The position numbers and the translations under genes were made by a program. Positions 1-64,000 of a stretch of 64,000 bases of DNA are shown here, in pieces. Origin of the DNA: a virus (Duplodnaviria > Caudoviricetes); the IMG/VR virus record IMGVR_UViG_3300016484_000881, positions 157-64,156 of that record, one strand, 5' to 3'. How positions within the stretch are numbered: position 1 is the stretch's first letter; every line of letters starts with the position of its first letter. The notes beneath the pieces were generated by a model that did no database searches, was not told the DNA's origin, and saw only the letters and a program-made list of their open reading frames with translations.

Positions 1-952
1 CAGCCAGTGGATCGTCACAGTTGATGATAGTGCCAACCTCACTGCTGACCGTTCAAAGTACGGAACAGTCAGTACCATCACCTATGAGGCGAAGCACAGT
101 GCTGCGTTCACAGACACGCTCTATGCAACGATCAATCAAATTAGCCTGACCTACGGCTATACAATCGATGGGGAAGGCACTGCCTATGGCAGCTTCAATA
201 CCGTCAATGCCAACTCAGACGATGCAACCGCCAATCAATGGGAGAATGCATATGGCTCTTACAACAGAGTTCTGGTTCAGGGTAACAAGGCTAGTGTTGA
301 CAATGTGTACGGCGTATATGGCATTGCACAGACCTCCGGTGCTGCCCTTGGATCAGCTCTCACCCAGATAACAAATGCCTATGGAGGCAGCTTCAATGTC
401 ACCGCGGGCGCGGCCAATCGAAACATAACGAATGGCTATGGCGTGTTCATTAGCGGAACGGCCACTGGCACCATCACCAACAAGTGGGGCCTCTACGTCA
501 ATGTAGCGTGGGACAACTACATGGCGGGCTCTCTCGGAGTCGGAACCAACGCTCCGGGCTATAAAATTCACGCCGTTGGTGGTGTCGTGGCTGGTGCTGG
601 TGCCTATGTCAACACATCAGATCGACGCTTGAAAACCAAGGTGCGACCGACAACATATGGACTAACTCAAATCTTAAAACTACGCCCAGTAGAGTTTGAA
701 TGGCGAGATCAATCCGGAGATGACGACTGGAACAAGGGAATTCAGTTGGGCCTCATAGCCCAAGAGGTCGAGAAAGTAATTCCGGAAGTCGTATCAACCA
801 ACCAGCGTGACAAAAAGAAAACGAAGAGCTTGGCCTACGGTACCTTAGTTCCGGTACTGGTCCGCGCTATACAACAGCAAGAAAAACGCATCAAGGCTCT
901 TGAATCAAAGAATTGGTCGAGTATCACTCGTCAAAAGAACAAAAGGAAATAA
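1..952 (+). CDS. Tail fibre/receptor-binding protein, C-terminal part with intramolecular chaperone (peptidase S74-like) domain; 5' partial
   Basis: Frame open from position 2 to TAA 950-952; NTSDRRLK...GLIAQEVEKVIPEVV...LVPVLVRAIQQQ chaperone signature. Confidence 0.85.
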   Translation, partial: SQWIVTVDDSANLTADRSKYGTVSTITYEAKHSAAFTDTLYATINQISLTYGYTIDGEGTAYGSFNTVNANSDDATANQWENAYGSYNRVLVQGNKASVDNVYGVYGIAQTSGAALGSALTQITNAYGGSFNVTAGAANRNITNGYGVFISGTATGTITNKWGLYVNVAWDNYMAGSLGVGTNAPGYKIHAVGGVVAGAGAYVNTSDRRLKTKVRPTTYGLTQILKLRPVEFEWRDQSGDDDWNKGIQLGLIAQEVEKVIPEVVSTNQRDKKKTKSLAYGTLVPVLVRAIQQQEKRIKALESKNWSSITRQKNKRK

Positions 953-953
953 A

Positions 954-1292
954 ATGATTGAGCAGATAAAACTCTGGGCCGCTTCACAGGCAGTCGAACT
1001 CTTTGCTTCAATTTCCGGAGCGCTAATGCACGTTATGTTCGCTTGGGCTCATCCAGTGATCGCTGCTCGACAATTTATTATCTGCATCTTATCAGGATAT
1101 TGGTTTGGTCCTGTGGTCGGTGGATTTATTACTCACTACACAATCTTTTCTGATGATAAGGCCTATGCCGCTGGAATTGCGATTACTGGTCTCGGTGGTG
1201 TCTATGCATTAGAAATTATTGTTGGAATCTGGCGAACAGTGAGAGATCATCCTGAAAGTCTATTGAAACTAGTTCCTTGGAGAAAGCAATGA
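954..1292 (+). CDS. Holin-like membrane protein
   Basis: 112 aa from ATG 954, 2-3 hydrophobic segments, basic C-terminus, upstream of endolysin. Confidence 0.6.
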   Translation: MIEQIKLWAASQAVELFASISGALMHVMFAWAHPVIAARQFIICILSGYWFGPVVGGFITHYTIFSDDKAYAAGIAITGLGGVYALEIIVGIWRTVRDHPESLLKLVPWRKQ

Positions 1293-1438
1293 AACAGAGA
1301 ACAGCGAGATATGGTCTCATCATGATTTTAGTCTTAATGGTAGTTACGACTGGAACACCGTTGGTGAGTAATTCTGCTCAACAGTATTTGGTTCAAGCTG
1401 TCAGGTACAGAGCTTTCAATTGTTTAGGGCCTCAGTAA
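1289..1438 (+). CDS. Small membrane protein (49 aa) in lysis cassette
   Basis: ATGA overlap with previous gene; MKQRTARYGLIMILVLMVVTTG...; below ORF-track cutoff, translated by hand. Confidence 0.5.
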   Translation: MKQRTARYGLIMILVLMVVTTGTPLVSNSAQQYLVQAVRYRAFNCLGPQ

Positions 1439-1453
1439 AAACGGAGAAAGAAT

Positions 1454-2431
1454 ATGAAAACGATAGACAGTTTTGTTGGAGCAGCTAAAAGGCTCGATGA
1501 TGTTGATTTGCCCAAGTGGGGCCACACTATCGGAGTCGGTGAAGATGAGCTTCATGCTTTCATGGACGTCGAAGCTGCTGGTTCTGGGTTTGATTCAAAA
1601 AATCGTCTTACTCTACTTCCAGAGCCACATATTTTTTACAGGCTCCTGGAGAATTCTGGGAATAAAAGTCTTCTCAAGAAAGCTGTTTCTCAAGGAATCG
1701 CTTATAAGAAATGGCGAACAAAACCATACCCAAGATCGAATGATGCAAAGTATGAACTTCTAAAGCGCATGATGCTCATCAATGAAGAAATTGCTCTTCA
1801 GTCTTGCTCTTGGGGATTGTTCCAAATCATGGGGTTCAATTTCAAGAAAGCTGGTTTCACATCTGCTGCTGAGATGGTTGCAGTTTTTCTAACTGATGAA
1901 GAAGAACACCTTAAGGCAGTAATCAATTTCTTGAAAGCTTCTAAACTTGATGATGATCTTCGCGCTCACCGCTGGAACATTCTTGAGGACATCTACAATG
2001 GTGGTGGATTCAATGGATTTTATGCAAAGAAGCTTGAGAAGTCTTTCAATAAATGGAAGAAGATACGAGACACTCCATGGTCTTTTGATCAAGCATTGAA
2101 TGAGATTAAGTCAGAAGCCAAAAATGGCCCGCCTGTTGCTTTGCCGCCCATAAGCAACAAAGGTGCCACCCTGCCCCAAAAGGCCGCTACGCCGCCAAAT
2201 GCGGGCAATGGCGGGGCCATTGGCAGCTTGCCTAGCCACACAGCACAAAAAACTAAGTCCGCAACAATTTTTGATCGTCTAGAAGTCGTGGTGATTTGGC
2301 TCATGGCTATTTTCACCAATGCTTGGACTTTCTTAACATCGATTGATTGGAGAATTGCAGTTCCTTCAATCATTCTTGGGTCCATCATTCTAGGACTCTT
2401 GCTTTGGCTTATTTTTAGGAGAAAGACATGA
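1454..2431 (+). CDS. Endolysin, N-acetylmuramidase (DUF3380-like) with Pro/Ala linker and C-terminal hydrophobic segments
   Basis: DVEAAGSGF, FEPH-like PEPHIFY, SCSWGLFQIMGFN motifs. Confidence 0.85.
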   Translation: MKTIDSFVGAAKRLDDVDLPKWGHTIGVGEDELHAFMDVEAAGSGFDSKNRLTLLPEPHIFYRLLENSGNKSLLKKAVSQGIAYKKWRTKPYPRSNDAKYELLKRMMLINEEIALQSCSWGLFQIMGFNFKKAGFTSAAEMVAVFLTDEEEHLKAVINFLKASKLDDDLRAHRWNILEDIYNGGGFNGFYAKKLEKSFNKWKKIRDTPWSFDQALNEIKSEAKNGPPVALPPISNKGATLPQKAATPPNAGNGGAIGSLPSHTAQKTKSATIFDRLEVVVIWLMAIFTNAWTFLTSIDWRIAVPSIILGSIILGLLLWLIFRRKT

Positions 2432-2808
2432 ATATGAAATTGAATTCAAACTTCAAATCAAAGATTAACATCACGCAGATCATCGGTTTGATTGCCATGG
2501 TTCTTGCGATGAAGGGTATTGAACTATCAGCAGAGCAACAAGCTGCTTTGGTCACAGTGATCGGCATGATCATTCCAGCAATCACATTTGTGTGGTCTTG
2601 GTTCTACACTCCCGCAGCAAAGGGCACAATTGGCTTGAGAGCAATTGATCTCACGCAAATTGGTTCTATGGCAACTGTTTTGACATTGTTCACAGACCTG
2701 TTCGGTTCTAGTGCAGCTGATGAAAAAGTTGGCTTCATTGCTGCTCCAGTAATTGGGACTCAGATCATCACACTTATGCTTCGCGTGTTCTTGTCTAAAC
2801 TCAGGTAG
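2428..2808 (+). CDS. Membrane protein (holin-like), lysis cassette
   Basis: Several hydrophobic helices; ATGA overlap with endolysin. Confidence 0.5.
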   Translation: MNMKLNSNFKSKINITQIIGLIAMVLAMKGIELSAEQQAALVTVIGMIIPAITFVWSWFYTPAAKGTIGLRAIDLTQIGSMATVLTLFTDLFGSSAADEKVGFIAAPVIGTQIITLMLRVFLSKLR

Positions 2809-2816
2809 AGTCAGTA

Positions 2817-2872
2817 AAGTCAGAGATATCTTCTCAAACCACTGTAATTGCTTGAGTTTTTATCTCTGACTT
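2817..2872 (+). terminator. Stem-loop after lysis cassette (possible terminator)
   Basis: Perfect 12-bp inverted repeat AAGTCAGAGATA (2817-2828) / TATCTCTGACTT (2861-2872); no clear U-tract. Confidence 0.4.
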
Positions 2873-2963
2873 CACCTGCTTTACTGGCACCACCTGCCAG
2901 CCAGTTACAGGCTACCGCTGCCCAAGGTGGCTTTGAGCTTTGTTTGCCCTTACTTTTATTTTT

Positions 2964-3076
2964 GTAGAGTAAGTAGAGTAAGTAGAGGCAACGGTTCATA
3001 AGCCTTTGTTTTACCTAAAGAGATTCTGACTCTACTTGATTCCACAGAATAATCTCGAGTGAAGCCAAGTAGAGTC
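2964..3076. repeat. GTAGAGT(A/C) motif cluster, tandem and inverted
   Basis: GTAGAGTAA at 2964 and 2973, GTAGAG at 2982, GACTCTACTT 3028-3037, AAGTAGAGTC 3067-3076. Confidence 0.7.
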
Positions 3077-3148
3077 AAACTCTGAATTTCTGAAGTTGCA
3101 TTAGCCATCTCTTTGGGTTAAAAAGTTCCGTCATAGGAGATACTAAAT

Positions 3149-4621
3149 ATGGATCTGTCAGAGTATGAGCATGTAATTGCTCCATTTCTTCATCAGAAGA
3201 AGCATCTTGAAAATCATGTAGAAGAAACAGCTTGGGGGCTACTCTGGGAACAGGGAACAGCTAAGACTAAGCCGATTGTTGATACAGCCGCTTTTCTTTA
3301 TATGAACAAAAAGATAGATGCTCTATTAGTTGTTGCTCCTCCAGGAGTTGAGCGAAATTGGAAGACGGATGAAATTCCAAAACATCTTCCTCATGATATT
3401 TCTATCGACACAATGGTTCAAGTTTTTCTTTCAAATCAAAAGCACACAAAGAATCACAAGAAATTGATGGAGGCTCTTATTCGTCATAAGGGTCTAGCTG
3501 TGATGCTCATCTCTTATAATGCTTTCATGACTACGGAAGGAAAAAACACTGTCTGGAAATTCTTAAGACATCGTCGTGTTCTTTATGTTTTGGATGAAGC
3601 ACACAATATCAAGGCTCCAGGAGCAAAGAGAACTAGATCAATCATCGCTTCTGGAAAATATGCAGCATGTCGTAGAATTTTAACTGGAACTCCAATCGCT
3701 GTTGGTCCTTTTGATATCTATTCACAAATTAGATTTCTTGATGAATTCTTCTGGAAAAGAAAAGGCATTAGTAACTATCAGGGTTACAAGCAATTTTTTG
3801 GAGAATGGTTCACAGCTGGTGAGTGTAAGAAAGAGCTTGGCTTTGATCCAGGGTATGACAAACTACTGAGATACAAAAATCTCAATCTACTAGAAGAATG
3901 GATGAAAGAAATAACAGATCGAGTTCTAAAAGAAGAAGTTCTCGACCTTCCACCAAAGCTGTACTCTAAGCACTATGTTGAGATGACTAGTCAACAAAAG
4001 ACGATCTACAATGAGCTCCGTGAAGAATTCTTATATGAGTTTGAAGATGGCTGCACCATTGATGGTGAGCTACCGATTGTCAGACTTCTTCGTCTTCAGC
4101 AGATTCTCTGTAACTACGTTCCAAATGGTAAAGAAGAACCTGTTCGCATCTTGGGCAAAGAAAATCCTCGTTTGAATGCCATGGAAGATCTTCGTGATCA
4201 GATCTTTCATCCAGGGATTATTTGGGCGCGGTTTACCCAAGATGTGACTCAACTTATGGATTTATTCGGAGATAAAGCAGTTCGGTATGATGGAACTGTT
4301 GATCAAGATCAAGCAGAAAGAAATAAGCTAGCTTTTCAGCGTGGAGAAAAGCAGTGGTTCATTGGCACTGCTCAAAAGGGAGGGCCGGGTCTCACTCTTC
4401 ACATGGCGAAGACTATGATCTATTATTCGAATAGCTTTAAGCTGATTGATCGCCTACAATCTGAGGATCGTGCTCATCGAGCTGGAATGGATAACAATCC
4501 AGTTAACTATATAGACATTGTTTGTCAGGGAACTGTAGATGAAAAGATCGTAGACAATCTTCGTGGAAAGAGAGATATTGCTTCTAGTATTCTTGGTGAT
4601 GAGCTTAGGGATTGGATATGA
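3149..4621 (+). CDS. SNF2-family (SF2) DNA helicase
   Basis: EQGTAKT (motif I), DEAH, LTGTP, GLTL, QSEDRAHRAG motifs. Confidence 0.9.
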   Translation: MDLSEYEHVIAPFLHQKKHLENHVEETAWGLLWEQGTAKTKPIVDTAAFLYMNKKIDALLVVAPPGVERNWKTDEIPKHLPHDISIDTMVQVFLSNQKHTKNHKKLMEALIRHKGLAVMLISYNAFMTTEGKNTVWKFLRHRRVLYVLDEAHNIKAPGAKRTRSIIASGKYAACRRILTGTPIAVGPFDIYSQIRFLDEFFWKRKGISNYQGYKQFFGEWFTAGECKKELGFDPGYDKLLRYKNLNLLEEWMKEITDRVLKEEVLDLPPKLYSKHYVEMTSQQKTIYNELREEFLYEFEDGCTIDGELPIVRLLRLQQILCNYVPNGKEEPVRILGKENPRLNAMEDLRDQIFHPGIIWARFTQDVTQLMDLFGDKAVRYDGTVDQDQAERNKLAFQRGEKQWFIGTAQKGGPGLTLHMAKTMIYYSNSFKLIDRLQSEDRAHRAGMDNNPVNYIDIVCQGTVDEKIVDNLRGKRDIASSILGDELRDWI

Positions 4622-4956
4622 CTGTACTCATAGTTCAACAACAAATCAAATTCGATGTAGCGACTGGAACGGTTATGCCGAGGTTTGAAGGAATTGAGAA
4701 AGCTTCAAAGTTTGGTGAACTTCGTTTTCTACTTGGACCAAATTCAACAGCTTTTGAACCTGAAAGAGCTGTAGGAGAACTTCATCTAGGATTAAAGAAC
4801 TTTTCTGATCAAGATTTTCTACTACTGGTTGGGAATCCAATTTTGATAGGTTTGGCAACTTCAATCGCTGCAAACTACAACAATGGAAAAGTTAAGTTTC
4901 TGCAATGGTCAGGTAGAGAGAGTAATTATTCAGAGATCTTTGTACGAATCTTTTGA
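4618..4956 (+). CDS. Hypothetical protein
   Basis: ATG 4618 overlaps helicase stop. Confidence 0.7.
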   Translation: MTVLIVQQQIKFDVATGTVMPRFEGIEKASKFGELRFLLGPNSTAFEPERAVGELHLGLKNFSDQDFLLLVGNPILIGLATSIAANYNNGKVKFLQWSGRESNYSEIFVRIF

Positions 4957-4957
4957 A

Positions 4958-4986
4958 TTGTTTTAGAAATAGTATAGTGCTAGGGT
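4958..4986 (+). promoter_or_regulatory. sigma70-type promoter
   Basis: TTGTTT-N17-TAGGGT in intergenic gap. Confidence 0.5.
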
Positions 4987-5091
4987 TGCTCTTGGTGGCT
5001 CAATGATTCCCTGTTACTGTCAAAACTCAGTACGCATTGATATCATTTGGTTCTGTACATGATGGGAAATTTAAAGCGGAAAGGAAAGAAT

Positions 5092-5667
5092 ATGGCAACT
5101 GAAATTCATGATTATTCAGAGTTTTCTAGAGACACAGACCAATCTAGACACCAGATTGGTGGAAATTTGATTGCTGCATTGACTGATCTAGCAGATCAGC
5201 TAGAATCGGCTGAGGAGCTAGTCGCCGATTTAGAGGTCAAGCTTGAAGAAGCAAAAAAGGCTGCTCGCAATTTAAGTGAACACGAAATTCCTAAACTCTT
5301 AGATGGAATGGAAAGTAAAGTCACGCTCCCAGATAAGCGAGTCATTGAAGTTACCGAAAAGATTAGATCTAGTGCCACGGGTGATCGCAAGATATTTGCG
5401 ATTAAGTGGCTTGAGGATCACGGTCATGGGGCTATGGTAAAGAATCAGTTTATTCTTGATTTCCACAAGGGCCAGGAAGAAAAAGTTGCCGCCTTTGAAA
5501 AAATTCTCAGAGATAGTGGAATTCATTTCAACGTCAAGAAAGAGAGATCTATTCATCATTCAACCCTAGAGGCCTTTGTTCGTCAATCTTTAGAGGATGG
5601 TGAAGCAATTCCTCTTGACACATTTGGTGTCTATAGACAGAAATCTACAAGGATTAAACAGAAATGA
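5092..5667 (+). CDS. Conserved phage replication-module protein (coiled-coil N-terminus)
   Basis: RBS GGAAAG before ATG 5092; IHHSTLEAFVRQSLEDG C-terminal motif typical of this module. Confidence 0.7.
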   Translation: MATEIHDYSEFSRDTDQSRHQIGGNLIAALTDLADQLESAEELVADLEVKLEEAKKAARNLSEHEIPKLLDGMESKVTLPDKRVIEVTEKIRSSATGDRKIFAIKWLEDHGHGAMVKNQFILDFHKGQEEKVAAFEKILRDSGIHFNVKKERSIHHSTLEAFVRQSLEDGEAIPLDTFGVYRQKSTRIKQK

Positions 5668-5857
5668 GTTTGTGGAAATCCTGAGCAGTAATGCCGGGAG
5701 GCTTACATCTTGGCTTATGACGCTTGATATTGGTTCGAGCAGTTTCGCTGAGGTCAACGCAGAATAAGTTTCTGATTTCCACAGAATTTTCATCAGAACT
5801 GTCCAAGGTGGGTAGTTCTGGGGTAAATTCACCCATTGAAAAATGAAAGGTTTAACA

Positions 5858-6718
5858 ATGTCCAAAGGCAAAGAAGTTGCAGTTGTGGAAGAAGTTTCGA
5901 CAGCTATCCAAACATTTGATTATGGAGAAGATGCTGGTCGCGGATTTGAAAAGATCGAAGGATCAGATCTTTCAATTCCATTTTTGAATGTTCTTCAGGG
6001 AAATTCACCCGAGGTTGAGCAGAAGTTGGTTCCAGGTGCCGAAGCCGGAATGCTGTTTAATACAGTAACGAAAGAACTGTACAAGGAAGTTATTTTTCTA
6101 CCAGTTCATAAAGAGGAAGCTTGGGTTGAATGGGTTCCTCGTCTCAAAGGTGGTGGTTTCGTTGGGATTCACGATCCAGCTGGCGAACTGGTTCAGAATC
6201 TAATCAAACTAAATGGAGGACGAATTCCTCCAAAGGGTCAAGATGGTAAGCGTCTCCCATTCAAGAACGGAACAAATGAAGTGATTGAGACCTATTACGT
6301 CTATGGTCTTATTCTTGATCCTGAAGGAAAAGATCAAGAATCTTTTGCAATTATTTCCTTCAGCTCAACAAAGATCAAGCCATATCGTGACTGGCTTACT
6401 TCAATGTTCTTGATCAAGGGAAATAATGGTCGTCCACCTCCGATGTTTGCTAATCGGGCTAGGTTGAAGACAGAACGTCAAACAAACGATTCTGGGCAAC
6501 CGTATCATAACTTTAATATCAGCCCGTTCAGGAATAGCTGGAAAGATTCTTTGATTGACCCAAAGACTGAAGCTGACCTCTTGGTCAAGGGAAAGAAATT
6601 TCTTGACATGGTCCTCAATGGTGTTGCTCGCGCTGATTTCAGTCAACAGCAGCCGACAGCTTCTGGAGAGGGTGGCTCTGGAAAAGCCTCGCAGAATACT
6701 GAAGAAGCCCCATTCTGA
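5858..6718 (+). CDS. Putative ssDNA-binding/annealing protein
   Basis: IPFLNVLQGNSPEV motif, acidic-aromatic C-terminus (EEAPF), position among replication genes. Confidence 0.55.
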   Translation: MSKGKEVAVVEEVSTAIQTFDYGEDAGRGFEKIEGSDLSIPFLNVLQGNSPEVEQKLVPGAEAGMLFNTVTKELYKEVIFLPVHKEEAWVEWVPRLKGGGFVGIHDPAGELVQNLIKLNGGRIPPKGQDGKRLPFKNGTNEVIETYYVYGLILDPEGKDQESFAIISFSSTKIKPYRDWLTSMFLIKGNNGRPPPMFANRARLKTERQTNDSGQPYHNFNISPFRNSWKDSLIDPKTEADLLVKGKKFLDMVLNGVARADFSQQQPTASGEGGSGKASQNTEEAPF

Positions 6719-6788
6719 AAATTAACAATTTAGGCTATTGGCCGGATTCTATTTTCGTCCGGTCAATTTCCCATTTCAAGGAATTTTC

Positions 6789-8021
6789 ATGCTTTGGTCT
6801 CCACAACAAGACGATGCTCTCGTTCAAGCAAACGACTGGTATCTAAATAGTGAAAGGCAGGTTTTCCATCTTTTCGGGTATGCTGGAACTGGAAAGACAA
6901 CTCTCGCAAAACATTTAGCTGAAGGAATAGACGGAGAAGTTTTGTTCGCTGCCTATACAGGAAAAGCAACTCATGTCTTGAGAAGCAAAGGCTGTCAAAA
7001 CGCAAGCACAATTCATTCTCTATTATATATCTCGCTGGATAAAACCAGAGAGAGACTGGTAGAAATGGAAAAACAACTTTCTTCTCTAATACAAGAACTC
7101 ATCGATGCAGGTTTTGAAAACATAGATAATCACATTCGAGTTAAAGATTTAAGAAAGTTGATTGAGGCAGAAAGACAAAATCTCAAAAGCCCAAATTTCA
7201 TGTTGAACAGTGAAAGCCCAATCAAAGACGCTAGTCTAGTCATCATAGATGAATGCTCTATGGTTGATTCTAAGATGGGTGCTGATCTTTGCTCTTTTGG
7301 GACCAAGATCCTCGTTTTGGGTGATCCAGCGCAGCTTCCTCCAATCATGGGCGGCGGGTATTTCACAGAAAAAGTCAAGCCCAATATCATGCTTGAAGAA
7401 ATTCACCGTCAAGCAGAAGATTCACCAATAATTAGGATGGCCACAGAAACCAGAAAAGGTAAATCATTAAGCATTGGCAGTTATGGACCTAACTGTCAAG
7501 TTCTTTCTTTCGACGAGAAAATAGATCCGGATTTTGCTTTATCGTTTGATCAGATTCTTGTTGGAAAGAACGCCACTCGGTTTGCCACAAATAAGAGAAT
7601 GAGACAACTGAAGGGCTTTCAGGACCCGTATCCTGTAGTTGGGGATAGGCTTGTCTGTCTTAGAAATAACCCAGATCAAGGTCTTTATAATGGCTCTTTG
7701 GCGACTGTAAGTCATGTCGAAGGGGTCATAGATCAAAAAGTCATAATGGACGTTGTTCCTGAAGATTCAACTTTCGCTCAAACTACAGTAGCTCATGAAC
7801 ATCATTTCCTTGGAAAAGGTGAAGAATTACCTTGGTATGAAAAGAAAGAAGCAAATGAATTCGACTATGGGTATGCCCTGACTGTTCATAAATCTCAGGG
7901 CAGCCAGTGGAACAAAGTTCTTCTTTTTGATGAATCCAGCTCATTTCGTCAAGACAAATGGAGGTGGTTATACACCGGGATTACTCGATCAGCAGAAGAG
8001 CTGACAATCTCTAAACGATAA
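6789..8021 (+). CDS. Dda/RecD-like SF1B helicase
   Basis: GYAGTGKTT, AYTGKA, IIDECSM, GDPAQLPP, YALTVHKSQGSQW, YTGITR. Confidence 0.9.
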   Translation: MLWSPQQDDALVQANDWYLNSERQVFHLFGYAGTGKTTLAKHLAEGIDGEVLFAAYTGKATHVLRSKGCQNASTIHSLLYISLDKTRERLVEMEKQLSSLIQELIDAGFENIDNHIRVKDLRKLIEAERQNLKSPNFMLNSESPIKDASLVIIDECSMVDSKMGADLCSFGTKILVLGDPAQLPPIMGGGYFTEKVKPNIMLEEIHRQAEDSPIIRMATETRKGKSLSIGSYGPNCQVLSFDEKIDPDFALSFDQILVGKNATRFATNKRMRQLKGFQDPYPVVGDRLVCLRNNPDQGLYNGSLATVSHVEGVIDQKVIMDVVPEDSTFAQTTVAHEHHFLGKGEELPWYEKKEANEFDYGYALTVHKSQGSQWNKVLLFDESSSFRQDKWRWLYTGITRSAEELTISKR

Positions 8022-8023
8022 AT

Positions 8024-8203
8024 ATGAAAAATAAATCTATAGAGCATATTTTAGATTCAGCTCATCTTGATTTGAGTAGAGCTGGTTTTCTAATTGTGAT
8101 GATGATCATAAGAAGAAAATTGATTAAGTCTCATATTCAGGAGAGCATCAACAAACTTAGTTCAGCTCAAAAAACATTAGGAGAGCTCTATGATCGGTCC
8201 TAG
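8024..8203 (+). CDS. Small hypothetical protein (59 aa)
   Basis: Fills gap between helicase and RNR; translated by hand. Confidence 0.45.
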   Translation: MKNKSIEHILDSAHLDLSRAGFLIVMMIIRRKLIKSHIQESINKLSSAQKTLGELYDRS

Positions 8204-9986
8204 CATTGAAGCTTGTGATGAAGTCCATAAAGAGAAGTATCGTGGTCAGGGTGAAAATTTCAGAGAAGCGATGAATAGAATTTCAAGTGCTCTGCAAGAT
8301 GATCATGATCATTACATGGCATTTAGAAAAATTCTTCTCAACATGCGTTTTCTTCCTGCTGGAAGAGTTCAATCTTCAATTGGAAGTCTCAAAACCATTA
8401 CTCCATATAATTGTTTTGTCATGCCAACTATTCATGACAGTTTCACGGATGGCCCAACTGAAGAAGAACTGAAAAATCTGGCTGTTACAGATCATCCGCC
8501 ACTTTCCATTATGGACACTGCTAAGGCTGCCGCTATAACTATGCGTCAGGGTGGAGGTGTTGGGTATGACATCAGTACTCTTCGACCACGAGGGGATTAC
8601 ATTAAATCTGTTCAGTCCGTAACTGATGGACCAATGGCTTTCGCTCCAATCTACGATGCGGTTTGTCGTGCAACTTCATCAGCCGGGAATAGACGTGGCG
8701 CACAGATGCTTGTCATGCGTTGTGATCATCCGGACATTGAAATATTCATTCGAGCAAAACAATCTGAAAAGAATGTTCCGTATGATTATCGGCCACTGCG
8801 AGGTTTCAACATGAGTATCGCAGTAACAGATGCTCTTATGGAATGTTTACAAAGCGGAAAACCGTTTCCTCTCACGTTTTGTGGAAAAGTTTATAGAGAG
8901 GTTGACGCAGCAGCTCTCTGGGAAATGATCATGCGAGGAACCTATGATTGGGCAGAACCTGGAGTTTTGTTTATTGATACAATCAATAGGATGAACAATC
9001 TCTGGTATTGTGAAAAGATCGCTGCGACAAACCCATGTGGGGAACAACCTCTTCCTCCGTATGGCGCTTGTCTCCTTGGTTCTTGGAATCTCACGCAGTA
9101 TCTTAATGACGACAAAACTTTCAATTATGACCAGCTCATTGAAGATATTCCTCATGTTGTCAGAGCGATGGATAACATCGTAGATAGAGCAAGATATCCA
9201 TTGAAAGAACAGAAAAAAGAAGCTCAGACAAAAAGACGAATGGGTCTTGGTGTTACGGGACTTTCAAATTGCATTGAAGCCATGGGTGCTTTGTACGGAT
9301 CAATAGAATTCATAGAGCTTGAAGATAAAATTCTTAGGTTCATTACTAGGAATACCTATCTTGCCAGTGTTGATCTAGCCAAACAGAAAGGTCCTTTTGC
9401 TTATTTCGATCAAAAATATCTAAAGGGTGAATTTATCAAAACCCTTGATGAGGACGTTCAAGATCGGATCGGCAAGTACGGAATTCGTAATTCTCATTTG
9501 ACATCAATTGCTCCGACTGGTACTATCAGTTTCTGTGCAGATAATGTTTCTTCTGGAATTGAACCTGTCTTTGGTTACACACAGAAGAGGCGAGTTATCA
9601 TGGCTGACGGAGTTAAAATTGTCGACGTCCCGGATTACGGAGTTGGAACTTTAAAAGTTCACGGGAAAAGAGCTCAAGATGTAACTGCTAAAGAACATAT
9701 AGCAGTCCTTGCCACGGCCCAAAAGAACATAGACTCGTCTGTGAGTAAGACCTGTAATGTTCCAACGAACTATCCATATTCTGAGTTTAAAGATCTATAC
9801 ATCTCAGCCTTTGAACTAGGAGCGAAAGGTTGTACCACTTATCGCCCAAATGGAAATTATGACGAAGTCATAAAATCTGCTGATGAAAATACGGCTAACA
9901 ACGTTGAGAAAAAAGACATCTTAGAAGGTGAAGCTTGTTTCTTTGATCCAATCACTGGTCAGAGAACTGGAAATTGCGCAGAATAA
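8190..9986 (+). CDS. nrdJ: Ribonucleotide reductase, class II (adenosylcobalamin-dependent) type
   Basis: ATNPCGEQPL, RRMGLGVTGL, TSIAPTGTIS, KGCTTYR; no nrdB-like partner in window. Confidence 0.85.
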   Translation: MIGPSIEACDEVHKEKYRGQGENFREAMNRISSALQDDHDHYMAFRKILLNMRFLPAGRVQSSIGSLKTITPYNCFVMPTIHDSFTDGPTEEELKNLAVTDHPPLSIMDTAKAAAITMRQGGGVGYDISTLRPRGDYIKSVQSVTDGPMAFAPIYDAVCRATSSAGNRRGAQMLVMRCDHPDIEIFIRAKQSEKNVPYDYRPLRGFNMSIAVTDALMECLQSGKPFPLTFCGKVYREVDAAALWEMIMRGTYDWAEPGVLFIDTINRMNNLWYCEKIAATNPCGEQPLPPYGACLLGSWNLTQYLNDDKTFNYDQLIEDIPHVVRAMDNIVDRARYPLKEQKKEAQTKRRMGLGVTGLSNCIEAMGALYGSIEFIELEDKILRFITRNTYLASVDLAKQKGPFAYFDQKYLKGEFIKTLDEDVQDRIGKYGIRNSHLTSIAPTGTISFCADNVSSGIEPVFGYTQKRRVIMADGVKIVDVPDYGVGTLKVHGKRAQDVTAKEHIAVLATAQKNIDSSVSKTCNVPTNYPYSEFKDLYISAFELGAKGCTTYRPNGNYDEVIKSADENTANNVEKKDILEGEACFFDPITGQRTGNCAE

Positions 9987-10087
9987 TATCGTCTCAGAAG
10001 ATAAATAACTGTTGCTTCCTAAACGCGGATATGCAATAGTTCTAGCATGCTTGAAAAAGCAAAACAACCCGATATTGGAGATATATC

Positions 10088-10837
10088 ATGTCTGAACCTA
10101 TCAAGTCCGTTCTTTTTAGCGGCAAGACCTACTCAGAAGCTGATCTTGCTAAGATGCAGGAAAAAGATCTTCTTGAACTTCGCAATCTTGTGGCTGTGAA
10201 TCTTGGCGCATCAAAGATCAATGCTTTCAAGGATCTCGAAGCTGCAAAGAAGCTGACCTGGAGTGCTTTGGTCAAATTCGCAGAATCAAGCGATGACGAC
10301 CTTGCCTCGAAAGAAACCAAGGCGGAAGCTAAGGAAAAGAAGGCCAAAGAAAAGAAGGAGAAGGTTCCTCCTGGATATCTGAAGTCTATTGTTCCTAAGC
10401 GGCCGACCAAGAAGCAGTTCTCCAAGATCAAGAAGCTGCGTAACCCGGTTGAGGGCAGTGATCGCTCGTTCGCTTGGCCAGACTACAAAGATGGTATGAC
10501 AGTTCTTGACACCATGCTTGATCCGAAGTTGCATCACGACAAGGTCTATTGGTGGGCAAGCCGAAACCCTCCCTATATTCAGTTGATCGAGCCAACTGAA
10601 GAAGAGTACCAAGCGGCTCTTGCTAAGTTCTATAAGGATCAGGGTATCCAGGATCCAGCCGCAGAACGTAATGCCAAGAAGGCTGCTCGCGCTAAGGAGA
10701 AGGAAGAGAAGAAGGCAAAGCGCGAGGCTGAAAAGGCCGCAAAGAAGGCTGAAAAGGAAAAGGCTTCTGAAGAAGCTAAGGCAAAGCGCGAGGCTGAGGA
10801 AGCCAAGACTGCCAAGCCAGTTCCGTCTGCTGCCTAA
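10088..10837 (+). CDS. Hypothetical protein with Lys/Ala/Glu-rich low-complexity tracts (possible DNA-binding)
   Basis: RBS GGAG; AKKAA/EKAAKK repeats; central YKDGMTV domain. Confidence 0.7.
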   Translation: MSEPIKSVLFSGKTYSEADLAKMQEKDLLELRNLVAVNLGASKINAFKDLEAAKKLTWSALVKFAESSDDDLASKETKAEAKEKKAKEKKEKVPPGYLKSIVPKRPTKKQFSKIKKLRNPVEGSDRSFAWPDYKDGMTVLDTMLDPKLHHDKVYWWASRNPPYIQLIEPTEEEYQAALAKFYKDQGIQDPAAERNAKKAARAKEKEEKKAKREAEKAAKKAEKEKASEEAKAKREAEEAKTAKPVPSAA

Positions 10838-10847
10838 GAGCAGCAAG

Positions 10848-11762
10848 ATGAATGATCTGGTGAAAGCTGGAGAGTTCTTTTCGTTCATGTTAGAACGTGA
10901 ATTGATCCGTCTTCGAAAGAAGGCGGATCAACCGTTTCCATGGACTGAAGATTCAATTCTCCAAACATACAAATTCACGAATGTTCGCCGCTGGCATGAT
11001 CGCACGACGACATTTCTACGCGAGATTTTTTATTCCAAGCACGTGGATGCAGATCGCAAAGAGATTTTGATGAATTGTGCTCTGTTCCGCTATTTTGGGA
11101 CATCAGAGTTTGCTGACGTTATCGGCTGGCAGAAGTTTGATGATTTTAGGTTCCAGGACATTATAAACATTGCTCAGCAACGGCTCGCTGGTGGAAAACG
11201 TGTCTTCACTGGTGCCTACGTCATCACCAATCAAGGTATTAGTGCTCCCAAACAAGAAGTAGTAGTTAATCATTTCCTGAAAGCTCTCCATGAGAAAGCT
11301 CAAGAAATTTGTGAACTTGTTGAAACTGAAGGATCTTGGAAAAGAGTCGTTCAACTAATGTCATCGATCAACGGTTTTGGTGGCACAGGATTCATGGCGA
11401 AGGAAATTCTTCTTGATACTATGATGACGAATTTCTGGCTTGTGCCAGAAACTGAAGAACAGAAGTTCTTTGAAGGATGCAAAGTTTCTTATCCAGTAGA
11501 CTATGACACTTGGACTCCGATTGGTCCAGGAGGACTCCGTGGTGCAGCTCGCATCCTTGGGCATAACGACCCAGAAGGTGTCCTTAAGCAAGACAAGGCA
11601 CTGGAAGTTATCTTGAAATTAGCAGACAAACAAGGGTTGTTCTGGCCATCTATCTATGGTAAGTTATATCCAACTGATTTGCAATTTCAGCTTTGTGAAT
11701 TTGACAAGTACGAAAGAGTTCGTCTTGGACAGGGAAGACCACGTTCTAAATATCAGCGATAG
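10848..11762 (+). CDS. 5-hmdU DNA kinase-like protein (aGPT-Pplase1 / HMUDK helical domain)
   Basis: WTEDSILQTYKFTNVRR and CEFDKYERVRLGQGRPR motifs; GPGGLRG; neighbours dUMP hydroxymethylase; start at ATG 10848. Confidence 0.8.
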   Translation: MNDLVKAGEFFSFMLERELIRLRKKADQPFPWTEDSILQTYKFTNVRRWHDRTTTFLREIFYSKHVDADRKEILMNCALFRYFGTSEFADVIGWQKFDDFRFQDIINIAQQRLAGGKRVFTGAYVITNQGISAPKQEVVVNHFLKALHEKAQEICELVETEGSWKRVVQLMSSINGFGGTGFMAKEILLDTMMTNFWLVPETEEQKFFEGCKVSYPVDYDTWTPIGPGGLRGAARILGHNDPEGVLKQDKALEVILKLADKQGLFWPSIYGKLYPTDLQFQLCEFDKYERVRLGQGRPRSKYQR

Positions 11763-11773
11763 GGAATAACTCA

Positions 11774-13027
11774 ATGAAGATCTGTATTGCACTTCACCAG
11801 TGCATGGACCTTGGTGGAATTATAAATCACACAGAAAATTTGATTGCTGGACTTGCTCATCTTGGTCATGATGTCCATTTACGAGAAATGGTTTGGAAAG
11901 AAAAAGTTCAAGATCAGCGGAAATCAGGTGATGATGAAAGTGTAACTGGAATCTTTTTCAATCAAGGAAATGGTTGGTGTTTTCCAGAGCACATGAGAAT
12001 TCCGTACAAAGGATCTAGACTAAACTCTGCAGTTCAGAAGTTGCGAGCTTATGATCTTGTGATTTGGACTATCCCGGTTCCACCAAAAAACAAAGACAAC
12101 ATTGGGAACACTGATTGGATTCATCTTCATGATCTTCCAAGCACGAAGCAGATTGCTTTTTCTCATGATGGAAACGCTTCTGTGAATTATCCCCATATTC
12201 TAGCAATTTCAGAAAAGCTCGATGGTCTGGCTTGTGTTCATCACTGTGCGCTCAACACTTGTGAATTTGTTCCAGTACCAAGAGCACTGATTCTAAATCC
12301 ACAAAAAGATCCCGATAGACACATTCCGGACTACTCAGACAGAATGAAAGGATGGGTTTCAGCGCAGACGTTTAAGGCTTGGAAGAGAGTTCATGAGCTT
12401 GTCGGTGCGGTTCGCTTTATGCCAAAAATAGGTCCAGATGAACGTCGACTTCTAATAGGCAAAGGCATTGAATATCAGTACATGACCTCTGAAGATAAAT
12501 GCAAGGATGCCTACTATCATGCAGATGGTGCCAAGTTTTGGGAAGCTGCAATCGCTAACGGCATGGAACATGAAGAGTATCAACCGTACGAAATAATTGA
12601 AGAGCTTTTCAGTAGCACGCTGACTGTTGTTGATCCAAGTTGGTCAAAGCGGTACTCATCTATGGGAGGTCATTACAATCGTGTCGTTGTTGAAGCAATG
12701 ATTAATGGTGCTGTTCCAATCGCTAGGAAGATGGGTATGGGAAATGAAATCTTCGAAGCTGGGAGGAACTATGTTGAAATTCCTGAAGGTGCTGATCATC
12801 ATCAGTACGCTGATGGAGTAATGGAAGCGTCTTTTATGTCGAGGAGAAAATGGGAAGAGTTTACAAAGAATAACCTTGAAGTTGTGAAGCAATTTGATAG
12901 AACTAAAATTGCGCAACAGGTGATAGATCTAGCTTATGGCAATATTCCAACTCTAACTGGATTTCCAAGCAAGAGCCTCTCAGAGAAATCCTCAGTCATT
13001 CTTTCTGATCATTATGGAGTTATCTAA
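11774..13027 (+). CDS. GT-B fold glycosyltransferase, probably acting on DNA or a nucleotide
   Basis: N-terminal GGIINHTENL...LGHDV and C-terminal VVVEAMINGAVPI motifs. Confidence 0.75.
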   Translation: MKICIALHQCMDLGGIINHTENLIAGLAHLGHDVHLREMVWKEKVQDQRKSGDDESVTGIFFNQGNGWCFPEHMRIPYKGSRLNSAVQKLRAYDLVIWTIPVPPKNKDNIGNTDWIHLHDLPSTKQIAFSHDGNASVNYPHILAISEKLDGLACVHHCALNTCEFVPVPRALILNPQKDPDRHIPDYSDRMKGWVSAQTFKAWKRVHELVGAVRFMPKIGPDERRLLIGKGIEYQYMTSEDKCKDAYYHADGAKFWEAAIANGMEHEEYQPYEIIEELFSSTLTVVDPSWSKRYSSMGGHYNRVVVEAMINGAVPIARKMGMGNEIFEAGRNYVEIPEGADHHQYADGVMEASFMSRRKWEEFTKNNLEVVKQFDRTKIAQQVIDLAYGNIPTLTGFPSKSLSEKSSVILSDHYGVI

Positions 13028-14106
13028 TGCGAGTCATTGAAGCAAGAAACGTTCATCAAGCTCTACCATTGGGCATGGGATTGTTGGTAGATCATGGAAT
13101 CTTTCGCGATAGCAGGAACGGTCAAGTTCTTGTTGCAGACGGTCCTGTGACCACTGTTTACGACAAGCCCAAGGAGAGGGTGATCTTCTGGCCTGAAAGA
13201 GACGCAAATCCATTCTTTCATTTCATGGAAGGATTGTGGATGCTCGCTGGGCGAAACGATGTGAAATGGATTTCTCAGTTCAGCTCAAACATCAAGAATT
13301 ACAGCGACGACAGGTTGACCTTTCATGGTGCCTACGGTCACAGATGGATCAATCACTTCAATAAGGAAGTGATTCTTGCAACCAAAGAGATTGATGGGGT
13401 TGCTGGTTCGACTTGGGTTCCATTCAATCAACTTGAAGCTATCGCTGAGATTCTGAAAAAGAACAAAGACGATCGTCGCGCTGTCCTTCAAATGTGGAAC
13501 GCCGAAGATGATCTTGGGAAAGAAGGTAAGGACTTCCCCTGTAATACACAGATCTACTTCAGTGTAGATGAAAAGAATCTTCTTAACATGAGCGTCTGTA
13601 ATCGTAGTAACGACATCATCTGGGGAGCGTATGGAGCGAATGCTGTTCACATGTCCATGCTTCAGGAATTTATGGCAGCCTGGATTGGGGTTGAAGTCGG
13701 TCGTTATTGGCAGATCAGCAATAACTATCATGCGTACACTGAAGTTTTTGAAAAGCATAAGAGTTTGATTTCAGATCGTCATATTGGTACGTTCGAAATA
13801 GATCCATATCAGTACGGACGCAAGGGAAGGCAAGCCGTCTCGCCGTTCCCAATGGTGAACAAGCCAGTTGATGTTTGGATGAGTGATCTAACTCTGTTCA
13901 TGGAACAAGGACCAGTGACTGGATTCAATGACGTATTCTTTCGTCGAGTAGTCAATCCAATCTGGAATTCGTGGTTTGCATATAAGAACAAAGAAAGCGG
14001 TAGTTATATTGAACAGGCTCTTGCTCATCTTGAAGGATGTGTGGCGACTGATTGGCAACTCGCTTGCAAAGAATGGCTTGAAAGAAGGAAGGATAAAAAT
14101 TCATGA
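13027..14106 (+). CDS. Thymidylate synthase-family dUMP hydroxymethylase
   Basis: DFPCN catalytic Cys; RSNDIIWGAYGAN with Asn (dU-specific position); RDANPFFH motif. Confidence 0.85.
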   Translation: MRVIEARNVHQALPLGMGLLVDHGIFRDSRNGQVLVADGPVTTVYDKPKERVIFWPERDANPFFHFMEGLWMLAGRNDVKWISQFSSNIKNYSDDRLTFHGAYGHRWINHFNKEVILATKEIDGVAGSTWVPFNQLEAIAEILKKNKDDRRAVLQMWNAEDDLGKEGKDFPCNTQIYFSVDEKNLLNMSVCNRSNDIIWGAYGANAVHMSMLQEFMAAWIGVEVGRYWQISNNYHAYTEVFEKHKSLISDRHIGTFEIDPYQYGRKGRQAVSPFPMVNKPVDVWMSDLTLFMEQGPVTGFNDVFFRRVVNPIWNSWFAYKNKESGSYIEQALAHLEGCVATDWQLACKEWLERRKDKNS

Positions 14107-14507
14107 AGATTTACATTGCTGCAAAATATGCTCGTAGGTACGAACTGAGATCTCTTGTTGAGAAATTGAAAGAAATCGGCCACGAAGTTACTTCTCAGTG
14201 GATTTACGATAGTGAACCAGAAAAAAGCATTAAAGAAGCTGCTGAGAGGGATATCAATGATGTTCTTGCTGCTGAATGTCTTGTTTTCATTGGTGAGCCT
14301 CAGGCTTCAGAGAATCGTGGTGGTGGTCGTTGGTTTGAATTTGGGTTTGCTTATGCTAAGGAGAAGAGGTGTATTGCAGTCTTGAGTATGGATCCATCCA
14401 AAGGTGGACACGACCATCTACCTATCGGTCATGAAAGCGTTTTTACTGCTCTTCTTTGTGTGGAGATAGTTCATAGCCAAGAAGAATTGTTAAGCAAACT
14501 TTCTTAG
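14103..14507 (+). CDS. Nucleoside 2-deoxyribosyltransferase-like protein
   Basis: KIYIAA, DINDVLAAECLV, EFGFAYA motifs. Confidence 0.65.
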   Translation: MKIYIAAKYARRYELRSLVEKLKEIGHEVTSQWIYDSEPEKSIKEAAERDINDVLAAECLVFIGEPQASENRGGGRWFEFGFAYAKEKRCIAVLSMDPSKGGHDHLPIGHESVFTALLCVEIVHSQEELLSKLS

Positions 14508-14511
14508 TCAA

Positions 14512-14599
14512 GGACGGGTGCTCGAGAGGTTAAAGAGGACAGACTGTAAATCTGTTGCACTTCGGTGCTACGAAGGTTCAAATCCTTCCCCGTCCACCA
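14512..14599 (+). tRNA. tRNA-Tyr(GUA)
   Basis: Acceptor GGACGGG/CCCGTCC + A + CCA; anticodon arm ACAGA-CTGTAAA-TCTGT; long variable arm GCACTTCGGTGC; T-arm GAAGG-TTCAAAT-CCTTC. Confidence 0.95.
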
Positions 14600-14611
14600 A
14601 AGGAGTTAAGC

Positions 14612-15163
14612 ATGAGTCATAACAGAGGTTGCTTTTTCTGTGGTCGCGATATATGGGAATATGATGGTTGTGATCATGGAGAGGACTGTGTCAAAAAGGA
14701 TTTTAGTAAAATGTTAGAGAAACCAATCAATACAGAATTTGTGAATGATCGTCAAGTTGGAGGAAACCACTACAAGACCTCTTATGAACATTGGGATTGG
14801 GTGATCGACAACAACATGGGATATCTTGAGGGTTGTGCAACGAAATACGTTTCTCGTTGGAGGAAGAAGAATGGTGTGCAAGATCTAGAAAAAGCTGCTC
14901 ACTACATTCAAAAAATAATTGAATCTTTTGAGAAAGGAAAATATCCCTCTGCTGATTCTCGAATCCGTGATCAGAATATTAAGGATAACGCTCTGAGATC
15001 AAATAAGTTTGACTTAGCAAATGAGCTGCAATACGAGGAAGGTCTTATTTGTTGGACACTTTCTAGTTGGCGAGAAATTGAATCCCTGCTGATTGCTCAG
15101 AAAATGGTGAATGCTTTGTTACAGACCGCAAGGGACGCCGCTGGTTTGCAAAGTAAGGGCTAG
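14612..15163 (+). CDS. DUF3310 (SaV-like, putative nucleotide kinase) protein
   Basis: QVGGNHY, YLEGCATKYVSRWRKKNGVQDLEKAAHY; RBS AAGGAG; track start 14555 falls inside the tRNA. Confidence 0.75.
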   Translation: MSHNRGCFFCGRDIWEYDGCDHGEDCVKKDFSKMLEKPINTEFVNDRQVGGNHYKTSYEHWDWVIDNNMGYLEGCATKYVSRWRKKNGVQDLEKAAHYIQKIIESFEKGKYPSADSRIRDQNIKDNALRSNKFDLANELQYEEGLICWTLSSWREIESLLIAQKMVNALLQTARDAAGLQSKG

Positions 15164-15302
15164 GCACCTATGCCCGGTGTGTGCTGGTTTTGCGCTTGTG
15201 GCGTGGCCGTAGGGCTTTGCAGCCCTGCCCTAGCCTAGTTGGTTAGTGGCAGCCACGCCGTAGCGCTCATTTTAATGGTTCTGTAAAAAGGAATAAAGTA
15301 GA

Positions 15303-17366
15303 ATGGCAATTCGGAAGAAAACTGATGTGAATAAAGGCGGATCAGTTCAAATGAGTTTCTTCATACCAGAATGCAACTGGAAGCCTACTCCTGTTTCTGA
15401 GCTTCCTTCCTGGGTTGGTGCGAAAAGAATTTCCATAGATTGTGAAACGAAAGATCTCGATCTCAAAGATCTCGGTCCAGGCCCAAGGAGAGGTGGATAC
15501 ACTACCGGGTGGGCGTTCAAAATTGAAGATGGACCGAAGCACTATCTGCCAATGAGGCATGAAGGCGGAGACAACCTTCCTGAAGAAGAGGTTCTTCGAT
15601 ATCTTCGACATAATCTGAAAAATTTTTCTGGAGAGATTGTTGGTGCCAACCTTTCCTATGATATTGATTATGCTGCCACTGATAATATCAAGTTTCACCC
15701 TGAAGTTAAGTTCAGGGATATTCAGATCGCAGATCCTCTTATTTATGAGCTACACAGATCATATTCTTTGAAGGAAATTGGCAATAGATGGGGAGTTCAA
15801 GGCAAAGAAAGTTCTATCATGGAACAGGCTGCTCGTGCAACTGGTCTTGATCCGTGGGCTGGTATGTGGCGTCTTCCTGCTAGATACGTTGGTGAATATG
15901 CAGAAAACGATGTTGACGCTCCATTGAAAATTTATGAGAAACAGCGTGAAAGAATTTCGAAAGAAGAACTTTGGAAAGTTTTTGATTTAGAAAGTAAGCT
16001 TCTTCCAATTCTTGTGAAAATGCGTCAGAGAGGGATACGCATTGATTTTAAGAAACTGGAAGAAATTGAGCGCTGGTCTTTGAAAGAAGAAACTGAATCT
16101 CTTCAACTGGTTAAGCTTCAAACAGGAGTTAGAGTAGAAGTTGGTGAAGTTTGGAAACCAAAGATCATTGCTAGAGCATTAACAGAAATTGGAGTTCGAC
16201 TAGGAAAAACAACAACTGGAGCTCCACAAATTGACAAAGAACTATTAGAAGGTCTTGATCACCCTGTTGCAAAAGCTATTCTTCATGCAAGAAAAGTTAA
16301 TAAAATAAGAACGACATTTGCAGCATCAATTCGTCGTTATTCAACTAACGGAAGAATACACTGCACTTTCAACCAAATAGCGAGGGAAGATGAATCTGGA
16401 GATCAGAAAGGCGTAAGATACGGCCGACTTTCAGCAACTGATCCTAATCTTCAACAACAGCCTTCTATGGATAGAGATCCAATGATTGCTGGAGAATGGA
16501 GAAAGATTTTTCTTGCAGAAGAAGGTGCTGTTTTCGGAGTAAACGACTTTTCCCAACAGGAACCTAGGTGGACAACTCACTTCGCGGCCTTGCTGAATTT
16601 ACCAAAAGCCCAGGAAGCTGCAAGGAGATACCGAGACAATCCTCTAACCGATAATCATGAGATGATGACTCGTCTAATTCACGGTGATGAACAGGTTGAT
16701 GCATGGAAGACAAATGATCCGAAACTCTTTAAAGTTAATCGCGGTTATTCGAAAAACATTTTCCTTGGACTCTGCTATGGAGAAGGAGGCGCAAAACTCT
16801 GTCAGGACATTGGTAAACCTACTCGTTGGGCACTTATTAAGGGATTTGGCACCAGTAAAGAAGTCTCTTATTTTGAAACACGAACAGAGGCTTGGCGGCG
16901 TCGATCAGAAGACGGCATTGGTACGATTCGAGAAGTCGCAGGTCTCGAAGGCCAAAATATTCTCGACAGGTTCGATGAGGAGGTTCCGTATGTTAGGGCC
17001 GTCGCGAGAGCGGCGAGTGCGAGGGCAGAATCAGTAGGATATGTTAAAACCATAGCGGGACGTCGTCTTCACTTTGAACAAAGACCGGATGGTAGCTATG
17101 ATTGGACTCACAAAACACTGAACCGAGTAATTCAGGGTTCATCCGCAGATCAAACAAAACAAGCAGTCATCGATATGGATGAAGCGGGGTATTTTATTCA
17201 ATTGCAAGTTCATGATGAAAATGACGGAAGTTACGCGACGGTCGCTGATGCAAAAGCTGCCGGGCAAATCATGAGAGAATCAGTTTTGAAAATTGTCCAA
17301 CCCTTGGTTCCATTCGTTGTTGACACAGAAGTTGGCCCATCTTGGGGAGAATTGAAGGCAGCATGA
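15303..17366 (+). CDS. DNA polymerase family A with 3'-5' exonuclease domain
   Basis: IDCET exonuclease motif; GRLSATDPNLQQ, DFSQQEPR, KNIFLGLCYG, QVHDE. Confidence 0.95.
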   Translation: MAIRKKTDVNKGGSVQMSFFIPECNWKPTPVSELPSWVGAKRISIDCETKDLDLKDLGPGPRRGGYTTGWAFKIEDGPKHYLPMRHEGGDNLPEEEVLRYLRHNLKNFSGEIVGANLSYDIDYAATDNIKFHPEVKFRDIQIADPLIYELHRSYSLKEIGNRWGVQGKESSIMEQAARATGLDPWAGMWRLPARYVGEYAENDVDAPLKIYEKQRERISKEELWKVFDLESKLLPILVKMRQRGIRIDFKKLEEIERWSLKEETESLQLVKLQTGVRVEVGEVWKPKIIARALTEIGVRLGKTTTGAPQIDKELLEGLDHPVAKAILHARKVNKIRTTFAASIRRYSTNGRIHCTFNQIAREDESGDQKGVRYGRLSATDPNLQQQPSMDRDPMIAGEWRKIFLAEEGAVFGVNDFSQQEPRWTTHFAALLNLPKAQEAARRYRDNPLTDNHEMMTRLIHGDEQVDAWKTNDPKLFKVNRGYSKNIFLGLCYGEGGAKLCQDIGKPTRWALIKGFGTSKEVSYFETRTEAWRRRSEDGIGTIREVAGLEGQNILDRFDEEVPYVRAVARAASARAESVGYVKTIAGRRLHFEQRPDGSYDWTHKTLNRVIQGSSADQTKQAVIDMDEAGYFIQLQVHDENDGSYATVADAKAAGQIMRESVLKIVQPLVPFVVDTEVGPSWGELKAA

Positions 17367-17530
17367 GATCAGTGTTGATAGAAACCTTTGATGGTGTCGA
17401 GAATATTTCTAGAACTGACTATTACTTTACTAGAATAGATGATATAATCTTTCTAGATAGAATGTTAGTTCTTGAAAAGAAAACTAAGAGGCACAAGGCA
17501 CAGGTAAACTTTCAAAAAAAGTTACTCTAG
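17363..17530 (+). CDS. Small hypothetical protein
   Basis: ATGA overlap with polymerase stop. Confidence 0.5.
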   Translation: MRSVLIETFDGVENISRTDYYFTRIDDIIFLDRMLVLEKKTKRHKAQVNFQKKLL

Positions 17531-17643
17531 AATTGATAATAGAATTTATGGAGTAAAAGAAGAGCCAGACATTCCTAGCGAAGTTTCTAGCATGGCGCTA
17601 GATCAGTTTCGAAAAAATCTTAAATTTGAAAATGGAAAAAACT

Positions 17644-18219
17644 ATGACACAGTATGGCATATCCGAAGAAAATTCTGACAGACACGTAATGATTGATATA
17701 GAGACCTTCGGTACGACACCGGGTTGCGTTATTAGATCTATCGGTGCTGTTTTCTTTAATCCAAAGGGACACCCTGAGAAATCTCTTGGGCCAGAGTTTT
17801 ATGTGAATATTCGAGAAGAAGAACAACTCGAACTTGGCGCAGTCAAAGATGAAAAAACTGTCAAATGGTGGAATCGCTGGGACAACAAGAAAGCTCAAGA
17901 GCAGCTTCTGGTTGATCAGAAAAGTTTCGAAACAGCTTATAATCTTTTTTGCATGTTCATAAAAGGGAATAACGGAAAATTCATGTGGGGCCAAGGAGCG
18001 AATTTTGATTCAGTTCTTCTTGAGGATCTCATGAGAAAAGCTGGTTATCAAGTACCATGGCAGTTCTATAATATTCGTGACACAAGAACTATTTATGAAG
18101 CTGCTGAAATTGACACAGAGTGTGTTCAAAGACCAGGAACATTTCACAATGCTCTCGATGATGCGAAACATCAAGCTAGGCTAGTTCAGAAATCTTTTGC
18201 ACGAATCGCGCTAATCTAG
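17644..18219 (+). CDS. DEDDh 3'-5' exonuclease (DUF5051/Rv2179c-like)
   Basis: VMIDIETFG, WGQGANFD, RDTRT, HNALDDAKHQA; start codon uncertain (17626-17644). Confidence 0.85.
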   Translation: MTQYGISEENSDRHVMIDIETFGTTPGCVIRSIGAVFFNPKGHPEKSLGPEFYVNIREEEQLELGAVKDEKTVKWWNRWDNKKAQEQLLVDQKSFETAYNLFCMFIKGNNGKFMWGQGANFDSVLLEDLMRKAGYQVPWQFYNIRDTRTIYEAAEIDTECVQRPGTFHNALDDAKHQARLVQKSFARIALI

Positions 18220-18228
18220 GAGAAAGAC

Positions 18229-18744
18229 ATGACAGATTTTGGTATTGAATCACTTCTAGAATTCAACAAAGCATTTAATGTTTTCACAGGAGACCCAGAT
18301 AAACCAGAAGTTCCTAAGTCAACTGATAGTCACACGAAAGCAGATCTTCGGAATTACACAGAACAAGCTGTGAAGTTCGGTAAAGAACTAAAGCAACTCG
18401 CGGCGAATGCAAAAGAACGTGGTGACGATAACGGAGCTCTTATTCTAATTCGTCTTCAACTCATCCAAGAAGAACTTTCTGAACTAGCAGAAGCTTTCTG
18501 TTTTGAATCGATAGTAGATTCTTACGATGCACTCGTTGATTTGAGCTATGTCGTAGATGGAACGTATCTCACTCTTGGGCTGCATAAAAAGAAACTTGCT
18601 GGATACACTGAAGTTCATCGTTCAAACATGAGTAAGTTAGACGACAACGGGAAACCAATAATTTCGAGTGCAGGTCGTGTAGTCAAAGGACCAAACTATA
18701 GCATACCGAGACTAGATCTTGTTTTAGAGGCAGACTATGATTAA
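18229..18744 (+). CDS. MazG-like all-alpha NTP pyrophosphohydrolase
   Basis: LIQEELSEL, DALVDLSYV, EVHRSNMSK, GRVVKGPNY. Confidence 0.85.
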   Translation: MTDFGIESLLEFNKAFNVFTGDPDKPEVPKSTDSHTKADLRNYTEQAVKFGKELKQLAANAKERGDDNGALILIRLQLIQEELSELAEAFCFESIVDSYDALVDLSYVVDGTYLTLGLHKKKLAGYTEVHRSNMSKLDDNGKPIISSAGRVVKGPNYSIPRLDLVLEADYD

Positions 18745-18796
18745 CAAGAGTTCTTGGAAATGCTCATCCGCCAATCAAGTTAGAGGTCCATAAATC

Positions 18797-19300
18797 ATGA
18801 GCATACTCAGTGCACAGACTATTCGTCACAAGTGCCAATACGAAAGTCTCATTCTTCCTTTCTGTGAAAGAACCGCATTTATGGGACTTTCATTTGGGTT
18901 GAGCCCTTGTGGTTACGACGTTCGAGTTGAGTTTGACAAAGAGGGAAAGCTAGAATACCAGATCATGTATCCTGGAGCTTTTCTTCTTGCTTCGACGATT
19001 GAACGTTTCAGAATGCCGAAGAATCTCGTTGGTTTTGTTCATGACAAGTCAACTTGGGCCAGACGAGGAATTGCAGTTCAGAATACAGTCATTGAACCCG
19101 GATGGGAAGGATATCTAACTCTTGAACTCACGAATCATGGTTCAAAAGGTATTCGTATTGATCGTGGTGTGGGAATTGCCCAAGTCGTATTTCATAAACT
19201 CGATGAAGACACAAATCAGCCCTATGAAGGTAAATATCAGACTCAGAGTAGAGGTCCTGTTAGAGCTCTAAAAAGTTTGACTGAAAGTCCTGACTTGTAA
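18797..19300 (+). CDS. dcd: dCTP deaminase
   Basis: GYDVR, DKSTWARRG, IEPGWEGYLTLE, IAQVVF, YEGKYQ. Confidence 0.9.
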   Translation: MSILSAQTIRHKCQYESLILPFCERTAFMGLSFGLSPCGYDVRVEFDKEGKLEYQIMYPGAFLLASTIERFRMPKNLVGFVHDKSTWARRGIAVQNTVIEPGWEGYLTLELTNHGSKGIRIDRGVGIAQVVFHKLDEDTNQPYEGKYQTQSRGPVRALKSLTESPDL

Positions 19301-19332
19301 TTAGAAGCTGCCACTGGTAAGGTATAAAATTC

Positions 19333-19746
19333 ATGAGTGAAGCTACAATGCGCTCCAACCTTGTCAAAGCGTTGGAAAAATTAGATGCTGTCCCAATTGA
19401 AATGCGCATGAGAGCTGGAACTCCAGATGTGAACTATATTGGAGGATGGATAGAATGCAAGTATTTGAAATTTTGGCCCAAGAACGCCGATACCTCTCCA
19501 GTGATCTTCGGTCACGAACTAACGAAAGAGCAGGGTTTGTGGGGCCGGAGAAGATGTCTCAGAGGTGGATCATCTTGGGTGGTCGCCCAAGTTTCTAGAG
19601 ACTGGTTCTGGTTCAGCACTATTGTGGCAAGAGAGAACTTCAATAAGATGACAAGACCAGATATGCACAGTCTCTGTGCATTTCACCAGAAAAATCTGAA
19701 GTCTGAGGAACTGGTCGAGTGGTTGATAAATAATTCTAGGGGTTGA
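19333..19746 (+). CDS. PD-(D/E)xK nuclease / Holliday junction resolvase-like
   Basis: GTPDV...WIECK motif, LTKEQ. Confidence 0.7.
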   Translation: MSEATMRSNLVKALEKLDAVPIEMRMRAGTPDVNYIGGWIECKYLKFWPKNADTSPVIFGHELTKEQGLWGRRRCLRGGSSWVVAQVSRDWFWFSTIVARENFNKMTRPDMHSLCAFHQKNLKSEELVEWLINNSRG

Positions 19747-19747
19747 A

Positions 19748-22129
19748 ATGCAAGGTAGTAATCAGGCCGCTTTAGATTTCCTAAAGAAATGGAAACAGGA
19801 AGGCCCTTGGGTTCTGACATCTATTCAGACAGATAAGAAGGGTATTTCAACAGCCACCTTTTATCCTAAAGATGAAGCTAAGTTACTCTCATGGCTTGAA
19901 GAGTACAACGGAACTAGAAACGTGTACTTTCACGTAAATTCAGTTCTGAGAGATCTTTCAAGTAAGGCCAACAAAGAAGATATTAAGAGTGCCGATTGGC
20001 TTCACATAGACATTGATCCACAAAAAGGTGAAGACCTCTCAGAAGAACGTGACAGAGCTCTAGCTCTGCTGACAGATAAACTTCCAAAGGGAATACCAGA
20101 GCCGACAGTAATCATCTTCAGTGGTGGTGGATTTCAAGGTTTCTGGAGGTTAAATAAATCTGTCGAGATTGAGGGTGACATTAAGAAAGCCACCGATTTT
20201 GAACTCTATAATAAACGTCTAGAGCAAGTTTTCGGTGGTGATCATTGTCATAATGTCGATCGCATTATGCGTCTTCCTGGGACAGTTAATATCCCAGATG
20301 CGAAGAAGAAAAAGGCTGGTCGAAAAGAAGAATTGGCCGTTGTATTCAAATTTGAGAATAAGTCCTATGATCTTGAGCAATTCAAGAAAGCCCAATCAGT
20401 TCAGATAGAAGGAGGAATTGGTAATCAGGGTGGTGGAGAGTCTATATCCGTTTCTGGGAATATTCAGAAGATCATAGATCTTAATGAGCTTGATGAATGG
20501 AATGTTCCAGATAGAGTGAAAGTCATCGTTGCTCAGGGGAAGCATCCTGATCAACCGAAAGAAGGTGATAACAGTCGATCTGCTTGGTTATTTGATTGCA
20601 TCTGTGGCTTATTTCGCTGCAATGTTCCTGAAGAAGTAATCTATTCTCTTATCACTGATCCAGCTTGGGGAATTTCAGAAAGCATCAGAGAATCTAAGAA
20701 TCCAGATAGATATGCAATTCGACAGATGACTCGTGCTAAAGAGCATGTAGTTGATCCAAATCTTAGAATCATGAATGAGCGACATGCTATCATCGGCAAC
20801 ATCGGTGGAAAATGCCGAGTCATCGAAGAAGTTGAAGATGATATTATGCAGAGATCGAGATTGACGATTTCTTCTTTTGAAGACATTCGCAACAGATATT
20901 CACACATCAGAGTTGAGATCGGTCTTGATGCGAATAACAAGCCAATCAAAGTTCCTCTTGGGAAATACTGGCTAGACCATCCCATGAGAAGGCAATTCGA
21001 TCATATGAGGTTTATGCCAAATGGTGATAAGAAGGGGGTCTACAATCTGTGGAGAGGTTTTGCGGTTGAACCAAAACCTGGAGATTGTTCTTTGTATTTG
21101 AAACATATCAAAGACAATGCTTGTCGTGGTAATGAGCAGTACTATGATTACTTTATGAAATGGATGGCAAGAGCAGTTCAAAATCCTGCCAGTCCAGGAG
21201 AAGTCGCTATTGTCATGCGTGGAGGAAAAGGTGTCGGAAAATCACTTATCGCGACCATATTCGGGAAACTTTTCGGAAGACATAATCTTCACATCGCCAA
21301 CCCATCTCACCTCATCGGAAATTTCAATGCCCATCTTCGAGATGTCATATTTCTATTTGCCGATGAAGCTTTCTTTGCTGGTGACAAGCGACATGAATCA
21401 GTTCTTAAAATGTTGGTCACCGAAACCAGTATCCCAATTGAACAAAAGGGAGTTGATGTCGAAACTTATCCAAACTATGTTCACCTCATTATCGCAGCCA
21501 ACGATCCCCATGTTATTCGTGCGTCTGGGGATGAGCGTCGTTATTTTGTGCTAGAAGTCGGCGATGGAGCCAAGCAGAATAAAAAATTCTTCGGGGCTAT
21601 GTATAGACAAATGGTTGAGCAGGGTGGTCTTGAAGCTCTACTATTTCATCTTCAAAATATTGATCTAACAGACTTTGAAGTGCGAGATGTTCCTCAAACT
21701 GATGCTCTGCAAGAACAGAAGCTTCTGTCGATGGGGACAGAAGAAGAATGGTGGTACAGAAAATTGCAGAATAGCCGCTTACTCGAAAGCGATGCAACTT
21801 GGACGCAGACTATCCCCTGTGATAAGTTGATTAACGATTTCACAAATTATGCTGAGAAATGGCGTGTGAATCGTAGAGGAAATGAAACTGCCCTTGGCAG
21901 GTTCTTATCTAGAGTTTGCCCGCATACAGAAAGATCGCAGAAACGTGTTAACATGGAAGTTCTAGACGAATCGACTGGAAGACATGAAATGAAAACGGTT
22001 CGCCGGTATTTCTACGACTTTGGAGATTTGAAGAGATGTCGTGATGAATGGGAAAAGGCACACGGAAAAACAGAATGGGAAACAGCTTCAAATGATTCTC
22101 ACAGTGAAAAAATAGAAGGACCTTTCTAG
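19748..22129 (+). CDS. Primase (RepB-like) fused to SF3/D5-like helicase
   Basis: HIDIDP, SGGGFQGFW, RIMRLPGTVN; GGKGVGKS Walker A, FADEAF Walker B. Confidence 0.88.
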   Translation: MQGSNQAALDFLKKWKQEGPWVLTSIQTDKKGISTATFYPKDEAKLLSWLEEYNGTRNVYFHVNSVLRDLSSKANKEDIKSADWLHIDIDPQKGEDLSEERDRALALLTDKLPKGIPEPTVIIFSGGGFQGFWRLNKSVEIEGDIKKATDFELYNKRLEQVFGGDHCHNVDRIMRLPGTVNIPDAKKKKAGRKEELAVVFKFENKSYDLEQFKKAQSVQIEGGIGNQGGGESISVSGNIQKIIDLNELDEWNVPDRVKVIVAQGKHPDQPKEGDNSRSAWLFDCICGLFRCNVPEEVIYSLITDPAWGISESIRESKNPDRYAIRQMTRAKEHVVDPNLRIMNERHAIIGNIGGKCRVIEEVEDDIMQRSRLTISSFEDIRNRYSHIRVEIGLDANNKPIKVPLGKYWLDHPMRRQFDHMRFMPNGDKKGVYNLWRGFAVEPKPGDCSLYLKHIKDNACRGNEQYYDYFMKWMARAVQNPASPGEVAIVMRGGKGVGKSLIATIFGKLFGRHNLHIANPSHLIGNFNAHLRDVIFLFADEAFFAGDKRHESVLKMLVTETSIPIEQKGVDVETYPNYVHLIIAANDPHVIRASGDERRYFVLEVGDGAKQNKKFFGAMYRQMVEQGGLEALLFHLQNIDLTDFEVRDVPQTDALQEQKLLSMGTEEEWWYRKLQNSRLLESDATWTQTIPCDKLINDFTNYAEKWRVNRRGNETALGRFLSRVCPHTERSQKRVNMEVLDESTGRHEMKTVRRYFYDFGDLKRCRDEWEKAHGKTEWETASNDSHSEKIEGPF

Positions 22130-22323
22130 TGCACTGCCAAATTTTCATAATTCTGTACATGTCCCTATCTTTGATAATTGCAGAGATTGGATTAAGATCA
22201 ACGGAAATAAAAATAGACAAAGAGATAATCTGGCTAACAGCACTCGTGATTCTGTTATTCTGCCAGATAGTCGTCTTATTTACAGGGCTGAAAATTTTGG
22301 TAAACCGCAGACACAAAAAATAG
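22129..22323 (+). CDS. Small membrane protein
   Basis: Two hydrophobic segments. Confidence 0.45.
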   Translation: MHCQIFIILYMSLSLIIAEIGLRSTEIKIDKEIIWLTALVILLFCQIVVLFTGLKILVNRRHKK

Positions 22324-22440
22324 GCTGTACAGCCTAGCAGCCACTAAGGGCTTGGCATAGGCAGCAGGGCAAAGGCTGTAGGGCTAGCCACAAAGGCTCG
22401 CTATAAGCCGTTTAAGTTACACAGGGTGCAAGTGCAAAAA

Positions 22441-22785
22441 ATGGCGACCAGTATTGAGGTAATAGCGAAAATTGTTGGGTTCATGGATAGACAACTTCTT
22501 TTAAATGAAGACATCTCAAACTCTTATCAAATTGAAGCAATTATCGTAGAACACCAGTTTGAAGATGGAGAGACATTCAATCTAAGAATCTCATCTGGGT
22601 TAGATAGCCTCACTAGAAAAGAAATCTGGCTCAATAAAGATCTTTTTATTGGAAAAAGAATAAAGTTCAAATGTCAGCCTTTTGATTTCTCTCTTCCCCG
22701 TTTTCCATTCTTCTTGGGTTTCGAAGATAAGATCGTCCTTCCAAAGCCAAAGAAAAAAGAAGTCATTCAAGGTGAATTATTTTAG
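22441..22785 (+). CDS. Protein resembling the C-terminal OB domain of ATP-dependent DNA ligases
   Basis: ISSGLDSLTRKEIWLNKDLFIGKRIKFK...PRFPFFLGF; no adenylation domain. Confidence 0.5.
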   Translation: MATSIEVIAKIVGFMDRQLLLNEDISNSYQIEAIIVEHQFEDGETFNLRISSGLDSLTRKEIWLNKDLFIGKRIKFKCQPFDFSLPRFPFFLGFEDKIVLPKPKKKEVIQGELF

Positions 22786-22814
22786 TTGTCATCTAATTTC
22801 TAGTTTGGCAGTAT
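22786..22814 (+). promoter_or_regulatory. sigma70-type promoter
   Basis: TTGTCA-N17-CAGTAT. Confidence 0.45.
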
Positions 22815-22822
22815 ATAAACAC

Positions 22823-22924
22823 TGAAGCGTAATAGAGGTGGCTCGGTACATGAATATGCCAGAGGCGGCTTGTCATGGGGCCTATAAATATCCGGTGAAA
22901 CCGAGCCACGCCTATTGCGCTTCA
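22823..22924 (+). ncRNA. Candidate structured RNA / 5' leader
   Basis: 25-nt arms (22823-22847, 22900-22924) pair with one G-U wobble and a 2x2 internal loop. Confidence 0.4.
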
Positions 22925-22935
22925 ATGGAGGAAAG

Positions 22936-23127
22936 ATGACAAAAGTTACTGAAAGAATACATTTCAGACTCATCTGTATGCCATGTTGTGAACATCTGTT
23001 CTGTAATGTAAATCCTCGTCTACCGTCATTTTGTCCAGCTTGTGGGAAACATGTGTACCCAGAGGTTAGAAATGGAATTCTTTTATCAGACGAAACTGCC
23101 ATACTGAAATATGAAAAAGGAGAATAA
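22936..23127 (+). CDS. Zinc-ribbon protein
   Basis: CMPCC...CPACG; RBS GGAGG. Confidence 0.7.
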   Translation: MTKVTERIHFRLICMPCCEHLFCNVNPRLPSFCPACGKHVYPEVRNGILLSDETAILKYEKGE

Positions 23128-23129
23128 CC

Positions 23130-23480
23130 TTGACTGTTCTTAAATCACTTGAAGAATTGGGTGAAGCTATGGGTACAAAGAAATTCAGTCATTCCGAGCT
23201 AGTGACTGTAGAACCGATTTACATGAAACAGCTTGTTGAGAAATACGGAGCGAAAAAGATCGCTGCTACTCTCGGACTCGGTTCTTCAACAATCAGCAAG
23301 GCAATTGCTACCAACAAAATTCGATTGGTCTTTGAGATAGCGGCTAAGACAATTTGGTCTGAAAGAGAAGGAAGCTCTACTATGCCAAAACTTTTCATTT
23401 CCGAGGTGCCAAAGGCGAAAGAAGAAATGCTCCGGGGGTTTTTGACCGCCACTGGAATCAAGTTCTCGGTGCTGCGATGA
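23130..23480 (+). CDS. Putative HTH DNA-binding protein
   Basis: AKKIAATLGLGSSTISKAI helix-turn-helix-like segment. Confidence 0.55.
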   Translation: MTVLKSLEELGEAMGTKKFSHSELVTVEPIYMKQLVEKYGAKKIAATLGLGSSTISKAIATNKIRLVFEIAAKTIWSEREGSSTMPKLFISEVPKAKEEMLRGFLTATGIKFSVLR

Positions 23481-24574
23481 GATATCTTTGCTTTGAAACA
23501 GAAGGGCTGATTGATTTCAGTTCGATTACCACGTTTGGATTGAACGTGAAACCAAAGACCAGCAACCCGATTGGTTATTTCGGAACTGGCTTGAAATACG
23601 CGATCGCTGTTCTTGCACGAATGGGTTCAAAAGTAACATTCATGATCGATGGCATTTCCTATGAATTCTTCGCCAAAGATTTTGACTTTCGTGGAAAGAC
23701 TTTTCAAAAAATCAGGATGCGAAAGCGTCATGGTTTAACCCGAAAGTTCACCTACAAAGAGCTTCCATTCACGACTGAATATGGAAAGAATTGGGAGCCA
23801 TGGCAGGTTTTCCGTGAGCTTGAATCAAACACACGAGATGAGAAAGGCAGTACATTCCTGATCGATGAAGATTCACCAGAGGGAATGTCCTATCTGAATG
23901 ATGAGAATCACCATCGTGGTAAGACTATCATCATGGTTTCAGATGAGAAAGTAATTCAGTCTTATTTTGATCGAGACAAGATATTTCTGCCAGAATCTTT
24001 GAAGATGCGAGTCGGAACAGAATCAATTCAAGTACTGAACGCTCCATCAAATCACATCTACTATCGAGGGCTCAGAGTTGCTGATCTTCCAATTCCTTCA
24101 ACATTCACCTACAACATTCTCTCAAGTTTGGAATTAACAGAAGACAGAACAGTCAAGTATATGTTTGTTGTTGACTGGCATGTTCGCGACTTCATCATGG
24201 GTTCAGATGATCTTGAATATCTTAATTCGATTTTTGATGTTCCGAAAGATAAATCTTATGAATCAAAGCTTGATTTTGAAGGATTCAGCGGTCAACCATC
24301 TCTCACTTTCTTGGGAATTATTGGTGATCGCCGAAGTTATGGGAAGAACCTCTGGAACCGAATCGGGAGTTATTATTCTACATACTATCCTCCAGAAAAA
24401 TCAGACCCAGAGATCGCGAAGACATTCCGTCGATCTTTCTGGAAAAAGATCAAAGTCTTTGGACAAACGATCAACGATAACCCAGAAGTGTTGAGAGAAA
24501 TTACTGAGAAACTTGATTCTGAGAATAGATCAGACTGCTTGACTGCTTTTCAGTCTTTGTTAGATCAAATCTAA
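23477..24574 (+). CDS. GHKL (Hsp90/MutL-like) ATPase-domain protein
   Basis: NPIGYFGTGLKYAI, FRELESNTRDE. Confidence 0.65.
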   Translation: MRYLCFETEGLIDFSSITTFGLNVKPKTSNPIGYFGTGLKYAIAVLARMGSKVTFMIDGISYEFFAKDFDFRGKTFQKIRMRKRHGLTRKFTYKELPFTTEYGKNWEPWQVFRELESNTRDEKGSTFLIDEDSPEGMSYLNDENHHRGKTIIMVSDEKVIQSYFDRDKIFLPESLKMRVGTESIQVLNAPSNHIYYRGLRVADLPIPSTFTYNILSSLELTEDRTVKYMFVVDWHVRDFIMGSDDLEYLNSIFDVPKDKSYESKLDFEGFSGQPSLTFLGIIGDRRSYGKNLWNRIGSYYSTYYPPEKSDPEIAKTFRRSFWKKIKVFGQTINDNPEVLREITEKLDSENRSDCLTAFQSLLDQI

Positions 24575-24597
24575 AACTCATGTGAGGAGGCTCTATC

Positions 24598-25281
24598 TTG
24601 AGTATTCATGATAAAATTCTGCAATTGCGAAAAGTCATTCCTGAGAATGGCGCGACAGAAGCAGAGACAATCACAGCAATTGAGCTAGCCAACAGGCTGA
24701 TGGAGAAACACAGGATCAGTGAAGAAGATCTTATGAAAGCCTCATTCTCAAAAGATATGAGTGAAGGATCCTGGGAAAGTCATACGAAACAACTTGATCC
24801 AGCTGCAAAGCTTTGTTCGGTTGCTATTTCTGAGTTTTGTGAAGTTTCTCTGTGGGTAAAAAGAGACGTCAGATTCTTCGGGTTTCATGCAGATGTCGCA
24901 ATGGCAGAATTTCTTTTTAAGCTCATATCAGGAAGCATGAAAAGAGCTTGGAAAGAGTATCTGGCGGCAAAGCAGTATAACGAAAAAGTGAGTCATCACA
25001 CAAGATTTTGGAGTTTTCATGCAGGATTCGCTCAGAGAATTAATCAAAAACTTCGAGAGATGATTTATGATAGAACGAAAAGTGGAAGTGGTCTAGTAGC
25101 TCTTAAGAGTCAAACAGTAGAGCTAGCTCTGAAAGAGGTTCTAAACATAACTCTAGAAAATTCAAGAAAGACTTCTTTTAGAGTCACAGAAAAAGATGTA
25201 AGCGCTGGATACAAAGCAGGAGATGCTGTCAATCTATCAAGACCGCTCCAAGAGAGAAGCGAAACAAAATTCATAGAGTAG
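24598..25281 (+). CDS. DUF2786-like protein
   Basis: KILQLRK...EAETITAIELANRLMEKHRI N-terminus; GYKAGDAVNL C-terminus. Confidence 0.65.
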   Translation: MSIHDKILQLRKVIPENGATEAETITAIELANRLMEKHRISEEDLMKASFSKDMSEGSWESHTKQLDPAAKLCSVAISEFCEVSLWVKRDVRFFGFHADVAMAEFLFKLISGSMKRAWKEYLAAKQYNEKVSHHTRFWSFHAGFAQRINQKLREMIYDRTKSGSGLVALKSQTVELALKEVLNITLENSRKTSFRVTEKDVSAGYKAGDAVNLSRPLQERSETKFIE

Positions 25282-25292
25282 AAATCTGGCTA

Positions 25293-25321
25293 TTGTTCTA
25301 GAACAAGTTTTTGCTTAAGCT
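25293..25321 (+). promoter_or_regulatory. sigma70-type promoter
   Basis: TTGTTC-N17-TAAGCT. Confidence 0.55.
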
Positions 25322-25338
25322 GGTTTCTATAAAGGAAG

Positions 25339-25578
25339 GTGTGCATGTCAAAACGATATCTTAGTGCAGAAAAGGCGCAATGCGATGATTTCAATGTAGC
25401 GTTCACTGGTTTAGAAGGAGAAACAGTGTACGATGCTATGACTCACACGGGTCAGTGGGCCATGATGACAGAATTGTCTTGGCAGTTGTATGGTCGACCC
25501 GATGGGAAACTCGGCCTTGGTTTTGGACAGAAATATCGTCGCAATTCTGCTGGCGAGCTACATAAGGTGGAAGGATGA
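25339..25578 (+). CDS. Hypothetical protein
   Basis: ORF after RBS AAGGAAGG. Confidence 0.6.
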   Translation: MCMSKRYLSAEKAQCDDFNVAFTGLEGETVYDAMTHTGQWAMMTELSWQLYGRPDGKLGLGFGQKYRRNSAGELHKVEG

Positions 25579-25874
25579 TCGAAGTTTTTCTTTGTGCAGA
25601 TTCATACTTTGGCTCTGACGAAACGATTTATCAGGACTTTAAGTATGTGATCGTAGAAAATGGAAAAGTTTCTACGATGCCAGCCGATAATCAACAAGAT
25701 GAAAAGAACATGTGGGAGAAATACCCAGAGCGAAATTGGAACGATGGCTGTCTAAGTCGCTGGCGAGGAAAACTTGATCGTAGCGAAATGACAGACAGTC
25801 TTGCGATTGAAAAACCAGAAGTCTGGGCTGCCTTGAATGAATGGACAGAATTTCAGGATAGAAGCGCGGGATGA
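25575..25874 (+). CDS. Hypothetical protein
   Basis: ATGA overlap. Confidence 0.6.
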   Translation: MIEVFLCADSYFGSDETIYQDFKYVIVENGKVSTMPADNQQDEKNMWEKYPERNWNDGCLSRWRGKLDRSEMTDSLAIEKPEVWAALNEWTEFQDRSAG

Positions 25875-25901
25875 TGCTACATATTTCTGTTCACTGGAAT
25901 T

Positions 25902-26201
25902 GTGAGAATGAAGATTCCATCTAAGATCGCGATAGGGTATCCCAGGAAAGATGGTCCTATTATTCTTGGGCATGTGATTAACCACACCATTCCAAAAGAC
26001 TGTCTTATTGGAACTCAGGTTGGAACAAAAGAAGTTGCGTTTACTCTCGATGTGGTTTACTATCCTGATAACCCAAGAGGTGAGCAACTTGAAGCTATCC
26101 TGAGGCCAAACCAGCCTATTCCAAAGAATTTCTGGGGTGGCTACATTATAGAAGCCGAAATCATTCTAAATGAGCAGCCACCAATAGAGTCACCGTTTTG
26201 A
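25902..26201 (+). CDS. Hypothetical protein
   Basis: ORF in + strand run. Confidence 0.55.
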   Translation: MRMKIPSKIAIGYPRKDGPIILGHVINHTIPKDCLIGTQVGTKEVAFTLDVVYYPDNPRGEQLEAILRPNQPIPKNFWGGYIIEAEIILNEQPPIESPF

Positions 26202-26238
26202 ATATCTACTAATGTTCCCACAAACCATAGGCCGACAA

Positions 26239-27159
26239 ATGAATATCACAGAGAAATATCGCCCGAAATCCCTCGATGAAGTTCTTGGACAGCCACAAGT
26301 AACAAAGAGTCTGAAATCTATCATCGAAGAAAAGAAACATTCCAGCTTCATCTTCGAAGGACCATCAGGAACTGGAAAGACGACTGTCGCCCGAATAGTG
26401 GCTAAGATGCTTGGAGCGAGTGGTATGGATATTGAAGAATTCGATGCGTCCACAAATTCAGGTGTGGATGATATGCGGTTACTTGCGGAAAGACAGTGTG
26501 TGTTCCCAATGAGTGGTGCACGAGTATTCATCGTTGATGAATGTCAGCGTCTTTCAAAAAATGCCTGGGATGCTCTTCTCAAATCGATTGAATCTCCTCC
26601 AGTAAGCAATTACTGGATTTTCTGTACGACTGAAATCAGCAAGGTTCCAGCGACAATCAAAACTCGTTGTCTTCATTACAAGTTCAAGGCCGTTACTCCG
26701 GTAGAAATGATTCCTCACTTGAAAAGTATTAGGGAATTAGAAAAATTCTCTATAAGTGATGAGCTTATTGAAAAGATTGCTTCCTCAGTTGGTGGAAGTC
26801 CGAGAGCAGCTATACTTCGGCTTGAGCAAGTGAACGGGCTATCATCTGAAGAAGTAGAAGCACTGCTCAGTGTAGAACAAGGAATTCCAGGAGGTTATGA
26901 ACTCGCAAAACTCTTGAATGATTCAGCATTTAATGTATCAGAAGTAATGTCTTTACTGAAAACTCTAAAAGATGAAAATGCAGAGGGAATTCGTCAAATC
27001 GTCAGAGCGTATTTCACAACCGTTTTGATGAACTCACCAAGTAAGCGTTGGCCGAAACTTGTTCTGGCTGCCTTTATTCAGCCATGCGTTGAACAGAACT
27101 ATGTGACTGACCTTGTGATGAAAGTAGTGACTTTGGAAAAGTGGAGGCAAGCACCTTGA
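26239..27159 (+). CDS. Clamp-loader / DnaX-like AAA+ ATPase
   Basis: EKYRPKSLDEVLGQ, GPSGTGKTT, IVDECQRL, TIKTRC. Confidence 0.88.
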   Translation: MNITEKYRPKSLDEVLGQPQVTKSLKSIIEEKKHSSFIFEGPSGTGKTTVARIVAKMLGASGMDIEEFDASTNSGVDDMRLLAERQCVFPMSGARVFIVDECQRLSKNAWDALLKSIESPPVSNYWIFCTTEISKVPATIKTRCLHYKFKAVTPVEMIPHLKSIRELEKFSISDELIEKIASSVGGSPRAAILRLEQVNGLSSEEVEALLSVEQGIPGGYELAKLLNDSAFNVSEVMSLLKTLKDENAEGIRQIVRAYFTTVLMNSPSKRWPKLVLAAFIQPCVEQNYVTDLVMKVVTLEKWRQAP

Positions 27160-27506
27160 TTTACCTTGTGTGTGGTGGAAGACAATACAAGAACAAGACA
27201 TTCATTTATGATGTTCTAACGAAAGCTCGTCTTAAAGATCTTGAATGTATTGTACACGGAGGGGCAGAAGGTGCTGATCAACTCGCTGGCCTCTGGGCTA
27301 TTGAAAATGGCATACCCGAAATCATTGTTCCAGCCGCCTGGAAATATTATGGCAGAGATGCTGGACCGATTCGCAATGGATGGATGCTGAAGTTCATAAA
27401 GATTGGGCATGTGATTGCTTTCCCAGGAGGACCTGGGACACAAAACATGATTCGTCGGGCTAGAATTCATGGAATACAAAATATCACACAATTTCAAAAT
27501 GACTAA
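27141..27506 (+). CDS. SLOG/YspA-like (DUF2493) protein
   Basis: LVCGGR, IVHGGAEGAD, AGPIRNGWML, AFPGGPGT. Confidence 0.8.
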   Translation: MEASTLIYLVCGGRQYKNKTFIYDVLTKARLKDLECIVHGGAEGADQLAGLWAIENGIPEIIVPAAWKYYGRDAGPIRNGWMLKFIKIGHVIAFPGGPGTQNMIRRARIHGIQNITQFQND

Positions 27507-27512
27507 TGAAGC

Positions 27513-27541
27513 TTGTCACCATTTTCTAAAATAACCAAATT
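27513..27541 (+). promoter_or_regulatory. sigma70-type promoter
   Basis: TTGTCA-N17-CAAATT. Confidence 0.4.
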
Positions 27542-27561
27542 TAAATTGTAAAGGAGCTATC

Positions 27562-27765
27562 ATGAAGTGGAAATTAGACAGTTCCGTAATTGACTCTGTT
27601 GAAGTAAACGATTCAGAAGAAACTATCATCGAATTCAAAAACGGTGATCGTTACAAATATCAACACATTTCTCCCGGAGTGATTACAGAACTTGTTTCAA
27701 GCGATTCTCCAGGAAAGTATTTCAACCAACAAATTCGCAACAGATACAGGGAAGAAAAACTGTGA
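27562..27765 (+). CDS. KTSC-domain protein
   Basis: SSVIDSV...IEFKNGDRYKY...SPGKYFNQQIRNRY. Confidence 0.85.
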   Translation: MKWKLDSSVIDSVEVNDSEETIIEFKNGDRYKYQHISPGVITELVSSDSPGKYFNQQIRNRYREEKL

Positions 27766-27953
27766 CAAGAGAACAAACTAAAAAACTGAAGAAAATTCTT
27801 GGAGCTCCATGTGATGGTATCCGGATCGGATACGAGGATGGAGCATGGTGTCTTGCTGAAGGTTCAGGAATGAGCTTTGAGATAATCGTTCAACACGAAG
27901 ATTTTGATGAGTTTCTCAAGCTTGTCTTTGACACATTTCCTGAAGAAAACTAA
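27762..27953 (+). CDS. Hypothetical protein
   Basis: GTGA overlap. Confidence 0.55.
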   Translation: MTREQTKKLKKILGAPCDGIRIGYEDGAWCLAEGSGMSFEIIVQHEDFDEFLKLVFDTFPEEN

Positions 27954-27956
27954 GGC

Positions 27957-27985
27957 TTGCCGCGAAACTTCCTTACCACTACGTT
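27957..27985 (+). promoter_or_regulatory. sigma70-type early promoter
   Basis: TTGCCG-N17-TACGTT followed by RBS AAGGAGGT. Confidence 0.6.
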
Positions 27986-28009
27986 TTAGTTATAGCTAAG
28001 GAGGTAGTT

Positions 28010-28405
28010 ATGCAAAAAGGTTTCTGGATTTCTGTTTTTGTCGATGTGAGTCACAAAAATCGTGATCGCCGTGGCGGTCATCGTGGAAGTCCTATCTTCG
28101 GTGGTGGCTGGGATGAATTCAGTACTCCGGGTGAGCGTAGGTTCTATAAGAAGCACTCAACCAAGAAAACGCGCCGTCTCCACAAGAAGATGACCGCTGA
28201 GGCTATTGACGAGTATTACAAGTGTATCCACGATGATTCTCTGGAAGAACTCAGTCTAGCTCTGGAATCCATGTACGACGATCCAACACAGGCAGATTAC
28301 GATTGGTTTCTCTATGAAACTTCCAATGAAGGATATGAAAAGTACATTGAACACGAAAACTGGCAGGAACAGTACAATGGATACGAAAATGGCTGGTGCT
28401 ACTGA
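28010..28405 (+). CDS. Hypothetical protein, acidic C-terminus
   Basis: Strong RBS TAAGGAGGT. Confidence 0.7.
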   Translation: MQKGFWISVFVDVSHKNRDRRGGHRGSPIFGGGWDEFSTPGERRFYKKHSTKKTRRLHKKMTAEAIDEYYKCIHDDSLEELSLALESMYDDPTQADYDWFLYETSNEGYEKYIEHENWQEQYNGYENGWCY

Positions 28406-28606
28406 ATGGCAAACAACGTAATTGAAATAGTGTTTTCGACTGATCTTTCTATTGGGAGAACTTCAGCTCTCGGTGGTCTTTTGAACAAACTGCGTTACAA
28501 GATGGAGTATGCGGCCTGGAGAAAGAAAGCATTGGAAACCCCAGAAGATGATCATCATTCCTGGGAAAATCTTGAGCGTGAGTATGAATCGATAGGATTG
28601 CCATAG
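28406..28606 (+). CDS. Hypothetical protein
   Basis: Abuts previous stop. Confidence 0.55.
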   Translation: MANNVIEIVFSTDLSIGRTSALGGLLNKLRYKMEYAAWRKKALETPEDDHHSWENLEREYESIGLP

Positions 28607-28644
28607 GACACTGAAAGCGGTTTTCTGTTCAAGATATAAACTTG

Positions 28645-28673
28645 TTGTGTTCTATTTCTTGTTGCAGTAATTG
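28645..28673 (+). promoter_or_regulatory. sigma70-type early promoter
   Basis: TTGTGT-N17-TAATTG followed by RBS AAGGAGG. Confidence 0.45.
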
Positions 28674-28705
28674 TTAAAACATAGCAAAACCAAGGAGGAA
28701 CAGCT

Positions 28706-28864
28706 ATGAGTACGACAGATCAGGAACTCGTGAAGGAATTCATCGCAAAGAAAGGTGTGACTCTTTGTCCACCAGCACTTGCGAAAGAGAACTCTGCGAA
28801 GGCATATCTCAGGGAGCATGTGTCTAAGATTCGCAAGATGTGGAAGAAAGACGCCAAGAAATGA
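28706..28864 (+). CDS. Small hypothetical protein (52 aa)
   Basis: RBS AAGGAGG; MSTTDQELVKEFIAKKGVTLCPP...; translated by hand. Confidence 0.65.
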   Translation: MSTTDQELVKEFIAKKGVTLCPPALAKENSAKAYLREHVSKIRKMWKKDAKK

Positions 28865-29079
28865 AATACTATGTTCTGATGGTTTTTGATAAAGATCGTT
28901 GGATTCGTCAAGCTGAAGACCACGATCATCAACTGTTGAAAAACATTCGTCTTCACCTGCGTGATGAAGGTCGAAGAATCAGCGACATGAGAATTGTCAC
29001 GTGTGACTCTTCATCAGAAGAAGACATTGAAGAAGCCACAAAGATGTTTAAGAAAGATTTTTTCAAGTTTGAGAATTGA
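28861..29079 (+). CDS. Hypothetical protein
   Basis: ATGA overlap at 28861. Confidence 0.6.
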   Translation: MKYYVLMVFDKDRWIRQAEDHDHQLLKNIRLHLRDEGRRISDMRIVTCDSSSEEDIEEATKMFKKDFFKFEN

Positions 29080-29107
29080 AGGTGGTGAAGAATAGTAACC
29101 ATCTTCG

Positions 29108-29156
29108 GCGGCCAACTGTTGTTCCTCCCCCTGATGTCAGTTGGCCGCTTCTTTTC
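29108..29156 (+). terminator. Terminator-like hairpin
   Basis: GCGGCCAACTG / CAGTTGGCCGC followed by TTCTTTT. Confidence 0.55.
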
Positions 29157-29179
29157 AACATATGGGGAAGGATAGAAAA

Positions 29180-29398
29180 ATGGAATTTAAGATTGAGAAA
29201 GATAAGAAGATTCCGAGTATCCACGGGAAAGAGAAGTATCCCTTGAAAGATATGGAAATCGGAGATTCCTTTTTCATCCCTGGGAAAACCAGTGGATCAA
29301 TGAGCATGATCTTCAAGCGAATTCCCGACAAGAAGTTTACTTGTCGATCCCTCGTTGAAGATCAAGTTAAGGGAATTCGCGTTTGGCGAATCAAGTGA
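29180..29398 (+). CDS. Small putative DNA-binding protein
   Basis: KYPLKDMEIGDSFFIP...GIRVWRI motif common in phages. Confidence 0.7.
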   Translation: MEFKIEKDKKIPSIHGKEKYPLKDMEIGDSFFIPGKTSGSMSMIFKRIPDKKFTCRSLVEDQVKGIRVWRIK

Positions 29399-29429
29399 AA
29401 TCTAGTAACTCCTGAGAAGAGATAATAAA

Positions 29430-30659
29430 ATGGGCGATGATCCAATAGAAGATGAACTTAAAAAGTTGGTAGATTTGATATTTCTCTCGCCATGGCCTGA
29501 TAAAAGGCCACTTTTTCTAGACTCTGGAAGTGATAGTCTAGTCTTTCCGTCTAGAGTGGGATCTAAGGATATTTCACCTGAAGATAGAGAATATAGCAAA
29601 GCTCGTGATAAGATCAAACACTTGATCAATCCAGTTCTTGATCAATCATTTGACGATATCATTGGAAATGAAGAAGCACTATCACTTCTCAAAGATGCAA
29701 TTCAATCTCCGGTTCTTAAAAAAGAACTCTATGAATCTTATTGCATCAAGCCACCAAAGGGTGCTCTCATTTCTGGGCCTCCCGGATGCGGAAAAACTAT
29801 GTTCGCTAGAGCAGCCGCAAACGAAATGAAGAGACTCTATGGGGATGGTGTTGAATTTCTTTCTTTCGCCGGTTCAGAGATCCAAAGTTCATTCGTCGGT
29901 CAAACTGAGAAACTAATCATAGACATATTCAAGTTTGCTCGAATCTACAAAAAGATAAAAGGTCATCCTCTATTGATCTTCATTGATGAGGCTGATGCTA
30001 TTTTTCCAGACAGAAAAGGAAGAATTCGAAGAGTTGCCCCATGGGAAGAATCACAAGTTGCGACTTTTCTTTCTGAGATGGATGGCATACAAGAAAATGG
30101 AGCTTTTGTCCTATTAGCCACTAACCGCCCAGAAGTGATCGATTCAGCAATCCTTCGAGACGGTCGCTGTGATTTCAAGATCACAATACAGAAACCTTCT
30201 CGCGAAGCTGTTGAAGCAATCATCAGAAAGAATTTCAACAAAAAGGTTCCTTTGTCAAAAGATACCACACTTGGTGATCTTGTTTTTACAGCAGTAGAGT
30301 CGCTGTACGATCCTCATAAGGTCATTGTTTCTATGCATGGTCTTGGCGCTGATATTCAAAAACAAGAAAAAATCCTTGAAAAGCACAATGACTTCTGTCT
30401 CGAGCACATATTGTCTGGCGCGATGGCAGCTTCAATTCCGAGGCGAGCCTCAATGATAGCTTTTTCAAGAGACAAGCAGAGTGGCTGCTTGTCTGGGGTA
30501 ACTACAGCTGATGTGATCAAGGCTGTTTCAATTGTTTTTGAAGAAAACAAGAATCTTGATCATTCATTCTACTTGAAACAATTTTTAGATCAGTTCAAAA
30601 AAGATCTTATGTCTGAAACTGAAAAAGCTGTCAACAAAAGCAACAAGAACCTCAACTAG
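29430..30659 (+). CDS. AAA+ ATPase (Cdc48/FtsH/proteasomal clade)
   Basis: GPPGCGKT, FIDEAD, ATNRPEVIDSAILRDGRCD (SRH). Confidence 0.88.
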   Translation: MGDDPIEDELKKLVDLIFLSPWPDKRPLFLDSGSDSLVFPSRVGSKDISPEDREYSKARDKIKHLINPVLDQSFDDIIGNEEALSLLKDAIQSPVLKKELYESYCIKPPKGALISGPPGCGKTMFARAAANEMKRLYGDGVEFLSFAGSEIQSSFVGQTEKLIIDIFKFARIYKKIKGHPLLIFIDEADAIFPDRKGRIRRVAPWEESQVATFLSEMDGIQENGAFVLLATNRPEVIDSAILRDGRCDFKITIQKPSREAVEAIIRKNFNKKVPLSKDTTLGDLVFTAVESLYDPHKVIVSMHGLGADIQKQEKILEKHNDFCLEHILSGAMAASIPRRASMIAFSRDKQSGCLSGVTTADVIKAVSIVFEENKNLDHSFYLKQFLDQFKKDLMSETEKAVNKSNKNLN

Positions 30660-30837
30660 GGTTTAGCTGCAAATAGCATTTTTAAATGACCGTTTGCGGA
30701 CCATCAGAGTGGGGTTTGGCGCTGTTTTGGCGCTGGCTGGTATAGTGGGGGCCATGGCCCAAAAAGGCCACAGGCGCGCAAATTTGGGGTCTGGTTTTGG
30801 TGGTTTATAAGAAATCGGTCTCTTAGACAAAAAAGAC

Positions 30838-30866
30838 TTGCGTTCGTTTATCTCGGCGCCTAATTT
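30838..30866 (+). promoter_or_regulatory. sigma70-type early promoter
   Basis: TTGCGT-N17-TAATTT. Confidence 0.6.
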
Positions 30867-30900
30867 GTAAACACTAACTATTGAACCGCTGGAGATAACC

Positions 30901-31299
30901 ATGATCTATGACAAAGAATACGTTGCCAAGTGGCGCGAGAAAGCAATCACGAGGGTAGAAGATTTATCTGTTGGGATGAAAGTCTACTCAAACGGCTTCC
31001 CAAAAAAGTTCATAGTTAAAGAACTTATTACCGATGCTGAATCATACAGGAGAGACAATTTGTCCGCTAATGGTCGGGATGACACAGTTCCTTCTTGGGT
31101 TGTTTGTGAATGGGAGAGTGCTGAGTTCCGCTTGTGCCGTTCTACTATTGCCTTAGCAGATCACAATGTTGGAGATTCTTACAATCCGTGGTTGCTATTT
31201 CGCACAGAAGATGAGTGTGAGGAGTACAAAGCGGGTTTGAAGATTTCTCTGGAAAGCTATTACTTTACTGATGAACTCCAGAGATCTCTATGTGATTAG
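30901..31299 (+). CDS. Hypothetical protein
   Basis: RBS GGAG. Confidence 0.65.
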   Translation: MIYDKEYVAKWREKAITRVEDLSVGMKVYSNGFPKKFIVKELITDAESYRRDNLSANGRDDTVPSWVVCEWESAEFRLCRSTIALADHNVGDSYNPWLLFRTEDECEEYKAGLKISLESYYFTDELQRSLCD

Positions 31300-31305
31300 C
31301 TCGCC

Positions 31306-31578
31306 ATGACCAAGAAATGTTCAGCCAATAAGAAAGCTTTGACACCTGAACAGGTAATTGAAGCTCGCAACCATATGCAATCTGCCGCAAATTCGGCAAC
31401 AGCGTCTTTCTGGCGCTCCGATGAGCGAGGTATCGCAAATCCATTCCATGCCAAGATAATGCTGAGCAAACTAAATTCAGCTTGCAAGACACTTGGCTAT
31501 ACAATGACTCCATCACCCACAAAGAAGCCCACAAGTCGTGACTTAGACGACGAATTTTATGAAGAGGTTCCGTTCTAA
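31306..31578 (+). CDS. Hypothetical protein, paralogue of 33246-33464
   Basis: Shared EQ.I.A, SFWR and LGYTMTP.PT blocks. Confidence 0.7.
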   Translation: MTKKCSANKKALTPEQVIEARNHMQSAANSATASFWRSDERGIANPFHAKIMLSKLNSACKTLGYTMTPSPTKKPTSRDLDDEFYEEVPF

Positions 31579-31580
31579 TC

Positions 31581-32018
31581 ATGAGACAAGAAGAACTTGA
31601 CGCCATCAAGGCGCGCAATGCAGCCCGGACGCAGGGCGTGTGGATATATCGTCCAGACGAATACGATGATTGGGGGTCAGTCAGGCTTGATATAGCAAAC
31701 GCAGATGGGTTCCGGCGCGTTGTTTGCCGCGCCAGCTACGATGCGGAAAAAACAAGCGCCGAACTCGATGAATACCGTCGCCGCAAAGATGATCCCAGCA
31801 AAGGCAATGGCCAGTTCATCGCCCACGCCAGCACTGACATTCCGGCCCTTATCGCTGCCCTTGAAGCATCACAAGAACGAGTGAAGGCACTGGAAGAAGC
31901 GTTGAAGCCCTTCGCTGATGGATACGCCATGGCGTGTCGTGAAGGCGTTTCAATTCGGGATGTGATTGGTTTGTCTGACCTTCGCCGCGCCAAAACAGCA
32001 CTGGACGCCACCCCATGA
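31581..32018 (+). CDS. Ead/Ea22-like hypothetical protein
   Basis: ELDAIKAR...FIAHASTDIPALIAALE pattern. Confidence 0.55.
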   Translation: MRQEELDAIKARNAARTQGVWIYRPDEYDDWGSVRLDIANADGFRRVVCRASYDAEKTSAELDEYRRRKDDPSKGNGQFIAHASTDIPALIAALEASQERVKALEEALKPFADGYAMACREGVSIRDVIGLSDLRRAKTALDATP

Positions 32019-32386
32019 CCACACACCACACACCGACGCCTTGGCGCACAGTTGTACTGAAAGACAAGCGCCATCGCATGACTGTCATTATGGCGGGGGG
32101 CAGCTTTGACAAAGCGGTGCAGGTCGGGTGCTGTTACGCAAACCACGTTTCGCACGAAGAAGCAGCCGCCAACGCTGCCTTTATCGTCCGTGCCGTCAAC
32201 TCTCATGACGCGCTGGTTGAGGCCTTGGGGCCAACTCTCAACGCCAAGTCGCTTAAGCTGGTCACTGAGCACGTGGAAGTGTTTAGGGCGATGGGGGATA
32301 TTGGCTTGGCCATTGCACTTGAAATGCTGCTCAAAAACCACGCCAAGCGCGTTGCCGCTCTCGCTCTTGCCAAGGGAGAGAAGTGA
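32015..32386 (+). CDS. Hypothetical protein
   Basis: HTPTPW...ANAAFIVRAVNSHDALVEAL, common phage motif. Confidence 0.7.
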   Translation: MTTHHTPTPWRTVVLKDKRHRMTVIMAGGSFDKAVQVGCCYANHVSHEEAAANAAFIVRAVNSHDALVEALGPTLNAKSLKLVTEHVEVFRAMGDIGLAIALEMLLKNHAKRVAALALAKGEK

Positions 32387-32634
32387 TGGCCGCTATCACA
32401 TATCACGACGCCACGCGCGTTTTCCGGGTGATGGGCCATGTTGTTGGCTGGACATGCGAGCCGGACGGCGGGTGGGCGTTTCAACTGTTCGGGCTTGGCG
32501 TTTGGCGGATGAGCCGTGACGAACCTGTCGGCTGGACGATTGGTCCGTTTGTGACCCGAAACAATGGTCTCACCGCCACGTGTTCAATCTCATTCATCCC
32601 CGCTTGGCACAATCTTTTGAAAGCAAAACTATGA
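32383..32634 (+). CDS. Hypothetical protein
   Basis: Overlap-coupled ORF. Confidence 0.55.
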   Translation: MMAAITYHDATRVFRVMGHVVGWTCEPDGGWAFQLFGLGVWRMSRDEPVGWTIGPFVTRNNGLTATCSISFIPAWHNLLKAKL

Positions 32635-32837
32635 CGAATATCCCGATATGGAAAATTGCAGGCCTCAACATTCGCACCCGCGAGCGGCGCGGATACGTCA
32701 AGGAAGTTCAGGGCTACACATCGTGGACTGAATACCAAGTGATCAAGGGGCGCACCATATTGCAGCGCTTTGACACCATGGAAGCGGCTGAACGGTTTGC
32801 GACCGAGCGCGTCGGCGGCGTGTGGAGGAAACCATGA
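32631..32837 (+). CDS. Hypothetical protein
   Basis: ATGA overlap at 32631. Confidence 0.55.
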   Translation: MTNIPIWKIAGLNIRTRERRGYVKEVQGYTSWTEYQVIKGRTILQRFDTMEAAERFATERVGGVWRKP

Positions 32838-33013
32838 CACCCACCGACAAACTCGAACTGGCAACCGTTCTGGAAAACATCCGCACGTCATTCCTGCGCA
32901 TGACAGACCATGAACAGCGCATTGAACAGATCGCCCGCTCTCTCACAACCCCTCCTGTCATTGAAGGTGGACCATGGGACGGCAGGGCAGAACTCAGGGA
33001 GATAGCGAAATGA
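32834..33013 (+). CDS. Hypothetical protein
   Basis: RBS GGAGG, ATGA overlap. Confidence 0.6.
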   Translation: MTPTDKLELATVLENIRTSFLRMTDHEQRIEQIARSLTTPPVIEGGPWDGRAELREIAK

Positions 33014-33249
33014 GCGACAAGATTAAAGTCAACATTTATTCGGCGGGGCCACTTTTTATCTCTGCATCCCCAGATGAGTTTGGCCGAGTTTTTTCTGCGA
33101 TGTCGTCTGTCGATCAGGTGAACGTTCTCCGATCAATGATCAAACACATGGAACCTCACAAAACGCAGTGGGACTATATTTCAATTGAACTGGACCGCCC
33201 TGAAAACGCTGATGTGTTGCACGCTTTTCGGCAAATGGTGCAATCATGA
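33010..33249 (+). CDS. Hypothetical protein
   Basis: ATGA overlap. Confidence 0.6.
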   Translation: MSDKIKVNIYSAGPLFISASPDEFGRVFSAMSSVDQVNVLRSMIKHMEPHKTQWDYISIELDRPENADVLHAFRQMVQS

Positions 33250-33464
33250 TCACGCGGGAACAAGCGATCAAAGCTCAGCTTGAATTGGACGAAGCCAGCA
33301 AAGCAGCACTGCTTTCTTTTTGGCGCACAGAAACGACCGGGAACGAAATGCACGACCCCGCCAACAGATATCACTCAACAAAGCTCTTTGAGAGCCTCTC
33401 CAAGGCTCTCGCCGTCCTTGGCTACACAATGACGCCAGCGCCTACACAAGAGGCGCAGCCATGA
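33246..33464 (+). CDS. Hypothetical protein, paralogue of 31306-31578
   Basis: Shared SFWR and LGYTMTP.PT blocks. Confidence 0.65.
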   Translation: MITREQAIKAQLELDEASKAALLSFWRTETTGNEMHDPANRYHSTKLFESLSKALAVLGYTMTPAPTQEAQP

Positions 33465-33522
33465 GCGCCCGCATGTCAATCCCTGACTGGTGTGACGAAA
33501 TCCCTTTTGACAACGGAGCAAG

Positions 33523-33837
33523 GTGATGAATGAAGTAACGCAGATTGATACCGGGGCAACACTGGTAACACCCGTCGCAAATACTCCCATGGCCATCATT
33601 GAACGGGCCATCGCGTCCGGCGCATCACCAGAAACGCTTTCCAAGCTCATGGACCTGCAAGAGCGCGACAGGGCAAGGGCGGATGCACTGGAAGAAGCGG
33701 CCCTTGTGATTGAGAACGGGCAAGAATGCTACCATTCCGAAGATCAGTCCTACCATATTGAACCGCGAGGTTCCGGAAACCAGATCGGATTGGCGTACGT
33801 CACAGCCATCCGTGCATTGAAGGACGCCAAGCCATGA
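33523..33837 (+). CDS. Hypothetical protein
   Basis: MAIIERAIASGAS...LSKLMDLQER N-terminus resembles ERF-family leader helices. Confidence 0.55.
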   Translation: MMNEVTQIDTGATLVTPVANTPMAIIERAIASGASPETLSKLMDLQERDRARADALEEAALVIENGQECYHSEDQSYHIEPRGSGNQIGLAYVTAIRALKDAKP

Positions 33838-34187
33838 AACAATTATCCTGCATCGAGATTACCTTTCCTGAGCCTGTTGAATTTACACAGCAAGACCAAA
33901 GCGACTTGTTGGCGTTGGTGACGCGCATCACAGATCGCTATTGCGCCACCCATCCGGGGCGCACGATGTGGGCTTTCGGTGTCGGCCAAAAGATGCTCAG
34001 CAACCCATTCCTGACGGGTGATGATCAGCCCTTGGAATTTGACGCCAGAGTTTTTTCAATCGAGTGCAGCGAACGCGCCGACTACCAATGGCCATGCACC
34101 AAATGCGGGAAACCGCAGGGCGATCACAAGGGGCACATCGTCAGTCCGCCAGCAGGTGATTGCGATTTCACGGTGGAAAACGCATGA
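33834..34187 (+). CDS. Hypothetical protein with CxxC motif
   Basis: ATGA overlap; CTKCG. Confidence 0.6.
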   Translation: MKQLSCIEITFPEPVEFTQQDQSDLLALVTRITDRYCATHPGRTMWAFGVGQKMLSNPFLTGDDQPLEFDARVFSIECSERADYQWPCTKCGKPQGDHKGHIVSPPAGDCDFTVENA

Positions 34188-34513
34188 CCGTCACACCAGA
34201 ACAGCGAGACGCCGCGTTTCAGGCGATGTTACAAGAGTGGAACAATCACGTTCGCCGCCTTAACTTTCATTGGTGCCCATCCAATGAAAAGGCTTTCATT
34301 CTTCAAAACGCCCTCGACGCCCTCATTGCCCTTGGCTGGCAGTTAGTGCCAGAGGGAAGCGTGGTGGTGCCGAAGGAGCCGACAGCCCAAGAGTTTGACA
34401 CCATCCGTGAGATCATCAAGTCCACAAAGTGGCTCGGAATGCCGGGTGGACGGACTATGACAGAAGCAACACGCGACGTTTACCGCGCCATGATCGGCGC
34501 AAAGGGAGAGTGA
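34184..34513 (+). CDS. Hypothetical protein
   Basis: GWQLVP...VPKEPT...YRAMIGA motif frequent in phage ORFs. Confidence 0.6.
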   Translation: MTVTPEQRDAAFQAMLQEWNNHVRRLNFHWCPSNEKAFILQNALDALIALGWQLVPEGSVVVPKEPTAQEFDTIREIIKSTKWLGMPGGRTMTEATRDVYRAMIGAKGE

Positions 34514-34689
34514 CCATGCTGGACAAAATGAACGAAGCTATCGAACACGACACAAAGGATGACGCGACACCAGACTGGGCGATATGGAAGGGCGAAGGCC
34601 CGGCTCCCGCGTATTGGTACGCCGTCAATCCAGACACCAAGGAGCACACGAAAGTCTATCGCAGTTACGAGGACTACGTGGACGACTGA
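34510..34689 (+). CDS. Hypothetical protein
   Basis: GTGA overlap, RBS GGGAG. Confidence 0.55.
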   Translation: MTMLDKMNEAIEHDTKDDATPDWAIWKGEGPAPAYWYAVNPDTKEHTKVYRSYEDYVDD

Positions 34690-34890
34690 GACACACGATT
34701 CACCTCTCTCCGCTCATGTGGTATAGAGGGGATGGAAGGGCGGCGTGGAAGGACACGCATCGTAAGAGGAAGATGGAGCGCAACAACTTACGAATTAGCA
34801 ATCCAGCAGCGCGCGAAACAGAGAGCCATAGCCGATTATCACATATCGGCCCTTTCCAATTATTTTAATCTCTAGATGAAACAAAAGAGC

Positions 34891-34919
34891 TTGTGTTCTG
34901 TTTCTACATAACCTAACCT
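34891..34919 (+). promoter_or_regulatory. sigma70-type early promoter
   Basis: TTGTGT-N17-TAACCT followed by RBS TAAGGAGG. Confidence 0.6.
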
Positions 34920-35032
34920 AAATGCATTGGCTAAGGAGGAACACATGACCAAGGTTACTATTGGAATTTTCTTGATCTCAGGCTGGCTGTATTTTGGCTA
35001 TGCCTTTGATCTCTTGGAGAGGGCTCACTGAC

Positions 35033-35371
35033 ATGACAGAGAGCATCAAAGTCAAGAATCGCATCTTATGCGAGAATCTTGGTAGAGTCCTTCGCGTGGT
35101 TCACTACGAAGAAGATATTTTCGCTCCAGGATGCTTCCTAGTGCAGAATATTCGCGAAATGAATTGGACAAGTAGCGATCGCGTACTTGCCAATTGTATG
35201 GTTGACTCTTGCCCAATCGATCCAGCTGTTGATGATGTAGAATTCTTATTCGCACAGGATCAAAGCTGTGACTTTGGGAAAGCGACTTCCTACTATGGTA
35301 GGATGAGAAAAGCAATCGCTGCGACTCGCCAGCACAAAACATATCAATACCTTAAAGGAGAAGGAAAATGA
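35033..35371 (+). CDS. Hypothetical protein
   Basis: Follows a 28-aa leader ORF; start ATG 35033. Confidence 0.6.
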   Translation: MTESIKVKNRILCENLGRVLRVVHYEEDIFAPGCFLVQNIREMNWTSSDRVLANCMVDSCPIDPAVDDVEFLFAQDQSCDFGKATSYYGRMRKAIAATRQHKTYQYLKGEGK

Positions 35372-35562
35372 CCAGCGTTGATCCAAATCGCTTCCAGCGC
35401 ATCGTGATTGCTGGAGCTCTCGAACTGTATGCCAAGACTGGCATGAAGGTCAATCGTGCATACACACCGAAAAACATGATTGCGACTGCAGAGCGTCTCC
35501 TTGGGAGGAAGTTGCCAAAGAGAGATTATCTAGGCGCGGCCAAACTGCTGAGGGAAAGCTGA
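35368..35562 (+). CDS. Hypothetical protein
   Basis: RBS AGGAGAAGG, ATGA overlap. Confidence 0.7.
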   Translation: MTSVDPNRFQRIVIAGALELYAKTGMKVNRAYTPKNMIATAERLLGRKLPKRDYLGAAKLLRES

Positions 35563-35639
35563 GCACTTCAGGGGGTCTATCGTCATATCTGTGTGGACCA
35601 CCGTGAGGAAATTGAAAAACACATCTGGGGAGATGAGAC

Positions 35640-36041
35640 ATGCAAGTCTTTAGGATAGAAAAACCCACTGGAGAGGGACCATGGAGATCAGATGCTGCGA
35701 GTATCTGTTATAAAGAATGTCCAAGGACGAAGAAATGTCCTCAACACATGCCGATACCTAGGTGGATTCATATTTCAGTCCATCCATCATTGAAACTCAC
35801 TGGTGATAATAATAACGCAATTTTCGGTTTTAAGAGTGAAGAAGATCTTCATAGGTGGTTCTCTTCATACCATCTTGAACTTCTACAAGTAGCTGGACTG
35901 AGAATTCGTATCTACTCGTGTCCTAAGGAGTTTGTCGATTGTGAGCATTCAGGAGGGCAGTGCGTCTTTAGTAGAAGTGACTCTACTATTCTACATGATC
36001 TTGATCCTATTGATCTTGTGAGAGAAGAAGTTTTTGCGTAG
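35640..36041 (+). CDS. Hypothetical protein
   Basis: RBS GGGGAG; FGFKSEEDLHRWF motif. Confidence 0.65.
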   Translation: MQVFRIEKPTGEGPWRSDAASICYKECPRTKKCPQHMPIPRWIHISVHPSLKLTGDNNNAIFGFKSEEDLHRWFSSYHLELLQVAGLRIRIYSCPKEFVDCEHSGGQCVFSRSDSTILHDLDPIDLVREEVFA

Positions 36042-36063
36042 CTCTTAGGCTGACAAAAAAGGT

Positions 36064-36092
36064 TTGCCATCTTTTGTCTGGGGGTGCAATGT
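36064..36092 (+). promoter_or_regulatory. sigma70-type early promoter
   Basis: TTGCCA-N17-CAATGT followed by RBS AAGGAGG. Confidence 0.55.
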
Positions 36093-36117
36093 AAGCTTGT
36101 GGCTAAAGGAGGAAATT

Positions 36118-36348
36118 ATGCCCCGATATAAAGCAACTATTCGCGATGTTGAAGACACAGTTCTTCAGGAAGAGACTTTCAACACTCTTTCTGAAGCAAC
36201 GTCCTTTATCAATTCTCTTTTCGAAGAACAGGACTTGGATGATATTGAAAATTACGAATTCATCCCTGAGGAGAATCTTTACCATCAGGAGGCATATCGT
36301 TCTGATGACGATGAAGAAATGCTTCAAGCTACCATTGAAATTTGCTGA
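36118..36348 (+). CDS. Acidic hypothetical protein
   Basis: RBS AAGGAGG before ATG 36118. Confidence 0.7.
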   Translation: MPRYKATIRDVEDTVLQEETFNTLSEATSFINSLFEEQDLDDIENYEFIPEENLYHQEAYRSDDDEEMLQATIEIC

Positions 36349-36361
36349 GGAGAAAAGAAAA

Positions 36362-36616
36362 ATGGGAAGGCTCGATATGAAAGAAACGAATTTCGAAGTT
36401 GTGTTCGTTTCTTTTTCTTCAAAAATTCCTCGTATGATGGCTATTCCATCTGATATCCCAACGAATCCAGCTGCAAGGCATGCTTGGATACAGGGAACTC
36501 TTTCATCACTTTCTCAACTGTACGAAAATGCCTATCTGATGGAAGACGGTGTACCAATTGTCAAGTACTCAGTAGAATCCAGAAATCCGAAAATCGTATT
36601 TCAGGATCTGCCGTGA
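36362..36616 (+). CDS. Hypothetical protein
   Basis: RBS GAGGAG before ATG 36362. Confidence 0.55.
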   Translation: MGRLDMKETNFEVVFVSFSSKIPRMMAIPSDIPTNPAARHAWIQGTLSSLSQLYENAYLMEDGVPIVKYSVESRNPKIVFQDLP

Positions 36617-36777
36617 AATATCAGCTCGTCATTGTATGGCTTTTTTCAATTATTCCGAATCATACGAGGATAGAGCCAATTTTTGTTTCTCAGCCGATAC
36701 CTCTTGAGTATTGTGAGCGTCTGCAGATCATGGTCAGGACTCGGCCGAGTAAGAAGATCATGGCGTACTGTCTTTGA
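36613..36777 (+). CDS. Small hypothetical protein
   Basis: GTGA overlap. Confidence 0.4.
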   Translation: MKYQLVIVWLFSIIPNHTRIEPIFVSQPIPLEYCERLQIMVRTRPSKKIMAYCL

Positions 36778-36794
36778 GGCTAGATAAAAAGTGA

Positions 36795-36823
36795 TTGCAC
36801 TCTAGCTTCTCCGATGGTAGGTT
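36795..36823 (+). promoter_or_regulatory. sigma70-type early promoter
   Basis: TTGCAC-N17-TAGGTT followed by RBS TAAGGAGG. Confidence 0.65.
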
Positions 36824-36849
36824 AATTTTGTTGTTAAGGAGGAACTACA

Positions 36850-37005
36850 GTGGAAGAACTTGAATTCACACGATCAATGCTCTTGTCATTCATCGCAATT
36901 ATTTTTGGATCTGGCTTGGCGATTTGTTTGATTTCGCTCATTTCCAATTCCTATCACAAGATGTTCAAAGACCAACGCAAAACGAATCATGAGGCAGAGG
37001 ATTAA
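36850..37005 (+). CDS. Small single-pass membrane protein (51 aa)
   Basis: RBS AAGGAGG, GTG start, one hydrophobic helix; translated by hand. Confidence 0.55.
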   Translation: MEELEFTRSMLLSFIAIIFGSGLAICLISLISNSYHKMFKDQRKTNHEAED

Positions 37006-37035
37006 TTCTCTAATTAGAACTTAGAAAAGTAATGC

Positions 37036-37064
37036 TTGCATTCGTTTGTCTGCGCTTGTAGCTT
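37036..37064 (+). promoter_or_regulatory. sigma70-type early promoter
   Basis: TTGCAT-N17-TAGCTT followed by RBS AGGAGG. Confidence 0.65.
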
Positions 37065-37089
37065 GGGTTTGTAACTACAGGAGGAACGC

Positions 37090-37476
37090 ATGAGTTACAT
37101 AGAGCTCCCAAGTAAGAACTTCCGTGAAATCACCAAGAGACTGGGTTACAAACGGAGATCTCTCTGGGTTCAGCCAGCAGAGTTCGTTACTCTTTCAGAA
37201 CTGAACTGGAGCGGAGGGACGAAGAGCATCTATACTGCGGTGAGGCTCGCAGATTTTAAAACTGTCGGCATGGAATACCTCGGTAATCCAGCCCCTTGGG
37301 ACAACAAAGACGAAGGTCGCAGGGTGCCAATGAAGCCTGGATTTCTTCTCGTCAAGACAGGATTCTTCTGTGGAAAAGAATCTTTGATGACAATCTATGT
37401 TCACCCAGAAAACATGTCAAACATGGTAGAAAACGGATATCAGACAAAGAAGATGCAGCATGATAAAGAGCTATGA
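37090..37476 (+). CDS. Hypothetical protein
   Basis: RBS AGGAGG. Confidence 0.7.
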   Translation: MSYIELPSKNFREITKRLGYKRRSLWVQPAEFVTLSELNWSGGTKSIYTAVRLADFKTVGMEYLGNPAPWDNKDEGRRVPMKPGFLLVKTGFFCGKESLMTIYVHPENMSNMVENGYQTKKMQHDKEL

Positions 37477-37729
37477 TCAGCTGACGATGAAAGAAAAGTG
37501 CCAGATCTTCCTTAGAGCTGATGATGAGGATACCAGACATTCCTATTGGGAAGATATCGTCGAAGAAGCTGGACCCATCATTCTTGACTCGTGGCTCAAA
37601 TCAAAGTTCAATGAGAATAAAGTAACGAAAGCAGAGTCCGAATGGGGTGGAATCATGGAAGAGTGGTGCATCTTCGCTTCTGACAGTGAGAAATCTGAAC
37701 TTCTTGGGATGCTCAAGCTAGATGACTAG
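37460..37729 (+). CDS. Acidic hypothetical protein
   Basis: Overlapping ORF in + run. Confidence 0.6.
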   Translation: MIKSYDQLTMKEKCQIFLRADDEDTRHSYWEDIVEEAGPIILDSWLKSKFNENKVTKAESEWGGIMEEWCIFASDSEKSELLGMLKLDD

Positions 37730-38087
37730 AATCAATTTAGTGCCTCCTCAAGAACTCTCTGGCAAACACCTCGTTGCCGAGTATCGTGAACTACCCAGAG
37801 TGTTCGACTTAGCACTCTTCTACTATCTCCGAGGCGACACATCACCAATTCCAACAGAATATGTTCTTGGAACTGGCCATGTCAAGTTCTTCTATGACAA
37901 GCTTCTTTTCATCCTCAAAAGAAATAACGATTTGATCGACGAAATGCACCGGAGAGGTTATCACACGAGTTTCCCGAAGAGAACGATAGAGGTCCTGAAT
38001 ATGTATCCCTCTTCTCTTCAGAATGATTACGTTCCGACTGAAGAAGCACTGGCTTTGAACAGAGCAAGAATTAAGGAGAGATCGTGA
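37722..38087 (+). CDS. denV: Pyrimidine dimer DNA glycosylase (T4 endonuclease V family)
   Basis: MTRINLV...HLVAEYRELPRVF, YVLGTGHVKFFYDKL, EMHRRGY. Confidence 0.9.
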   Translation: MTRINLVPPQELSGKHLVAEYRELPRVFDLALFYYLRGDTSPIPTEYVLGTGHVKFFYDKLLFILKRNNDLIDEMHRRGYHTSFPKRTIEVLNMYPSSLQNDYVPTEEALALNRARIKERS

Positions 38088-38323
38088 AGAAAATAGAAGC
38101 TTGGACCACCGCCGATGGAATGATATTTCTTAGCGAGGGTGAAGCTAAGAAACATGCAGATGAACGATACGGAAAAGCTCTCCTGCAGATCTCCAAGCAA
38201 ATGGTTGATGTTACCGATGGTAAGTATGGAAGGACCTCAACTTTCATTGAGGAAAATCTAGATAAATTTCTCGAACTTCATTTTCTGAGGGAAGACATAA
38301 AGATTGGGGATACTGAAGATTAG
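38084..38323 (+). CDS. Hypothetical protein
   Basis: RBS AAGGAG, GTGA overlap. Confidence 0.65.
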   Translation: MKKIEAWTTADGMIFLSEGEAKKHADERYGKALLQISKQMVDVTDGKYGRTSTFIEENLDKFLELHFLREDIKIGDTED

Positions 38324-38335
38324 GATAAATTGAGT

Positions 38336-38364
38336 TTGCCCTCGCTTTCCACTTGGGTTACTTT
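38336..38364 (+). promoter_or_regulatory. sigma70-type early promoter
   Basis: TTGCCC-N17-TACTTT. Confidence 0.6.
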
Positions 38365-38397
38365 TAAGCATGGTATAAAGCCACAGAGGAGATAAGC

Positions 38398-38730
38398 ATG
38401 GCACGAGTTGTGATGAAAGTCGGTAGCGAAGGTCCTATGCATGATCCTTACAACTTCACCGAGATCACGCTATTCAGGACTGATGGTCAGTATGCGACTT
38501 TCCATGTTGGAGTCGTAACATGGGTCAACATCAATGGTCGCAAATTGGGGGGTGACAGCGAAACCGTGATCACACAATTTGAGAACTTCTCTGGCATAGA
38601 AATTACCGAAGCCATGCGTCTTCCAAGCAAGATTCGGAAATATCGTATGCGCAACCTCAGCCCAGAGGAAAGAGAAGAACTCTACCAGCTTGAGGAAGAT
38701 TCTATGCGCCTCATTCACGATTCAGTGTGA
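38398..38730 (+). CDS. Hypothetical protein
   Basis: RBS GAGGAG. Confidence 0.7.
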   Translation: MARVVMKVGSEGPMHDPYNFTEITLFRTDGQYATFHVGVVTWVNINGRKLGGDSETVITQFENFSGIEITEAMRLPSKIRKYRMRNLSPEEREELYQLEEDSMRLIHDSV

Positions 38731-38737
38731 GCAGCAG

Positions 38738-39031
38738 ATGTCAACCGTTCCAAGAAACTCTAATGGCTGGCCTGTCATCTCACCTGAGTTGATGACCTAT
38801 ACAGAGATTTTGGCAGAGGCTCACAAGTGGAAAGAAGGACGGCGCTCTCACAAGACGACTGTTTCCAATTCTGAGTGGAAGAAATACACAAACGAACTCG
38901 TAAAGAGAGGGTTCTCAACAGCGATCGAGATTCAGGAAGGCATCCTCCCAGATGAAGTTCCTGGGGAAGAAGCAAGGGTTCGTCATGAAGCATGGACCGC
39001 TGGAAAATCTTATTCAAAGGTGATCAAATGA
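38738..39031 (+). CDS. Hypothetical protein
   Basis: ATG 38738, stop overlaps next start. Confidence 0.6.
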   Translation: MSTVPRNSNGWPVISPELMTYTEILAEAHKWKEGRRSHKTTVSNSEWKKYTNELVKRGFSTAIEIQEGILPDEVPGEEARVRHEAWTAGKSYSKVIK

Positions 39032-39399
39032 AAAATCAGGAAATTTTTGACAAAGCTTATCTTGGGCTGAAGTCACAGGGATTCATACGATCAGTTTCTT
39101 CTGGTATATCCTGTGTATACCGTGGTCCTGAAGGACGAAAGTGCGCTGTCGGTTGGCTTATTCCAGATGAAAAATATGATCCTAAGTTTGACACTGAGAT
39201 TTGGGGTTTTCAGAGAATTTTCAAGGAGATCAGAATATCTATTTCACAGCAGCAGGATTTCTTGATTGAAGAACTCCGTTTCTGCCATGATTCATCTCGT
39301 CAGCCAGAAACTATGAGAAATAAGCTTCATACAATCGCAAAAGATTTCAATCTGAAAATTCCGCAGGATCAGACCGATGAACAAACAGCAGATCTTTGA
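39028..39399 (+). CDS. Hypothetical protein, tandem paralogue 1
   Basis: IFDKAYLGLKSQGF...YRG.EGRKCAVGWLIPD shared with next gene. Confidence 0.75.
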   Translation: MKNQEIFDKAYLGLKSQGFIRSVSSGISCVYRGPEGRKCAVGWLIPDEKYDPKFDTEIWGFQRIFKEIRISISQQQDFLIEELRFCHDSSRQPETMRNKLHTIAKDFNLKIPQDQTDEQTADL

Positions 39400-39721
39400 C
39401 AAAGCATATCTTGGGCTCAAGTCTCAAGGATTCAAGCAATCCAGGAGACGAGTTAGCTCCCAAATTAGGACGCTGTGCTCCTACAGAGGTGGCGAAGGAC
39501 GGAAATGTGCCGTCGGCTGGCTCATACCAGATTCTATTTACAAGCCATCTTTCGAGCTTATGAGCCTATCTAAGCTGATGAGAAAACTCGGCGTTTCTGA
39601 TAGTCTGGATTCTTTTGTGTACTCATTGAGGTTGGCTCACGATCAAAGCCACTTTCCTGAAGATATGAGTGAGGAACTTGTGGCTATAGCAAAGAAACAC
39701 AATTTGAAGATTCCTCAGTAA
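39377..39721 (+). CDS. Hypothetical protein, tandem paralogue 2
   Basis: Same blocks as previous gene. Confidence 0.75.
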   Translation: MNKQQIFDKAYLGLKSQGFKQSRRRVSSQIRTLCSYRGGEGRKCAVGWLIPDSIYKPSFELMSLSKLMRKLGVSDSLDSFVYSLRLAHDQSHFPEDMSEELVAIAKKHNLKIPQ

Positions 39722-40305
39722 ATATTCTTTTCAAGGAGAAGACGGAACAGGGCGTGATCTTCATCGCGCCCTTGATCTTTTAAAACTGCCAATTCCTCGA
39801 GGAAGTCCTTATGAGTTTCGCATGGACTTCCCATTTCCTTGGCGACCCTTGGAACCCAGAGAAGCATTAGATGCTCGAGTCCATAGACGATCTCCAGTGG
39901 GTGTGCCCATCTCCAGCAATAGTAACTGTTTGGATCCGTCTTTGTTGGATTCACCTGCTTATGAGGGCTGTAAGGCAAGATCATTCTGAGTATCCTGCCA
40001 ACACGTGGAGAGAGTACTGAGGGAAAATCCTCAAACAGATGTTCAACGAGAACCTTCTTAGAAATGAAGCCTGAACTTGGAGATCTCTTAGCTTCCTTGT
40101 TGAACCATTGGTAGAGTCTCACTTCTGCGATAATGTTCTTTGGATCAAAGACAGCGTGCATCCCTCTCTTTTCACGCGGATCACCTAAAATGAATATTGG
40201 TCCTTCATAATATCCACCAACTTTGTTTTTCACAGGGTTGTACTGATCACGGTAATGCAGCCTCAGGTCTCCGACGGTTTTCGGTGTTTTGTGGGTGATT
40301 TGCAT
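39715..40305 (-). CDS. Hypothetical protein; the only convincing minus-strand gene
   Basis: 196-aa ORF with RBS AAGGAA, no competing + strand ORF, converges on + strand early genes. Confidence 0.7.
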   Translation of the reverse strand: MQITHKTPKTVGDLRLHYRDQYNPVKNKVGGYYEGPIFILGDPREKRGMHAVFDPKNIIAEVRLYQWFNKEAKRSPSSGFISKKVLVEHLFEDFPSVLSPRVGRILRMILPYSPHKQVNPTKTDPNSYYCWRWAHPLEIVYGLEHLMLLWVPRVAKEMGSPCETHKDFLEELAVLKDQGRDEDHALFRLLLEKNIY

Positions 40306-40525
40306 GTTTTGAGGTTCCTTATGGAAGTAAGTAGAGTCAGATGGTCTGTTGTTAATAGAGTAATATCTAAATAAGTCCTTGTAAAGGCTAAGTTTTCTCG
40401 GATAAATATCAGGATAGCAGGATATTGGGTTGTGACTTTGGCAGCCACAAACCGGGGGCTAGGGGTAAGGTGGTGGTGGGTAGCCCGGTGCGGTGCAAGC
40501 TGTGGCTGGTAGTAGTGTCTTTATT

Positions 40526-40551
40526 TAATATAATAATATAATAATATAATA
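40526..40551. repeat. AT-only tandem repeat (TAATATAA) x3
   Basis: taatataataatataataatataata. Confidence 0.8.
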
Positions 40552-40709
40552 GAAATAAGACCTTGTTTTATATGAGTTTTTTCATATTAGTTTGGAAGAT
40601 TTGTGACTCTACTAAAATCGCCCTTGTTTTTCTGATTCTCTTGGGATAGTTTGTGATATTGGGAAATCTATCTCTGTTTCTCTCACGCGTGCGCAGGAAT
40701 CTATCACAA

Positions 40710-41354
40710 ATGGCCGATACAAAAGACCTCAAGGAATACGGATCTAAGCGGGGCGTTTTCCGGGCTGTCCCTGTCCAAATGTTCGACGGGACCTGGAGAA
40801 CGCAGATCATCACCGGTCATAAGTTCACTGACCGAGAGAAGGAGATATTCCTAAATGAATATTCCAAGCATGGGAGAAAGGGAGCTGCGGCTCGTATCGC
40901 TGGGGTATCAACAAAGACAATCTCTGATCATGTTAGCAAAGATCCTCATTTCGCCATGGCCTGTCTAGAAGCGGAGAATAACTATCGTGAAAGATTGGTA
41001 GAGCATGTCCAGAATCTCGTGTTCGAGGGAACAGAGAAAATCTCCTATGATCGCACCGGGAATATCGTATCGAGAGAGCAGATTTATCCAATCCCTCTTA
41101 TCCTCGCCGAGATGAAGAAGGTCGACGATGGATACCGAGATAAGAAGGAAGTGACAATGAATGTCAACGGCGGCGTTCTCGTCGCTCCATCAAACATGGA
41201 GTCCATCGAGGATTGGGAGAAGAAGTTCGGTTCCTCTGGGCCAAAGATAGAAGGACAGATTGTGACCGATTCATTGACCGAGTCCGTCTCAGATGAAGAT
41301 GATGAGAATGATGGAGAATCTCCAGCTGAAGAGATAGAAGCTGAGAATGAATGA
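40710..41354 (+). CDS. terS: Terminase small subunit (putative)
   Basis: HTH-like EIFLNEYSKHGRKGAAARIAGVSTKTI, YRDKKEVTMNV, acidic tail; typical position. Confidence 0.7.
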   Translation: MADTKDLKEYGSKRGVFRAVPVQMFDGTWRTQIITGHKFTDREKEIFLNEYSKHGRKGAAARIAGVSTKTISDHVSKDPHFAMACLEAENNYRERLVEHVQNLVFEGTEKISYDRTGNIVSREQIYPIPLILAEMKKVDDGYRDKKEVTMNVNGGVLVAPSNMESIEDWEKKFGSSGPKIEGQIVTDSLTESVSDEDDENDGESPAEEIEAENE

Positions 41355-41482
41355 TATTCTCTCTACTGAGAAAAGACAAGATCGAGCCATCTCTCTTTAA
41401 TGAGAGATTGAAAATCTCCGTATGTTCTGGCCCTTGCTTAAGACAATCGCTCCCTCCTGGGTTAATGACCAGAGGGAGCGAG

Positions 41483-41542
41483 TGACCGAGTGACCGATTG
41501 ATAATCTCTCTGAGACAGATTGACCGATTGATAATCTCTCTG
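41483..41542. repeat. Direct repeat TGACCGATTGATAATCTCTCTG x2 plus TGACCGA copy
   Basis: 22-mer at 41491-41512 and 41521-41542; TGACCGA also at 41483. Confidence 0.9.
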
Positions 41543-41822
41543 TCTTTCCATCTCTCCATCCTTCTCTCCGTCTTTCGTTCTATCCTCTTATCATCTCTCT
41601 TCGGTCCAGTCATCGGTAAGTATTTATACCTAGTGTAGGCATAAATACCTATTGGCATTTCGCGCTCACCTAGCACAAAAATCCACCCTTGGCAAGCCCT
41701 AAGCCATGCGCTCGGCGCAACCCTGCCCCTAACATTATGCAATTGTGCGCATAACACGTTGCTGTATTGTTGGCCTATGGCGCAAGCATGGTGCTAGCGC
41801 TACTAACACAAAGGTAAATACC

Positions 41823-42212
41823 ATGGCTAACAATAACACTGCCCGTAAGCCTGTTGCCGCTGCTGCCCCTGTACAGGCTGCCCCCATTGCTACCGCTGCC
41901 CCTGTACAGGCTGCCCCGGCTGCTGCCCCTACTGTTACCAGTGTAGCAGCGGGTGCGCTGGTACAGCTTGGTACACCATGGGTGGTGCGCCCTGCCACAC
42001 ATCGCGCCTATGCGCAAGCGCAGTTTGCTTGGCTGCAAAAGCACAACCCCAAAGGCTTTACCCTTGCACAGGCAAGGGAAGCCCTTGTGCTTAACAGTGC
42101 AGGTGCACCAACCATTGCCTCGCCTAAGGGCGGTTGGCAAAAGCACAACATGCCAACATGGGCACTTGCGCAAGGCTGGCTGCAACCCTTTGGCACCAAG
42201 GCCAAGGCCTAA
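41823..42212 (+). CDS. Basic Ala/Pro-rich protein (129 aa, no Asp, one Glu) encoded in a TC/GA-free island
   Basis: RBS-like AAGGT, upstream TTGTGC-N16-TATTGT, downstream hairpins; internal 23-bp repeat at 41862 and 41895. Confidence 0.7.
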   Translation: MANNNTARKPVAAAAPVQAAPIATAAPVQAAPAAAPTVTSVAAGALVQLGTPWVVRPATHRAYAQAQFAWLQKHNPKGFTLAQAREALVLNSAGAPTIASPKGGWQKHNMPTWALAQGWLQPFGTKAKA

Positions 42213-42228
42213 CACCGCACAACACTAG

Positions 42229-42299
42229 GCTAGGGCTGCAAAGCCCTAGCTAACACCTGCACTAGGGCAGCCACCCCGCCCCGTCAACGGCTGCCCTAG
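42229..42299. terminator. Two tandem GC-rich hairpins after the D/E-free gene
   Basis: GCTAGGGCT-GCAA-AGCCCTAGC (42229-42250); CTAGGGCAGCC...GGCTGCCCTAG (42262-42299). Confidence 0.55.
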
Positions 42300-42367
42300 C
42301 GTAGGGCGGGGACTAGCCCCCTAGATCGACAGTCCACTCTCATCAAAGCGTTCAATAGGGATCAGCA

Positions 42368-42610
42368 ATGGAACCTCAACGATTGAACTTCTGCCCATTC
42401 ATGATCACCCAAGAAAACAGAACAGCCAGAGATCTCCTCAAGATTCCTCATTACGTAAAAGTCGCCCGTGATGATTTCCCAAATGAAGAAGGTTGTTGGG
42501 TTCTTGTTTCTTTATCCAGAGGCAACAGAAGTCATAGCCTAGTCGATGGTCTTCTTCCGAATGGATATCACAGTGTTCAGATTCTAGAAAATAAACCATC
42601 CCATCAATAA
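42368..42610 (+). CDS. Hypothetical protein
   Basis: ORF in + run. Confidence 0.5.
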   Translation: MEPQRLNFCPFMITQENRTARDLLKIPHYVKVARDDFPNEEGCWVLVSLSRGNRSHSLVDGLLPNGYHSVQILENKPSHQ

Positions 42611-42621
42611 AGGCTTTCGGT

Positions 42622-42924
42622 ATGGCACAACTCAACTATGATACAATAGAGATTCTCAACACAATAGCGATCCTCACAGATGACAGAAGCTCAATCCTTC
42701 ATCGGATCGATCACATGATAACCAGTTATAACCCAAGAACTAAGTCAGGAGTATTCTCTAGTGGGCGTTGTTTTAAGATTTTCCCACTTCATGACGAGCA
42801 GGATCTTGAGAAAATTAAAGGCCATAAGTTCTATTCTGCAATCGCTCATGGAAAAATAAAAGAAGAACTTCTAGAACAGGTTGTCGCTCTTTGTAGGTGC
42901 AAAACTGTTGAAGTATTGAACTAG
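42622..42924 (+). CDS. Hypothetical protein
   Basis: ORF in + run. Confidence 0.55.
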   Translation: MAQLNYDTIEILNTIAILTDDRSSILHRIDHMITSYNPRTKSGVFSSGRCFKIFPLHDEQDLEKIKGHKFYSAIAHGKIKEELLEQVVALCRCKTVEVLN

Positions 42925-42992
42925 AGAACAACAGGGCTTGCCAGACTCTTTCATTTGAGCTATAGGGCTTTCAGTGATGGAGTTTTGCAGTC

Positions 42993-43196
42993 ATGGCAGA
43001 GAAGATTGTTGAGTTGGGCGCTCATAATAGGATGACAGTCGATGATGTCCTTGGGTTGTCTCTCAGAGAGAAACCCAAGATGGTAGTTATCCTTTTCGAA
43101 GATCAAGAGGGAAATTTTGGTTTCAGATCTTCAAAAATGGAAAACCGAGATGCTCTTTGGATGATCAAGCAAGCTGAGAGTTGGATTCTACCATGA
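42993..43196 (+). CDS. Hypothetical protein
   Basis: Follows promoter-like TTGCCA at 42938. Confidence 0.6.
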   Translation: MAEKIVELGAHNRMTVDDVLGLSLREKPKMVVILFEDQEGNFGFRSSKMENRDALWMIKQAESWILP

Positions 43197-43531
43197 TGTA
43201 TTGTCCTAGAGGCGCTGGCCCTGATTCACCTTTCAAGTCTCCTCTGAATGGAGAGATGGTTTGGTATGATGATGGCACATGCTCATACTGTGGAAGTTTG
43301 AGCGAAGATGAATTCTTTCGTCTTGTGGGTGATAAAGGAGTTCTTACCACTACAGACAAAGATTACAAAGTGTATGTCGATCATCCTGAAACTGGAAGAA
43401 AGAAATTCTACTTTCAGCATCTTTCTAATGATGGAAAAAAGAAATTCGTAGAATACATGAACGAAAACAAATTCGTGATGGATGGCAGATTTTACGTTCT
43501 ACCATTCTTTGTTCGGCTGGAAAGAAAATGA
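43193..43531 (+). CDS. Hypothetical protein with CPRG and CSYCGS motifs
   Basis: ATGA overlaps at both ends. Confidence 0.7.
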   Translation: MMYCPRGAGPDSPFKSPLNGEMVWYDDGTCSYCGSLSEDEFFRLVGDKGVLTTTDKDYKVYVDHPETGRKKFYFQHLSNDGKKKFVEYMNENKFVMDGRFYVLPFFVRLERK

Positions 43532-43924
43532 TAAAGTATGCTCGTCAGAGATACAATAATGATTTGTGTGATTTCTTCAGTCACGATGGCTTTGAGAATA
43601 CCTCATCCAAGAGTCTATGCGGCGGCTCTTTCTCTGGGCTTTCAGCCTTGGAAAAATGGGCTCCGGATATCGGAAGTATTGGATGCCCTCGGATATCGGT
43701 ACAAGACTTCTTTTTCGAAAAGTCTGGCACGGAAGGCTTATCTTTCTCTGAAAGGACCATGTATCGCGATAGTCCCCTCTCGGATGATCAGGCAGTATCA
43801 TGCTGTTGTCTGGTATAAAGGAAAAGTTCATGATCCTCTGAGAAATAAGAATGAACAGTATCAGACAGAAGAATTTCTGCGCTATCGCATACAGACCTTT
43901 TACGAATTTCAGAAGAATCAATGA
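43528..43924 (+). pseudogene. C39/papain-like peptidase-fold gene split by a +1 frameshift at 43563-43565
   Basis: Removing one T joins MIKYARQRYNND to CVISSVTMAL...HAVVWYKGKVHDP; ATGA overlaps at both ends of the joined ORF. Confidence 0.55.
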
Positions 43925-45417
43925 CCCCAGATTATCCAAAAAATGTAGTCTGGAGACCACAAGCTGGATCTCAAGAGGCTTTTCTTTCTTCAACTCCAAT
44001 CTTCGAAGTTCTGTTTCAAGGAACTCGTGGGGGAGGTAAGACTGATTGTCTTCTGATGTCATTTGGGCAGTACACGGGTAGAGGGTTTGGAGCAGCCTGG
44101 AAAGGAATTCTGTTTCGACAGACCTATAAGCAGCTTTCTGACGTTATTACGAAGACGAAGAAGTGGTTCCCATTGATCTGGCCACAAGCAAAGTTTAACA
44201 ATACTGAACATGTATGGACGTGGCCTGAAGGAGAACAGTTGCTTCTTCGACAGTTTAAGAGAGATGATGACTATTGGAATTATCATGGTCATGAATACCC
44301 TTGGATAGGATGGGAAGAACTCTGCAATTGGGCGACTGACGCTGGTTACAAGCGAATGTTCTCCTGCTGTCGTTCATCTAAACCAGGAATGCCTCGTATG
44401 ATTCGTGCTACAACGAATCCGTATGGACCCGGACACAATTGGGTCAAGATGAGGTTCCTCCCGGATAGAATGAACATGAAGGTCAGAAAAGATCTGATTG
44501 ATGAAGAGGGTCGTCCTGAACCGTCTCGTCTTTCTATTTTCTCTAGACTACAAGAAAATCTGATTCTTTTGAAATCAGACCCGAACTATGTGACGAATCT
44601 TGCAGCCTCCGCGAGAAATAAGGCTGAAAAGAAGGCATGGCTTGAGGGTTCATGGGATATCGTTTCTGGAGGTATGTTCGATGATGTCTTCCAGTCTCAG
44701 TTCAATGTCATCAAGCCGTTTGTAATCCCAGAGAAGTGGCGCATTGATCGGTCGTTCGACTGGGGTTCATCAAAACCTTTCTCAGTAGGATGGTGGGCAG
44801 TCTCTAACGGTGAAGATGTCAAGATAGGTGAGGGTAAGTGGAAATCGACTGTTAGAGGCGATCTATTCAGAATTCAAGAATGGTATGGGTGGAGCGGAAA
44901 ACCCAATGAAGGAACAATGTCTCTAGCCAGTGATATCTCTAAAGGAATCGTCGAAAGAGAACTTAAGTGGGGGTGGCGATCTCAGTCTGATCCAAACTGG
45001 TGCCGAGTTAAGACAGGGGTTGCTGACTCTGCAATATTCTCTGTTGAAAATGGAAACTGCATCGAAACAGATATGAAAGTTCGTGTTCGCCTTGATGATG
45101 GAATAAAGTATCGCGGAGTCCCGTGGATTCCAGCAGATAAGAAAGCCGGATCACGCGTGAATGGTTGGGATCAGGTTCGAAGAATGCTAAAGAATGCCCA
45201 TCCTGATGAGAAGACAGGAATGAGAGAAAAGCCGGGTCTCTTTATATTCGACATCTGTGATAATTGGATTCGAACTGTTCCTGTTCTCCCAAGAGATGAA
45301 AAAGAACCAGATGACGTCAATACTGAAGCTGAAGATCATATCGCTGACGAAACTCGCTATCGAGTTAGGGCTATGGGTCTCACTGTTGGGCAGGGAAAGA
45401 CAACTGGACATTATTGA
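43921..45417 (+). CDS. terL: Terminase large subunit
   Basis: GTRGGGKT Walker A, WEELCNW, ATTNPYGPGHNWVK, FDWGSSKPF, EDHIADETRY. Confidence 0.95.
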   Translation: MTPDYPKNVVWRPQAGSQEAFLSSTPIFEVLFQGTRGGGKTDCLLMSFGQYTGRGFGAAWKGILFRQTYKQLSDVITKTKKWFPLIWPQAKFNNTEHVWTWPEGEQLLLRQFKRDDDYWNYHGHEYPWIGWEELCNWATDAGYKRMFSCCRSSKPGMPRMIRATTNPYGPGHNWVKMRFLPDRMNMKVRKDLIDEEGRPEPSRLSIFSRLQENLILLKSDPNYVTNLAASARNKAEKKAWLEGSWDIVSGGMFDDVFQSQFNVIKPFVIPEKWRIDRSFDWGSSKPFSVGWWAVSNGEDVKIGEGKWKSTVRGDLFRIQEWYGWSGKPNEGTMSLASDISKGIVERELKWGWRSQSDPNWCRVKTGVADSAIFSVENGNCIETDMKVRVRLDDGIKYRGVPWIPADKKAGSRVNGWDQVRRMLKNAHPDEKTGMREKPGLFIFDICDNWIRTVPVLPRDEKEPDDVNTEAEDHIADETRYRVRAMGLTVGQGKTTGHY

Positions 45418-45487
45418 ATGAATCTTGGTGCTTGCAAAGAATCATATCCTACTATATGAGCATTACCAATTCTTTGGGATTATTCAA

Positions 45488-46957
45488 ATGTCAGTAATCA
45501 ATCTATCTGAGAAACATCCTTCATTCAATGAGCATCTTCCAGATTGGATTTTGATGAGGGATGCTTACAAAGGTGAGAGACAGATCAAATCAAAAGGAAC
45601 TCTGTATCTTCCAGCGACCTCAGGCCAAATCCAGGATGGAATGGATAACCCAAATCAGCCGGGGTGGAAGGCGTACAATGCTTATGTGACCAGAGCGCGA
45701 TTCCCAGGTTTCGTTCGAGAGAATGTTCAAACTGCCATCGGCATGATGCATTCCATGCCTCCGAAGATTTCTCTACCGAGAGGACTGAAGAATATAGTTT
45801 CAACTAAAGGCGAAAGTCTTCCACATTTTCTTCGGAGAATTAACGAAGAGCAGCTGATTCTTGGTCGAGTTGGTATTTTTGCTGATCTTCCGTCTGTGTC
45901 TAAGGATGGTATCCCATTTCTTTCAATCTATACTGCTGAGCGAATCATCAATTGGGATGACGGAACTCTTCAGGGCTTGATACCACAGAAGTTGAATTTT
46001 GTGGTCCTTGATGAAAGCGATAACGAGAGGAACGCTAATTCTTTCGGATGGGTCAACAAAGAAAAGTATCGTCTTCTATGTTTGGGAGACCCAACGAAAC
46101 CTGATCAACTCGGTGTTTATAAATTCGGTGTCTTTTCTGAAAAGTCTCCTTCTATTCTGGACAGTTCATTAGTGGCAGCACAGATTCGTGGGGTGACACT
46201 CACAGAAATTCCATTCGTAATTGTGAATTCTTCAGATCTTGTTGCAGAAGCTGATGATCCTCCATTTCTTGATCTTGGAAACTTGAGTGTTTCCATTTAT
46301 CGTGGAGAAGCTGATTATCGTCAGAACCTGTTTATGCAAGGTCAAGACACTCTCGTAATCATTGGTGGCTCTGCTGATGTAGACGAACAGATTCGAACAG
46401 GTTCTGGTGCTCGAATTGACGTTAATAACGGTGGTGACGCGAAATACATTGGTGTCGAAAGTGATGGCTTGTCAGAACAAAGAGAAGCTCTAGAAAATGA
46501 TAGGGCTCGCGCTGGTTCAATGGGGGCTCAGGCCACAGACACAGTTTCTCGTGAAAGAGAATCAGGAACCAGTCTTAACACTCGAATCGCCGCTCGTACC
46601 GCAAATCTGAATCAAATTGCTATCACTGGTGCTGCTGGTTTAGAAAGAATTCTCAAAATCTGCGCTGTGTGGTCAGGAGAAAACCCAGAAGAGGTTAGGG
46701 TTGAGCCAAATCTTGAGTTTGGCGATCACGTTCTATCTGGGCAAAGCATGGTTGAAATGGCTACTGCTCGCAATGCAGGTTTCCCAATCTCTGCTAGGTC
46801 TCTTCATCAGATTGCTTTTGATCGTGGTATCACAAAGCTTACGTTTGAGCAAGAAGAGGCTCTAGCAAAGACTGAAAGCAAAGGTCCGTTTGCCAAAGCA
46901 ATGACAGAGGATCGAGCTCCAGAACAAGTTGGTGGGAATGGTCCCCCAAAGAAATGA
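45488..46957 (+). CDS. Portal protein (DUF4055-like)
   Basis: Follows TerL; WILMRDAYKGERQIK, YLPATSG, YNAYVTRARF. Confidence 0.85.
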   Translation: MSVINLSEKHPSFNEHLPDWILMRDAYKGERQIKSKGTLYLPATSGQIQDGMDNPNQPGWKAYNAYVTRARFPGFVRENVQTAIGMMHSMPPKISLPRGLKNIVSTKGESLPHFLRRINEEQLILGRVGIFADLPSVSKDGIPFLSIYTAERIINWDDGTLQGLIPQKLNFVVLDESDNERNANSFGWVNKEKYRLLCLGDPTKPDQLGVYKFGVFSEKSPSILDSSLVAAQIRGVTLTEIPFVIVNSSDLVAEADDPPFLDLGNLSVSIYRGEADYRQNLFMQGQDTLVIIGGSADVDEQIRTGSGARIDVNNGGDAKYIGVESDGLSEQREALENDRARAGSMGAQATDTVSRERESGTSLNTRIAARTANLNQIAITGAAGLERILKICAVWSGENPEEVRVEPNLEFGDHVLSGQSMVEMATARNAGFPISARSLHQIAFDRGITKLTFEQEEALAKTESKGPFAKAMTEDRAPEQVGGNGPPKK

Positions 46958-46998
46958 ATCTTCGAGTGATTTGAAGATCAAAACGAAAGAGAAAGCAA

Positions 46999-47841
46999 AT
47001 GCCGATTGAACTAGTTTATGCTAATAAAGAATCGCTTCCAATAGCTTTTCAGAACGAAGATGTCTTTAAAGAGCTCTTCACAGTTGGTGATGATGGCAAG
47101 ATTGTTCTTACTGGTGTCACTGGAATGAAAACAAAGAAAGATGTTGATTCTATCGCTGAAGTTCTTCGCAAAGAGCGTGAAGAGCACAACAAACTGAAGC
47201 CAATCGTGAAGGCTTGGGGTGATTTGAAGCCTGATGAAGTTCTTCCAAAGCTTTCTAGGATTGAAGAGCTTGAAGCTCTTGTCTCTGCCGGAAAGCTGGA
47301 CGACAAGAAGATTCAAGAGATGGTTGAGTCTCGCATTGTTCAGAAAACTGCTCCCTTGCAGCGTTCTCTGGAAGAAGCTGCCAAGAAGACAGCTGATCTA
47401 GAGCAAGAGAACATTGGTCTTAAGAAGGCCATGGAAGACCGTGATCGTAGTTTGATTGTTCGAGCTTCTGCTACAGATACCAAGGCTCATGCTTCTGCTT
47501 TAGCAGATATTGAAATGGCAGCCTCAGTCATGCTTGAGAAAGATGCCTCTGGTGATCTGGTGACCAAAGCTGGAATCTCTGGTGTGACTCCTGGTCTTCA
47601 GGTTTCAGAGTGGCTCAAGGAAATGATGAAGATTCGTCCTCATTGGTGGCCTGATAGCGTCGGTGGTGGTGGTCGTGGAGCCAACGGTCCAGGTGGATAT
47701 AATGGTGTGAACCCATGGACTGCAGAAGCTTGGAATCTCACTGAACAGGGTCGGATTGTCCGATCTAAGGGTCAGGAATTTGCCAATAATTTGGCAAAGG
47801 CTGCTGGAAGTGAAAACGGACGGAAGCCAATTAAGAAGTAA
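46999..47841 (+). CDS. Capsid scaffolding protein
   Basis: Coiled-coil, PHWWPDSVGGGG, NPWTAEAWNLTEQG; between portal and MCP. Confidence 0.75.
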   Translation: MPIELVYANKESLPIAFQNEDVFKELFTVGDDGKIVLTGVTGMKTKKDVDSIAEVLRKEREEHNKLKPIVKAWGDLKPDEVLPKLSRIEELEALVSAGKLDDKKIQEMVESRIVQKTAPLQRSLEEAAKKTADLEQENIGLKKAMEDRDRSLIVRASATDTKAHASALADIEMAASVMLEKDASGDLVTKAGISGVTPGLQVSEWLKEMMKIRPHWWPDSVGGGGRGANGPGGYNGVNPWTAEAWNLTEQGRIVRSKGQEFANNLAKAAGSENGRKPIKK

Positions 47842-47849
47842 AATATTGC

Positions 47850-47878
47850 TTGCGCCTGAAACTTACTTAGAGTAGGGT
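47850..47878 (+). promoter_or_regulatory. Promoter upstream of major capsid gene
   Basis: TTGCGC-N17-TAGGGT. Confidence 0.55.
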
Positions 47879-47978
47879 GCAAGCAATCTCAGCAGACATA
47901 AGTCTGCATTTCAAAACCGGAACATGGGTTCCACTGTCGTTTACACTTTAATAGCCATAAACACTCAAGGAGAATCCC

Positions 47979-49052
47979 ATGGCTGCTGGTCCTGCTACTC
48001 GAATTTCTGATGTTGTTGTTCCATCAGTTTTCACACCTTATGTTCAGAATCTGACGGAAGAAAAATCTCGAATCATTCAGTCCGGTGTGGCTGTTCGAGA
48101 CGAATCCATTGATGAGGATCTTGCTGGTGGTGGCCTCACCTTCAACAATCCCTCATTCAAAGACCTAGATAACGACGCTGAGCGTATTTCAAACGATTCA
48201 TCGGCTGCTTTCGATACGGCTGATGCTTCTGTGAATGCTGCTGGTTCAGGTACTTCACCGGAACGTCCCCCGAATCCGAACAAGATTGGAAGCGTAACTG
48301 AAATTCTTGTTCGCCTGAGTCGTAATAACTCTTGGTCTTCGATGGATCTGTCTTCCACACTTGCTGGAGCTGATCCCATGGAAGCAATTGCTGATCGTGT
48401 GGCGTACTACTGGATGCGTCGCATGCAGGCAGCTTTCATCGCGACGTGGAAGGGTGTCATTGCTGACAATACTGCCAATGACTCTGGTGACTACACGAAT
48501 AATATCGCTGGTTCTTCATTCGTGAATAATGTCACAAACTTCTCAGCTGAAGCTTTCATTGATGCGGCAACCACGATGGGTGATTCAGCGAATGATCTTC
48601 AGGTTGCATTCTTTCATTCGGTCGTTTACGCTCGTATGCAGAAGAACAACCTGATTGACTTCATCCCTGATGCTCGCGGTGAAATCATGATTCCGACCTT
48701 CCTTGGTCGTGAAGTGATCGTTGACGATGCAATGCCTCGTTCCGGTTCTGTCTATGACTCTTGGATTTTTGGTCGCGGTGCCACTCGTTTGGGCATTGGC
48801 ACTCCCAAGGTTCCAACTGAAGTTGAACGCAAAGCTGGAGCAGGTAACGGTGGTGGACAGGAAGTTCTCTACAATCGTGTTGAATGGTGTATTCATCCTG
48901 TTGGTCATGCGTTTAATGTTACTCCGGCTGCTGGTGGCCCTGCGAATACTGGTACGGGTAACAACGACTTGGATGAAGCTGCTTCTTGGAATCGAGTATT
49001 CCCAGAACGAAAGCAGATCAAGTTTGCTCGTCTCGTAACTCGCGAAGCGTAA
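47979..49052 (+). CDS. Major capsid protein
   Basis: TRISDVVVPSVFTPY N-terminus, FLGREVIVDD, position; RBS AAGGAG. Confidence 0.9.
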   Translation: MAAGPATRISDVVVPSVFTPYVQNLTEEKSRIIQSGVAVRDESIDEDLAGGGLTFNNPSFKDLDNDAERISNDSSAAFDTADASVNAAGSGTSPERPPNPNKIGSVTEILVRLSRNNSWSSMDLSSTLAGADPMEAIADRVAYYWMRRMQAAFIATWKGVIADNTANDSGDYTNNIAGSSFVNNVTNFSAEAFIDAATTMGDSANDLQVAFFHSVVYARMQKNNLIDFIPDARGEIMIPTFLGREVIVDDAMPRSGSVYDSWIFGRGATRLGIGTPKVPTEVERKAGAGNGGGQEVLYNRVEWCIHPVGHAFNVTPAAGGPANTGTGNNDLDEAASWNRVFPERKQIKFARLVTREA

Positions 49053-49119
49053 CTTGTCATAGGAGCCAATGGGAGAGGTCCTGAGAAGGGCCTCTCTCTT
49101 CTCCAAGAAAGGATACAAC

Positions 49120-49638
49120 ATGAAGGGTCTTCCTCGTTCAACATCTCGTGGTGAGCCAACTGCTCAGGACGTGACCAAAGCTACAATTGTAGTTCGAAAT
49201 GCTACTGTCGCTGTGACTTGTGTTTCGACCGCTGTGGGTTTTGGCACCTTCGTTATTGGTGATTTTCCACAAGGTAACATTCTTCTTCTGGGTGCAGTTT
49301 CATATCTAACATTCAGCGGTTCAGGTTCTGATGCTAATTTGACCGCCACTTGGAATGGCGACTATTCTATTGGTTCCTCTCCTACAGCAGACGTCACTCT
49401 TTCCGGTGCAGAAGTAGACATCATTCCTTCTACTGCGGTCGGTCCAGCTGTTTCTGAGGTTGCTCCTGAAGCTCGCGGTACGAATGCGACTCAGGTCATT
49501 CTTGATAACACTGACGGCAGTCTTGAAGTCAACGTCAACGTACTCATTGATGCTGCTGACATCACCGATGGAGCGACTGTAAATCTCACAGTGAATGGAT
49601 ACTTGGTTGTTCTGTATTCTGTTCTCGGTGACGATTAA
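49120..49638 (+). CDS. Virion structural protein (head decoration-like)
   Basis: beta-rich composition, follows MCP; ATG 49120 after AAAGGA. Confidence 0.6.
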   Translation: MKGLPRSTSRGEPTAQDVTKATIVVRNATVAVTCVSTAVGFGTFVIGDFPQGNILLLGAVSYLTFSGSGSDANLTATWNGDYSIGSSPTADVTLSGAEVDIIPSTAVGPAVSEVAPEARGTNATQVILDNTDGSLEVNVNVLIDAADITDGATVNLTVNGYLVVLYSVLGDD

Positions 49639-49649
49639 GGAGAATTAGA

Positions 49650-50240
49650 ATGCCAACCCAAGAACAGATTATTGAAGCTCTTAGTCTTTTGGATCCAAAA
49701 GACGACGCGTCCTGGACTGAAGATGGCGCACCGAAGATTGAGGCTGTTTCCGCTATCTTGATGGAGCCGATCACTAGGGCTGAAATCGTGAATGCTGCGC
49801 CAAGCTTCAGCCGAGTTACTCTTGATCTTAAACGAAAGACCATTGAGAGCTCTACTGAAGAAACTGTTCGTCCTTCTTATGATAACTATCCAGCTTTCCT
49901 TGCTTGGCTCAGTAAATCTTCAATTTCTGAAACTGAAGAAGTGATTTCTGAGCTTGAAAATGATCTCAACAGGATTTCTTCTGTGATTGATCTTGCGACT
50001 ACCGAGCGAGATCTCGTTAAGAAGGCTTTGAATCAAGCTCGTTTTCGTGTGAAGACAAGTTTCAAAAATACTTCTGATCAACAAGCTATTCGTGATTATA
50101 TCAATTCGCAGAACGCAGCTCGTGAAAAAGCTGCTGGCGTTGTAACTCGAAATGCTGATCCTCGGATGCCTATCGATCGAGCAATGACAAGAAATCGCAG
50201 CTTTGGAGCTAATCGTCCAAAGTTTCCAGTTAATAAGTAA
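49650..50240 (+). CDS. Hypothetical virion-module protein
   Basis: LDPKDDASWTEDGAPKIEAV N-terminal motif. Confidence 0.65.
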   Translation: MPTQEQIIEALSLLDPKDDASWTEDGAPKIEAVSAILMEPITRAEIVNAAPSFSRVTLDLKRKTIESSTEETVRPSYDNYPAFLAWLSKSSISETEEVISELENDLNRISSVIDLATTERDLVKKALNQARFRVKTSFKNTSDQQAIRDYINSQNAAREKAAGVVTRNADPRMPIDRAMTRNRSFGANRPKFPVNK

Positions 50241-50242
50241 AG

Positions 50243-50262
50243 AGGGGACGAAAGTCCCCTTA
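50243..50262 (+). terminator. GNRA-loop hairpin (possible terminator)
   Basis: AGGGGAC-GAAA-GTCCCCT. Confidence 0.55.
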
Positions 50263-50280
50263 AACTTTAAGGAGCGATAG

Positions 50281-51174
50281 ATGTCTCTGATCATTGAGAC
50301 TGGCTCTGGTGTTCGCGGGGCAAATTCATACGTTAATGTTGCGTATGTCACTTCCTATCTGACGACCAGAAATCGTCATGTGGCTTGGTCTGCTCTTTCT
50401 ACACAAGTGAAAGAAGCTGCCATTGTTGCCGCGACTGATTATCTTGAGAAAAGATTCTCTGATAAATTCAAGGGATCTCCTGCATTTTATTTTGATGCCT
50501 CTTATGCTGAGGCAATACTCTCTTTCTCTGGGCAACCTTCAAATGGAGATCTTCTAACCATCGGGGATTACCAGTACAAATTCGTCAGTTATCTTTCTGG
50601 TTCTTCCCTAGAAGTTCTTATTGGTGGCTCTACAACGAATACTGTTACGGCTTTGGAAGCTGCACTAAATGGGGCAGCAGGGCAGGGGGTTTTATATGGC
50701 CCTACAAGCCCCATAAATAGCGCTGTAGTGGCAAAGCAAGCGGGCATGGCCCTAACCCTTATGGCTACTGCCCCCGGCACAGGCGGCGTTCTAACGCGTC
50801 TGGAGGGTACAGTCACAAATATGTCTATAACGGCTTTTTATGGTGGTCTTGATGGTGGTCCACAATCTCTATCTTGGCCGAGAAACAGAGCCTACGATAA
50901 TGGTATTCTCATTGAAGGAATTCCGGATCGTCTAAAACAGGCTATCTCAGAATACGCAGTTCGAGCATCTTCAGCTGAACTTCTGCCTGATCCAGATGTT
51001 GATTCTTATGCAGGTGCAATCAGTGAGCGTAGAGCGGAAGTTGGTCCAATTCGTGAGCAGATTAAATATTCTGGTTCGACGGGTTTTTCAGTTTTCTCAC
51101 CGTACCCATCAGCAGACAAACTTCTTCGACCTCTTCTAGTTTCTTCAACTGGAGGAAGAGTTTACCGTGGCTGA
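50281..51174 (+). CDS. Head-tail adaptor (DnaT-like SSB fold family) with internal insertion
   Basis: GANSYVNVAY...AATDYLE N-part and QSLSWPR...IPDRLKQAISEYA C-part separated by about 125 aa. Confidence 0.7.
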   Translation: MSLIIETGSGVRGANSYVNVAYVTSYLTTRNRHVAWSALSTQVKEAAIVAATDYLEKRFSDKFKGSPAFYFDASYAEAILSFSGQPSNGDLLTIGDYQYKFVSYLSGSSLEVLIGGSTTNTVTALEAALNGAAGQGVLYGPTSPINSAVVAKQAGMALTLMATAPGTGGVLTRLEGTVTNMSITAFYGGLDGGPQSLSWPRNRAYDNGILIEGIPDRLKQAISEYAVRASSAELLPDPDVDSYAGAISERRAEVGPIREQIKYSGSTGFSVFSPYPSADKLLRPLLVSSTGGRVYRG

Positions 51175-51562
51175 TCATACCAAATTTGTGACTCTAGCGA
51201 AGAAGCTTCTTAATTCCCATGGAAGAAGCATATCGTTTATTAAGTTGAATGAACTTCCTGCTGATCCTAATAAACCATGGAAAGGCCCGGGAGTTGGTGG
51301 AGAGACGACTTTGCTTGTCGATGGAGTGTTTGTCCCTCCAAATACAGTTCGTCAGTTTGGTCTAACTGCTCTTGGTTTGGGTACAGAATTTCAAGATCTA
51401 ATCGCCATGAGCCAACAGATCATCATTGTTTCTCCAGGAGAAAATGATCTTCGAGAATACACATCAGTTCTTGATAATGGAGAAAGATGGGGAATCATCG
51501 GTCTTCAAATTCTAAAACCTGGGATCACAACCATTCTTGGATTTGTTGGAGTTAGACGGTGA
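51167..51562 (+). CDS. Head closure/stopper protein
   Basis: Position and size. Confidence 0.6.
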   Translation: MADHTKFVTLAKKLLNSHGRSISFIKLNELPADPNKPWKGPGVGGETTLLVDGVFVPPNTVRQFGLTALGLGTEFQDLIAMSQQIIIVSPGENDLREYTSVLDNGERWGIIGLQILKPGITTILGFVGVRR

Positions 51563-51978
51563 CTTTAACTTATGCTCAGGCCAATGATGAGATGAATAAG
51601 GTATTCAAGGATGCTTGGGATGGAACTGGTTATAGCGCTTTCTATCAAGATGTTAAAGACGCTCGTGATACATCTGAGAATCCTTGGGCTTGTATTTTCA
51701 TAAAACACGTTAGAAGCTCACTTTCAACTCTGAGCGGAGTTGTTGGTACAAGAACCTTTACTCGATATGGACTAATCACAATCCAGATTTTCACAAAAAT
51801 CGGAAATGGCTTGCAAGAATCATATACTTTGGCTAAGACATTATCTGACTCCTTTGAAGGTAACACTACTCCAGGTGGAGTAAGATTTCGTGATGTTAGG
51901 TTGAATGAAGTCGGTCGTGATGGTCAGTTCTTTCAATTAAACGTAGTCATAGAATTTGAATACGATGAAATCAAGTAG
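51559..51978 (+). CDS. Tail terminator protein (DUF4128-like)
   Basis: GLITIQIFTKIGNG, WF/FFQLNVVIEFEYD. Confidence 0.7.
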   Translation: MTLTYAQANDEMNKVFKDAWDGTGYSAFYQDVKDARDTSENPWACIFIKHVRSSLSTLSGVVGTRTFTRYGLITIQIFTKIGNGLQESYTLAKTLSDSFEGNTTPGGVRFRDVRLNEVGRDGQFFQLNVVIEFEYDEIK

Positions 51979-51989
51979 GGAAATTTCCA

Positions 51990-53528
51990 ATGGTGCAAGT
52001 TAACAAAATCGACTCTAACATCACTGGTCTAGCTTTCGCTCAAGAAACTAGTCTTGGCGTTCTTGGAGGAAGTCCTACGTGGCATCGTCTAGAACCGAAT
52101 AGCTACAGTGATTTCGGTGCTGAAATCAAAACTGTTGTTCCAAATCCCATCAACCCTTCTCGTCAGCGAAAGAAGGGAACAGTTGTTGATCTTGATGCCT
52201 CTGGTGGCTTCAACCATAATTGGAATTTCTTCAATCTTCAAAATCTTCTTCAAGGCGCAATGTTCGCCAGCATTCGTGAAAAAGGTCGAGAAGCTGTCAC
52301 CGGAGTTGATATAGATACATCAAACCCAGATGAGTATGAAGTTGCGTCTACTGCTGGATTTTTTGTGAACAGCCTAGTTAAAGGCTTTAACTTCAGTAAT
52401 GTTGAAAATAATGCTGTCAATGTAGTCACCGCTGTCACAAGTAACGTCTCTGTAGAAGTTGCAACTGGACTTCTAGCTGCAGAAGCTTCTCCTCCATCTT
52501 CTGCTTATATCCAAGTTGTTGGATATAGAAGCACTGTTGGCGATCTGGATGTGACCACCAGCGGAAATTTTGCGACAATCACTTCCACATCTCTGGATTT
52601 CACAACTCTTGGCTTGGTTGTCGGTCAATGGATTTTTATTGGTGGTGATCTAACAGCAAATCAATTCTCGAACGCAGAAAACAATGGGTTCAAGAGAATT
52701 CGTTCTATTTCTGCAAATGCTCTTGTCATTGACAAATCTTCCTCGGCAATGACCACAGAAGCGAATACGACAAAACTCGTTGATATTTATTTCGGTGATG
52801 TTCTCCGAAATGAATCTGGCGTCAATATTGTTCGTCGCTCGTATCATGTTGAGCGTCTTCTTGGAGCGCCTGATGATGCTTCTCCATCTCAGATTCAAAG
52901 TGAATACCTTAAGGGAGCTATTCCAAATGAATTTAAAATCAATATTCCGACGGCCAATTTGGTGAATGTCGATATTGGATTTATGGCTCTTGATTCACAG
53001 ACTCGTGATGGTGCTACTGGTCCGCTTCAGTCTTCAGTTCAGATTCCAATGTCTGCTGATGTTTTCAACACTTCAAGTGATTTTTCCCGCATCAAGATGC
53101 ATGTTCTCTCTTCTTCAAACGAAGCCCCAACTTCTTTGTTTGCTTTCATCACTGAAGCTTCTCTGACAATCAACAATAATTTGTCAGGAAGTAAAGCAGT
53201 CGGTGTGATGGGATCTTTTGAAGTCACAGCGGGTACTTTCCAGGTTGGAGGAAACATCACGGCTTATTTTGGAAATGTTTCAGCAATTCAAGCTGTTAGA
53301 AACAATTCTGATGTCACTCTTGACATGATCATGGTTAAGAATAATCAGGGGATTGCTATGGATCTTCCTCTGATTTCTTTGGGTGATGCTAGGCTTAACG
53401 TTGAGGCAGATCAGCCAATCACAATTCCGCTGAGCATGGAAGCTGCGAGTGCTGAAAATGTTGCAACCGGGTTTGATCACTCAATTCTTTTCACGTTGTT
53501 CGCTTATCTTCCAAATTCTGCTGACTAA
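51990..53528 (+). CDS. Major tail tube protein
   Basis: WHRLEPNSYSDFG, NPINPSRQRKKG; position. Confidence 0.8.
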   Translation: MVQVNKIDSNITGLAFAQETSLGVLGGSPTWHRLEPNSYSDFGAEIKTVVPNPINPSRQRKKGTVVDLDASGGFNHNWNFFNLQNLLQGAMFASIREKGREAVTGVDIDTSNPDEYEVASTAGFFVNSLVKGFNFSNVENNAVNVVTAVTSNVSVEVATGLLAAEASPPSSAYIQVVGYRSTVGDLDVTTSGNFATITSTSLDFTTLGLVVGQWIFIGGDLTANQFSNAENNGFKRIRSISANALVIDKSSSAMTTEANTTKLVDIYFGDVLRNESGVNIVRRSYHVERLLGAPDDASPSQIQSEYLKGAIPNEFKINIPTANLVNVDIGFMALDSQTRDGATGPLQSSVQIPMSADVFNTSSDFSRIKMHVLSSSNEAPTSLFAFITEASLTINNNLSGSKAVGVMGSFEVTAGTFQVGGNITAYFGNVSAIQAVRNNSDVTLDMIMVKNNQGIAMDLPLISLGDARLNVEADQPITIPLSMEAASAENVATGFDHSILFTLFAYLPNSAD

Positions 53529-53569
53529 TTACAAGTTCAATAAGTAATATTCAATAATGGAGATATCAA

Positions 53570-54019
53570 ATGTCTGACATGTTTTCTCAATTCGACACTG
53601 ATGAAAGTATGGAAGTTACCGGAATCAATCTTGATTACGGAACTTTTCGTGTTCGTATTGCGCGAGCTGGTGGCTCGAACAAGAAATATCTTTCTTTTGC
53701 AGAAAAGAAGACTAAGCCGTTGCGTCGAGCTATCCAAGTTGGGGCTCTTGATGAAAAACGTTCACGAGAAATTCTCTATGAGATCTATGCTCACACGATC
53801 ATTCTAGATTGGGAAATCGCAGATGGAGAGAATGAAGACAAGAGCGTAAAGTGGAAACGTGGCATTCATAAGAAAGGTGGGGGCCACCTAGAGTTCACAG
53901 AAGAGAACGTAGTTTCAACTTTTAAACTTCTACCTGGACTTTTTCAAGATATTCAAAGTCAAGCTGAGTCTCTTACTAACTTCAAGAAAGAAGAACTTGA
54001 GGCAGACTCAAAAAACTAA
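53570..54019 (+). CDS. Tail assembly chaperone
   Basis: RIARAGGSNKKY motif; ends at slippery site. Confidence 0.8.
   Translation: MSDMFSQFDTDESMEVTGINLDYGTFRVRIARAGGSNKKYLSFAEKKTKPLRRAIQVGALDEKRSREILYEIYAHTIILDWEIADGENEDKSVKWKRGIHKKGGGHLEFTEENVVSTFKLLPGLFQDIQSQAESLTNFKKEELEADSKN
54010..54016 (+). promoter_or_regulatory. Programmed -1 frameshift slippery site A AAA AAC
   Basis: X XXY YYZ heptamer just before TAA; -1 frame reads KLTEVLLYFLEQG into the next ORF. Confidence 0.75.
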
Positions 54020-54039
54020 CTGAGGTCCTTCTTTATTTC

Positions 54040-54339
54040 TTGGAGCAAGGACCTGTTGAGAAGAAAATTCTTGAACAATGTATTAGGGAGCGTATTCCTT
54101 TTCCAGAAAAAATGCTCAACGCACCGAATCTCATATTTGGTTTAGAGCTATTCTTTTTCGCTTTCATGGCTTTAAGCGCCTCTAGACAAATGGGAATGGG
54201 GTTAGGGCCTATTCCGTGGGATGCAATTCATTCTTACTGTTCAGCTTTTAATATCGATGAAGAACAAGAAGAGGAAATGCACTATCATCTTGGAGAACTT
54301 GATGCAGTGTATTTAGAATATATGAGAAAGAAGAAATAA
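54040..54339 (+). CDS. Tail assembly chaperone, frameshift extension
   Basis: SRQMGMGLGPIPWDAI motif; -1 frame relative to upstream TAC. Confidence 0.75.
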   Translation: MEQGPVEKKILEQCIRERIPFPEKMLNAPNLIFGLELFFFAFMALSASRQMGMGLGPIPWDAIHSYCSAFNIDEEQEEEMHYHLGELDAVYLEYMRKKK

Positions 54340-54821
54340 TGGGGTCAATGTTTCAATTTTCTAGGAACATAAGAACACTGGCATCGAGAATTGAAAATAA
54401 TTCTGCCAGCTTGATTCGTCGTGTTTCTAAGAGAACACTGAAGAAATTGGTGAATGGAACTCCAGTTGATACTGGTGAAGCTCGTTCTAACTGGCGAGTT
54501 TCTCTTGGCAACCCAACAAGATCAGTCATTCCTCCTCATGCTCCTGGAAAGCATCTTGGGATTCACGAAAAGTCCAACGCCAAAGCTACTATTCAAGAGG
54601 GATTTCAAACGATTGAAAAATTAAAATCTAATTCAAAGGGTGGCGCTGTTCAATCTCTGTACATCACAAACTCTATCCCCTTTCTCGATCGTCTGAGGAA
54701 TGGTTATTCCGCTCAGCAGCCCAATGATTGGGTTGAAGAAGCTTTCGTAGATGCGAAGATAGACATCAGCAAAGTCAGTCTTCTAACAACTAAGATTTCT
54801 GATGATGAGGATGACGAGTAA
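54339..54821 (+). CDS. Tail completion/neck protein (HK97 gp10-like)
   Basis: TPVDTGEARSNW, ITNSIPF...LRNGYSAQ. Confidence 0.75.
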   Translation: MGSMFQFSRNIRTLASRIENNSASLIRRVSKRTLKKLVNGTPVDTGEARSNWRVSLGNPTRSVIPPHAPGKHLGIHEKSNAKATIQEGFQTIEKLKSNSKGGAVQSLYITNSIPFLDRLRNGYSAQQPNDWVEEAFVDAKIDISKVSLLTTKISDDEDDE

Positions 54822-57163
54822 TGGTCACTCAAGCAATCAACATCATTATTTCTGCAACCGGAGTTCGAACAGTTGTTCGTTCTCTTAATGATATTGGTCA
54901 TGCTGCTGATAGGTCAACTCGCGGTCTTTTTCTACTTCAGCGAGCTCTATACACAATCGGTGCTGGTGCTGCTGTCAGAAGTCTTCAAACTATGCTGGAC
55001 ACTCTGACAAATTTTGAGAACAGAATTGCTCTAGTTACAAAAAATTCAGCTGAGCTGAATGCTGTACAGAATGAACTTCTTGAGCTCAGCACAAGGACAC
55101 GTTTGAATTTTGAGAACACTGCTGAAGTTTATTCAAGAACCGCACTCGCAGTCAGAGAACTTGGTATTTCTCAACTAGAAACTCTCCAATTTACAGAATC
55201 CTTGAATAAAGCGACCATTTTGTCTGGGGCCAATGCCCAAGAAGCTCATGCAGCTCTTATTCAGTTATCACAGGGTATGGCTTCTGGAAGGCTGAGCGGA
55301 GACGAACTGAGATCAGTCTTGGAACAACTTCCTTACGTTGCGGATATCATCGCAAAGTCCCTGGGTGTTACTAGAGGAGAATTGAGAAAACTCGGCTCTG
55401 AAGGCAAGATTGGTCCTAACGAAATTCTGAAAGCATTCAGAGAAGCTAGAGTAGAGATTAATGAAAAGTTCGGAAACACTATTCCAACTATTGAGCAAAG
55501 TTTTTCTGTGTTGAGAACTTCAGTTCTTTCTGTTCTTGATCAGTTTGATGATTTTACTCGTTCTAGCGAAAAAGTAGCAAGATCAATTATTTCTCTGGCT
55601 ACTGGAATAAGGGAATACCTTATTCCAACTTTGACAGAACTCGCTAGAAGATATCCCGCCATGACTAACGCTATATCTCAGGCTGGAGAAGAGCTTAGTA
55701 ATGGCCTCAAGAGAGACGTTCAGGATGCAGAGAAACTTCTTAATCTTAGTCTGAAACTTGCGGACGCTTATGATTTGATTGTCAAAGGTGGCTTCACCAA
55801 TGATGCAATCGGCGACGGAATGATTGAATTCTTCAAAACTGATCTAGGCGGGGGAGATTCAGATCGTCTTGCCACTCTCTGGGCTGGAGTTCTAGCAGAA
55901 GCAACTCAAAAAACGAAAGACAAATTCACTGATCTTGGTGGTGTGGATGGATCTTACTTCTTAGACGTCTTTATTCCCCAAAGTTCAGAAGATCTTGATT
56001 TTTCAGAAAAACTCAAGAATCTTAAACAAGAGAATGGACTATTGCGGGTCAACGCAAATGAAAGAGCCAGACTTACAGAAATATATAAAATTGAGAATGA
56101 TCTCAAAAGAGAGCTCACTGATAAAGAAATCAGTTCTGTTCGTAAGTTGGTTGATGAAAATTTGGCTCTTAAAGAATTAGAAAAGCAATCTGAAAAAGAA
56201 AAAGGTTTTCAGAAAGATGTCTCTAATCTTGTATTTGAAAATGAAGTTCTGAAAGTCAATAAGAACGAAAGAAAAGCTCTGATAGAGATTCACAATCTTG
56301 AAGAAAGTGTTGGCAGAACTCTTTCTTCTCGAGAGAAAGACCGCATCAAGAATATAATTGATCAGAATATCGCTCTAGAAGCATCTTCCGAGGCTTATGA
56401 AAAGATTAATCAGCCGCTTGATACATATATATCTTCTGTTCGTGTTCTGAACGAACTTCTTCTTGCTGGTAAGATCAATCAAGATCAGTTTAATCTGTCT
56501 CTTCAAAGTGCAAGAGTTGAATATCTTAATGGCCAGAAGGACATAGCCTCTGGATTTGAAAGAGGTTTTCTGAAAGTTCTTTCTGAAACAAGTGACTACG
56601 CAACTATCATGGAAGGCATCGTTTCTAAATCTTTTGATGGTATTTCAGACGCGATTGCTGATCTAGCTATTTCTGGAAAAGCTGATTTCAAGAGTTTGTT
56701 TAATTCGATTGAAAAAGATCTGATTAAGTTCATGGTCTCAAAAGCTTTCCAGAACTTCTTTGGTGGATTCTCTGGTGGATTCAGTCAAGGCTCATCTTCT
56801 GGAGGAGGTTTTGATTTCCTCAACAGGATGATTAGCTCAATATTTGCTGGTCGCAGGGCTTTGGGTGGAGGTGTTCGAGCTGGTGAAGGAGTTGTCGTGG
56901 GAGAGCACAGACCAGAACTTTTCATTCCAGATCGTCCTGGAACTGTTGTTCCAAAAATTGGTGAGGGTGGAGGACCAGTGATCATCAATATGTATGGTCA
57001 GGGTAATCCTTCGGTCAACACGAAAAAAGGATCCAGTGGAGGCTTAGAGATTGATGCTGTTATGGATCAATCAATTGCTAACGCTATTGGAAATCCAAAG
57101 AGCCAGACAGCTAAAGTACTGAGGCACAAATATAGTCTAACTCAAACAGTAAAGGCAAGGTAA
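54821..57163 (+). CDS. Tape measure protein
   Basis: QLSQGMASGRLSGDELRSVLE tape-measure N-domain; RALGGGV...VVGEHRPELFIP C-terminus. Confidence 0.92.
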   Translation: MVTQAINIIISATGVRTVVRSLNDIGHAADRSTRGLFLLQRALYTIGAGAAVRSLQTMLDTLTNFENRIALVTKNSAELNAVQNELLELSTRTRLNFENTAEVYSRTALAVRELGISQLETLQFTESLNKATILSGANAQEAHAALIQLSQGMASGRLSGDELRSVLEQLPYVADIIAKSLGVTRGELRKLGSEGKIGPNEILKAFREARVEINEKFGNTIPTIEQSFSVLRTSVLSVLDQFDDFTRSSEKVARSIISLATGIREYLIPTLTELARRYPAMTNAISQAGEELSNGLKRDVQDAEKLLNLSLKLADAYDLIVKGGFTNDAIGDGMIEFFKTDLGGGDSDRLATLWAGVLAEATQKTKDKFTDLGGVDGSYFLDVFIPQSSEDLDFSEKLKNLKQENGLLRVNANERARLTEIYKIENDLKRELTDKEISSVRKLVDENLALKELEKQSEKEKGFQKDVSNLVFENEVLKVNKNERKALIEIHNLEESVGRTLSSREKDRIKNIIDQNIALEASSEAYEKINQPLDTYISSVRVLNELLLAGKINQDQFNLSLQSARVEYLNGQKDIASGFERGFLKVLSETSDYATIMEGIVSKSFDGISDAIADLAISGKADFKSLFNSIEKDLIKFMVSKAFQNFFGGFSGGFSQGSSSGGGFDFLNRMISSIFAGRRALGGGVRAGEGVVVGEHRPELFIPDRPGTVVPKIGEGGGPVIINMYGQGNPSVNTKKGSSGGLEIDAVMDQSIANAIGNPKSQTAKVLRHKYSLTQTVKAR

Positions 57164-57164
57164 T

Positions 57165-57533
57165 ATGGCATTTCCTTCCTGGCCAACAAGTCTTCCACAG
57201 TTTCCTGAGCCACCGTTCGCAGATTCAATGTCTTTGGATATTCAGCAGCTTGATGTAGAAGATGGTCTTCCTTTTGTTAGAGTTCAAGATACCGGATTTT
57301 TTCCGATTGATCTCATCTACTTAATGAATGGATCTCAGTATCAAACTCTGGTAACATTCATTCAAACAACTTTGCTAAAAGCGACTTCTCCTTTTCGTCT
57401 TCCATACCCAGGAACTGGAACTCTAACAGATGTGCAGATTATTCCAAATGCTGAAGGAAGAGCTTGTTCACGTTCATATAGAGGTTTAGATTTCTGGGAA
57501 GTTTCAATTAGAGTCATGGTTCTAAAAGTATAA
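57165..57533 (+). CDS. Distal tail protein
   Basis: Follows TMP; WPTSLPQFP. Confidence 0.65.
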   Translation: MAFPSWPTSLPQFPEPPFADSMSLDIQQLDVEDGLPFVRVQDTGFFPIDLIYLMNGSQYQTLVTFIQTTLLKATSPFRLPYPGTGTLTDVQIIPNAEGRACSRSYRGLDFWEVSIRVMVLKV

Positions 57534-58042
57534 TGCCGATATCATCAGGAACAGCAGAAGAACTTCGTAAAAGATCTTCTTCAGAATATTTTGTGTATCT
57601 TCTAGAGATCTCTGGTCCTGGAATTGATGGAACTGTTCGTTTCTGCGATAAAAAGCTATCTAGGCTTAGTGAAACAAGTAGCACAATCACATGGGGCTGT
57701 GTTTCTAGTGGGCTTAACTATCTTTGGTTTCCATTTCGTCTAAATATTCCAGAAACTGATTTTGATGGTGGTGGAAGTGCAGAACTTGTTATCGGTGATT
57801 CGAAAAAGCTTTTTCTTCCGCAGATTCTAAACTCTGGCTTTACTTCTGACAGAACTGTTAGAATTATGATGGCGCTTGCTAGTAACCCGAGTTCTGTACA
57901 GCAGGATTTGTCAAATCTCAAATGGGGAGATACAAGAATTAAAGATTCTGTCATCTTTCTGACATTGAAAACAAAACCATTTGCTCTTGAGCCAATTCCA
58001 GCTCTAGGGTTCTTCCCAAAGCAGCACAGGGGTCTTTTCTAA
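57533..58042 (+). CDS. Minor tail protein (DUF1833 / lambda L-like position)
   Basis: YLLEISGPG, YLWFPFRLNIP, FFPKQHRGLF. Confidence 0.65.
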   Translation: MPISSGTAEELRKRSSSEYFVYLLEISGPGIDGTVRFCDKKLSRLSETSSTITWGCVSSGLNYLWFPFRLNIPETDFDGGGSAELVIGDSKKLFLPQILNSGFTSDRTVRIMMALASNPSSVQQDLSNLKWGDTRIKDSVIFLTLKTKPFALEPIPALGFFPKQHRGLF

Positions 58043-61000
58043 TGAGAGCTTGGTGGAACGATTACACTGGAATTCCTTATCTTGCTAAAGGAAGAACACG
58101 TCAAGGCGCCGATTGCTACGGTTTGGCGAGACTGGTTCACAAAGAAGTTTTTAATCATATTCTTCCTTCCTATGTTGAAGAATATGATGATCGTGATCCG
58201 ATGAGTATCCAAACTGCCATTTTAAATCATCAAGAGAATTGGGTTGAGATTGATCAAAAAGATGTGAAAAGTGGTGATCTAGTTCTATTCGATGTTCTTG
58301 GCTTGATGGCTCATGTTGGAATTTTCACAGAGTCTGGATTCTTTCTTCATGTTTTCGATGGTCTTCCAGCTTGTGTCTGTGAGCTAGGAGATATTCGTTG
58401 GAGAAACAGAATAAAAGGTTTCTATAGATACACAGAAATTCTTGAAGGAGAAATTGTAGACAAGACTATTCGAATTCACGCCATCACTCATCCTCTCAGG
58501 TCAGATGAGTTTGATGTTCAAGTTCCTCAGGGAATGAATTTAAAAGAATTGGATCGATGGGTTAAAGATAGATCTGATCTTCCATACGGACTGCTTGAAA
58601 ACTTAATTTCTGGCATACAGGTTAACGGAGTTCCGGTAAGCCCAGAGTTGTGGGAACATATAGTTCCAGACGAAAATCATTTTGTTGCATACGTGATTGT
58701 TCCTGGAGGAGATGAATTCTGGGGAGGCTTGATAAGGCTATCTTCCGCAATCGCCGGAACATTTCTTTCTCAAATTCCAGTGGTTGGCCCTCTTCTGGGT
58801 ATAGGTGTTAGTCTTTTAGGAAATTTTGCTGCTGAAGCTCTTTTTGCAGTTCGACCAAATCAAGGTCCTGAATTTACACAGGGAAGACAACTATATCTCA
58901 TAAACAATTCGTCTAACCAAGCGGAGCAGTATGGCCCTTATCCTCTTGTCTTCGGAAAAACTCGAGTTCGTGGCATTCCGGGAATTAAGACATATGTGGA
59001 CAATACTGGAGACGATAGCTATCTTCACATGGTTCTGGTTTGGTGTGCTGCTCCAGCTATAATCAGCGACATACGAATCGGTGAAACAAACATATACGAT
59101 TTTGAAGATGTCGAAGTTGTCACTCTGGATGGGATAGACACACCAGAAACGATTGCAGATTTTAATGAACTGGCAGGACAAGACACAGATCAGGTAATCA
59201 TTGGATTAAGCTTAGATCGACCCCTACTGAAAGTCACTTCTATGACTGACATGGGAAGTTATTATGTAGTCATAACTGAAAATGACCATAATTATCTTGT
59301 TGGAACAGATGTTTCGTTCTGTGCTACTCAAACTTCCTGGACTCAAAATGATCCGCACTATACTGTTTCTGAAATCGTTAATTCAACCACTTTTAAGTTC
59401 AACACAACTGCTGCTGGATTGAATTTTAGTTTTTGTCACGGTTCAAACTGGCTGCAAGATTCTTTGGATGAGACCGTTACGAGACTTTCTTTTGGTTTCT
59501 CTTTTAACGGTTTAAGAGGAATTGCTTCTGACACTGGTGCTTCTTTCGATTGGCCTTTTGGAGCTAGGGTTGAAGTTCAAAACACGTTGCCGACTCCAGG
59601 ATCATTCTTTGGTCTTTCAACAACAGTTCGCGCAAAAACCTTCAACACTATTGGTATCGCTTGGGCTAACACTGATAGTGATGCTGCTCTGGAAAAAGTT
59701 TATCAATGGCATAGAGTAGTTATTGCACCTGATGGAAGCTTGAAACTGAAATCAGGGTGCTTCACGAATAACTGGAAAGCAGATCCAACTGAACCGCTGT
59801 TAAGCCGTTTGATCAGAACTACAGCTTCATCTTCAACTGCTACATTTAAGTGGCTGCCAGAACTTGAAGATGGAGAAGTTGAGATCTGGAGAGTACCAAT
59901 ATACGGAAATACAGTTTCGTATTTCGACGGCGATAACGCTACAAGAGATCATGAAGATCTTAGAGGAACTTCTGGATTCACAATAGTCGGTTGTGGCCTC
60001 ACGTTTTCAGCAAATGATAGAACCTTCACTGTTGCTGGTGGAACAATCGGCAGAACTTCTGAAAACGAGATCAATATCGGTGGTCCCAACCAAAGATACG
60101 CTTCTCACGGAGATCCATTCAACTATAACTATAATCCTTCTCTTCCAGAGGGAAAGTATAATTTTAAAATCCTAAGAACGACGCCAAGCAGTACATTTGA
60201 CACGGATTCTGCTATTCAGGTTCAGGCCGCATGTAAGATTGAACATGTGACAGGGTTTTATCCTGCGAAGCCTATGAATCCGCTCAAGAAATTGTGCATG
60301 TCGGCAATAAAAATAAAATCAAATTCACAGTTGAATGGTAACATAGAACCGATTACAGCGTTGGTTCAAGTTCTTGGAGAAGAATGGGACCCAGGAACTT
60401 CTTCTTGGGTTCTTCAGCCGACTAGAAATGCAATTTCTATGGCGAAACTTGCTGTTAAGCATCCGCTTCTTAGTTCTCCACTGACAGAATCTGATTTAGT
60501 ATCTATAGACTGGCAGTCCGCACATGCCTACGCAAAGTCAAAAGGAATGAACTATGATGAAGTTCGCTATTCTAAAAGTGAGATGGGTGAACTTCTTAGA
60601 GATATTTTATCTGCTGCAAGAGCTAAACCAATCACAGTAGAAAATAAACTAGGGATTGCTCAGGAAAGACCAACTTCTACAGTAACACTGATGATTTCAA
60701 CAGCTAATGCTTGGGATTTTGAAATCATTCACAAAGCTCCAAATCTTCCTCATGCATTCCGGTGTATCTACGTCAATGAAAGAGCATCTTATAAAGTAGA
60801 TGAGATGCTTGTTTATGCGGATGGGTATTCTGATGGAACTGTTGTCGGTACAACTCAAGCGACAATTTTTCAAGAATATCAACCAAGAGGTGTGGTTAAT
60901 CCAGACCGAGCATTTCTTCAATCCAGATTTATGATGGCTCAGATGAAACTCCGTCCTGCAACTTACACCTGCAAGATGATGGAGCAACATTTGAACGCAA

Positions 61001-62811
61001 GGGTTGGAGCTCTTGTTTCCTATGCTCATCCAGGACAACTTCATAGCATCGGCACAGGAAGAATTCTTGAGAGGGTTACAGGAACTAAACTTAAGTTGAA
61101 TACAAAGGTGACTTTCGCTGCTTTGACAACTTATGAAATAACTATTGAGCAGCTCGATGGAACACAGATTTTGAGAACTGTTCAACAGAAGGTCACAGCT
61201 GGAGATTATGACGAAATTGACCTAACAGTTTCTGTTACAGCTGACCAAGCAGATTTAGACTTTGTTTTCGCTTTTGGAAACGTAAGCTCTTCTGTAAAAA
61301 TGATGAGACTGATTGATAAAAAGAATGAAAAGAATGGATCAGCTAGATTGATTCTTCAAGACTATGTCGGTGATGAACTGTTTAATGTCGATGACGATGA
61401 AATTGATGCCTATGATCCACAAATAACTCTTCCACCCGACTATATGGCTCCAGTCATTACTCAGACCCCCATCTTCGTTGGGCCTATTGATAGTGGAACA
61501 AACTCGACTAGACGGTCTGCAGACGGAATTTTCACTTTCGGAATTTCTGTTCCAATCAGACACCCTGTTGGCCTTAGTGGCAACGTTTCTGGAATCAACT
61601 ACCAGATTAAACCTGCTTCTGATACTTCATTGTTTTGGCCGACAGGAAGGACTGTCGGTAAGAATAGAGGAAGTATATTCTTCTCGGGTGTCCAAGAAAA
61701 TCAATACTACGTGATGAGCATACGCTATGCCTCTGCTTTTGGAACTTTTGGGCCTCGCCTTGTAGTCGGTTTACCTTCTGGTCATAGGGTTGTTGGAAGA
61801 AATGAAGTACCACCTCCAGCAGCTGGAATGAATTTTACTTTTGATGGGGATAAAGCATACGTCAACTGGATTAAGAAAGATGTTGTTGACTTTGGCGGTT
61901 TTGAATTGAGAGATAGTAATCCGTCTGTTCTCATCAATGGAACAAACACTTGGGGTGGATCTGGCTATCTATATAAAGGCTCTAGTCTTAGATCTATGGT
62001 TATTCCAGCGGCTGCTGGTGTCACCAAGACCTTCTATCTTCGGCAATTTGATGTTCTCAAAAAATACAGCACTGTCATTTCTCTACCACTGACAGTCTCT
62101 TATCCTCCAGCCATAACTACAGTTACCCAGACTGAGGCTAAGATTAGCGTCGGATTGGTGAATCTAACCTTAGATTGGGGAAATGTAGTCGGCACTACTT
62201 TTCCAATTCTTGAGTATGAGGTTAGGCAAGAAAATCCAGCTTTTCCAAATTCATGGGCGAATTCTGTTTTTAAGTGGAAGGGCGCACAGTCCATAACAAC
62301 GATTAATAATGTATCAAACACAGGTACGACAAAATTCTTGATTAAAGCAAAAGATGTCCGCGGAAACTATTCCGCGAGTCATCTGTTAGTAACTCATGAC
62401 TCTACACCTCCTGGAAGTCTAGCTTCCGCAACTGTCACTGTCACACAATCTGGTAGATATTTGAGAATGTCAGTTACCGGAACTGGAACAACTTCTCCAG
62501 AAGGCGATCTTGAGTGTTATGAGTGGAGAATTGCAAGAATTGTTTCTGGTAGCACAACTGGGGATAATGCAATTGATGGTTCTCCTTCTTCAGCAACTGA
62601 TCAACAATTGTGGGATGATCCAGATACAAAATATGTCAGAAATCTTGAGCTCACATCTCTTACTTTATTCGATCTCAAGAAGTTTACGAATGGAATTCTT
62701 TTTTCTACTGCTGGAGTAGTTTACAAAGTTCTTGTTGCAAAACGAGACAAATCCGGCAATTATGGGATATTTCATTCTTCAGTCAGCGTGACAGTTAAGA
62801 GAATTACTTAA
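58042..62811 (+). CDS. Fused NlpC/P60 + tail assembly + central tail tip (J-like) protein
   Basis: N-terminal YTGIPY...GADCYGLAR...HVGIF NlpC/P60; PYPLVFGK; later fibronectin-like repeats. Confidence 0.8.
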   Translation: MRAWWNDYTGIPYLAKGRTRQGADCYGLARLVHKEVFNHILPSYVEEYDDRDPMSIQTAILNHQENWVEIDQKDVKSGDLVLFDVLGLMAHVGIFTESGFFLHVFDGLPACVCELGDIRWRNRIKGFYRYTEILEGEIVDKTIRIHAITHPLRSDEFDVQVPQGMNLKELDRWVKDRSDLPYGLLENLISGIQVNGVPVSPELWEHIVPDENHFVAYVIVPGGDEFWGGLIRLSSAIAGTFLSQIPVVGPLLGIGVSLLGNFAAEALFAVRPNQGPEFTQGRQLYLINNSSNQAEQYGPYPLVFGKTRVRGIPGIKTYVDNTGDDSYLHMVLVWCAAPAIISDIRIGETNIYDFEDVEVVTLDGIDTPETIADFNELAGQDTDQVIIGLSLDRPLLKVTSMTDMGSYYVVITENDHNYLVGTDVSFCATQTSWTQNDPHYTVSEIVNSTTFKFNTTAAGLNFSFCHGSNWLQDSLDETVTRLSFGFSFNGLRGIASDTGASFDWPFGARVEVQNTLPTPGSFFGLSTTVRAKTFNTIGIAWANTDSDAALEKVYQWHRVVIAPDGSLKLKSGCFTNNWKADPTEPLLSRLIRTTASSSTATFKWLPELEDGEVEIWRVPIYGNTVSYFDGDNATRDHEDLRGTSGFTIVGCGLTFSANDRTFTVAGGTIGRTSENEINIGGPNQRYASHGDPFNYNYNPSLPEGKYNFKILRTTPSSTFDTDSAIQVQAACKIEHVTGFYPAKPMNPLKKLCMSAIKIKSNSQLNGNIEPITALVQVLGEEWDPGTSSWVLQPTRNAISMAKLAVKHPLLSSPLTESDLVSIDWQSAHAYAKSKGMNYDEVRYSKSEMGELLRDILSAARAKPITVENKLGIAQERPTSTVTLMISTANAWDFEIIHKAPNLPHAFRCIYVNERASYKVDEMLVYADGYSDGTVVGTTQATIFQEYQPRGVVNPDRAFLQSRFMMAQMKLRPATYTCKMMEQHLNARVGALVSYAHPGQLHSIGTGRILERVTGTKLKLNTKVTFAALTTYEITIEQLDGTQILRTVQQKVTAGDYDEIDLTVSVTADQADLDFVFAFGNVSSSVKMMRLIDKKNEKNGSARLILQDYVGDELFNVDDDEIDAYDPQITLPPDYMAPVITQTPIFVGPIDSGTNSTRRSADGIFTFGISVPIRHPVGLSGNVSGINYQIKPASDTSLFWPTGRTVGKNRGSIFFSGVQENQYYVMSIRYASAFGTFGPRLVVGLPSGHRVVGRNEVPPPAAGMNFTFDGDKAYVNWIKKDVVDFGGFELRDSNPSVLINGTNTWGGSGYLYKGSSLRSMVIPAAAGVTKTFYLRQFDVLKKYSTVISLPLTVSYPPAITTVTQTEAKISVGLVNLTLDWGNVVGTTFPILEYEVRQENPAFPNSWANSVFKWKGAQSITTINNVSNTGTTKFLIKAKDVRGNYSASHLLVTHDSTPPGSLASATVTVTQSGRYLRMSVTGTGTTSPEGDLECYEWRIARIVSGSTTGDNAIDGSPSSATDQQLWDDPDTKYVRNLELTSLTLFDLKKFTNGILFSTAGVVYKVLVAKRDKSGNYGIFHSSVSVTVKRIT

Positions 62812-62823
62812 AGAGAGATAACG

Positions 62824-64000
62824 ATGACTATTTCTTTAACTGTTAGTCCTCTTAAGGGTGGTGCGAAAATTTCTTTAGATGATCCAGGTGATGAGGGACT
62901 GGTTTCAATTAAAGTCTGGATGGATACTTCAGGTCCCAACTTTGTTCCTTCTGATTCTAATCTCGTACATGATGGAAAAACTAGAGTTCTCTCTATTTTT
63001 GGTCTTTCACAGAATCCACATTATTTTAGATTTGCAACTGTAACAGATCTTGATACTTATCCTCCAACTGACGTTGTTTCTAGACCAGCGATTTCTGAAG
63101 GAGATGCTTCTGATGATGCAATTTCTTGCACACCGTTGCCTCTAGATGGTTCAATGATTGCTGATGAGTTTCGTGGCAAACAGATGTTTTCTGGAGTCTC
63201 AGGAGATCGAGGAGCCATAGCAAAAACTGCGCTGGTATCTGCCCCCGGCAATGTGACGGTCAGTAATGGCGTAGATTTCTCTGCCTCTGGAGGAGCCTGT
63301 GTTATCATCACAGACAACGGCGGCACCATAACCTATTCGTGGTACAATTCATGCTCTGGCAATGTTCTGACTAATCTGTACTCAACAGTGAAGGTCGACG
63401 ACATCATCGTGCCATTGCCCATTGCGTCTGTCCCCGTGGAGGCTTACTCCGGAAGCGGCAACCTTGCACTTCACGGAACTTACCACACCACCACTGGAGT
63501 ACCATTTCCACGCTCTGGCACGGTGAATGCGCTCAAGGCCCAATACGATCAAACTGCTGACGACTTCACATTTAGTGGGGTGTCTGGCAATCAGCTGACA
63601 GGTGTCAGTGGGCTTGCTGCATTCAGCACTCCTGCTGGCTTAAGCAATGCCTTCATTTTTTACAACAACGGGTTCACTGAAAAGACGTTGTTTGCAGCAA
63701 CCATGTATTCTTCCTTTGATGTTGGCGCTGACATCAGCAAATTCGATGCCAACGGAGGGGTGGCAATCCTGATCAATGCAGACGGGATCCAGCGAATACC
63801 CTATGTCGTTTCCGGCACTCAGCTTCAGGGATTTTCATTTTTCTCTGGCGTGTCTGCCGGATTGACGTTCATCATCCCTGACTTCAGTTATATCGTGACC
63901 GGCAAGCATGACGGGTATATTCACATCACTGCACTCGGAGTGGCGCGCTTCAGCCATTTCAACACAGAGGTTGATACTCTGAGAGTTCGCCGCAGCCTTC
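62824..64000 (+). CDS. Tail fibre protein, 3' partial
   Basis: Frame open from ATG 62824 to window end (translated by hand; absent from track because there is no stop). Confidence 0.75.
   Translation, partial: MTISLTVSPLKGGAKISLDDPGDEGLVSIKVWMDTSGPNFVPSDSNLVHDGKTRVLSIFGLSQNPHYFRFATVTDLDTYPPTDVVSRPAISEGDASDDAISCTPLPLDGSMIADEFRGKQMFSGVSGDRGAIAKTALVSAPGNVTVSNGVDFSASGGACVIITDNGGTITYSWYNSCSGNVLTNLYSTVKVDDIIVPLPIASVPVEAYSGSGNLALHGTYHTTTGVPFPRSGTVNALKAQYDQTADDFTFSGVSGNQLTGVSGLAAFSTPAGLSNAFIFYNNGFTEKTLFAATMYSSFDVGADISKFDANGGVAILINADGIQRIPYVVSGTQLQGFSFFSGVSAGLTFIIPDFSYIVTGKHDGYIHITALGVARFSHFNTEVDTLRVRRSL

Follow-up and report, generated by a model that had tools for sequence, protein, structure and literature searches.

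The 64,000-nt window analysed here, which represents a 64-kb siphophage genome, is enriched in the dinucleotide TC and its complement GA, but contains eight islands from which both have been almost completely purged. The purge is upheld by selection, and the islands occupy conserved positions in related genomes. From the sequence data we infer a modified context of TpC, an unmodified state of the islands, and their putative role. With slightly more confidence than doubt, we favour the reading that the T in TpC is hypermodified in this phage and that the islands are sequence-encoded modification-free windows. In a genome-wide count, TC and GA make up 15.6% of the dinucleotide steps (observed/expected 1.27), which does not bear out the background of ~18% suggested by the first-pass annotation. 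Its counts for the eight segments (0, 1, 0, 1, 1, 0, 4, and 0) were reproduced upon recomputation, as were the spacing of the islands (7–12 kb, apart from two close pairs) and the persistence of other dinucleotides within them, where TG/CA, CT/AG, and TA all occur. The longest TC/GA-free runs measure 289, 163, 143, 133, 132, 87, 83, 82, 75, and 62 nt, with ~2e-6 runs of at least 132 nt expected genome-wide (geometric approximation, f=0.156). For the comparably frequent classes AA/TT, AG/CT, and CA/TG, the longest free runs reach at most 54–68 nt. Thus, counts, run lengths, and dinucleotide specificity all confirm that the islands are real, and the avoidance is specific to TC/GA. It is also purely local, since the word is not under-represented genome-wide and is even enriched at codon junctions (1.10 in this genome).

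Seven of the islands are short. Island 1 (2116..2257; 142 nt, no TC/GA) lies in frame within the endolysin ORF 1454-2431, where it encodes the Pro/Ala-rich C-terminal linker. Island 2 (2874..2966; 93 nt, one GA) is intergenic, located upstream of the helicase gene (3149), and is followed by AAGTAGAG repeats; helicase-side islands are also present in the relatives G008 and G014. Island 3 (15136..15266; 131 nt, no TC/GA) covers the 3' end of a DUF3310 gene and the spacer in front of the DNA polymerase gene. Islands of 90–143 nt were found at this site in G001, G004, G008, G009, L110, L111, L113, L121, L122, and L133, whereby the one in L113 lies in frame within the DUF3310 linker. Island 4 (22312..22445; 134 nt, one TC) directly follows the primase gene, and G001 carries a 77-nt island 58 nt away from its primase gene. 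Island 5 (30709..30810; 102 nt, one TC) is located between an ATPase-like gene (29430-30659) and the ORF starting at 30901. Island 6 (40436..40517; 82 nt, no TC/GA) lies in the divergent spacer between gene 39715-40305, the sole minus-strand gene, and terS; an AT-only repeat comes after it. Island 8 (50658..50789; 132 nt, no TC/GA) lies in frame in the head-tail adaptor gene 50281-51174, within an insertion of ~125 aa. Its homologous counterparts in G001 and G009 are likewise free of TC/GA and that of G002 is partly free, the aligned segments being visibly diverged.

Island 7 (41714..42310, plus strand; 597 nt, four TC/GA) is a self-contained unit of a promoter-like site, a gene, and terminator hairpins between the small terminase subunit gene terS (40653..41354, plus strand; phrog_4044) and TerL (43921-45417; phrog_979), and reaches left to ~41614 if three interruptions are allowed. 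Directly upstream there is a plus-strand polypyrimidine tract (41505..41600), adjoined by 22-bp TGACCGA-type repeats, which with 25 TC/GA per 80 nt has one of the two highest densities in the genome. A candidate plus-strand promoter consists of TTGTGC (41743-41748) and TATTGT (41765-41770) with a 16-nt spacer. It is followed by an AAGGT ribosome-binding site, the island gene (41823..42212, plus strand), and two strong terminator hairpins (42213-42310, plus strand; folding z = -6.6). Ten of 13 homologous units have a promoter-like site 40–55 nt upstream of their start codon ATG, and the unit extends over 692 nt in G003 and 676 nt in G004 with zero TC/GA.

The island gene encodes a protein of 129 aa with no Asp and a single Glu, whose N-terminus is rich in Ala, Pro, Thr, and Lys and whose C-terminal domain of ~80 aa is conserved. 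The family comprises at least 142 metagenomic members, encoded in the terS-TerL interval in all cases seen, and 71 of 120 members lack both Asp and Glu. These residues appear to have been given up because their GAN codons contain GA. At positions occupied by Q or N in TC/GA-free members, those that keep Asp or Glu carry E or D, and even their genes contain only 4–6% TC/GA compared to 15–16% in their own contigs. Searches with the island protein against Pfam, PHROG, PDB sequences, Foldseek, and the Atlas yielded no significant match, and two AlphaFold models (pLDDT 60 and 65) gave weak winged-helix-like Foldseek rows with E >3.

The islands do not share a sequence or structure by which they could be explained. 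In an all-vs-all blastn comparison of 69 islands, those of the window were linked only via one 24-nt hairpin, and this lack of similarity rules out a repeat or mobile-element reading. A structured-RNA reading is ruled out by the Rfam search, in which a tRNA-Tyr was the sole match and no structured-RNA family was found at the islands, together with the folding z-scores, which range from -1.6 to +0.9 for eight of nine island segments, the terminator hairpins being the only exception. Sigma-70-like promoters are no more frequent in islands than in random backbone windows. The best match of all island regions is found at island 6, with the -10 element outside the island, and a positionally conserved promoter-like site exists only at the island gene, so that such promoters were rejected as general island content. 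The interpretation proposed in the first-pass annotation is borne out in part: the islands are real and selected, the backbone is enriched, a kinase cluster is present, published contexts of thymidine hypermodification include TC, and the complete kinase-less relative has no islands, while modification at TpC, unmodified islands, and a use for them stay putative. DNA and protein searches with the island region against 50,697 phage records gave no match, and our literature search found no paper describing such TC/GA-free islands. The nearest cultured relatives, PaMx25, NP1, and PhiJL001, share only ~48% identity in the portal protein. As a side observation, the GC skew of the window rises near-monotonically, without an origin signal.

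The predicted kinase cluster is present. The gene at 10848..11762 (plus strand) matches the 5-hmdU DNA kinase family HMUDK_hel (PF18723, E = 6.8e-36, above the curated cut-off) and is presumed to be the source of context specificity. Next to it, a GT-B-like glycosyltransferase candidate (11774..13027, plus strand; weak PF00534 and PF13439 hits) is the candidate decorating enzyme, and a thymidylate-synthase homologue (13027..14106, plus strand; PF00303, 3.5e-21; phrog_5131, 5.9e-123) is the presumed dUMP hydroxymethylase. No amino acid:DNA transferase (aGPT-Pplase) was identified in a scan of the ORFs lying between the gene for ribonucleotide reductase and that for DNA polymerase. That hypermodification of T depends on sequence context agrees with published work, in which restriction-enzyme resistance pointed to TG/TC in M6, ViI, and PhiW-14 and, for SH-Ab 15599, to TG with TC to a smaller extent, and in which the authors ascribe the context specificity to the kinase (PMC6449724, PMC13458397).

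A comparison of relatives with and without the kinase, as it had been suggested, showed that islands (E<0.01) occur in 11 of 15 kinase-bearing near-complete genomes (G000-G014) and are absent from G015, the sole complete kinase-less relative available (n=1). Of the 15 near-complete relatives G001-G015, 14 encode a homologue of the kinase. In relatives, other modules stand in the place of the GT-B-like gene. Most relatives of the same kinase clade carry islands at homologous sites, the recurrent ones being the terS-TerL interval, the DUF3310 gene 3' end, and the adaptor-gene insertion or the tape-measure gene. A regular spacing is not conserved, with one to eight islands per relative and gaps of up to 31 kb. 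In the kinase tree, islands fill one well-supported clade except for a single monophyletic sub-clade, where an epimerase and a TAGT-like glycosyltransferase replace the GT-B or radical-SAM module; here, G002 has only island relics of 56–64 nt left. Thus, island presence goes along with both the kinase clade and the decorating-enzyme type. G005 and G011, which encode a distant HMUDK, have no islands. Neither M6 nor SH-Ab 15599, scanned over its first 100 kb, has islands of any dinucleotide class; therefore, islands are not general to HMUDK phages, and context-specific modification alone does not require them. Terminal repeats of 99–127 nt in related contigs were considered as physical genome ends, but they are assembler k-mer overlaps and uninformative.

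The islands are maintained by selection acting on DNA. For the island gene, synonymous resampling expects 30 TC/GA where three are observed; the expectation is 14.1 for island 1 and 11.3 for island 8, neither of which contains any. As a control, the Lys/Ala/Glu-rich tail at 10670-10808, which has a 139-nt AC/GT-free run from composition alone, behaved as expected. In two independent homologous island pairs, 0 of 37 substitutions create TC or GA compared to 33% of the possible ones, a figure to be read with an ascertainment caveat. The backbone deviates in the opposite direction: its enrichment exceeds what codon usage and protein sequence provide in island-bearing genomes. Permutation of synonymous codons yielded TC/GA ratios at codon junctions of 1.06–1.14 in the tested G000-like kinase-clade genomes including G002 (G007, G010, G012, G013, and G014 were left out) and of 0.96–1.03 in the island-less G005, G011, G015, and M6. 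G002 shows the strongest TC enrichment among the genomes, yet is without islands.

It might be that TC/GA is read by a factor other than the kinase, either a host defence or a phage nuclease or deaminase that degrades host DNA and prefers TC. The islands would then be stretches that have to survive while unprotected, such as the first gene expressed after entry. TC-preferring enzymes are known, for instance T4 endonuclease IV and DddA-type deaminases, and most of the comparative data would be equally compatible with such a factor. In its favour are the purge on both strands across promoter, gene, and terminators and the location of the island gene in the packaging region beside repeats. However, an attack target should be avoided genome-wide, yet the backbone is actively enriched, the islands follow the kinase clade and the decorating-enzyme type, and the genes scanned yielded no candidate for a TC-specific nuclease or deaminase. 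We therefore regard this explanation as unlikely. It could also be that selection acts on RNA, with island transcripts shunning UC and GA, which would be cut by an infection-time RNase. The largest island is indeed a complete transcription unit, but the loss of both TC and GA suits a double-stranded DNA target, spacers that do not look transcribed are purged too, and short purged patches in the long TC/GA-rich mRNAs of endolysin, adaptor, and DUF3310 would not protect these messages, which makes RNA-level selection very improbable. Marginally less credit still can be given to a local mutational process, or the repeated insertion of foreign or mobile GC-rich DNA, operating without upkeep by selection. 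The islands are GC-richer than their own genomes (by 10–19 points), have a different dinucleotide signature, and some lie in insertions relative to other phages. Nevertheless, they are mutually dissimilar except for the one hairpin, lie in frame, have positions that are conserved between divergent genomes, differ between genomes in CC/GG enrichment, and decay to relics in the G002 sub-clade, while C-to-T deamination at TC would yield AT-rich rather than GC-rich islands. Finally, although three islands encode low-complexity linkers and the AC/GT-free tail shows what composition can do, a by-product of Ala/Pro/Gly-rich protein and high GC has next to no probability and is ruled out by synonymous resampling (0 of 5000 resamples were as low), by the five non-coding islands, and by the GC-rich block at 31.5-34.5 kb, which keeps 9–14% TC+GA, so that GC richness alone is not the cause of the islands.

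According to the preferred reading, hypermodification at TpC with modification-free islands, all T would first be incorporated as 5-hmdU and hypermodified after replication. The 5-hmdU DNA kinase would activate only those 5-hmdU residues that precede a C, and the glycosyltransferase or radical-SAM module would decorate the activated base. The backbone would thereby hold the maximal number of protective marks, and some windows would escape marking because the target step is absent there. The terS-TerL interval would be the one near-universal window, containing in most genomes a self-contained gene for a small basic protein, which is probably transcribed by host RNA polymerase. The remaining windows, often 132–145 bp long and located at conserved places in the genome, where spacers or tolerant protein linkers accommodate them, are presumably unmodified sites for some DNA-protein transaction. 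More broadly, we tentatively propose, with somewhat less confidence, that a widespread uncultured phage clade encodes its TpC modification pattern as a target-maximised backbone with windows hard-wired at conserved positions, including a 'bootstrap' gene and ~140-bp pads that are found even within protein linkers. The bootstrap unit would be ordinary host-readable DNA, whose protein may have evolved without acidic residues. The need for windows would be set by the group attached to the base, such that they would decay after a swap to the TAGT-like/epimerase module.

If this is true, primary sequence reveals both the modified dinucleotide and the genome parts that must stay unmodified, which would permit a purely computational reading of modification specificity from metagenomes and define natural unmodified windows whose function is testable by recoding. 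The phage also presents an extreme case of DNA-level selection over protein chemistry, in which a conserved family lost Asp and Glu owing to the GA in their codons, and bears on how host enzymes such as RNA polymerase can use hypermodified genomes and on how such genomes might evade modification-dependent defences.

Like the 5-HMUDK systems of M6, ViI, PhiW-14, and SH-Ab 15599, the window encodes a candidate thymidylate-synthase-like dUMP hydroxymethylase together with the 5-hmdU DNA kinase, and the gene order of its replication module resembles that of M6. It differs in having a GT-B-like glycosyltransferase and no amino acid:DNA transferase among the ORFs scanned, and in its inferred context, which is TC only because the islands show no avoidance of TG/CA; the published contexts are TG and/or TC. 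Context-free islands are absent from M6 and from the scanned part of SH-Ab 15599, and none are described in the respective studies (PMC6449724, PMC13458397). As in restriction-site and short-motif avoidance, a short DNA word is removed by selection at the cost of codon choice; here, however, it is a two-base word that is over-represented genome-wide and fully removed only in 80–700-bp windows, so thoroughly that a protein has been stripped of Asp and Glu. The island 7 unit also recalls two early regions, the first-step-transfer (pre-early) DNA of T5 and the leading region of T7, where an anti-restriction gene is located. It is small, self-contained, and probably host-transcribed, and lies in the packaging region with repeats and palindromes nearby. 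In contrast to the T5 region (~10 kb), it spans ~0.6 kb, and unlike both early regions, it is accompanied by seven further islands inside the genome. By analogy only, vertebrate CpG islands are likewise discrete windows that escape an otherwise genome-wide, dinucleotide-targeted DNA modification; they keep the target dinucleotide and escape via protein binding, whereas the phage islands would escape by having no target.

The purge of TC and GA, one dinucleotide read on both strands, from defined stretches of this genome is real, specific, selected and conserved, and it is linked to a phage lineage that hypermodifies thymine. A recount of the eight islands yielded 0 (2116-2257), 1 (2874-2966), 0 (15136-15266), 1 (22312-22445), 1 (30709-30810), 0 (40436-40517), 4 (41714-42310) and 0 (50658-50789) TC/GA occurrences, exactly as the first-pass annotation had reported. 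Its background of about 18% was slightly too high, the measured share being 15.6% of the dinucleotide steps of the window (observed/expected 1.27); the other parts of the observation hold. The longest TC/GA-free runs in the window measure 289, 163, 143, 133, 132, 87, 83, 82, 75 and 62 nt, compared with 54-68 nt at most for classes of comparable frequency (AA/TT, AG/CT and CA/TG), and a geometric approximation (f = 0.156) predicts about 2e-6 runs of at least 132 nt per genome. TG/CA, CT/AG and TA are retained in the islands, whose GC content is 50-63% compared with 43% for the genome. Four islands are intergenic and one (41714-42310) contains an entire small gene. The other three lie in frame within genes: one in the C-terminal linker of the endolysin, one in an inserted part of the head-tail adaptor gene and one overlapping the DUF3310 gene at its end. 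Apart from one shared 24-nt hairpin, the islands of the window show no similarity to each other, and an Rfam search returned no match other than the tRNA. The sole unusually structured island segment is the stretch after the small gene, with two terminator-looking hairpins (z = -6.6).

The window represents a 64,156-bp phage genome minus 156 nt. The genome is of the siphovirus type with nearly all genes on one strand, among them recognisable terminase, portal, major head protein, tail and endolysin genes as well as a replication module (helicase, Dda-like helicase, ribonucleotide reductase, DNA polymerase and primase). No close record was found in the phage collection, the portal protein being about 48% identical to those of PaMx25, NP1 and PhiJL001. 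A thymine-modification cluster separates the genes for ribonucleotide reductase and DNA polymerase and comprises the HMUDK_hel kinase (10848-11762), a GT-B-like protein, a thymidylate-synthase homologue, a deoxyribosyltransferase-like protein, a tRNA-Tyr with GTA anticodon (14512-14599) and the DUF3310 protein. ORF 10088-10837, which ends shortly before the kinase, carries a 176-nt AT-free and a 139-nt AC/GT-free run (10670-10848) at its 3' end; the Lys/Ala/Glu-rich tail encoded there is also present in the relatives' loci L108, L109, L112, L121 and L122. The block at 31500-34500 has 50-59% GC compared with 41-45%, and both of its strands hold numerous overlapping ORFs. Its TC/GA content is normal, and it may be acquired DNA.

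The first-pass annotation had proposed that T in TpC is hypermodified, that the remaining genome is selected for TC and that the islands are kept unmodified for protein-DNA transactions. TpC-specific hypermodification with sequence-encoded unmodified windows is the most economical mechanism, and we consider it somewhat on the probable side. That a different factor reading TC is behind the purge appears rather improbable. The link to modification was examined with a codon-junction test, in which synonymous codons were permuted within genes. Among the genomes tested, those of the kinase clade to which the window belongs showed an enrichment of codon-junction TC/GA (ratio 1.06-1.14, z 15-40), including the island-less relative G002, and there was no enrichment in G005, G011, G015 and Pseudomonas phage M6 (0.96-1.03). 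TG/CA was mildly enriched in all genomes of this test. In G015, whose head protein is 61% identical, islands are absent and no homologue of the kinase, the thymidylate synthase or the polymerase was found.

Protein composition as the cause of the islands was ruled out by synonymous resampling, in which the encoded peptides were kept fixed and codons were drawn from the genome's own usage (5000 resamples). For the island gene 30.0 TC/GA were expected and 3 observed, for the endolysin linker (2116-2257) 14.1 and 0, and for the adaptor segment (50658-50789) 11.3 and 0, with none of the 5000 resamples as low in any of the three cases. As a control, the AC/GT-free run in the Lys/Ala/Glu-rich tail (10670-10808) was not significant in the same test (P = 0.14) and is explained by protein composition. 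Thus, the resampling test separates composition effects from selection at the DNA level. GC richness is not the cause of the islands either, since the GC-rich block at 31.5-34.5 kb keeps 9-14% TC+GA.

A search of IMG/VR with the major head protein and the kinase led to 119 loci, from which 15 near-complete relatives were taken. Of the 15 kinase-bearing genomes (the window and 14 relatives), 11 have islands at E<0.01 per genome, among them the distant G010, with 474 nt, and G012, with 138 nt. Homologous island sites were found between the small and large terminase genes, terS and TerL (nine genomes), and at the DUF3310 3' end ahead of the DNA polymerase gene; further recurrent sites are the adaptor insertion, the region after the primase gene and the one beside the helicase gene. 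In another sub-clade the structural-module island lies inside or beside the tape-measure gene, not in the adaptor gene (G004 23875-24043, G006 44948-45058, G007 11916-12031, G008 41988-42110 and G013 5396-5490). The adaptor gene of the window (50281-51174) harbors an insertion of about 125 aa (residues ~70-195) containing the island, and this insertion is missing in G003 and G005. A homologous segment of about 45 codons is TC/GA-free in the window and in G001 and partly so in G002, whereby its peptides have diverged and the adjoining codons are TC/GA-dense. In two independent homologous island pairs, none of 37 substitutions creates TC/GA, whereas a third of the possible ones would do so; the comparison is biased because both partners of every pair had themselves been defined as islands. 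Island lengths are clustered, with 18 of the 69 non-redundant islands measuring 132-145 nt. Nothing evident marks these pads of about 140 bp as promoters, and because of their uniform length one might speculate that each is the footprint of an oligomeric protein or of one that wraps DNA.

The small gene between terS and TerL (41823-42212) encodes a 129-aa protein with no Asp and one Glu. Its homologues share this position in many relatives, and in G003 and G004 they lie within stretches of 692 and 676 nt, respectively, with zero TC/GA. A profile search identified at least 142 metagenomic family members, all unnamed, and no match was found in Pfam, PHROG or PDB. Among 120 members, Asp and Glu account for 0.5% and 0.4% of residues, and 71 contain neither. 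Members with acidic residues tend toward E/D at positions where TC/GA-free members have Q/N, and their genes are still depleted (4-6% TC/GA compared with 15-16% in their own contigs). AlphaFold models reached a pLDDT of 60-65, Foldseek gave weak winged-helix-like rows only, and from its composition we would guess at a DNA-binding role for the protein. In 10 of 13 homologous units, a sigma-70-like site with TC/GA-free hexamers (TTGCCA or TTTACA in place of TTGACA) is located 40-55 nt ahead of the start codon; in the window it reads TTGTGC, a 16-nt spacer and TATTGT (41743-41770). The unit looks like an autonomous, host-transcribed gene. In G010, a distant kinase-bearing phage with a non-homologous head protein, a TC/GA-free unit of 474 nt (40997-41470) encodes a different protein, which is basic, about 108 aa long and devoid of Asp and Glu. 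The unit also has a good promoter-like site (TTGCCA-17-TAACAT) and a GC-rich hairpin with an A/T run behind it. It resembles the island gene in a version that is either independent or very divergent.

The highest TC/GA density of the genome is shared by two segments, the acidic terS tail and a 95-nt polypyrimidine TC tract (41505-41600), which directly abuts the terS-TerL island. Downstream of terS (41350-41610), two 22-bp TGACCGATTGATAATCTCTCT-type repeats and more TGACCGA copies precede this tract, and the region is possibly a packaging or regulatory site. In G001 (L089 plus L086, contig end and start) the island gene is absent from the TerL-terS interval, which is made up of short arrays of tandem repeats, about 1.1 kb in all (GGCAGGC-type, CACTGACGCCGACAGA, CCTATTG and CCCTATTCCTAAT), TC/GA-free and TC/GA-rich in alternation, plus palindromes, one of them long. 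The motif AAGTAGAG occurs in 6 copies compared with 1.8 expected, four of them clustered just after the island at 2874-2966 (2971-3074) and one beside that at 40436-40517 (40329-40336). The motif could serve as an operator or as an element of phage-specific promoters.

In the kinase tree, the genomes resembling the window form one supported clade, and every complete member except G002 has islands. G002 belongs to a monophyletic sub-clade with L105, L107, L108, L109 and L112, all of which encode an NAD-dependent epimerase and all but L105 a TAGT-like glycosyltransferase (in G002 both at L091:4891-6655). This sub-clade lacks the GT-B-like and radical-SAM modules of island-bearing genomes, and G002 retains only relics of 56-64 nt at the DUF3310 and adaptor sites. 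These data suggest that the context is set by the kinase and the need for windows by the attached group. Next to the kinase, G009 (L157:11435-13512) encodes a radical-SAM/SPASM protein and an unknown 327-aa protein, and G001 (L087:4465-6185) an FkbM methyltransferase, a radical-SAM protein and a GT-B-like protein. Such differences among close relatives imply several different thymine decorations within one clade.

In the literature we found no description of context-free islands, and no such islands are present in M6 or in the first 100 kb of SH-Ab 15599. The replication module of the window resembles that of M6 in gene order. For M6, ViI and PhiW-14, TG/TC is the inferred modified context and has been attributed to the kinase (Flodman et al., 2019; PMC6449724), for SH-Ab 15599 the context is TG and less so TC (2026 paper; PMC13458397), and the conversion has been described as sequence-specific (Lee et al., 2018; PMC5889632).

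Follow-up and report, generated by a model that had tools for sequence, protein, structure and literature searches.

A candidate gene cluster for glycosylated 5-hydroxymethyluracil without 5-hmdU DNA kinase and amino acid:DNA transferase in a marine relative of Pseudomonas phage M6

Organization of the modification cluster

Which base does a phage put into its DNA, and by which route, if it combines a predicted dUMP hydroxymethylase with a glycosyltransferase? This question is raised by a gene cluster at positions 10848 to 15163 of a 64,000-bp stretch of viral DNA (the window), which lacks only 156 bases of the 64,156-bp record IMGVR_UViG_3300016484_000881. The record represents the complete genome of a marine phage that is related to Pseudomonas phage M6 and has not been cultivated. 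Every gene named in a preliminary description of the cluster was found, on the plus strand, at the position given for it there. The gene association itself is known, having already been noted in metagenome surveys.

The upstream edge of the conserved block is formed by a ribonucleotide reductase gene (8190..9986; PF02867, E 2.2e-103), which is found in the equivalent place in relatives. A conserved gene for a hypothetical Lys/Glu-rich protein of 249 amino acids (10088..10837) lies directly upstream of the gene for a PF18723 protein (10848..11762; ‘HMUDK_hel’ or aGPT-Pplase clade 1, E 6.8e-36), and in this lineage always adjoins it on that side. Then follow the genes for a GT-B glycosyltransferase of 417 amino acids (11774..13027), a thymidylate-synthase homologue predicted to convert dUMP to 5-hmdUMP (13027..14106; E 3.5e-21), a nucleoside 2-deoxyribosyltransferase-family protein (14103..14507), a tRNA-Tyr with the anticodon GTA detected by ARAGORN (14512..14599), which probably is not a component of the pathway, and a DUF3310 protein homologous to M6 gp61 (14612..15163; PF11753, E 3.6e-7). 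Further downstream, also on the plus strand, are genes for a family A DNA polymerase (15303..17366; PF00476 plus exonuclease domain, 49% identity to M6 gp62), a MazG-like nucleotide pyrophosphohydrolase (18229..18744; PF01503, E 6.2e-6; PHROG E 4.8e-26), and a dCTP deaminase/dUTPase-family protein (18797..19300; PF22769, E 5.5e-23; PHROG dCTP deaminase, E 2e-54).

We consider it probable that thymine is replaced in two stages, 5-hmdU being formed before replication and then directly O-glycosylated on the DNA, without a phosphate step, so that the final substituent is a sugar instead of an amino acid.

The glycosyltransferase and its counterparts in related phages

Sequence matches of the glycosyltransferase to the Pfam families GT1 and GT4 were weak and below the cut-off. 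The AF2 model of the protein showed a confident GT-B fold (pLDDT 91.4) with T4 DNA alpha-glucosyltransferase (AGT) as top structural matches, the sequence identity to AGT being only 11-13%. SP-15 glycosyltransferases were among the nearest viral structural neighbors, and profile comparisons with T4 beta-GT and RB69 gp47 gave no significant sequence match. We propose that the protein is a DNA 5-hmdU glycosyltransferase of the retaining type with a host-supplied nucleotide sugar as donor. A retaining GT-B enzyme would predict an alpha linkage, in contrast to the beta linkage of base J.

The slot between the PF18723 gene and the gene for the synthase homologue contained a glycosyltransferase gene in 59 of 68 related loci, a count that is no unbiased frequency, as the loci were gathered by peptide patterns of this lineage and include some duplicates. 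The glycosyltransferases of the slot had two unrelated folds, GT-B or the TET-associated GT-A (TAGT, PF20691), and were often accompanied by genes for an NDP-sugar epimerase, FkbM methyltransferases, and radical SAM-SPASM proteins. An M6-like kinase was present in one of the 68 loci and an amino acid:DNA transferase (AADT) in none. In the relatives with the most similar backbone (PolA 74-75% identical), an epimerase and a TAGT gene replace the GT-B gene of the window, indicating interchangeable cassettes. The triad of PF18723, GT-B, and synthase homologue was still intact at 28-40% PF18723 identity. Contigs of this group number in the hundreds and are about 60-65 kb long, and the earlier caveat that relatives may have similar glycosyltransferases was correct, as hundreds carry them. 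A megablast search with the cluster and a tblastn search with the glycosyltransferase against 50,697 phage records both returned no match, so that no cultured phage can be named as a carrier of this enzyme.

The structural similarity to T4 alpha-glucosyltransferase and the filling of the slot by glycosyltransferases in the related loci make a sugar derivative of 5-hmdU the most likely product. It is unlikely that the enzyme instead targets a phage protein or a polymer of the host envelope, which would leave the virion DNA with plain 5-hmdU or with a modification for which the PF18723 protein alone is responsible. The gene lies within the replication module, between those of the hydroxymethylase and its PF18723 partner, and its surroundings show neither a signal peptide nor a membrane context. 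Moreover, the slot is occupied in relatives by sugar-tailoring genes and by the TET-associated family of DNA glycosyltransferases, and an equivalent adjacency exists in T4, where b-gt adjoins the dCMP hydroxymethylase gene 42.

Absence of a 5-hmdU DNA kinase and of an amino acid:DNA transferase

The preliminary description presumed that 5-hmdU is first phosphorylated and called the protein encoded at 10848..11762 ‘HMUDK-like’. This label is wrong, because PF18723 denotes only the helical accessory domain, the kinase being PF18748. In M6, the kinase is gp54 (PF18748) and the PF18723 homologue is gp55, which shares 27% identity with the protein of the window and aligns with it over the full length. 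Six-frame searches of the whole 64,156-bp genome gave no match to PF18748, the P-loop 5-hmdU DNA kinase family, at E ≤ 10 and no match to PF18724 (AADT, aGPT-Pplase clade 2) at E ≤ 1. Identical searches recovered PF18748 in M6 and PF18724 in M6, Epa5, and nACB2; the genes around the PF18723 gene of nACB2 provided no usable ViI-type kinase query. A tblastn search of the genome with M6 gp54 returned P-loop noise only. No small Walker-A protein was found in any frame, the only five Walker-A proteins of the genome being of helicase, AAA+, or terminase type. In the complete genome there was also no six-frame match to Nmad5, to TAGT (PF20691, the GT-A enzymes of the TAGT/JGT family), or, at E ≤ 1, to the TET/JBP thymine dioxygenase family Tet_JBP (PF12851), and Pfam scans of about 70 ORFs revealed no PLP, radical-SAM, or kinase enzymes.

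Of the M6/ViI-type pathway, the phage thus has the hydroxymethylase and a nearby PF18723 gene, and it lacks the P-loop kinase and the AADT. The reported lack of an AADT and of PLP, radical-SAM, or other M6/ViI-type tailoring enzymes thereby extends to the whole genome. The absence of both kinase and AADT argues for a route without phosphorylated intermediate, and of the two products suggested earlier, a sugar or a phospho-sugar derivative of 5-hmdU, the latter has no enzymatic basis here, since no kinase was found.

A phosphate step could persist if an unrecognized kinase, e.g., the DUF3310 protein or the 249-aa protein, phosphorylated 5-hmdU or the attached sugar. The PHROG families matched by the DUF3310 protein are labeled nucleotide kinase, phosphate is part of SP-15-type thymine modifications (PMC12686479), and SP10 gp186 is a fusion of PF18723 with a kinase (PMC5889632). 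We nevertheless regard this explanation as improbable, given the absence of PF18748 and of a small P-loop protein. M6 has gp61 besides the true kinase gp54, which indicates that the DUF3310 protein is not the DNA kinase. The 249-aa protein was rejected as the missing kinase, because a BLASTP comparison with M6 gp54 gave an E-value of 18 and the sequence has no Walker A or other nucleotide-binding motif; it had no match in Pfam and PHROG, and an Atlas search returned only viral hypothetical proteins. A divergent kinase without P-loop in this genome is possible.

The PF18723 protein

To our knowledge, the PF18723 protein is conserved across every known thymidine-hypermodifying phage, and its gene has stayed next to the hydroxymethylase gene both in phages of the kinase type and in those of the glycosyltransferase type. 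The structural model of the protein showed a helix-hairpin-helix DNA-glycosylase fold, for which the amino acid:DNA transferase of PaMx11 was the best PDB match. A sequence search against the PDB gave noise only, and a profile comparison with the M6 AADT (hhalign) yielded a probability of 0.3% and no significant sequence match. PF18725 was rejected as a third aGPT-Pplase family, as it is a HEPN family.

An alternative is that the PF18723 protein is itself an AADT-like group-transfer enzyme using another nucleophile, with the glycosyltransferase merely decorating its product or supplying a leaving group. This is as improbable as a phosphate step, since homology to the AADT is lacking at the profile level, reconstitution in lysates did not require M6 gp55, which is thus unnecessary for the transfer (PMC8989533), and no activated substrate is known without a kinase. 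The protein is not a kinase, and we rather conjecture that it acts as a partner that recognizes 5-hmU and flips the base. A more far-reaching and rather doubtful idea is that PF18723 proteins are general 5-hmU readers and base-flippers whose partner transferase is exchangeable, being a kinase in M6-like phages and a glycosyltransferase of GT-A or GT-B type in the marine lineage, and may set the sequence context of the modification; the striking TC/GA-free islands of the genome would then be regulatory DNA kept without the modified context.

The synthase homologue and the identity of the base

The synthase homologue shares 47.5% of its residues with M6 gp58, and M6 DNA derives from 5-hmdU (PMC8989533). 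The best PDB sequence match of the homologue was the CMP hydroxymethylase MilA. In the alignment, the equivalents of Cys146 (PCNT), Asp169 (RSND motif), and Asn177 (E. coli ThyA numbering) are all retained, which upholds the previous assignment to the Asn type and indicates a uracil-type enzyme. 5-Hydroxy-dCMP synthases carry the signature D169N, as in RB69, DLP3, and RL38J1, which glycosylate 5-hydroxycytosine, use dCMP as substrate, and have the gene order small kinase, glycosyltransferase, synthase homologue (PMC13326640). This gene order, with a GT-B gene beside that of a thymidylate-synthase homologue as in the window, led us to consider a 5-hydroxy-dCMP synthase, which was rejected because Asp169 (motif R-S-N-D) and Asn177 are kept; the glycosyltransferase of the window showed no sequence relation to those of RB69-type clusters. 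Despite the matching order and a specificity deduced from the alignment only, it is thus very improbable that the enzyme is a conventional thymidylate synthase or produces a different base, with an acceptor other than 5-hmdU, as both residues are conserved, the identity to the M6 enzyme is 47%, the best PDB relatives are hydroxymethylases, and the nearby gene encodes a dCTP deaminase, with no dCTPase/dCMP supply route.

Nucleotide-pool enzymes and proposed pathway

As judged from family membership, the genome contains a pre-replicative hydroxymethylase together with a pool-shaping set of dCTP deaminase-like, MazG-like, and deoxyribosyltransferase-like proteins. The latter reached 28.2 bits with PF05014 (E 2.2e-6), just below the cut-off of 28.8, and had an Atlas feature score of 0.95 and TM-scores of 0.77-0.83 to NDT-family clusters. 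Its gene takes the position of an HD/YfbR-like (HD 5′-deoxynucleotidase) gene in relatives and in M6 (gp59), and its proposed role is the clearing of competing dNMP. The DUF3310 protein probably starts at the ATG at 14612, since a longer ORF call overlaps the tRNA gene. It shows 34% identity to M6 gp61; with T7 gp1.7 there was only a short motif match (E 0.044), so that the nucleotide-kinase label remains a lead, and a weak one, to a possible dNMP kinase for 5-hmdUMP.

In the first stage of the pathway that we favor, i.e., direct glycosylation of 5-hmdU on DNA, the dCTP deaminase/dUTPase-like protein, as supplier of dU nucleotides, and the MazG-like protein, through pool control, would push the nucleotide pool toward dUMP, which the synthase homologue would convert to 5-hydroxymethyl-dUMP. 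The deoxyribosyltransferase-family protein perhaps removes competing dNMP as a substitute for the HD nucleotidase of the relatives, and the DUF3310 protein might aid the conversion of 5-hmdUMP to the triphosphate, from which the family A polymerase would write 5-hmdU into the phage DNA. In the second stage, as suggested by the protein fold and by comparison of the gene context, a host nucleotide sugar would serve the GT-B enzyme as donor for direct glycosylation of the 5-hydroxymethyl oxygen, in parallel to the T4 glucosyltransferases acting on 5-hmC and the base J glucosyltransferase acting on 5-hmU. The least certain step is that of the PF18723 protein, which as a DNA-glycosylase-like relative of the AADT may recognize or flip out 5-hmU and assist whichever transferase is present.

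Comparison with known systems

M6 and PaMx11 (Mesyanzhinovviridae) share with the window ribonucleotide reductase, PF18723 protein, hydroxymethylase, DUF3310 protein, PolA, and a gp66 homologue in a syntenic replication module, and the large terminases of M6 and the window are 58% identical. A 5-hmdU precursor can be deduced for both, but only M6 has the kinase gp54, the AADT gp51, the PLP enzyme gp52, the radical SAM protein gp53, and Nmad5 (gp56), the last of which occupies the slot filled by GT-B in the window. T4 likewise uses a hydroxymethylase of the thymidylate synthase family before replication and then a GT-B enzyme on DNA, as predicted from the genes of the window. However, the acceptor base is cytosine-derived in T4 and uracil-derived in the window (Asn177 type), and T4 has no PF18723 partner. 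A glycosyl-oxymethyl-uracil in DNA, as predicted here, is also the product class of kinetoplastid base J (JBP and JGT) and of phage TAGT, and sister phages of the window have TAGT in the very slot of its GT-B. In base J, 5-hmU is formed on DNA by a TET/JBP dioxygenase and not, as predicted for the window, from dUMP before replication, and the glycosyltransferase of the base J/TAGT systems is GT-A, not GT-B; the genome contains neither such a dioxygenase nor such a GT-A enzyme. SP-15, YerA41, and Carin-5 carry sugars on the C5 substituent of thymine, as would the predicted base. These phages have large genomes and polymerases fused to UDG, and they attach several sugars through a pentyl-type linker with phosphate (PMC13697223, PMC12686479), whereas the window has one glycosyltransferase, an ordinary PolA, and no genes for sugar nucleotides.

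If correct, the proposed pathway would give a widespread marine phage group glycosylated 5-hydroxymethyluracil, a modification class known from base J of trypanosomes; base J-like DNA is so far undemonstrated in any virus or phage. The modification would arise from a minimal gene set that is easy to reconstitute. DNA of this kind would be refractory to many restriction enzymes, and standard sequencing may under-represent it. The PF18723 protein is now separated from the kinase whose name the family bears, and the cluster, having neither kinase nor AADT, offers a clean system for its function. The exchange between GT-A and GT-B cassettes in a single slot represents a natural experiment in DNA glycan diversification.

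With respect to sequence composition, the genome contains five TC/GA-free gaps of at least 120 bp, compared to 1.4e-5 expected. One of them precedes the polymerase gene and is conserved in relatives.

Synteny with phage M6 and the predicted dUMP hydroxymethylase

The window comprises the whole 64,156-bp IMG/VR virus record, which was rated complete by CheckV, minus 156 bases, and nearly all genes are located on the + strand. The large terminase shows 58% identity to that of the M6/PAE1-type Pseudomonas siphoviruses (Mesyanzhinovviridae), and portal, capsid, tail-tube, and tape-measure genes make up the structural module. Searches by tblastn with the proteins of the M6 replication module revealed that the window is syntenic with this module, with counterparts of gp55 (10839-11753, 27% identity), gp58 (13027-14091, 47%), gp61 (14741-15121, 34%), the polymerase gp62 (15357-17348, 49%), and gp66 (19333-19731, 32%). 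The gene coordinates of the preliminary description were correct, and the genes listed there were confirmed by Pfam and, in the case of tRNA-Tyr (14512-14599), by ARAGORN.

The thymidylate-synthase homologue (13027-14106, +) shows 47-49% full-length identity to its counterparts in M6, YuA, Epa5, and related phages. When it was aligned to solved thymidylate synthases, the catalytic Cys was in a P-C-N-T motif, followed by R-S-N-D ... G ... N. In the E. coli ThyA numbering customary for the family (see also PMC13326640), we take the latter residues to be the equivalents of Arg166, Ser167, Asp169, Gly173, and Asn177. Asn177 is the mark of uracil specificity, and the CMP hydroxymethylase MilA has an Asp in this alignment column. 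At position 169, Asn is reported for 5-hydroxy-dCMP synthases (PMC13326640); the protein of the window retains Asp there. Because of the uracil-type Asn177 equivalent and the retained Asp169, the protein is best read, on the basis of its sequence, as a dUMP hydroxymethylase like that of M6. The dCTP deaminase-like protein and the MazG-like protein are consistent with a route that supplies dUMP.

The gene following that of the synthase homologue encodes a member of the nucleoside 2-deoxyribosyltransferase family. Since the relatives and M6 have an HD 5′-deoxynucleotidase in the same place, a similar purpose is suggested for it, namely clearing of unwanted dNMP. The DUF3310 protein matches PHROGs labeled as nucleotide kinase and has only a short motif in common with T7 gp1.7. 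Within 14555-14611, the longest ORF call of the DUF3310 gene has a TTG start that lies inside the tRNA-Tyr gene; the first ATG past tRNA-Tyr is at 14612 and gives a 183-aa protein.

No 5-hmdU DNA kinase or amino acid:DNA transferase found

The ORF 10848-11762 (+) had been labeled HMUDK-like, which was wrong: its product aligns end to end with M6 gp55 and a kinase domain is absent. The family concerned, PF18723, is named HMUDK_hel, for the helical domain of 5-hmdU DNA kinase. When the M6 proteins were scanned for families, gp54, the experimentally proven kinase, matched PF18748, gp55 matched PF18723, and gp51, the amino acid:DNA transferase (AADT), matched PF18724. N-alpha-glycinylthymidine is made by gp54 and gp51 alone, gp55 being dispensable (PMC8989533). 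In SP10 gp186, the N-terminal half is the kinase and the C-terminal half the PF18723 domain (PMC5889632).

Six-frame searches of the whole genome gave no match to PF18748 at E ≤ 10 and none to PF18724 at E ≤ 1, the latter in agreement with the absence of an AADT claimed before. These negative results are meaningful, because the identical tool recovered both families in M6, and PF18724 also in Epa5 and nACB2. Nmad5, Tet_JBP, and the TET-associated GT-A glycosyltransferase TAGT (PF20691) were not found in the six frames of the whole genome either. In a scan of all frames, the Walker-A motif occurred in no more than five proteins: the terminase, a RecD-like helicase, a primase-helicase, and two AAA proteins, one of which is a clamp-loader-like AAA+ protein. 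Among about 70 ORFs scanned with Pfam, there was no PLP enzyme and no radical SAM enzyme, as already noted in the preliminary description, and no acetyltransferase or nucleotide kinase family. The position of the kinase in M6 is taken by a 249-aa ORF (10088-10837, +) directly upstream of the PF18723 gene, which is Lys/Glu-rich and has neither a P-loop nor any family match. A 140-177-bp run at its 3′ end (10669-10848) lacks AC/GT or AT dinucleotides; it is low-complexity sequence coding for the Lys/Glu/Ala-rich tail and no separate element.

The structural model of the PF18723 protein was confident (pLDDT 91.2). In an exhaustive comparison with 48,161 PDB chains the best match was the PaMx11 AADT, and further down the list the scores fell to less than 4; Foldseek again placed this protein first, albeit weakly. 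Profile comparison with the M6 AADT revealed only a G-F-G motif in common. Near its C terminus, the PF18723 family contains the invariant block C-E-x-D-K-Y; for AADT, Cys247 and Asp175 have been reported to contact the pocket into which the target base is flipped (PMC11472151). PF18723 is present in 452 phage records, and in the records and loci examined its gene adjoins or lies near the hydroxymethylase gene. From this proximity and its retention here without the kinase, we infer that the protein acts on 5-hmU in DNA in a manner common to all these pathways.

The glycosyltransferase and its exchange in related loci

The gene between the PF18723 and synthase genes (11774-13027, +) encodes a 417-aa glycosyltransferase with weak sequence matches: GT1/GT4 Pfam hits remained below the cut-off, and profile searching of the PDB reached no better than E 0.003, for the glycogen-synthase domain of a GPCR fusion chimera, followed by glycogen synthase itself (E 0.006). 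The AlphaFold model, based on an alignment of 30 homologues, was confident (pLDDT 91.4, pTM 0.89), and with it Foldseek matched GT-B enzymes by the hundreds. T4 DNA alpha-glucosyltransferase was the top structural match of the model; because the margin was small, this likeness is a lead rather than proof. With hhalign, a local match to the T4 alpha-glucosyltransferase was obtained (E 0.0011, 53 columns) and none to the T4 beta-glucosyltransferase or RB69 gp47. Two SP-15 glycosyltransferases are among the neighbors in viral models, as are proteins with the annotation DNA alpha-glucosyltransferase. At E ≤ 0.001, the family numbers 330 members, many of them on contigs of 59-66 kb including marine metagenome and Tara records, and its alignment contains about 90 invariant columns.

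The comparative set consisted of 77 IMG/VR loci that encode a relative of PF18723; their ORFs were classified and unassigned ones checked with Pfam. The gene order helicase, ribonucleotide reductase, 224-256-aa protein, PF18723, glycosyltransferase, synthase homologue, HD nucleotidase-like, DUF3310, and PolA is kept in the relatives. PF18723 lies upstream of the synthase gene in 68 loci, a lineage-biased set including duplicates, so that the counts hold for this lineage rather than for phages in general. A glycosyltransferase is present in the slot between these two genes in 59 of the 68 loci, being of the GT-B type of the window in 36 and the unrelated TAGT in 23. An M6-like kinase occupies the slot once and an AADT was found in none of these loci. 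The companions, in various combinations, are an NAD-dependent sugar epimerase/dehydratase, FkbM-type methyltransferases, radical SAM-SPASM proteins, and a second GT4-like gene. The closest backbone relatives (identities of 62-63% for PF18723, 63-65% for the synthase, and 74-75% for PolA) have an epimerase and TAGT in the slot. Among the IMG/VR loci, the GT-B carriers are more distant from the window (PolA ≤ 66%); there is one closer GT-B carrier, L092, whose glycosyltransferase is 65% identical. The triad of PF18723, GT-B, and synthase is kept down to 28-40% PF18723 identity. Glycosyltransferases of two unrelated folds thus substitute for one another in a single slot with constant neighbors on either side, which argues for a shared function of both on the product of the flanking genes.

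Radical SAM-SPASM and FkbM-type methyltransferase genes were found in the slot of relatives (loci L018:7595-8677, L064:567-1574, L060:2425-3384, L049:6863-7540, and L086:8086-11482), in some cases with no glycosyltransferase present and in others as a four-enzyme cassette (TAGT, radical SAM, methyltransferase, and GT4-like). This slot content suggests more elaborate or different 5-hmU derivatives in these relatives.

Relation to known hypermodification systems

Apart from the misnamed gene, the initial observation of a hypermodification cluster is real. The final base had been proposed to be a sugar or phospho-sugar derivative of 5-hmdU; the comparative evidence strengthened the sugar part, and the phosphate part was dropped. 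We consider it rather probable that 5-hmdU is glycosylated directly. The system in the window would be a combination of M6-type precursor synthesis with glycosylation of the T4/base J type.

Parts of this combination have precedents. HTVC023P-type pelagiphages pair thymidylate synthase with aG/PT-PPlase1, in some cases alongside a 5′-deoxynucleotidase and a putative glucosyltransferase (PMC9599517), and GT-B-like genes in metaviromes are often close to thymidylate-synthase homologues (preprint 10.1101/2023.12.21.572611). Phage thymine dioxygenases are linked with glycosyltransferases (PMC13229309), and SP-15, YerA41, and Carin-5 have glycosylated thymine derivatives with a linker (PMC13697223, PMC12686479). 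Our literature search, which was incomplete, retrieved neither a published demonstration that the 5-hmdU of phage DNA directly bears a sugar nor a published mention of the absence of the kinase from these clusters.

Further sequence features

Five stretches of 133-290 bp lack TC or GA (41713-42002, 42121-42284, 2115-2258, 50657-50790, and 15135-15267). TC/GA ranks second in frequency among the complementary pairs (15.6%), and 1.4e-5 gaps of 120 bp or longer would be expected. Many relatives share the island directly upstream of the polymerase gene, with a length of 116-144 bp; the M6 and Epa5 loci lack it. A link of the islands to the sequence context of DNA modification is possible.

The phage, predicted to hold little or no thymine, encodes a pyrimidine-dimer DNA glycosylase of the T4 endonuclease V type (37722-38087; PF03013, E 5e-14). 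A small SLOG-family protein (YAcAr, PF10686, E 1e-13) is encoded at 27141-27506, adjoining a clamp-loader-like AAA+ gene. The G+C content reaches 54.5% at 32-34 kb compared to about 41-45% in the rest of the window, and this peak coincides with the sole minus-strand ORF block (31265-32891) and several ORFs without family match. The high-G+C region (31265-36000) may be a recently acquired segment.

Follow-up and report, generated by a model that had tools for sequence, protein, structure and literature searches.

A gene cassette almost without TC and GA dinucleotides between the terminase genes of a 64-kb siphophage

A 696-bp island in this phage genome is purged of TC and of its complement GA, and the purge is specific to this dinucleotide pair. 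The island carries a compact expression cassette whose gene encodes a basic 129-aa protein nearly devoid of acidic residues. The purge is common to about 15 distant relatives, and the protein shares a domain with McrB restriction GTPases. A link between the island and thymidine hypermodification is plausible from the gene content of the phage.

The window, i.e. the whole 64,000-nt stretch of DNA that was analysed, belongs to a 64-kb siphophage that is distant kin of the Pseudomonas M6/YuA-like phages. Its terminase large subunit is 58% identical to the counterparts in these phages. No match in 50,697 GenBank phage records was found by DNA similarity for the island with the surrounding 12 kb, nor by tblastn for the island protein and the glycosyltransferase-like protein described below, and the clade has no isolate among these records. 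An Rfam search gave a tRNA-Tyr as the sole match.

Extent, specificity and anatomy of the island

At the genome rate of 0.156 TC/GA per position, about 109 of these dinucleotides are expected in the 696-bp zone. Eight were found, at 41660, 41666, 41682, 41712, 42002, 42078, 42120 and 42284 (binomial P ~1e-39). The GC content of the island is 0.58 versus 0.43 for the genome, and the base composition of the island alone predicts 84 TC/GA in the zone. The core at 41714-42310 contains four TC/GA (P ~8e-38) and the open reading frame three. An earlier sequence-only reading had confined the island to this core. The last four positions listed above, the core count and the lack of any TC/GA from 41714 to 42001 were given correctly there, but the depleted zone is slightly larger and starts at 41615.

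The 290-bp gap between 41712 and 42002 is the longest TC/GA gap of the genome (geometric E = 4e-18). Among the ten strand-symmetric dinucleotides, outlier gaps were observed for GA/TC only. All four TCN contexts are depleted, with 45 observed versus about 1197 expected when the strict islands were pooled. A narrower trinucleotide motif was ruled out, because depletion extends to every TCN and NTC context and is slightly stronger at TCA and TCT. The non-coding flanks of the open reading frame are likewise purged. In the bulk genome TC/GA is overrepresented (observed/expected 1.2-1.5), and its codon preference favours codons containing them, such as TCT, GGA and AGA. At least six shorter TC/GA-free stretches occur elsewhere in the genome, and several of these minor stretches sit in Ala-rich low-complexity coding segments.

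The cassette and its neighbourhood contain the following features.

40653-41354, terS-like gene (phrog_4044, terminase small subunit, E = 3.7e-26)
41274-41353, + strand, densest GA tract of the genome (19 GA in 80 nt), acidic tail at the 3' end of the terS-like gene
41484-41542, + strand, two 29-nt direct repeats with a 30-nt period, 93% identical, TC/GA-rich, ending in GATTGATAATCTCTCTG
41535-41614, + strand, densest TC tract of the genome (25 TC and 0 GA in 80 nt), abutting the island
41615-42310, unstranded, TC/GA-poor island
41617-41651, unstranded, pair of 16-19-nt repeats, TAAGTATTTATACCTA / TAGGCATAAATACCTA, at the left edge of the island
41743-41770, + strand, predicted sigma-70-like promoter TTGTGC-N16-TATTGT, without GA/TC
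41780-41800, + strand, stem-loop in the 5' UTR with stem GCGC/GCGC and loop AAGCATGGTGCTA, conserved on a by-eye reading of the alignment
41810-41815, + strand, ribosome-binding site AAAGGT, a GA-free version of the GGAG type
41823-42212, + strand, coding sequence of the 129-aa protein (pI 11.6, net charge about +10)
41854-41919, + strand, 33-bp tandem duplication in the coding sequence (85% identity), encoding the Ala/Pro repeat AAAPVQAAP
42228-42251, + strand, hairpin 1, 10-bp stem and GCAA loop, 16 nt past the stop codon
42256-42305, + strand, hairpin 2, 11 + 5 bp stem and C-rich 16-nt loop ACCCCGCCCCGTCAAC

A protein such as the terS-like product may bind the direct repeats at 41484-41542. 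The neighbouring TC tract compares with a genome mean of 5.7 TC per 80 nt (sd 2.3), and in four complete relatives too the TC density of the gene strand reaches its maximum for the whole genome 0.1-1.2 kb upstream of the island. The relatives have their own phage-specific repeats or palindromes at the left edge, such as a 42-nt unit present three times in L017 and a GCAATAATGTTGCG-like unit present four times in L020. These left-edge repeats look like operator or iteron sites.

The promoter put forward by the sequence-only reading is weak and falls below the threshold of a consensus scanner, but GA-free hexamers stand at the same place in the relatives, where TTTACA, TTGGCT or TTGCCA is followed after 16-18 nt by TAAGTT, TAAGGT or TATATA. 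A palindrome lies within the promoter spacer in several of them. In the 5' UTR, the stem varies among relatives (GGCC/GGCC, GGGC/GCCC, GGGT/ACCC) and the loop consensus AAGCAATAACGCA is kept; RNAalifold did not recover this stem-loop from the poor alignment of the 5' UTR. The ribosome-binding site had been called atypical, consistent with AAAGGT here versus GGAG upstream of 15 of the 39 other genes, and its AAAGG is conserved in relatives.

The two hairpins that had been noticed downstream of the gene fold at -56.8 kcal/mol (z = -5.9). Relatives form a hairpin with differing stem sequences at the position of hairpin 1, and keep a CCACCAAC-type loop in hairpin 2. The hairpins in the window are strong but lack a T-run, and a consensus promoter/terminator scan of the window did not report them. 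In L008, L011 and L020 a T-run follows hairpin 2, which suggests that hairpin 2 is probably a terminator. The 16-mer of hairpin 1 recurs inverted at 15210-15225.

Composition and homology of the 129-aa protein

The protein contains no Asp and one Glu, versus 16.6 Asp plus Glu expected per 129 residues. Two of its three Ser codons are AGT and one is TCG, all Phe codons are TTT and all Ile codons are ATT, as the sequence-only reading had stated. When the same protein was recoded with the codon usage of the genome, 29.8 ± 3.8 TC/GA were obtained versus 3 observed. None of 20,000 trials of synonymous resampling had fewer than 15, and the minimum possible is 1. This simulation rules out a purely protein-level explanation. 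Together with the purged non-coding flanks and the persistence of the ban at 43-59% protein identity, it strongly supports the earlier proposal that selection at the DNA level set the composition of the protein.

Residues 1-40 form a disordered Ala/Pro-rich tail, and residues 41-125 a compact alpha/beta domain that is winged-helix-like in an AF2 model (pLDDT 81-95). The top structural matches are winged helices, all of them weak (JetA/MukF, Z 5.1-5.5; ORC/Cdc6, H1 and MCM, Z about 4), and Foldseek with the predicted domain gave no match at E < 1e-3. Searches of the island protein against Pfam, PHROGs and PADLOC, and a profile search against PDB sequences, found no match. The protein atlas contained unnamed viral clusters only, plus weak structural neighbours among nucleic-acid enzymes. 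The protein most likely binds DNA, possibly modified phage DNA, as indirectly supported by the pI of 11.6, the charge of about +10 and the occurrence of the domain as an insert in a DNA-translocating restriction GTPase.

The C-terminal domain is homologous to this McrB insert, about 80 residues being aligned at about 43% identity. Searching the whole library returned P0038 (E = 2e-6) and P0040 (E = 2e-5), and tblastn returned L047 (E = 3e-14). In the McrB proteins of L047 (Rhodobacterales), P0040, L016 and P0038 the homologous insert separates Walker A from Walker B; these proteins have AAA_5 and McrB_lid domains and a PF10117 McrC neighbour. Insert ('specificity') domains are known in the McrB GTPases of McrBC type IV restriction (PMC11090510). 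Unlike the McrB insert, the phage protein is a stand-alone protein of 129 aa without an ATPase, and no AAA_5 or McrC gene is nearby. It shares the insert domain and is no restriction component. In an unrooted tree the McrB inserts form one clade among phage sequences.

Homologous domains outside such islands, i.e. the McrB inserts and a few phage copies, have 6-10 Asp/Glu per 86 residues, indicating that the fold tolerates these residues. The sequence-only reading had held that homologues of the same composition from non-modifying phages would point to protein-level selection; the opposite was found, the homologues being rich in Asp/Glu. Its idea of an anti-defence role gains some footing from the homology with the McrB insert.

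Conservation of the cassette among relatives

About 30 metagenomic clusters contain homologues of the island gene. In nearly all phage relatives a TC/GA-free island of 0.4-1 kb surrounds the gene and includes a GA-free sigma-70-like promoter, and the 5' UTR and the two hairpins are conserved. Whether homologues are also free of TC had been a question of the sequence-only reading, and in nearly all phage relatives they are: the gene has 0-1 TC/GA in L001, L002, L005, L008, L014, L015, L017, L019, L020 and L021 (43-59% protein identity), and the flanks of these ten have 13-19 TC/GA per 100 nt. GA/TC is also the one dinucleotide pair with outlier gaps in each of five complete genomes from the clade, where E ranges from 6e-8 to 5e-54. 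The M6-like phage PAE1 has no island for any dinucleotide. In every relative examined, the locus is between the terS-like gene and terL. The islands of some relatives contain additional small TC/GA-free genes, some of them divergently oriented, which suggests an expression module rather than a single DNA site.

Among the relatives that retain both kinase and glycosyltransferase-like gene, some have a relaxed ban, namely L010, L018, L024 and L011, with 5-11 TC/GA in the gene. Loss of the kinase was ruled out as the explanation of the relaxed islands, because both strict and relaxed genomes have it. The phage homologue in L025 has fully normal TC/GA and lies in a TC/GA-rich contig. Downstream of the island, relatives have a conserved sigma-70-like promoter, TTGTCA-N17-TACAAT, whose first hexamer contains TC.

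Hypermodification genes and possible explanations of the purge

The phage carries a thymidine-hypermodification cluster, in which a glycosyltransferase-like gene lies together with the following two genes.

10620-11762, 5-hmdU DNA kinase (5-HMUDK; PF18723, E = 6.8e-36, 124 bits versus a cut-off of 25)
13027-14106, dUMP hydroxymethylase-like gene of the thymidylate synthase family (PF00303, E = 3.5e-21; phrog_5131, E = 6e-123)

The thymidylate-synthase-like protein is 47% identical to Orf53 of PAE1. The glycosyltransferase-like gene (417 aa) gave sub-threshold matches only (PF00534, E = 1e-3; PDB GlgA, E = 0.09); it is kept in four relatives and missing from PAE1. No amino-acid:DNA transferase (aGPT-Pplase) gene was seen in the modification cluster. 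The kinase was present in all five near-complete relatives searched (G001-G005), and the cluster of kinase and glycosyltransferase-like gene in the four checked (G001, G002, G003 and G005). 7-Deazaguanine at GA, as in phages iggy and CAjan, was ruled out by the lack of a detected TGT/DpdA gene in the genome, and DNA methylation by the lack of a detected methyltransferase of three families. Two transcription regimes were also considered, and neither a phage RNA polymerase nor a phage sigma factor was detected.

Hypermodification through 5-hmdU and a 5-hmdU DNA kinase occurs in Pseudomonas M6, Salmonella ViI, Delftia PhiW-14 and Bacillus SP10, and in phages of the M6/ViI type only a fraction of the thymines is modified (PMC5889632, PMC8989533, PMC6449724). 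The restriction-resistant sites of M6, ViI and PhiW-14 have TG/TC in common, which indicates T before G or C as the modified context (PMC6449724). The 5-hmdU conversion is sequence-specific, and as of 2018 the motifs that direct thymidine hypermodifications were described as not yet known (PMC5889632). The window phage resembles the M6/ViI type in its predicted thymidylate-synthase-like dUMP hydroxymethylase and PF18723 kinase. Unlike M6, it has the glycosyltransferase-like gene in place of the M6-type amino-acid transferase, PLP and radical-SAM genes. The motif-free island is a further difference, since none is reported for those phages and PAE1, a relative of M6, is without one; our literature search found no published account of a motif-free or modification-free zone in hypermodified phages.

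The explanation towards which we lean, on the gene content and the distribution of TC, is that the sequence of the island exempts it from the TC-directed thymine hypermodification carried out by the phage itself. Thymine would be replaced by 5-hydroxymethyluracil, and the 5-hmdU DNA kinase and then the glycosyltransferase-like enzyme would decorate the bases preceding C (5'-TC-3'). Enrichment of TC on both strands of the bulk genome would maximise protection. One self-contained cassette, comprising the upstream repeat sites, the sigma-70-like promoter, the structured 5' UTR, the open reading frame and two terminator hairpins, would be purged of TC on both strands. As the purge would leave no thymine to be decorated, the cassette would remain ordinary DNA, usable by host RNA polymerase and sequence-specific regulators whatever the modification elsewhere. 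The price would be a protein whose gene avoids GAN codons and nearly all TCN codons. Both the TC context of the modification and exemption as the selected trait are our inference.

Several points count against exemption. All other genes must also be transcribed from modified DNA, so that modification would be no absolute block, and to our knowledge host polymerase transcribes T4, SPO1 and other hypermodified phages without such islands. The relaxed ban in L010, L018, L024 and L011 despite a retained kinase and glycosyltransferase-like gene argues against it, as do the normal homologue in L025 and the TC-bearing TTGTCA promoter downstream in relatives. The assignment of the glycosyltransferase is weak. 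The suggestion that the gene is the first to be ejected has lost ground, because the related Mesyanzhinovviridae are reported to have circularly permuted genomes packaged by headful, and a fixed entering end may not exist (PMC11946847).

In a further, doubtful proposal the 129-aa protein would read hypermodified TC sites, coat the chromosome and shield it against McrBC-type enzymes, which would use the same domain as a sensor. The TC-free gene, promoter and terminators would then be the one unit that is not bound, silenced or attacked. The gene could start an infection from a fully modified genome and stay expressed as the DNA gets coated, and the densest TC tract beside the island could be a nucleation or autoregulatory site. 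A platform for DNA transactions is another possibility, although on balance an unlikely one: the island would serve as an origin of replication together with the gene of the initiator, or as the pac region where packaging starts, and sequence-specific proteins would have to recognise it on parental or concatemeric DNA that is fully modified. The gene would be located there because its protein tolerates the constraint, or would be the initiator itself. The layout is like that of an iteron replicon, with iterons, an AT-rich region, an operator-bearing promoter and a winged-helix Rep gene. The phage-specific repeats or palindromes upstream of the gene are followed by an AT-rich stretch in L002, L008 and L023, the weak fold matches include the winged helices of ORC/Cdc6 and MCM, and the conserved locus between terS-like gene and terL is flanked by direct repeats and the densest TC tract. 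However, binding sites take tens of base pairs, not 0.4-1 kb with a coding sequence and terminators, and the extra small genes in the islands of relatives suggest an expression module. The protein is a single small domain, in contrast to two-domain Rep proteins, and origin recognition is usually the task of a primase-helicase of the type that this phage encodes. As for packaging, the terS-like gene of the relatives is 1.3-2.3 kb away with other genes intervening, and the repeats that would be the pac candidates, at 41484-41542, abound in TC/GA.

The purge may instead evade another reader of TC/GA, such as a host or phage nuclease, a TC-specific cytosine deaminase or a DNA-binding silencer, which the cassette must survive before protection is established. 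Deaminases with a TC context and readers of modification in a dinucleotide context exist, the ban is symmetric on both strands in coding and non-coding parts, as for a reader of double-stranded DNA, and the product is related to a domain of a type IV restriction enzyme. We give this little credence, as the remaining genome is enriched rather than depleted in TC/GA and we know of no nuclease with so short a specificity. Outside the cassette a harmful reader would have to be disarmed, and this once more requires modification at TC. Selection on the RNA, by which the transcript would avoid GA/UC to escape an endoribonuclease or to keep its fold, agrees with a highly structured transcript with a conserved 5'-UTR stem-loop and 3' hairpins. 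It is very improbable, because in the window, L002, L014 and L015 the purge extends 130-650 bp beyond the promoter-like site on its upstream side, and because it covers divergently oriented small genes in relatives, and is equally strict for both complementary members, which fits duplex DNA and not one RNA strand. It is hardly credible that the purge is a by-product of selection for a basic Ala-rich protein, of low-complexity sequence or of recent horizontal transfer from a source with another composition. The protein is indeed Ala/Pro-rich and basic, the island is GC-rich, and several minor islands are in Ala-rich low-complexity coding segments. Such a by-product is contradicted by the synonymous resampling, by the excess that the base composition of the island predicts, by the restriction of outlier gaps to GA/TC and by the Asp/Glu-rich composition of unconstrained homologues. 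Moreover, the non-coding flanks and the AT-rich island parts of L002 and L008 are purged too, and the trait is common to relatives at about 50% protein identity with conserved synteny.

If exemption is true, the target context of a hypermodification can be read from the genome sequence, as a dinucleotide enriched everywhere but in the purged cassette. Hypermodification would then hamper some DNA transaction enough for phages to carve out exempt zones, at the cost of a protein family that evolved without aspartate and glutamate. This would be an unusually clean natural case of a DNA-level constraint overriding protein chemistry. Such islands would also be places where the DNA of hypermodified phages is still accessible to polymerases, restriction enzymes, Cas nucleases and cloning. 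The homology with the McrB insert ties the cassette to type IV restriction and offers a shared, testable module for both sides.

The purge is like the avoidance of restriction sites and other short motifs, in which selection on a DNA word on both strands escapes a DNA-reading enzyme and constrains codons. The differences are that the word avoided here is a dinucleotide, that the avoidance is local to one cassette while the word is enriched elsewhere in the genome, and that its strength has cost a protein family two amino acids. The phage itself probably encodes the enzyme that is evaded. The 0.3 (ocr) region of T7 and the first-step-transfer region of T5 are leading early regions that act before other DNA is exposed, and the injected IPI* of T4 blocks the type IV enzyme GmrSD. 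The window cassette is similarly a small gene unit with its own candidate host-type promoter and a possible anti-restriction role. In contrast to it, these systems work through the sequence in which DNA enters or through injected protein rather than through the purging of a motif, and by analogy with the Mesyanzhinovviridae the clade of the window phage probably uses headful packaging and lacks a fixed leading end (PMC11946847). TF1 of Bacillus phage SPO1 and the linker-histone-like proteins also offer a comparison, as the window protein is a small, basic, putative DNA-binding protein, of the abundant type, from a phage with predicted 5-hmdU-derived DNA, and joins a winged-helix-like globular part to an Ala/Pro/Lys-rich tail. 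TF1 has an HU fold, with no relationship in sequence or fold to the window protein.

TC/GA depletion of the island and the level of selection

The virus record is a single contig of 64,156 bp, nearly all of which is covered by the window, and almost all genes are carried by the plus strand. TC and GA were over-represented genome-wide (observed/expected 1.32 and 1.23; about 94 TC/GA per 600 bp). The 696-bp island at 41615-42310, which holds a 129-aa ORF, contained 8 TC/GA (41660, 41666, 41682, 41712, 42002, 42078, 42120 and 42284), versus about 109 expected at the genome rate and 84 from the island's own base composition (binomial P ~1e-39). The segment 41712-42002 was the longest TC/GA-free gap of the genome (geometric E = 4e-18), and none of the nine other strand-symmetric dinucleotide classes gave an outlier gap. 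When ORFs of 80 or more codons were compared, ORF 41745/41823-42212 had 0.006 TC/GA per position versus 0.10-0.21 in all others, except a 91-codon alternative frame within the same island (41953-42228, 0.011 per position).

The coding sequence was resampled 20,000 times with the amino acids fixed and codons drawn from the genome's own usage. The expected number of TC/GA was 29.8 ± 3.8 and no trial fell below 15, versus 3 observed; the possible minimum is 1, imposed by the single Glu. TCT, GGA, AGA, CGA and similar TC/GA codons, favoured by the bulk genome, were avoided by the island gene. The flanks were also depleted, both the 210 bp upstream (5 observed versus 33 expected) and the 98 bp downstream (1 versus 15). 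Selection on the island works at the DNA and not at the protein, as the sequence-only reading had proposed. Its description of codon use and ribosome-binding site in this ORF was also correct.

Cassette anatomy and conservation among relatives

Features of the cassette and its upstream region
41274-41353: genome's densest GA tract, at the 3' end of the terminase small subunit (terS)-like gene
41484-41542: two 29-nt direct repeats
41535-41614: densest TC tract of the genome, 25 TC and 0 GA in 80 nt versus a mean of 5.7 (sd 2.3)
41617-41651: repeat pair, replaced in relatives by phage-specific repeats or palindromes of their own
41743-41770: promoter candidate TTGTGC-N16-TATTGT, sigma-70-like, GA/TC-free
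41780-41800: 5'-UTR stem-loop; loop kept among relatives, stem sequence variable
AAAGGT: ribosome-binding site
41823-42212: coding sequence of the island protein
42228-42251: hairpin 1, present in relatives with different stems
42256-42305: hairpin 2; CCACCAAC-type loop kept in relatives, followed by a T-run in three of them

The two hairpins together reached -56.8 kcal/mol (z = -5.9). Promoter-like hexamers of the relatives were TTTACA, TTGGCT or TTGCCA with TAAGTT, TAAGGT or TATATA, and the spacer often contained a palindrome. As a whole, the cassette resembles a self-contained transcription unit with its own regulation. In each of the four complete relatives, too, gene-strand TC density reached its genome-wide peak 0.1-1.2 kb upstream of the island. 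Another sigma-70-like promoter is common to relatives' loci L011, L014, L019, L020 and others; it lies about 150 nt beyond the island's downstream edge, just past the putative terminator. Its -35 hexamer contains TC (TTGTCA-N17-TACAAT in L011, for example), and the window has no obvious counterpart.

Two independent protein searches gave about 30 homologue clusters, nearly all metagenomic (100-170 aa, 43-59% identity), and at least 25 loci were fetched for comparison. Ten of them were strict islands with 0-1 TC/GA in the gene (L001, L002, L005, L008, L014, L015, L017, L019, L020 and L021). In these, the gene sits in a TC/GA-poor 0.4-1.1 kb between flanks of 13-19 TC/GA per 100 nt; the L001 island has 944 bp with zero TC/GA. 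Pooled, the strict islands contained 45 TC/GA versus about 1197 expected, and the depletion spans all four TCN and all four NTC contexts. Some relatives carry extra small TC/GA-free genes within the island, several of which encode hydrophobic proteins. The gene order is kept: a minus-strand gene and the terS-like gene come first, the island gene follows after 0.5-2.5 kb, and 1-6 kb of small ORFs separate it from the terminase large subunit gene (terL).

In the window's genome and four complete relatives, outlier gaps were found only for GA/TC, save one AA/TT gap in relative G002 (E = 6.5e-6), and the largest GA/TC gap was always at the island gene. The M6-like Pseudomonas phage PAE1 had no such gap for any dinucleotide. 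Our literature search found no description of such motif-free islands, and similarity searches of GenBank phage records indicated a clade without an isolate.

The island protein and McrB-type homologues

The island protein has a pI of 11.6. In its AlphaFold model (37 sequences), an Ala/Pro tail is disordered up to residue 40, and residues 41-125 make up a domain predicted with confidence (pLDDT 81-95). Invariant residues in the conserved C-terminal domain of the homologues were R61, L88, P101, G104, H108, N109, W113 and W119. Foldseek returned nothing significant, and fold searches gave weak matches only, mostly winged helices (JetA/MukF kleisin, Z 5.1-5.5; ORC/Cdc6, MCM, linker histone and RiPP recognition elements, Z ~4). 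The modelled domain is probably winged-helix-like and DNA-binding.

The same domain was also found inside McrB-type AAA_5 GTPases, inserted between Walker A and Walker B.

McrB-type proteins carrying the domain
L016 (903 aa) and P0038: McrB-type homologues
P0040: McrB-type protein that has a McrB_lid domain and lies next to a PF10117 McrC
L047: 998-aa McrB-type protein of a Rhodobacterales genome, followed by McrC

A McrBC census regards GTPase-domain inserts as probable specificity domains (PMC11090510). The 86-residue domain has 7-10 Asp/Glu at recurring positions in McrB proteins, where island versions have Ala or Gln. Certain short phage homologues are also Asp/Glu-rich, and their genes are not purged. 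The L025 gene has 16 TC/GA per 100 nt; L027 is partly purged. Judged from these sequences, the ban on Asp/Glu is not intrinsic to the fold. In a domain tree, McrB inserts formed one well-supported clade, and Asp/Glu-rich forms arose several times among Asp/Glu-free phage forms; because this tree is short and unrooted, we claim no direction of transfer. In the Rhodobacterales MAG (L047:770-9716), a 1089-aa protein that combines RNase-H-like and SF1-helicase domains comes first, then the insert-bearing McrB and then McrC, an arrangement that looks like a defence island.

Thymidine-hypermodification genes and other TC/GA-free stretches

TerL is 58% identical to that of the Pseudomonas phages PAE1 and MP1412 and of other Yuavirus members (Mesyanzhinovviridae). 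Replication genes comprise helicases, ribonucleotide reductase, family A DNA polymerase, primase and a clamp-loader-like gene.

Modification locus
10620-15163 (10.6-15.2 kb): thymidine-hypermodification cluster with 5-hmdU DNA kinase (PF18723), 417-aa glycosyltransferase-like gene (matches all sub-threshold), thymidylate-synthase-like gene, deoxyribosyltransferase-like gene, tRNA-Tyr and DUF3310 protein

The tRNA-Tyr (14512-14599) and the annotated start of the DUF3310 ORF overlap. M6-like phages have an amino-acid transferase, PLP and radical-SAM set, whereas this cluster has the kinase and the glycosyltransferase-like gene, which had no match in GenBank phages. Each of the five near-complete relatives that were searched carries the kinase. 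By tblastn, four of four complete relatives have both the glycosyltransferase-like gene and the island gene, and PAE1 lacks both, a co-occurrence that amounts to one phylogenetic contrast. Since neither TGT/DpdA nor DNA methyltransferase (three families) was found in the window's genome, its only recognisable DNA-modifying system acts on thymine. T7-type RNA polymerase and sigma factor were not found either.

5-hmdU in DNA is converted to hypermodified base or thymidine "in a sequence-specific fashion", by motifs "not yet known" in 2018 (PMC5889632). In M6, ViI and PhiW-14, the sites that resist restriction have TG or TC in common, which implicates a context preference of the kinase (PMC6449724). 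Our data fit an exemption from TC-directed thymine hypermodification that is encoded in the sequence itself. The bulk genome maximises the motif, which is kept out of one cassette and of a few short stretches between genes or in linkers, and the only recognisable modifier acts on thymine, in a context that published data put at T followed by G or C. The main points against this exemption are that every other gene is expressed from modified DNA and that relaxed lineages retain the modification genes.

As the possible reason for such an exemption, we rank first that host polymerase and regulators could use the cassette unhindered, either early in infection or all through it; this may be linked to the island product if it binds modified DNA or counters McrBC-type restriction. 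A platform for an origin or for packaging ranks second, and escape from another TC/GA reader third. The earlier suggestion of a first-ejected gene is weakened, because the related family was reported to have circularly permuted genomes and headful packaging (PMC11946847).

Another seven TC/GA-free stretches are shorter, at 83-144 bp (2114-2258, 2872-2967, 15134-15267, 22310-22446, 30707-30790, 40434-40552 and 50656-50790). Six hold a gap of at least 81 nt, the chance length at E = 0.01; the exception is 2872-2967 (gaps of 63 and 32). They are hairpin-rich intergenic regions or Ala/Pro-rich linkers of the endolysin (1454-2431) and head-tail adaptor (50281-51174). The stretch between the DUF3310 and DNA polymerase genes (15134-15267) keeps its position in two complete relatives (G003:C1:1580-1702 and G001:C1:17869-17960), and each of the three copies forms long GC-rich hairpins. 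Its 16-mer TAGGGCTTTGCAGCCC (15210-15225) is the exact reverse complement of 42233-42248 in hairpin 1. The octamer GCAGCCAC has 7 copies versus 1.2 expected from shuffles (15249, 22337, 26174, 30481 on the minus strand, 40441, 42267 and 59850 on the minus strand), four of which are within TC/GA-free islands.

The window's own tape-measure gene (54821-57163) has no TC/GA-free stretch; those of four relatives have one of 96-170 bp in an Ala/Gln-rich repeat segment.

Tape-measure TC/GA-free stretches
G003:C1:23873-24043
G005:C1:5394-5490
G001:C1:41986-42110
G002:C1:11914-12031

A divergent control region (40305-40653) separates the only long minus-strand gene (39715-40305, kept in relatives) from the terS-like gene, and contains a TC/GA-free island and an AT-only repeat (TAATATAA)x3. 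The block of small ORFs at 31581-34868 has raised GC (0.53-0.58) and, islands aside, the genome's lowest TC/GA density (0.10-0.14 per position); it may represent early genes or a mosaic insertion.
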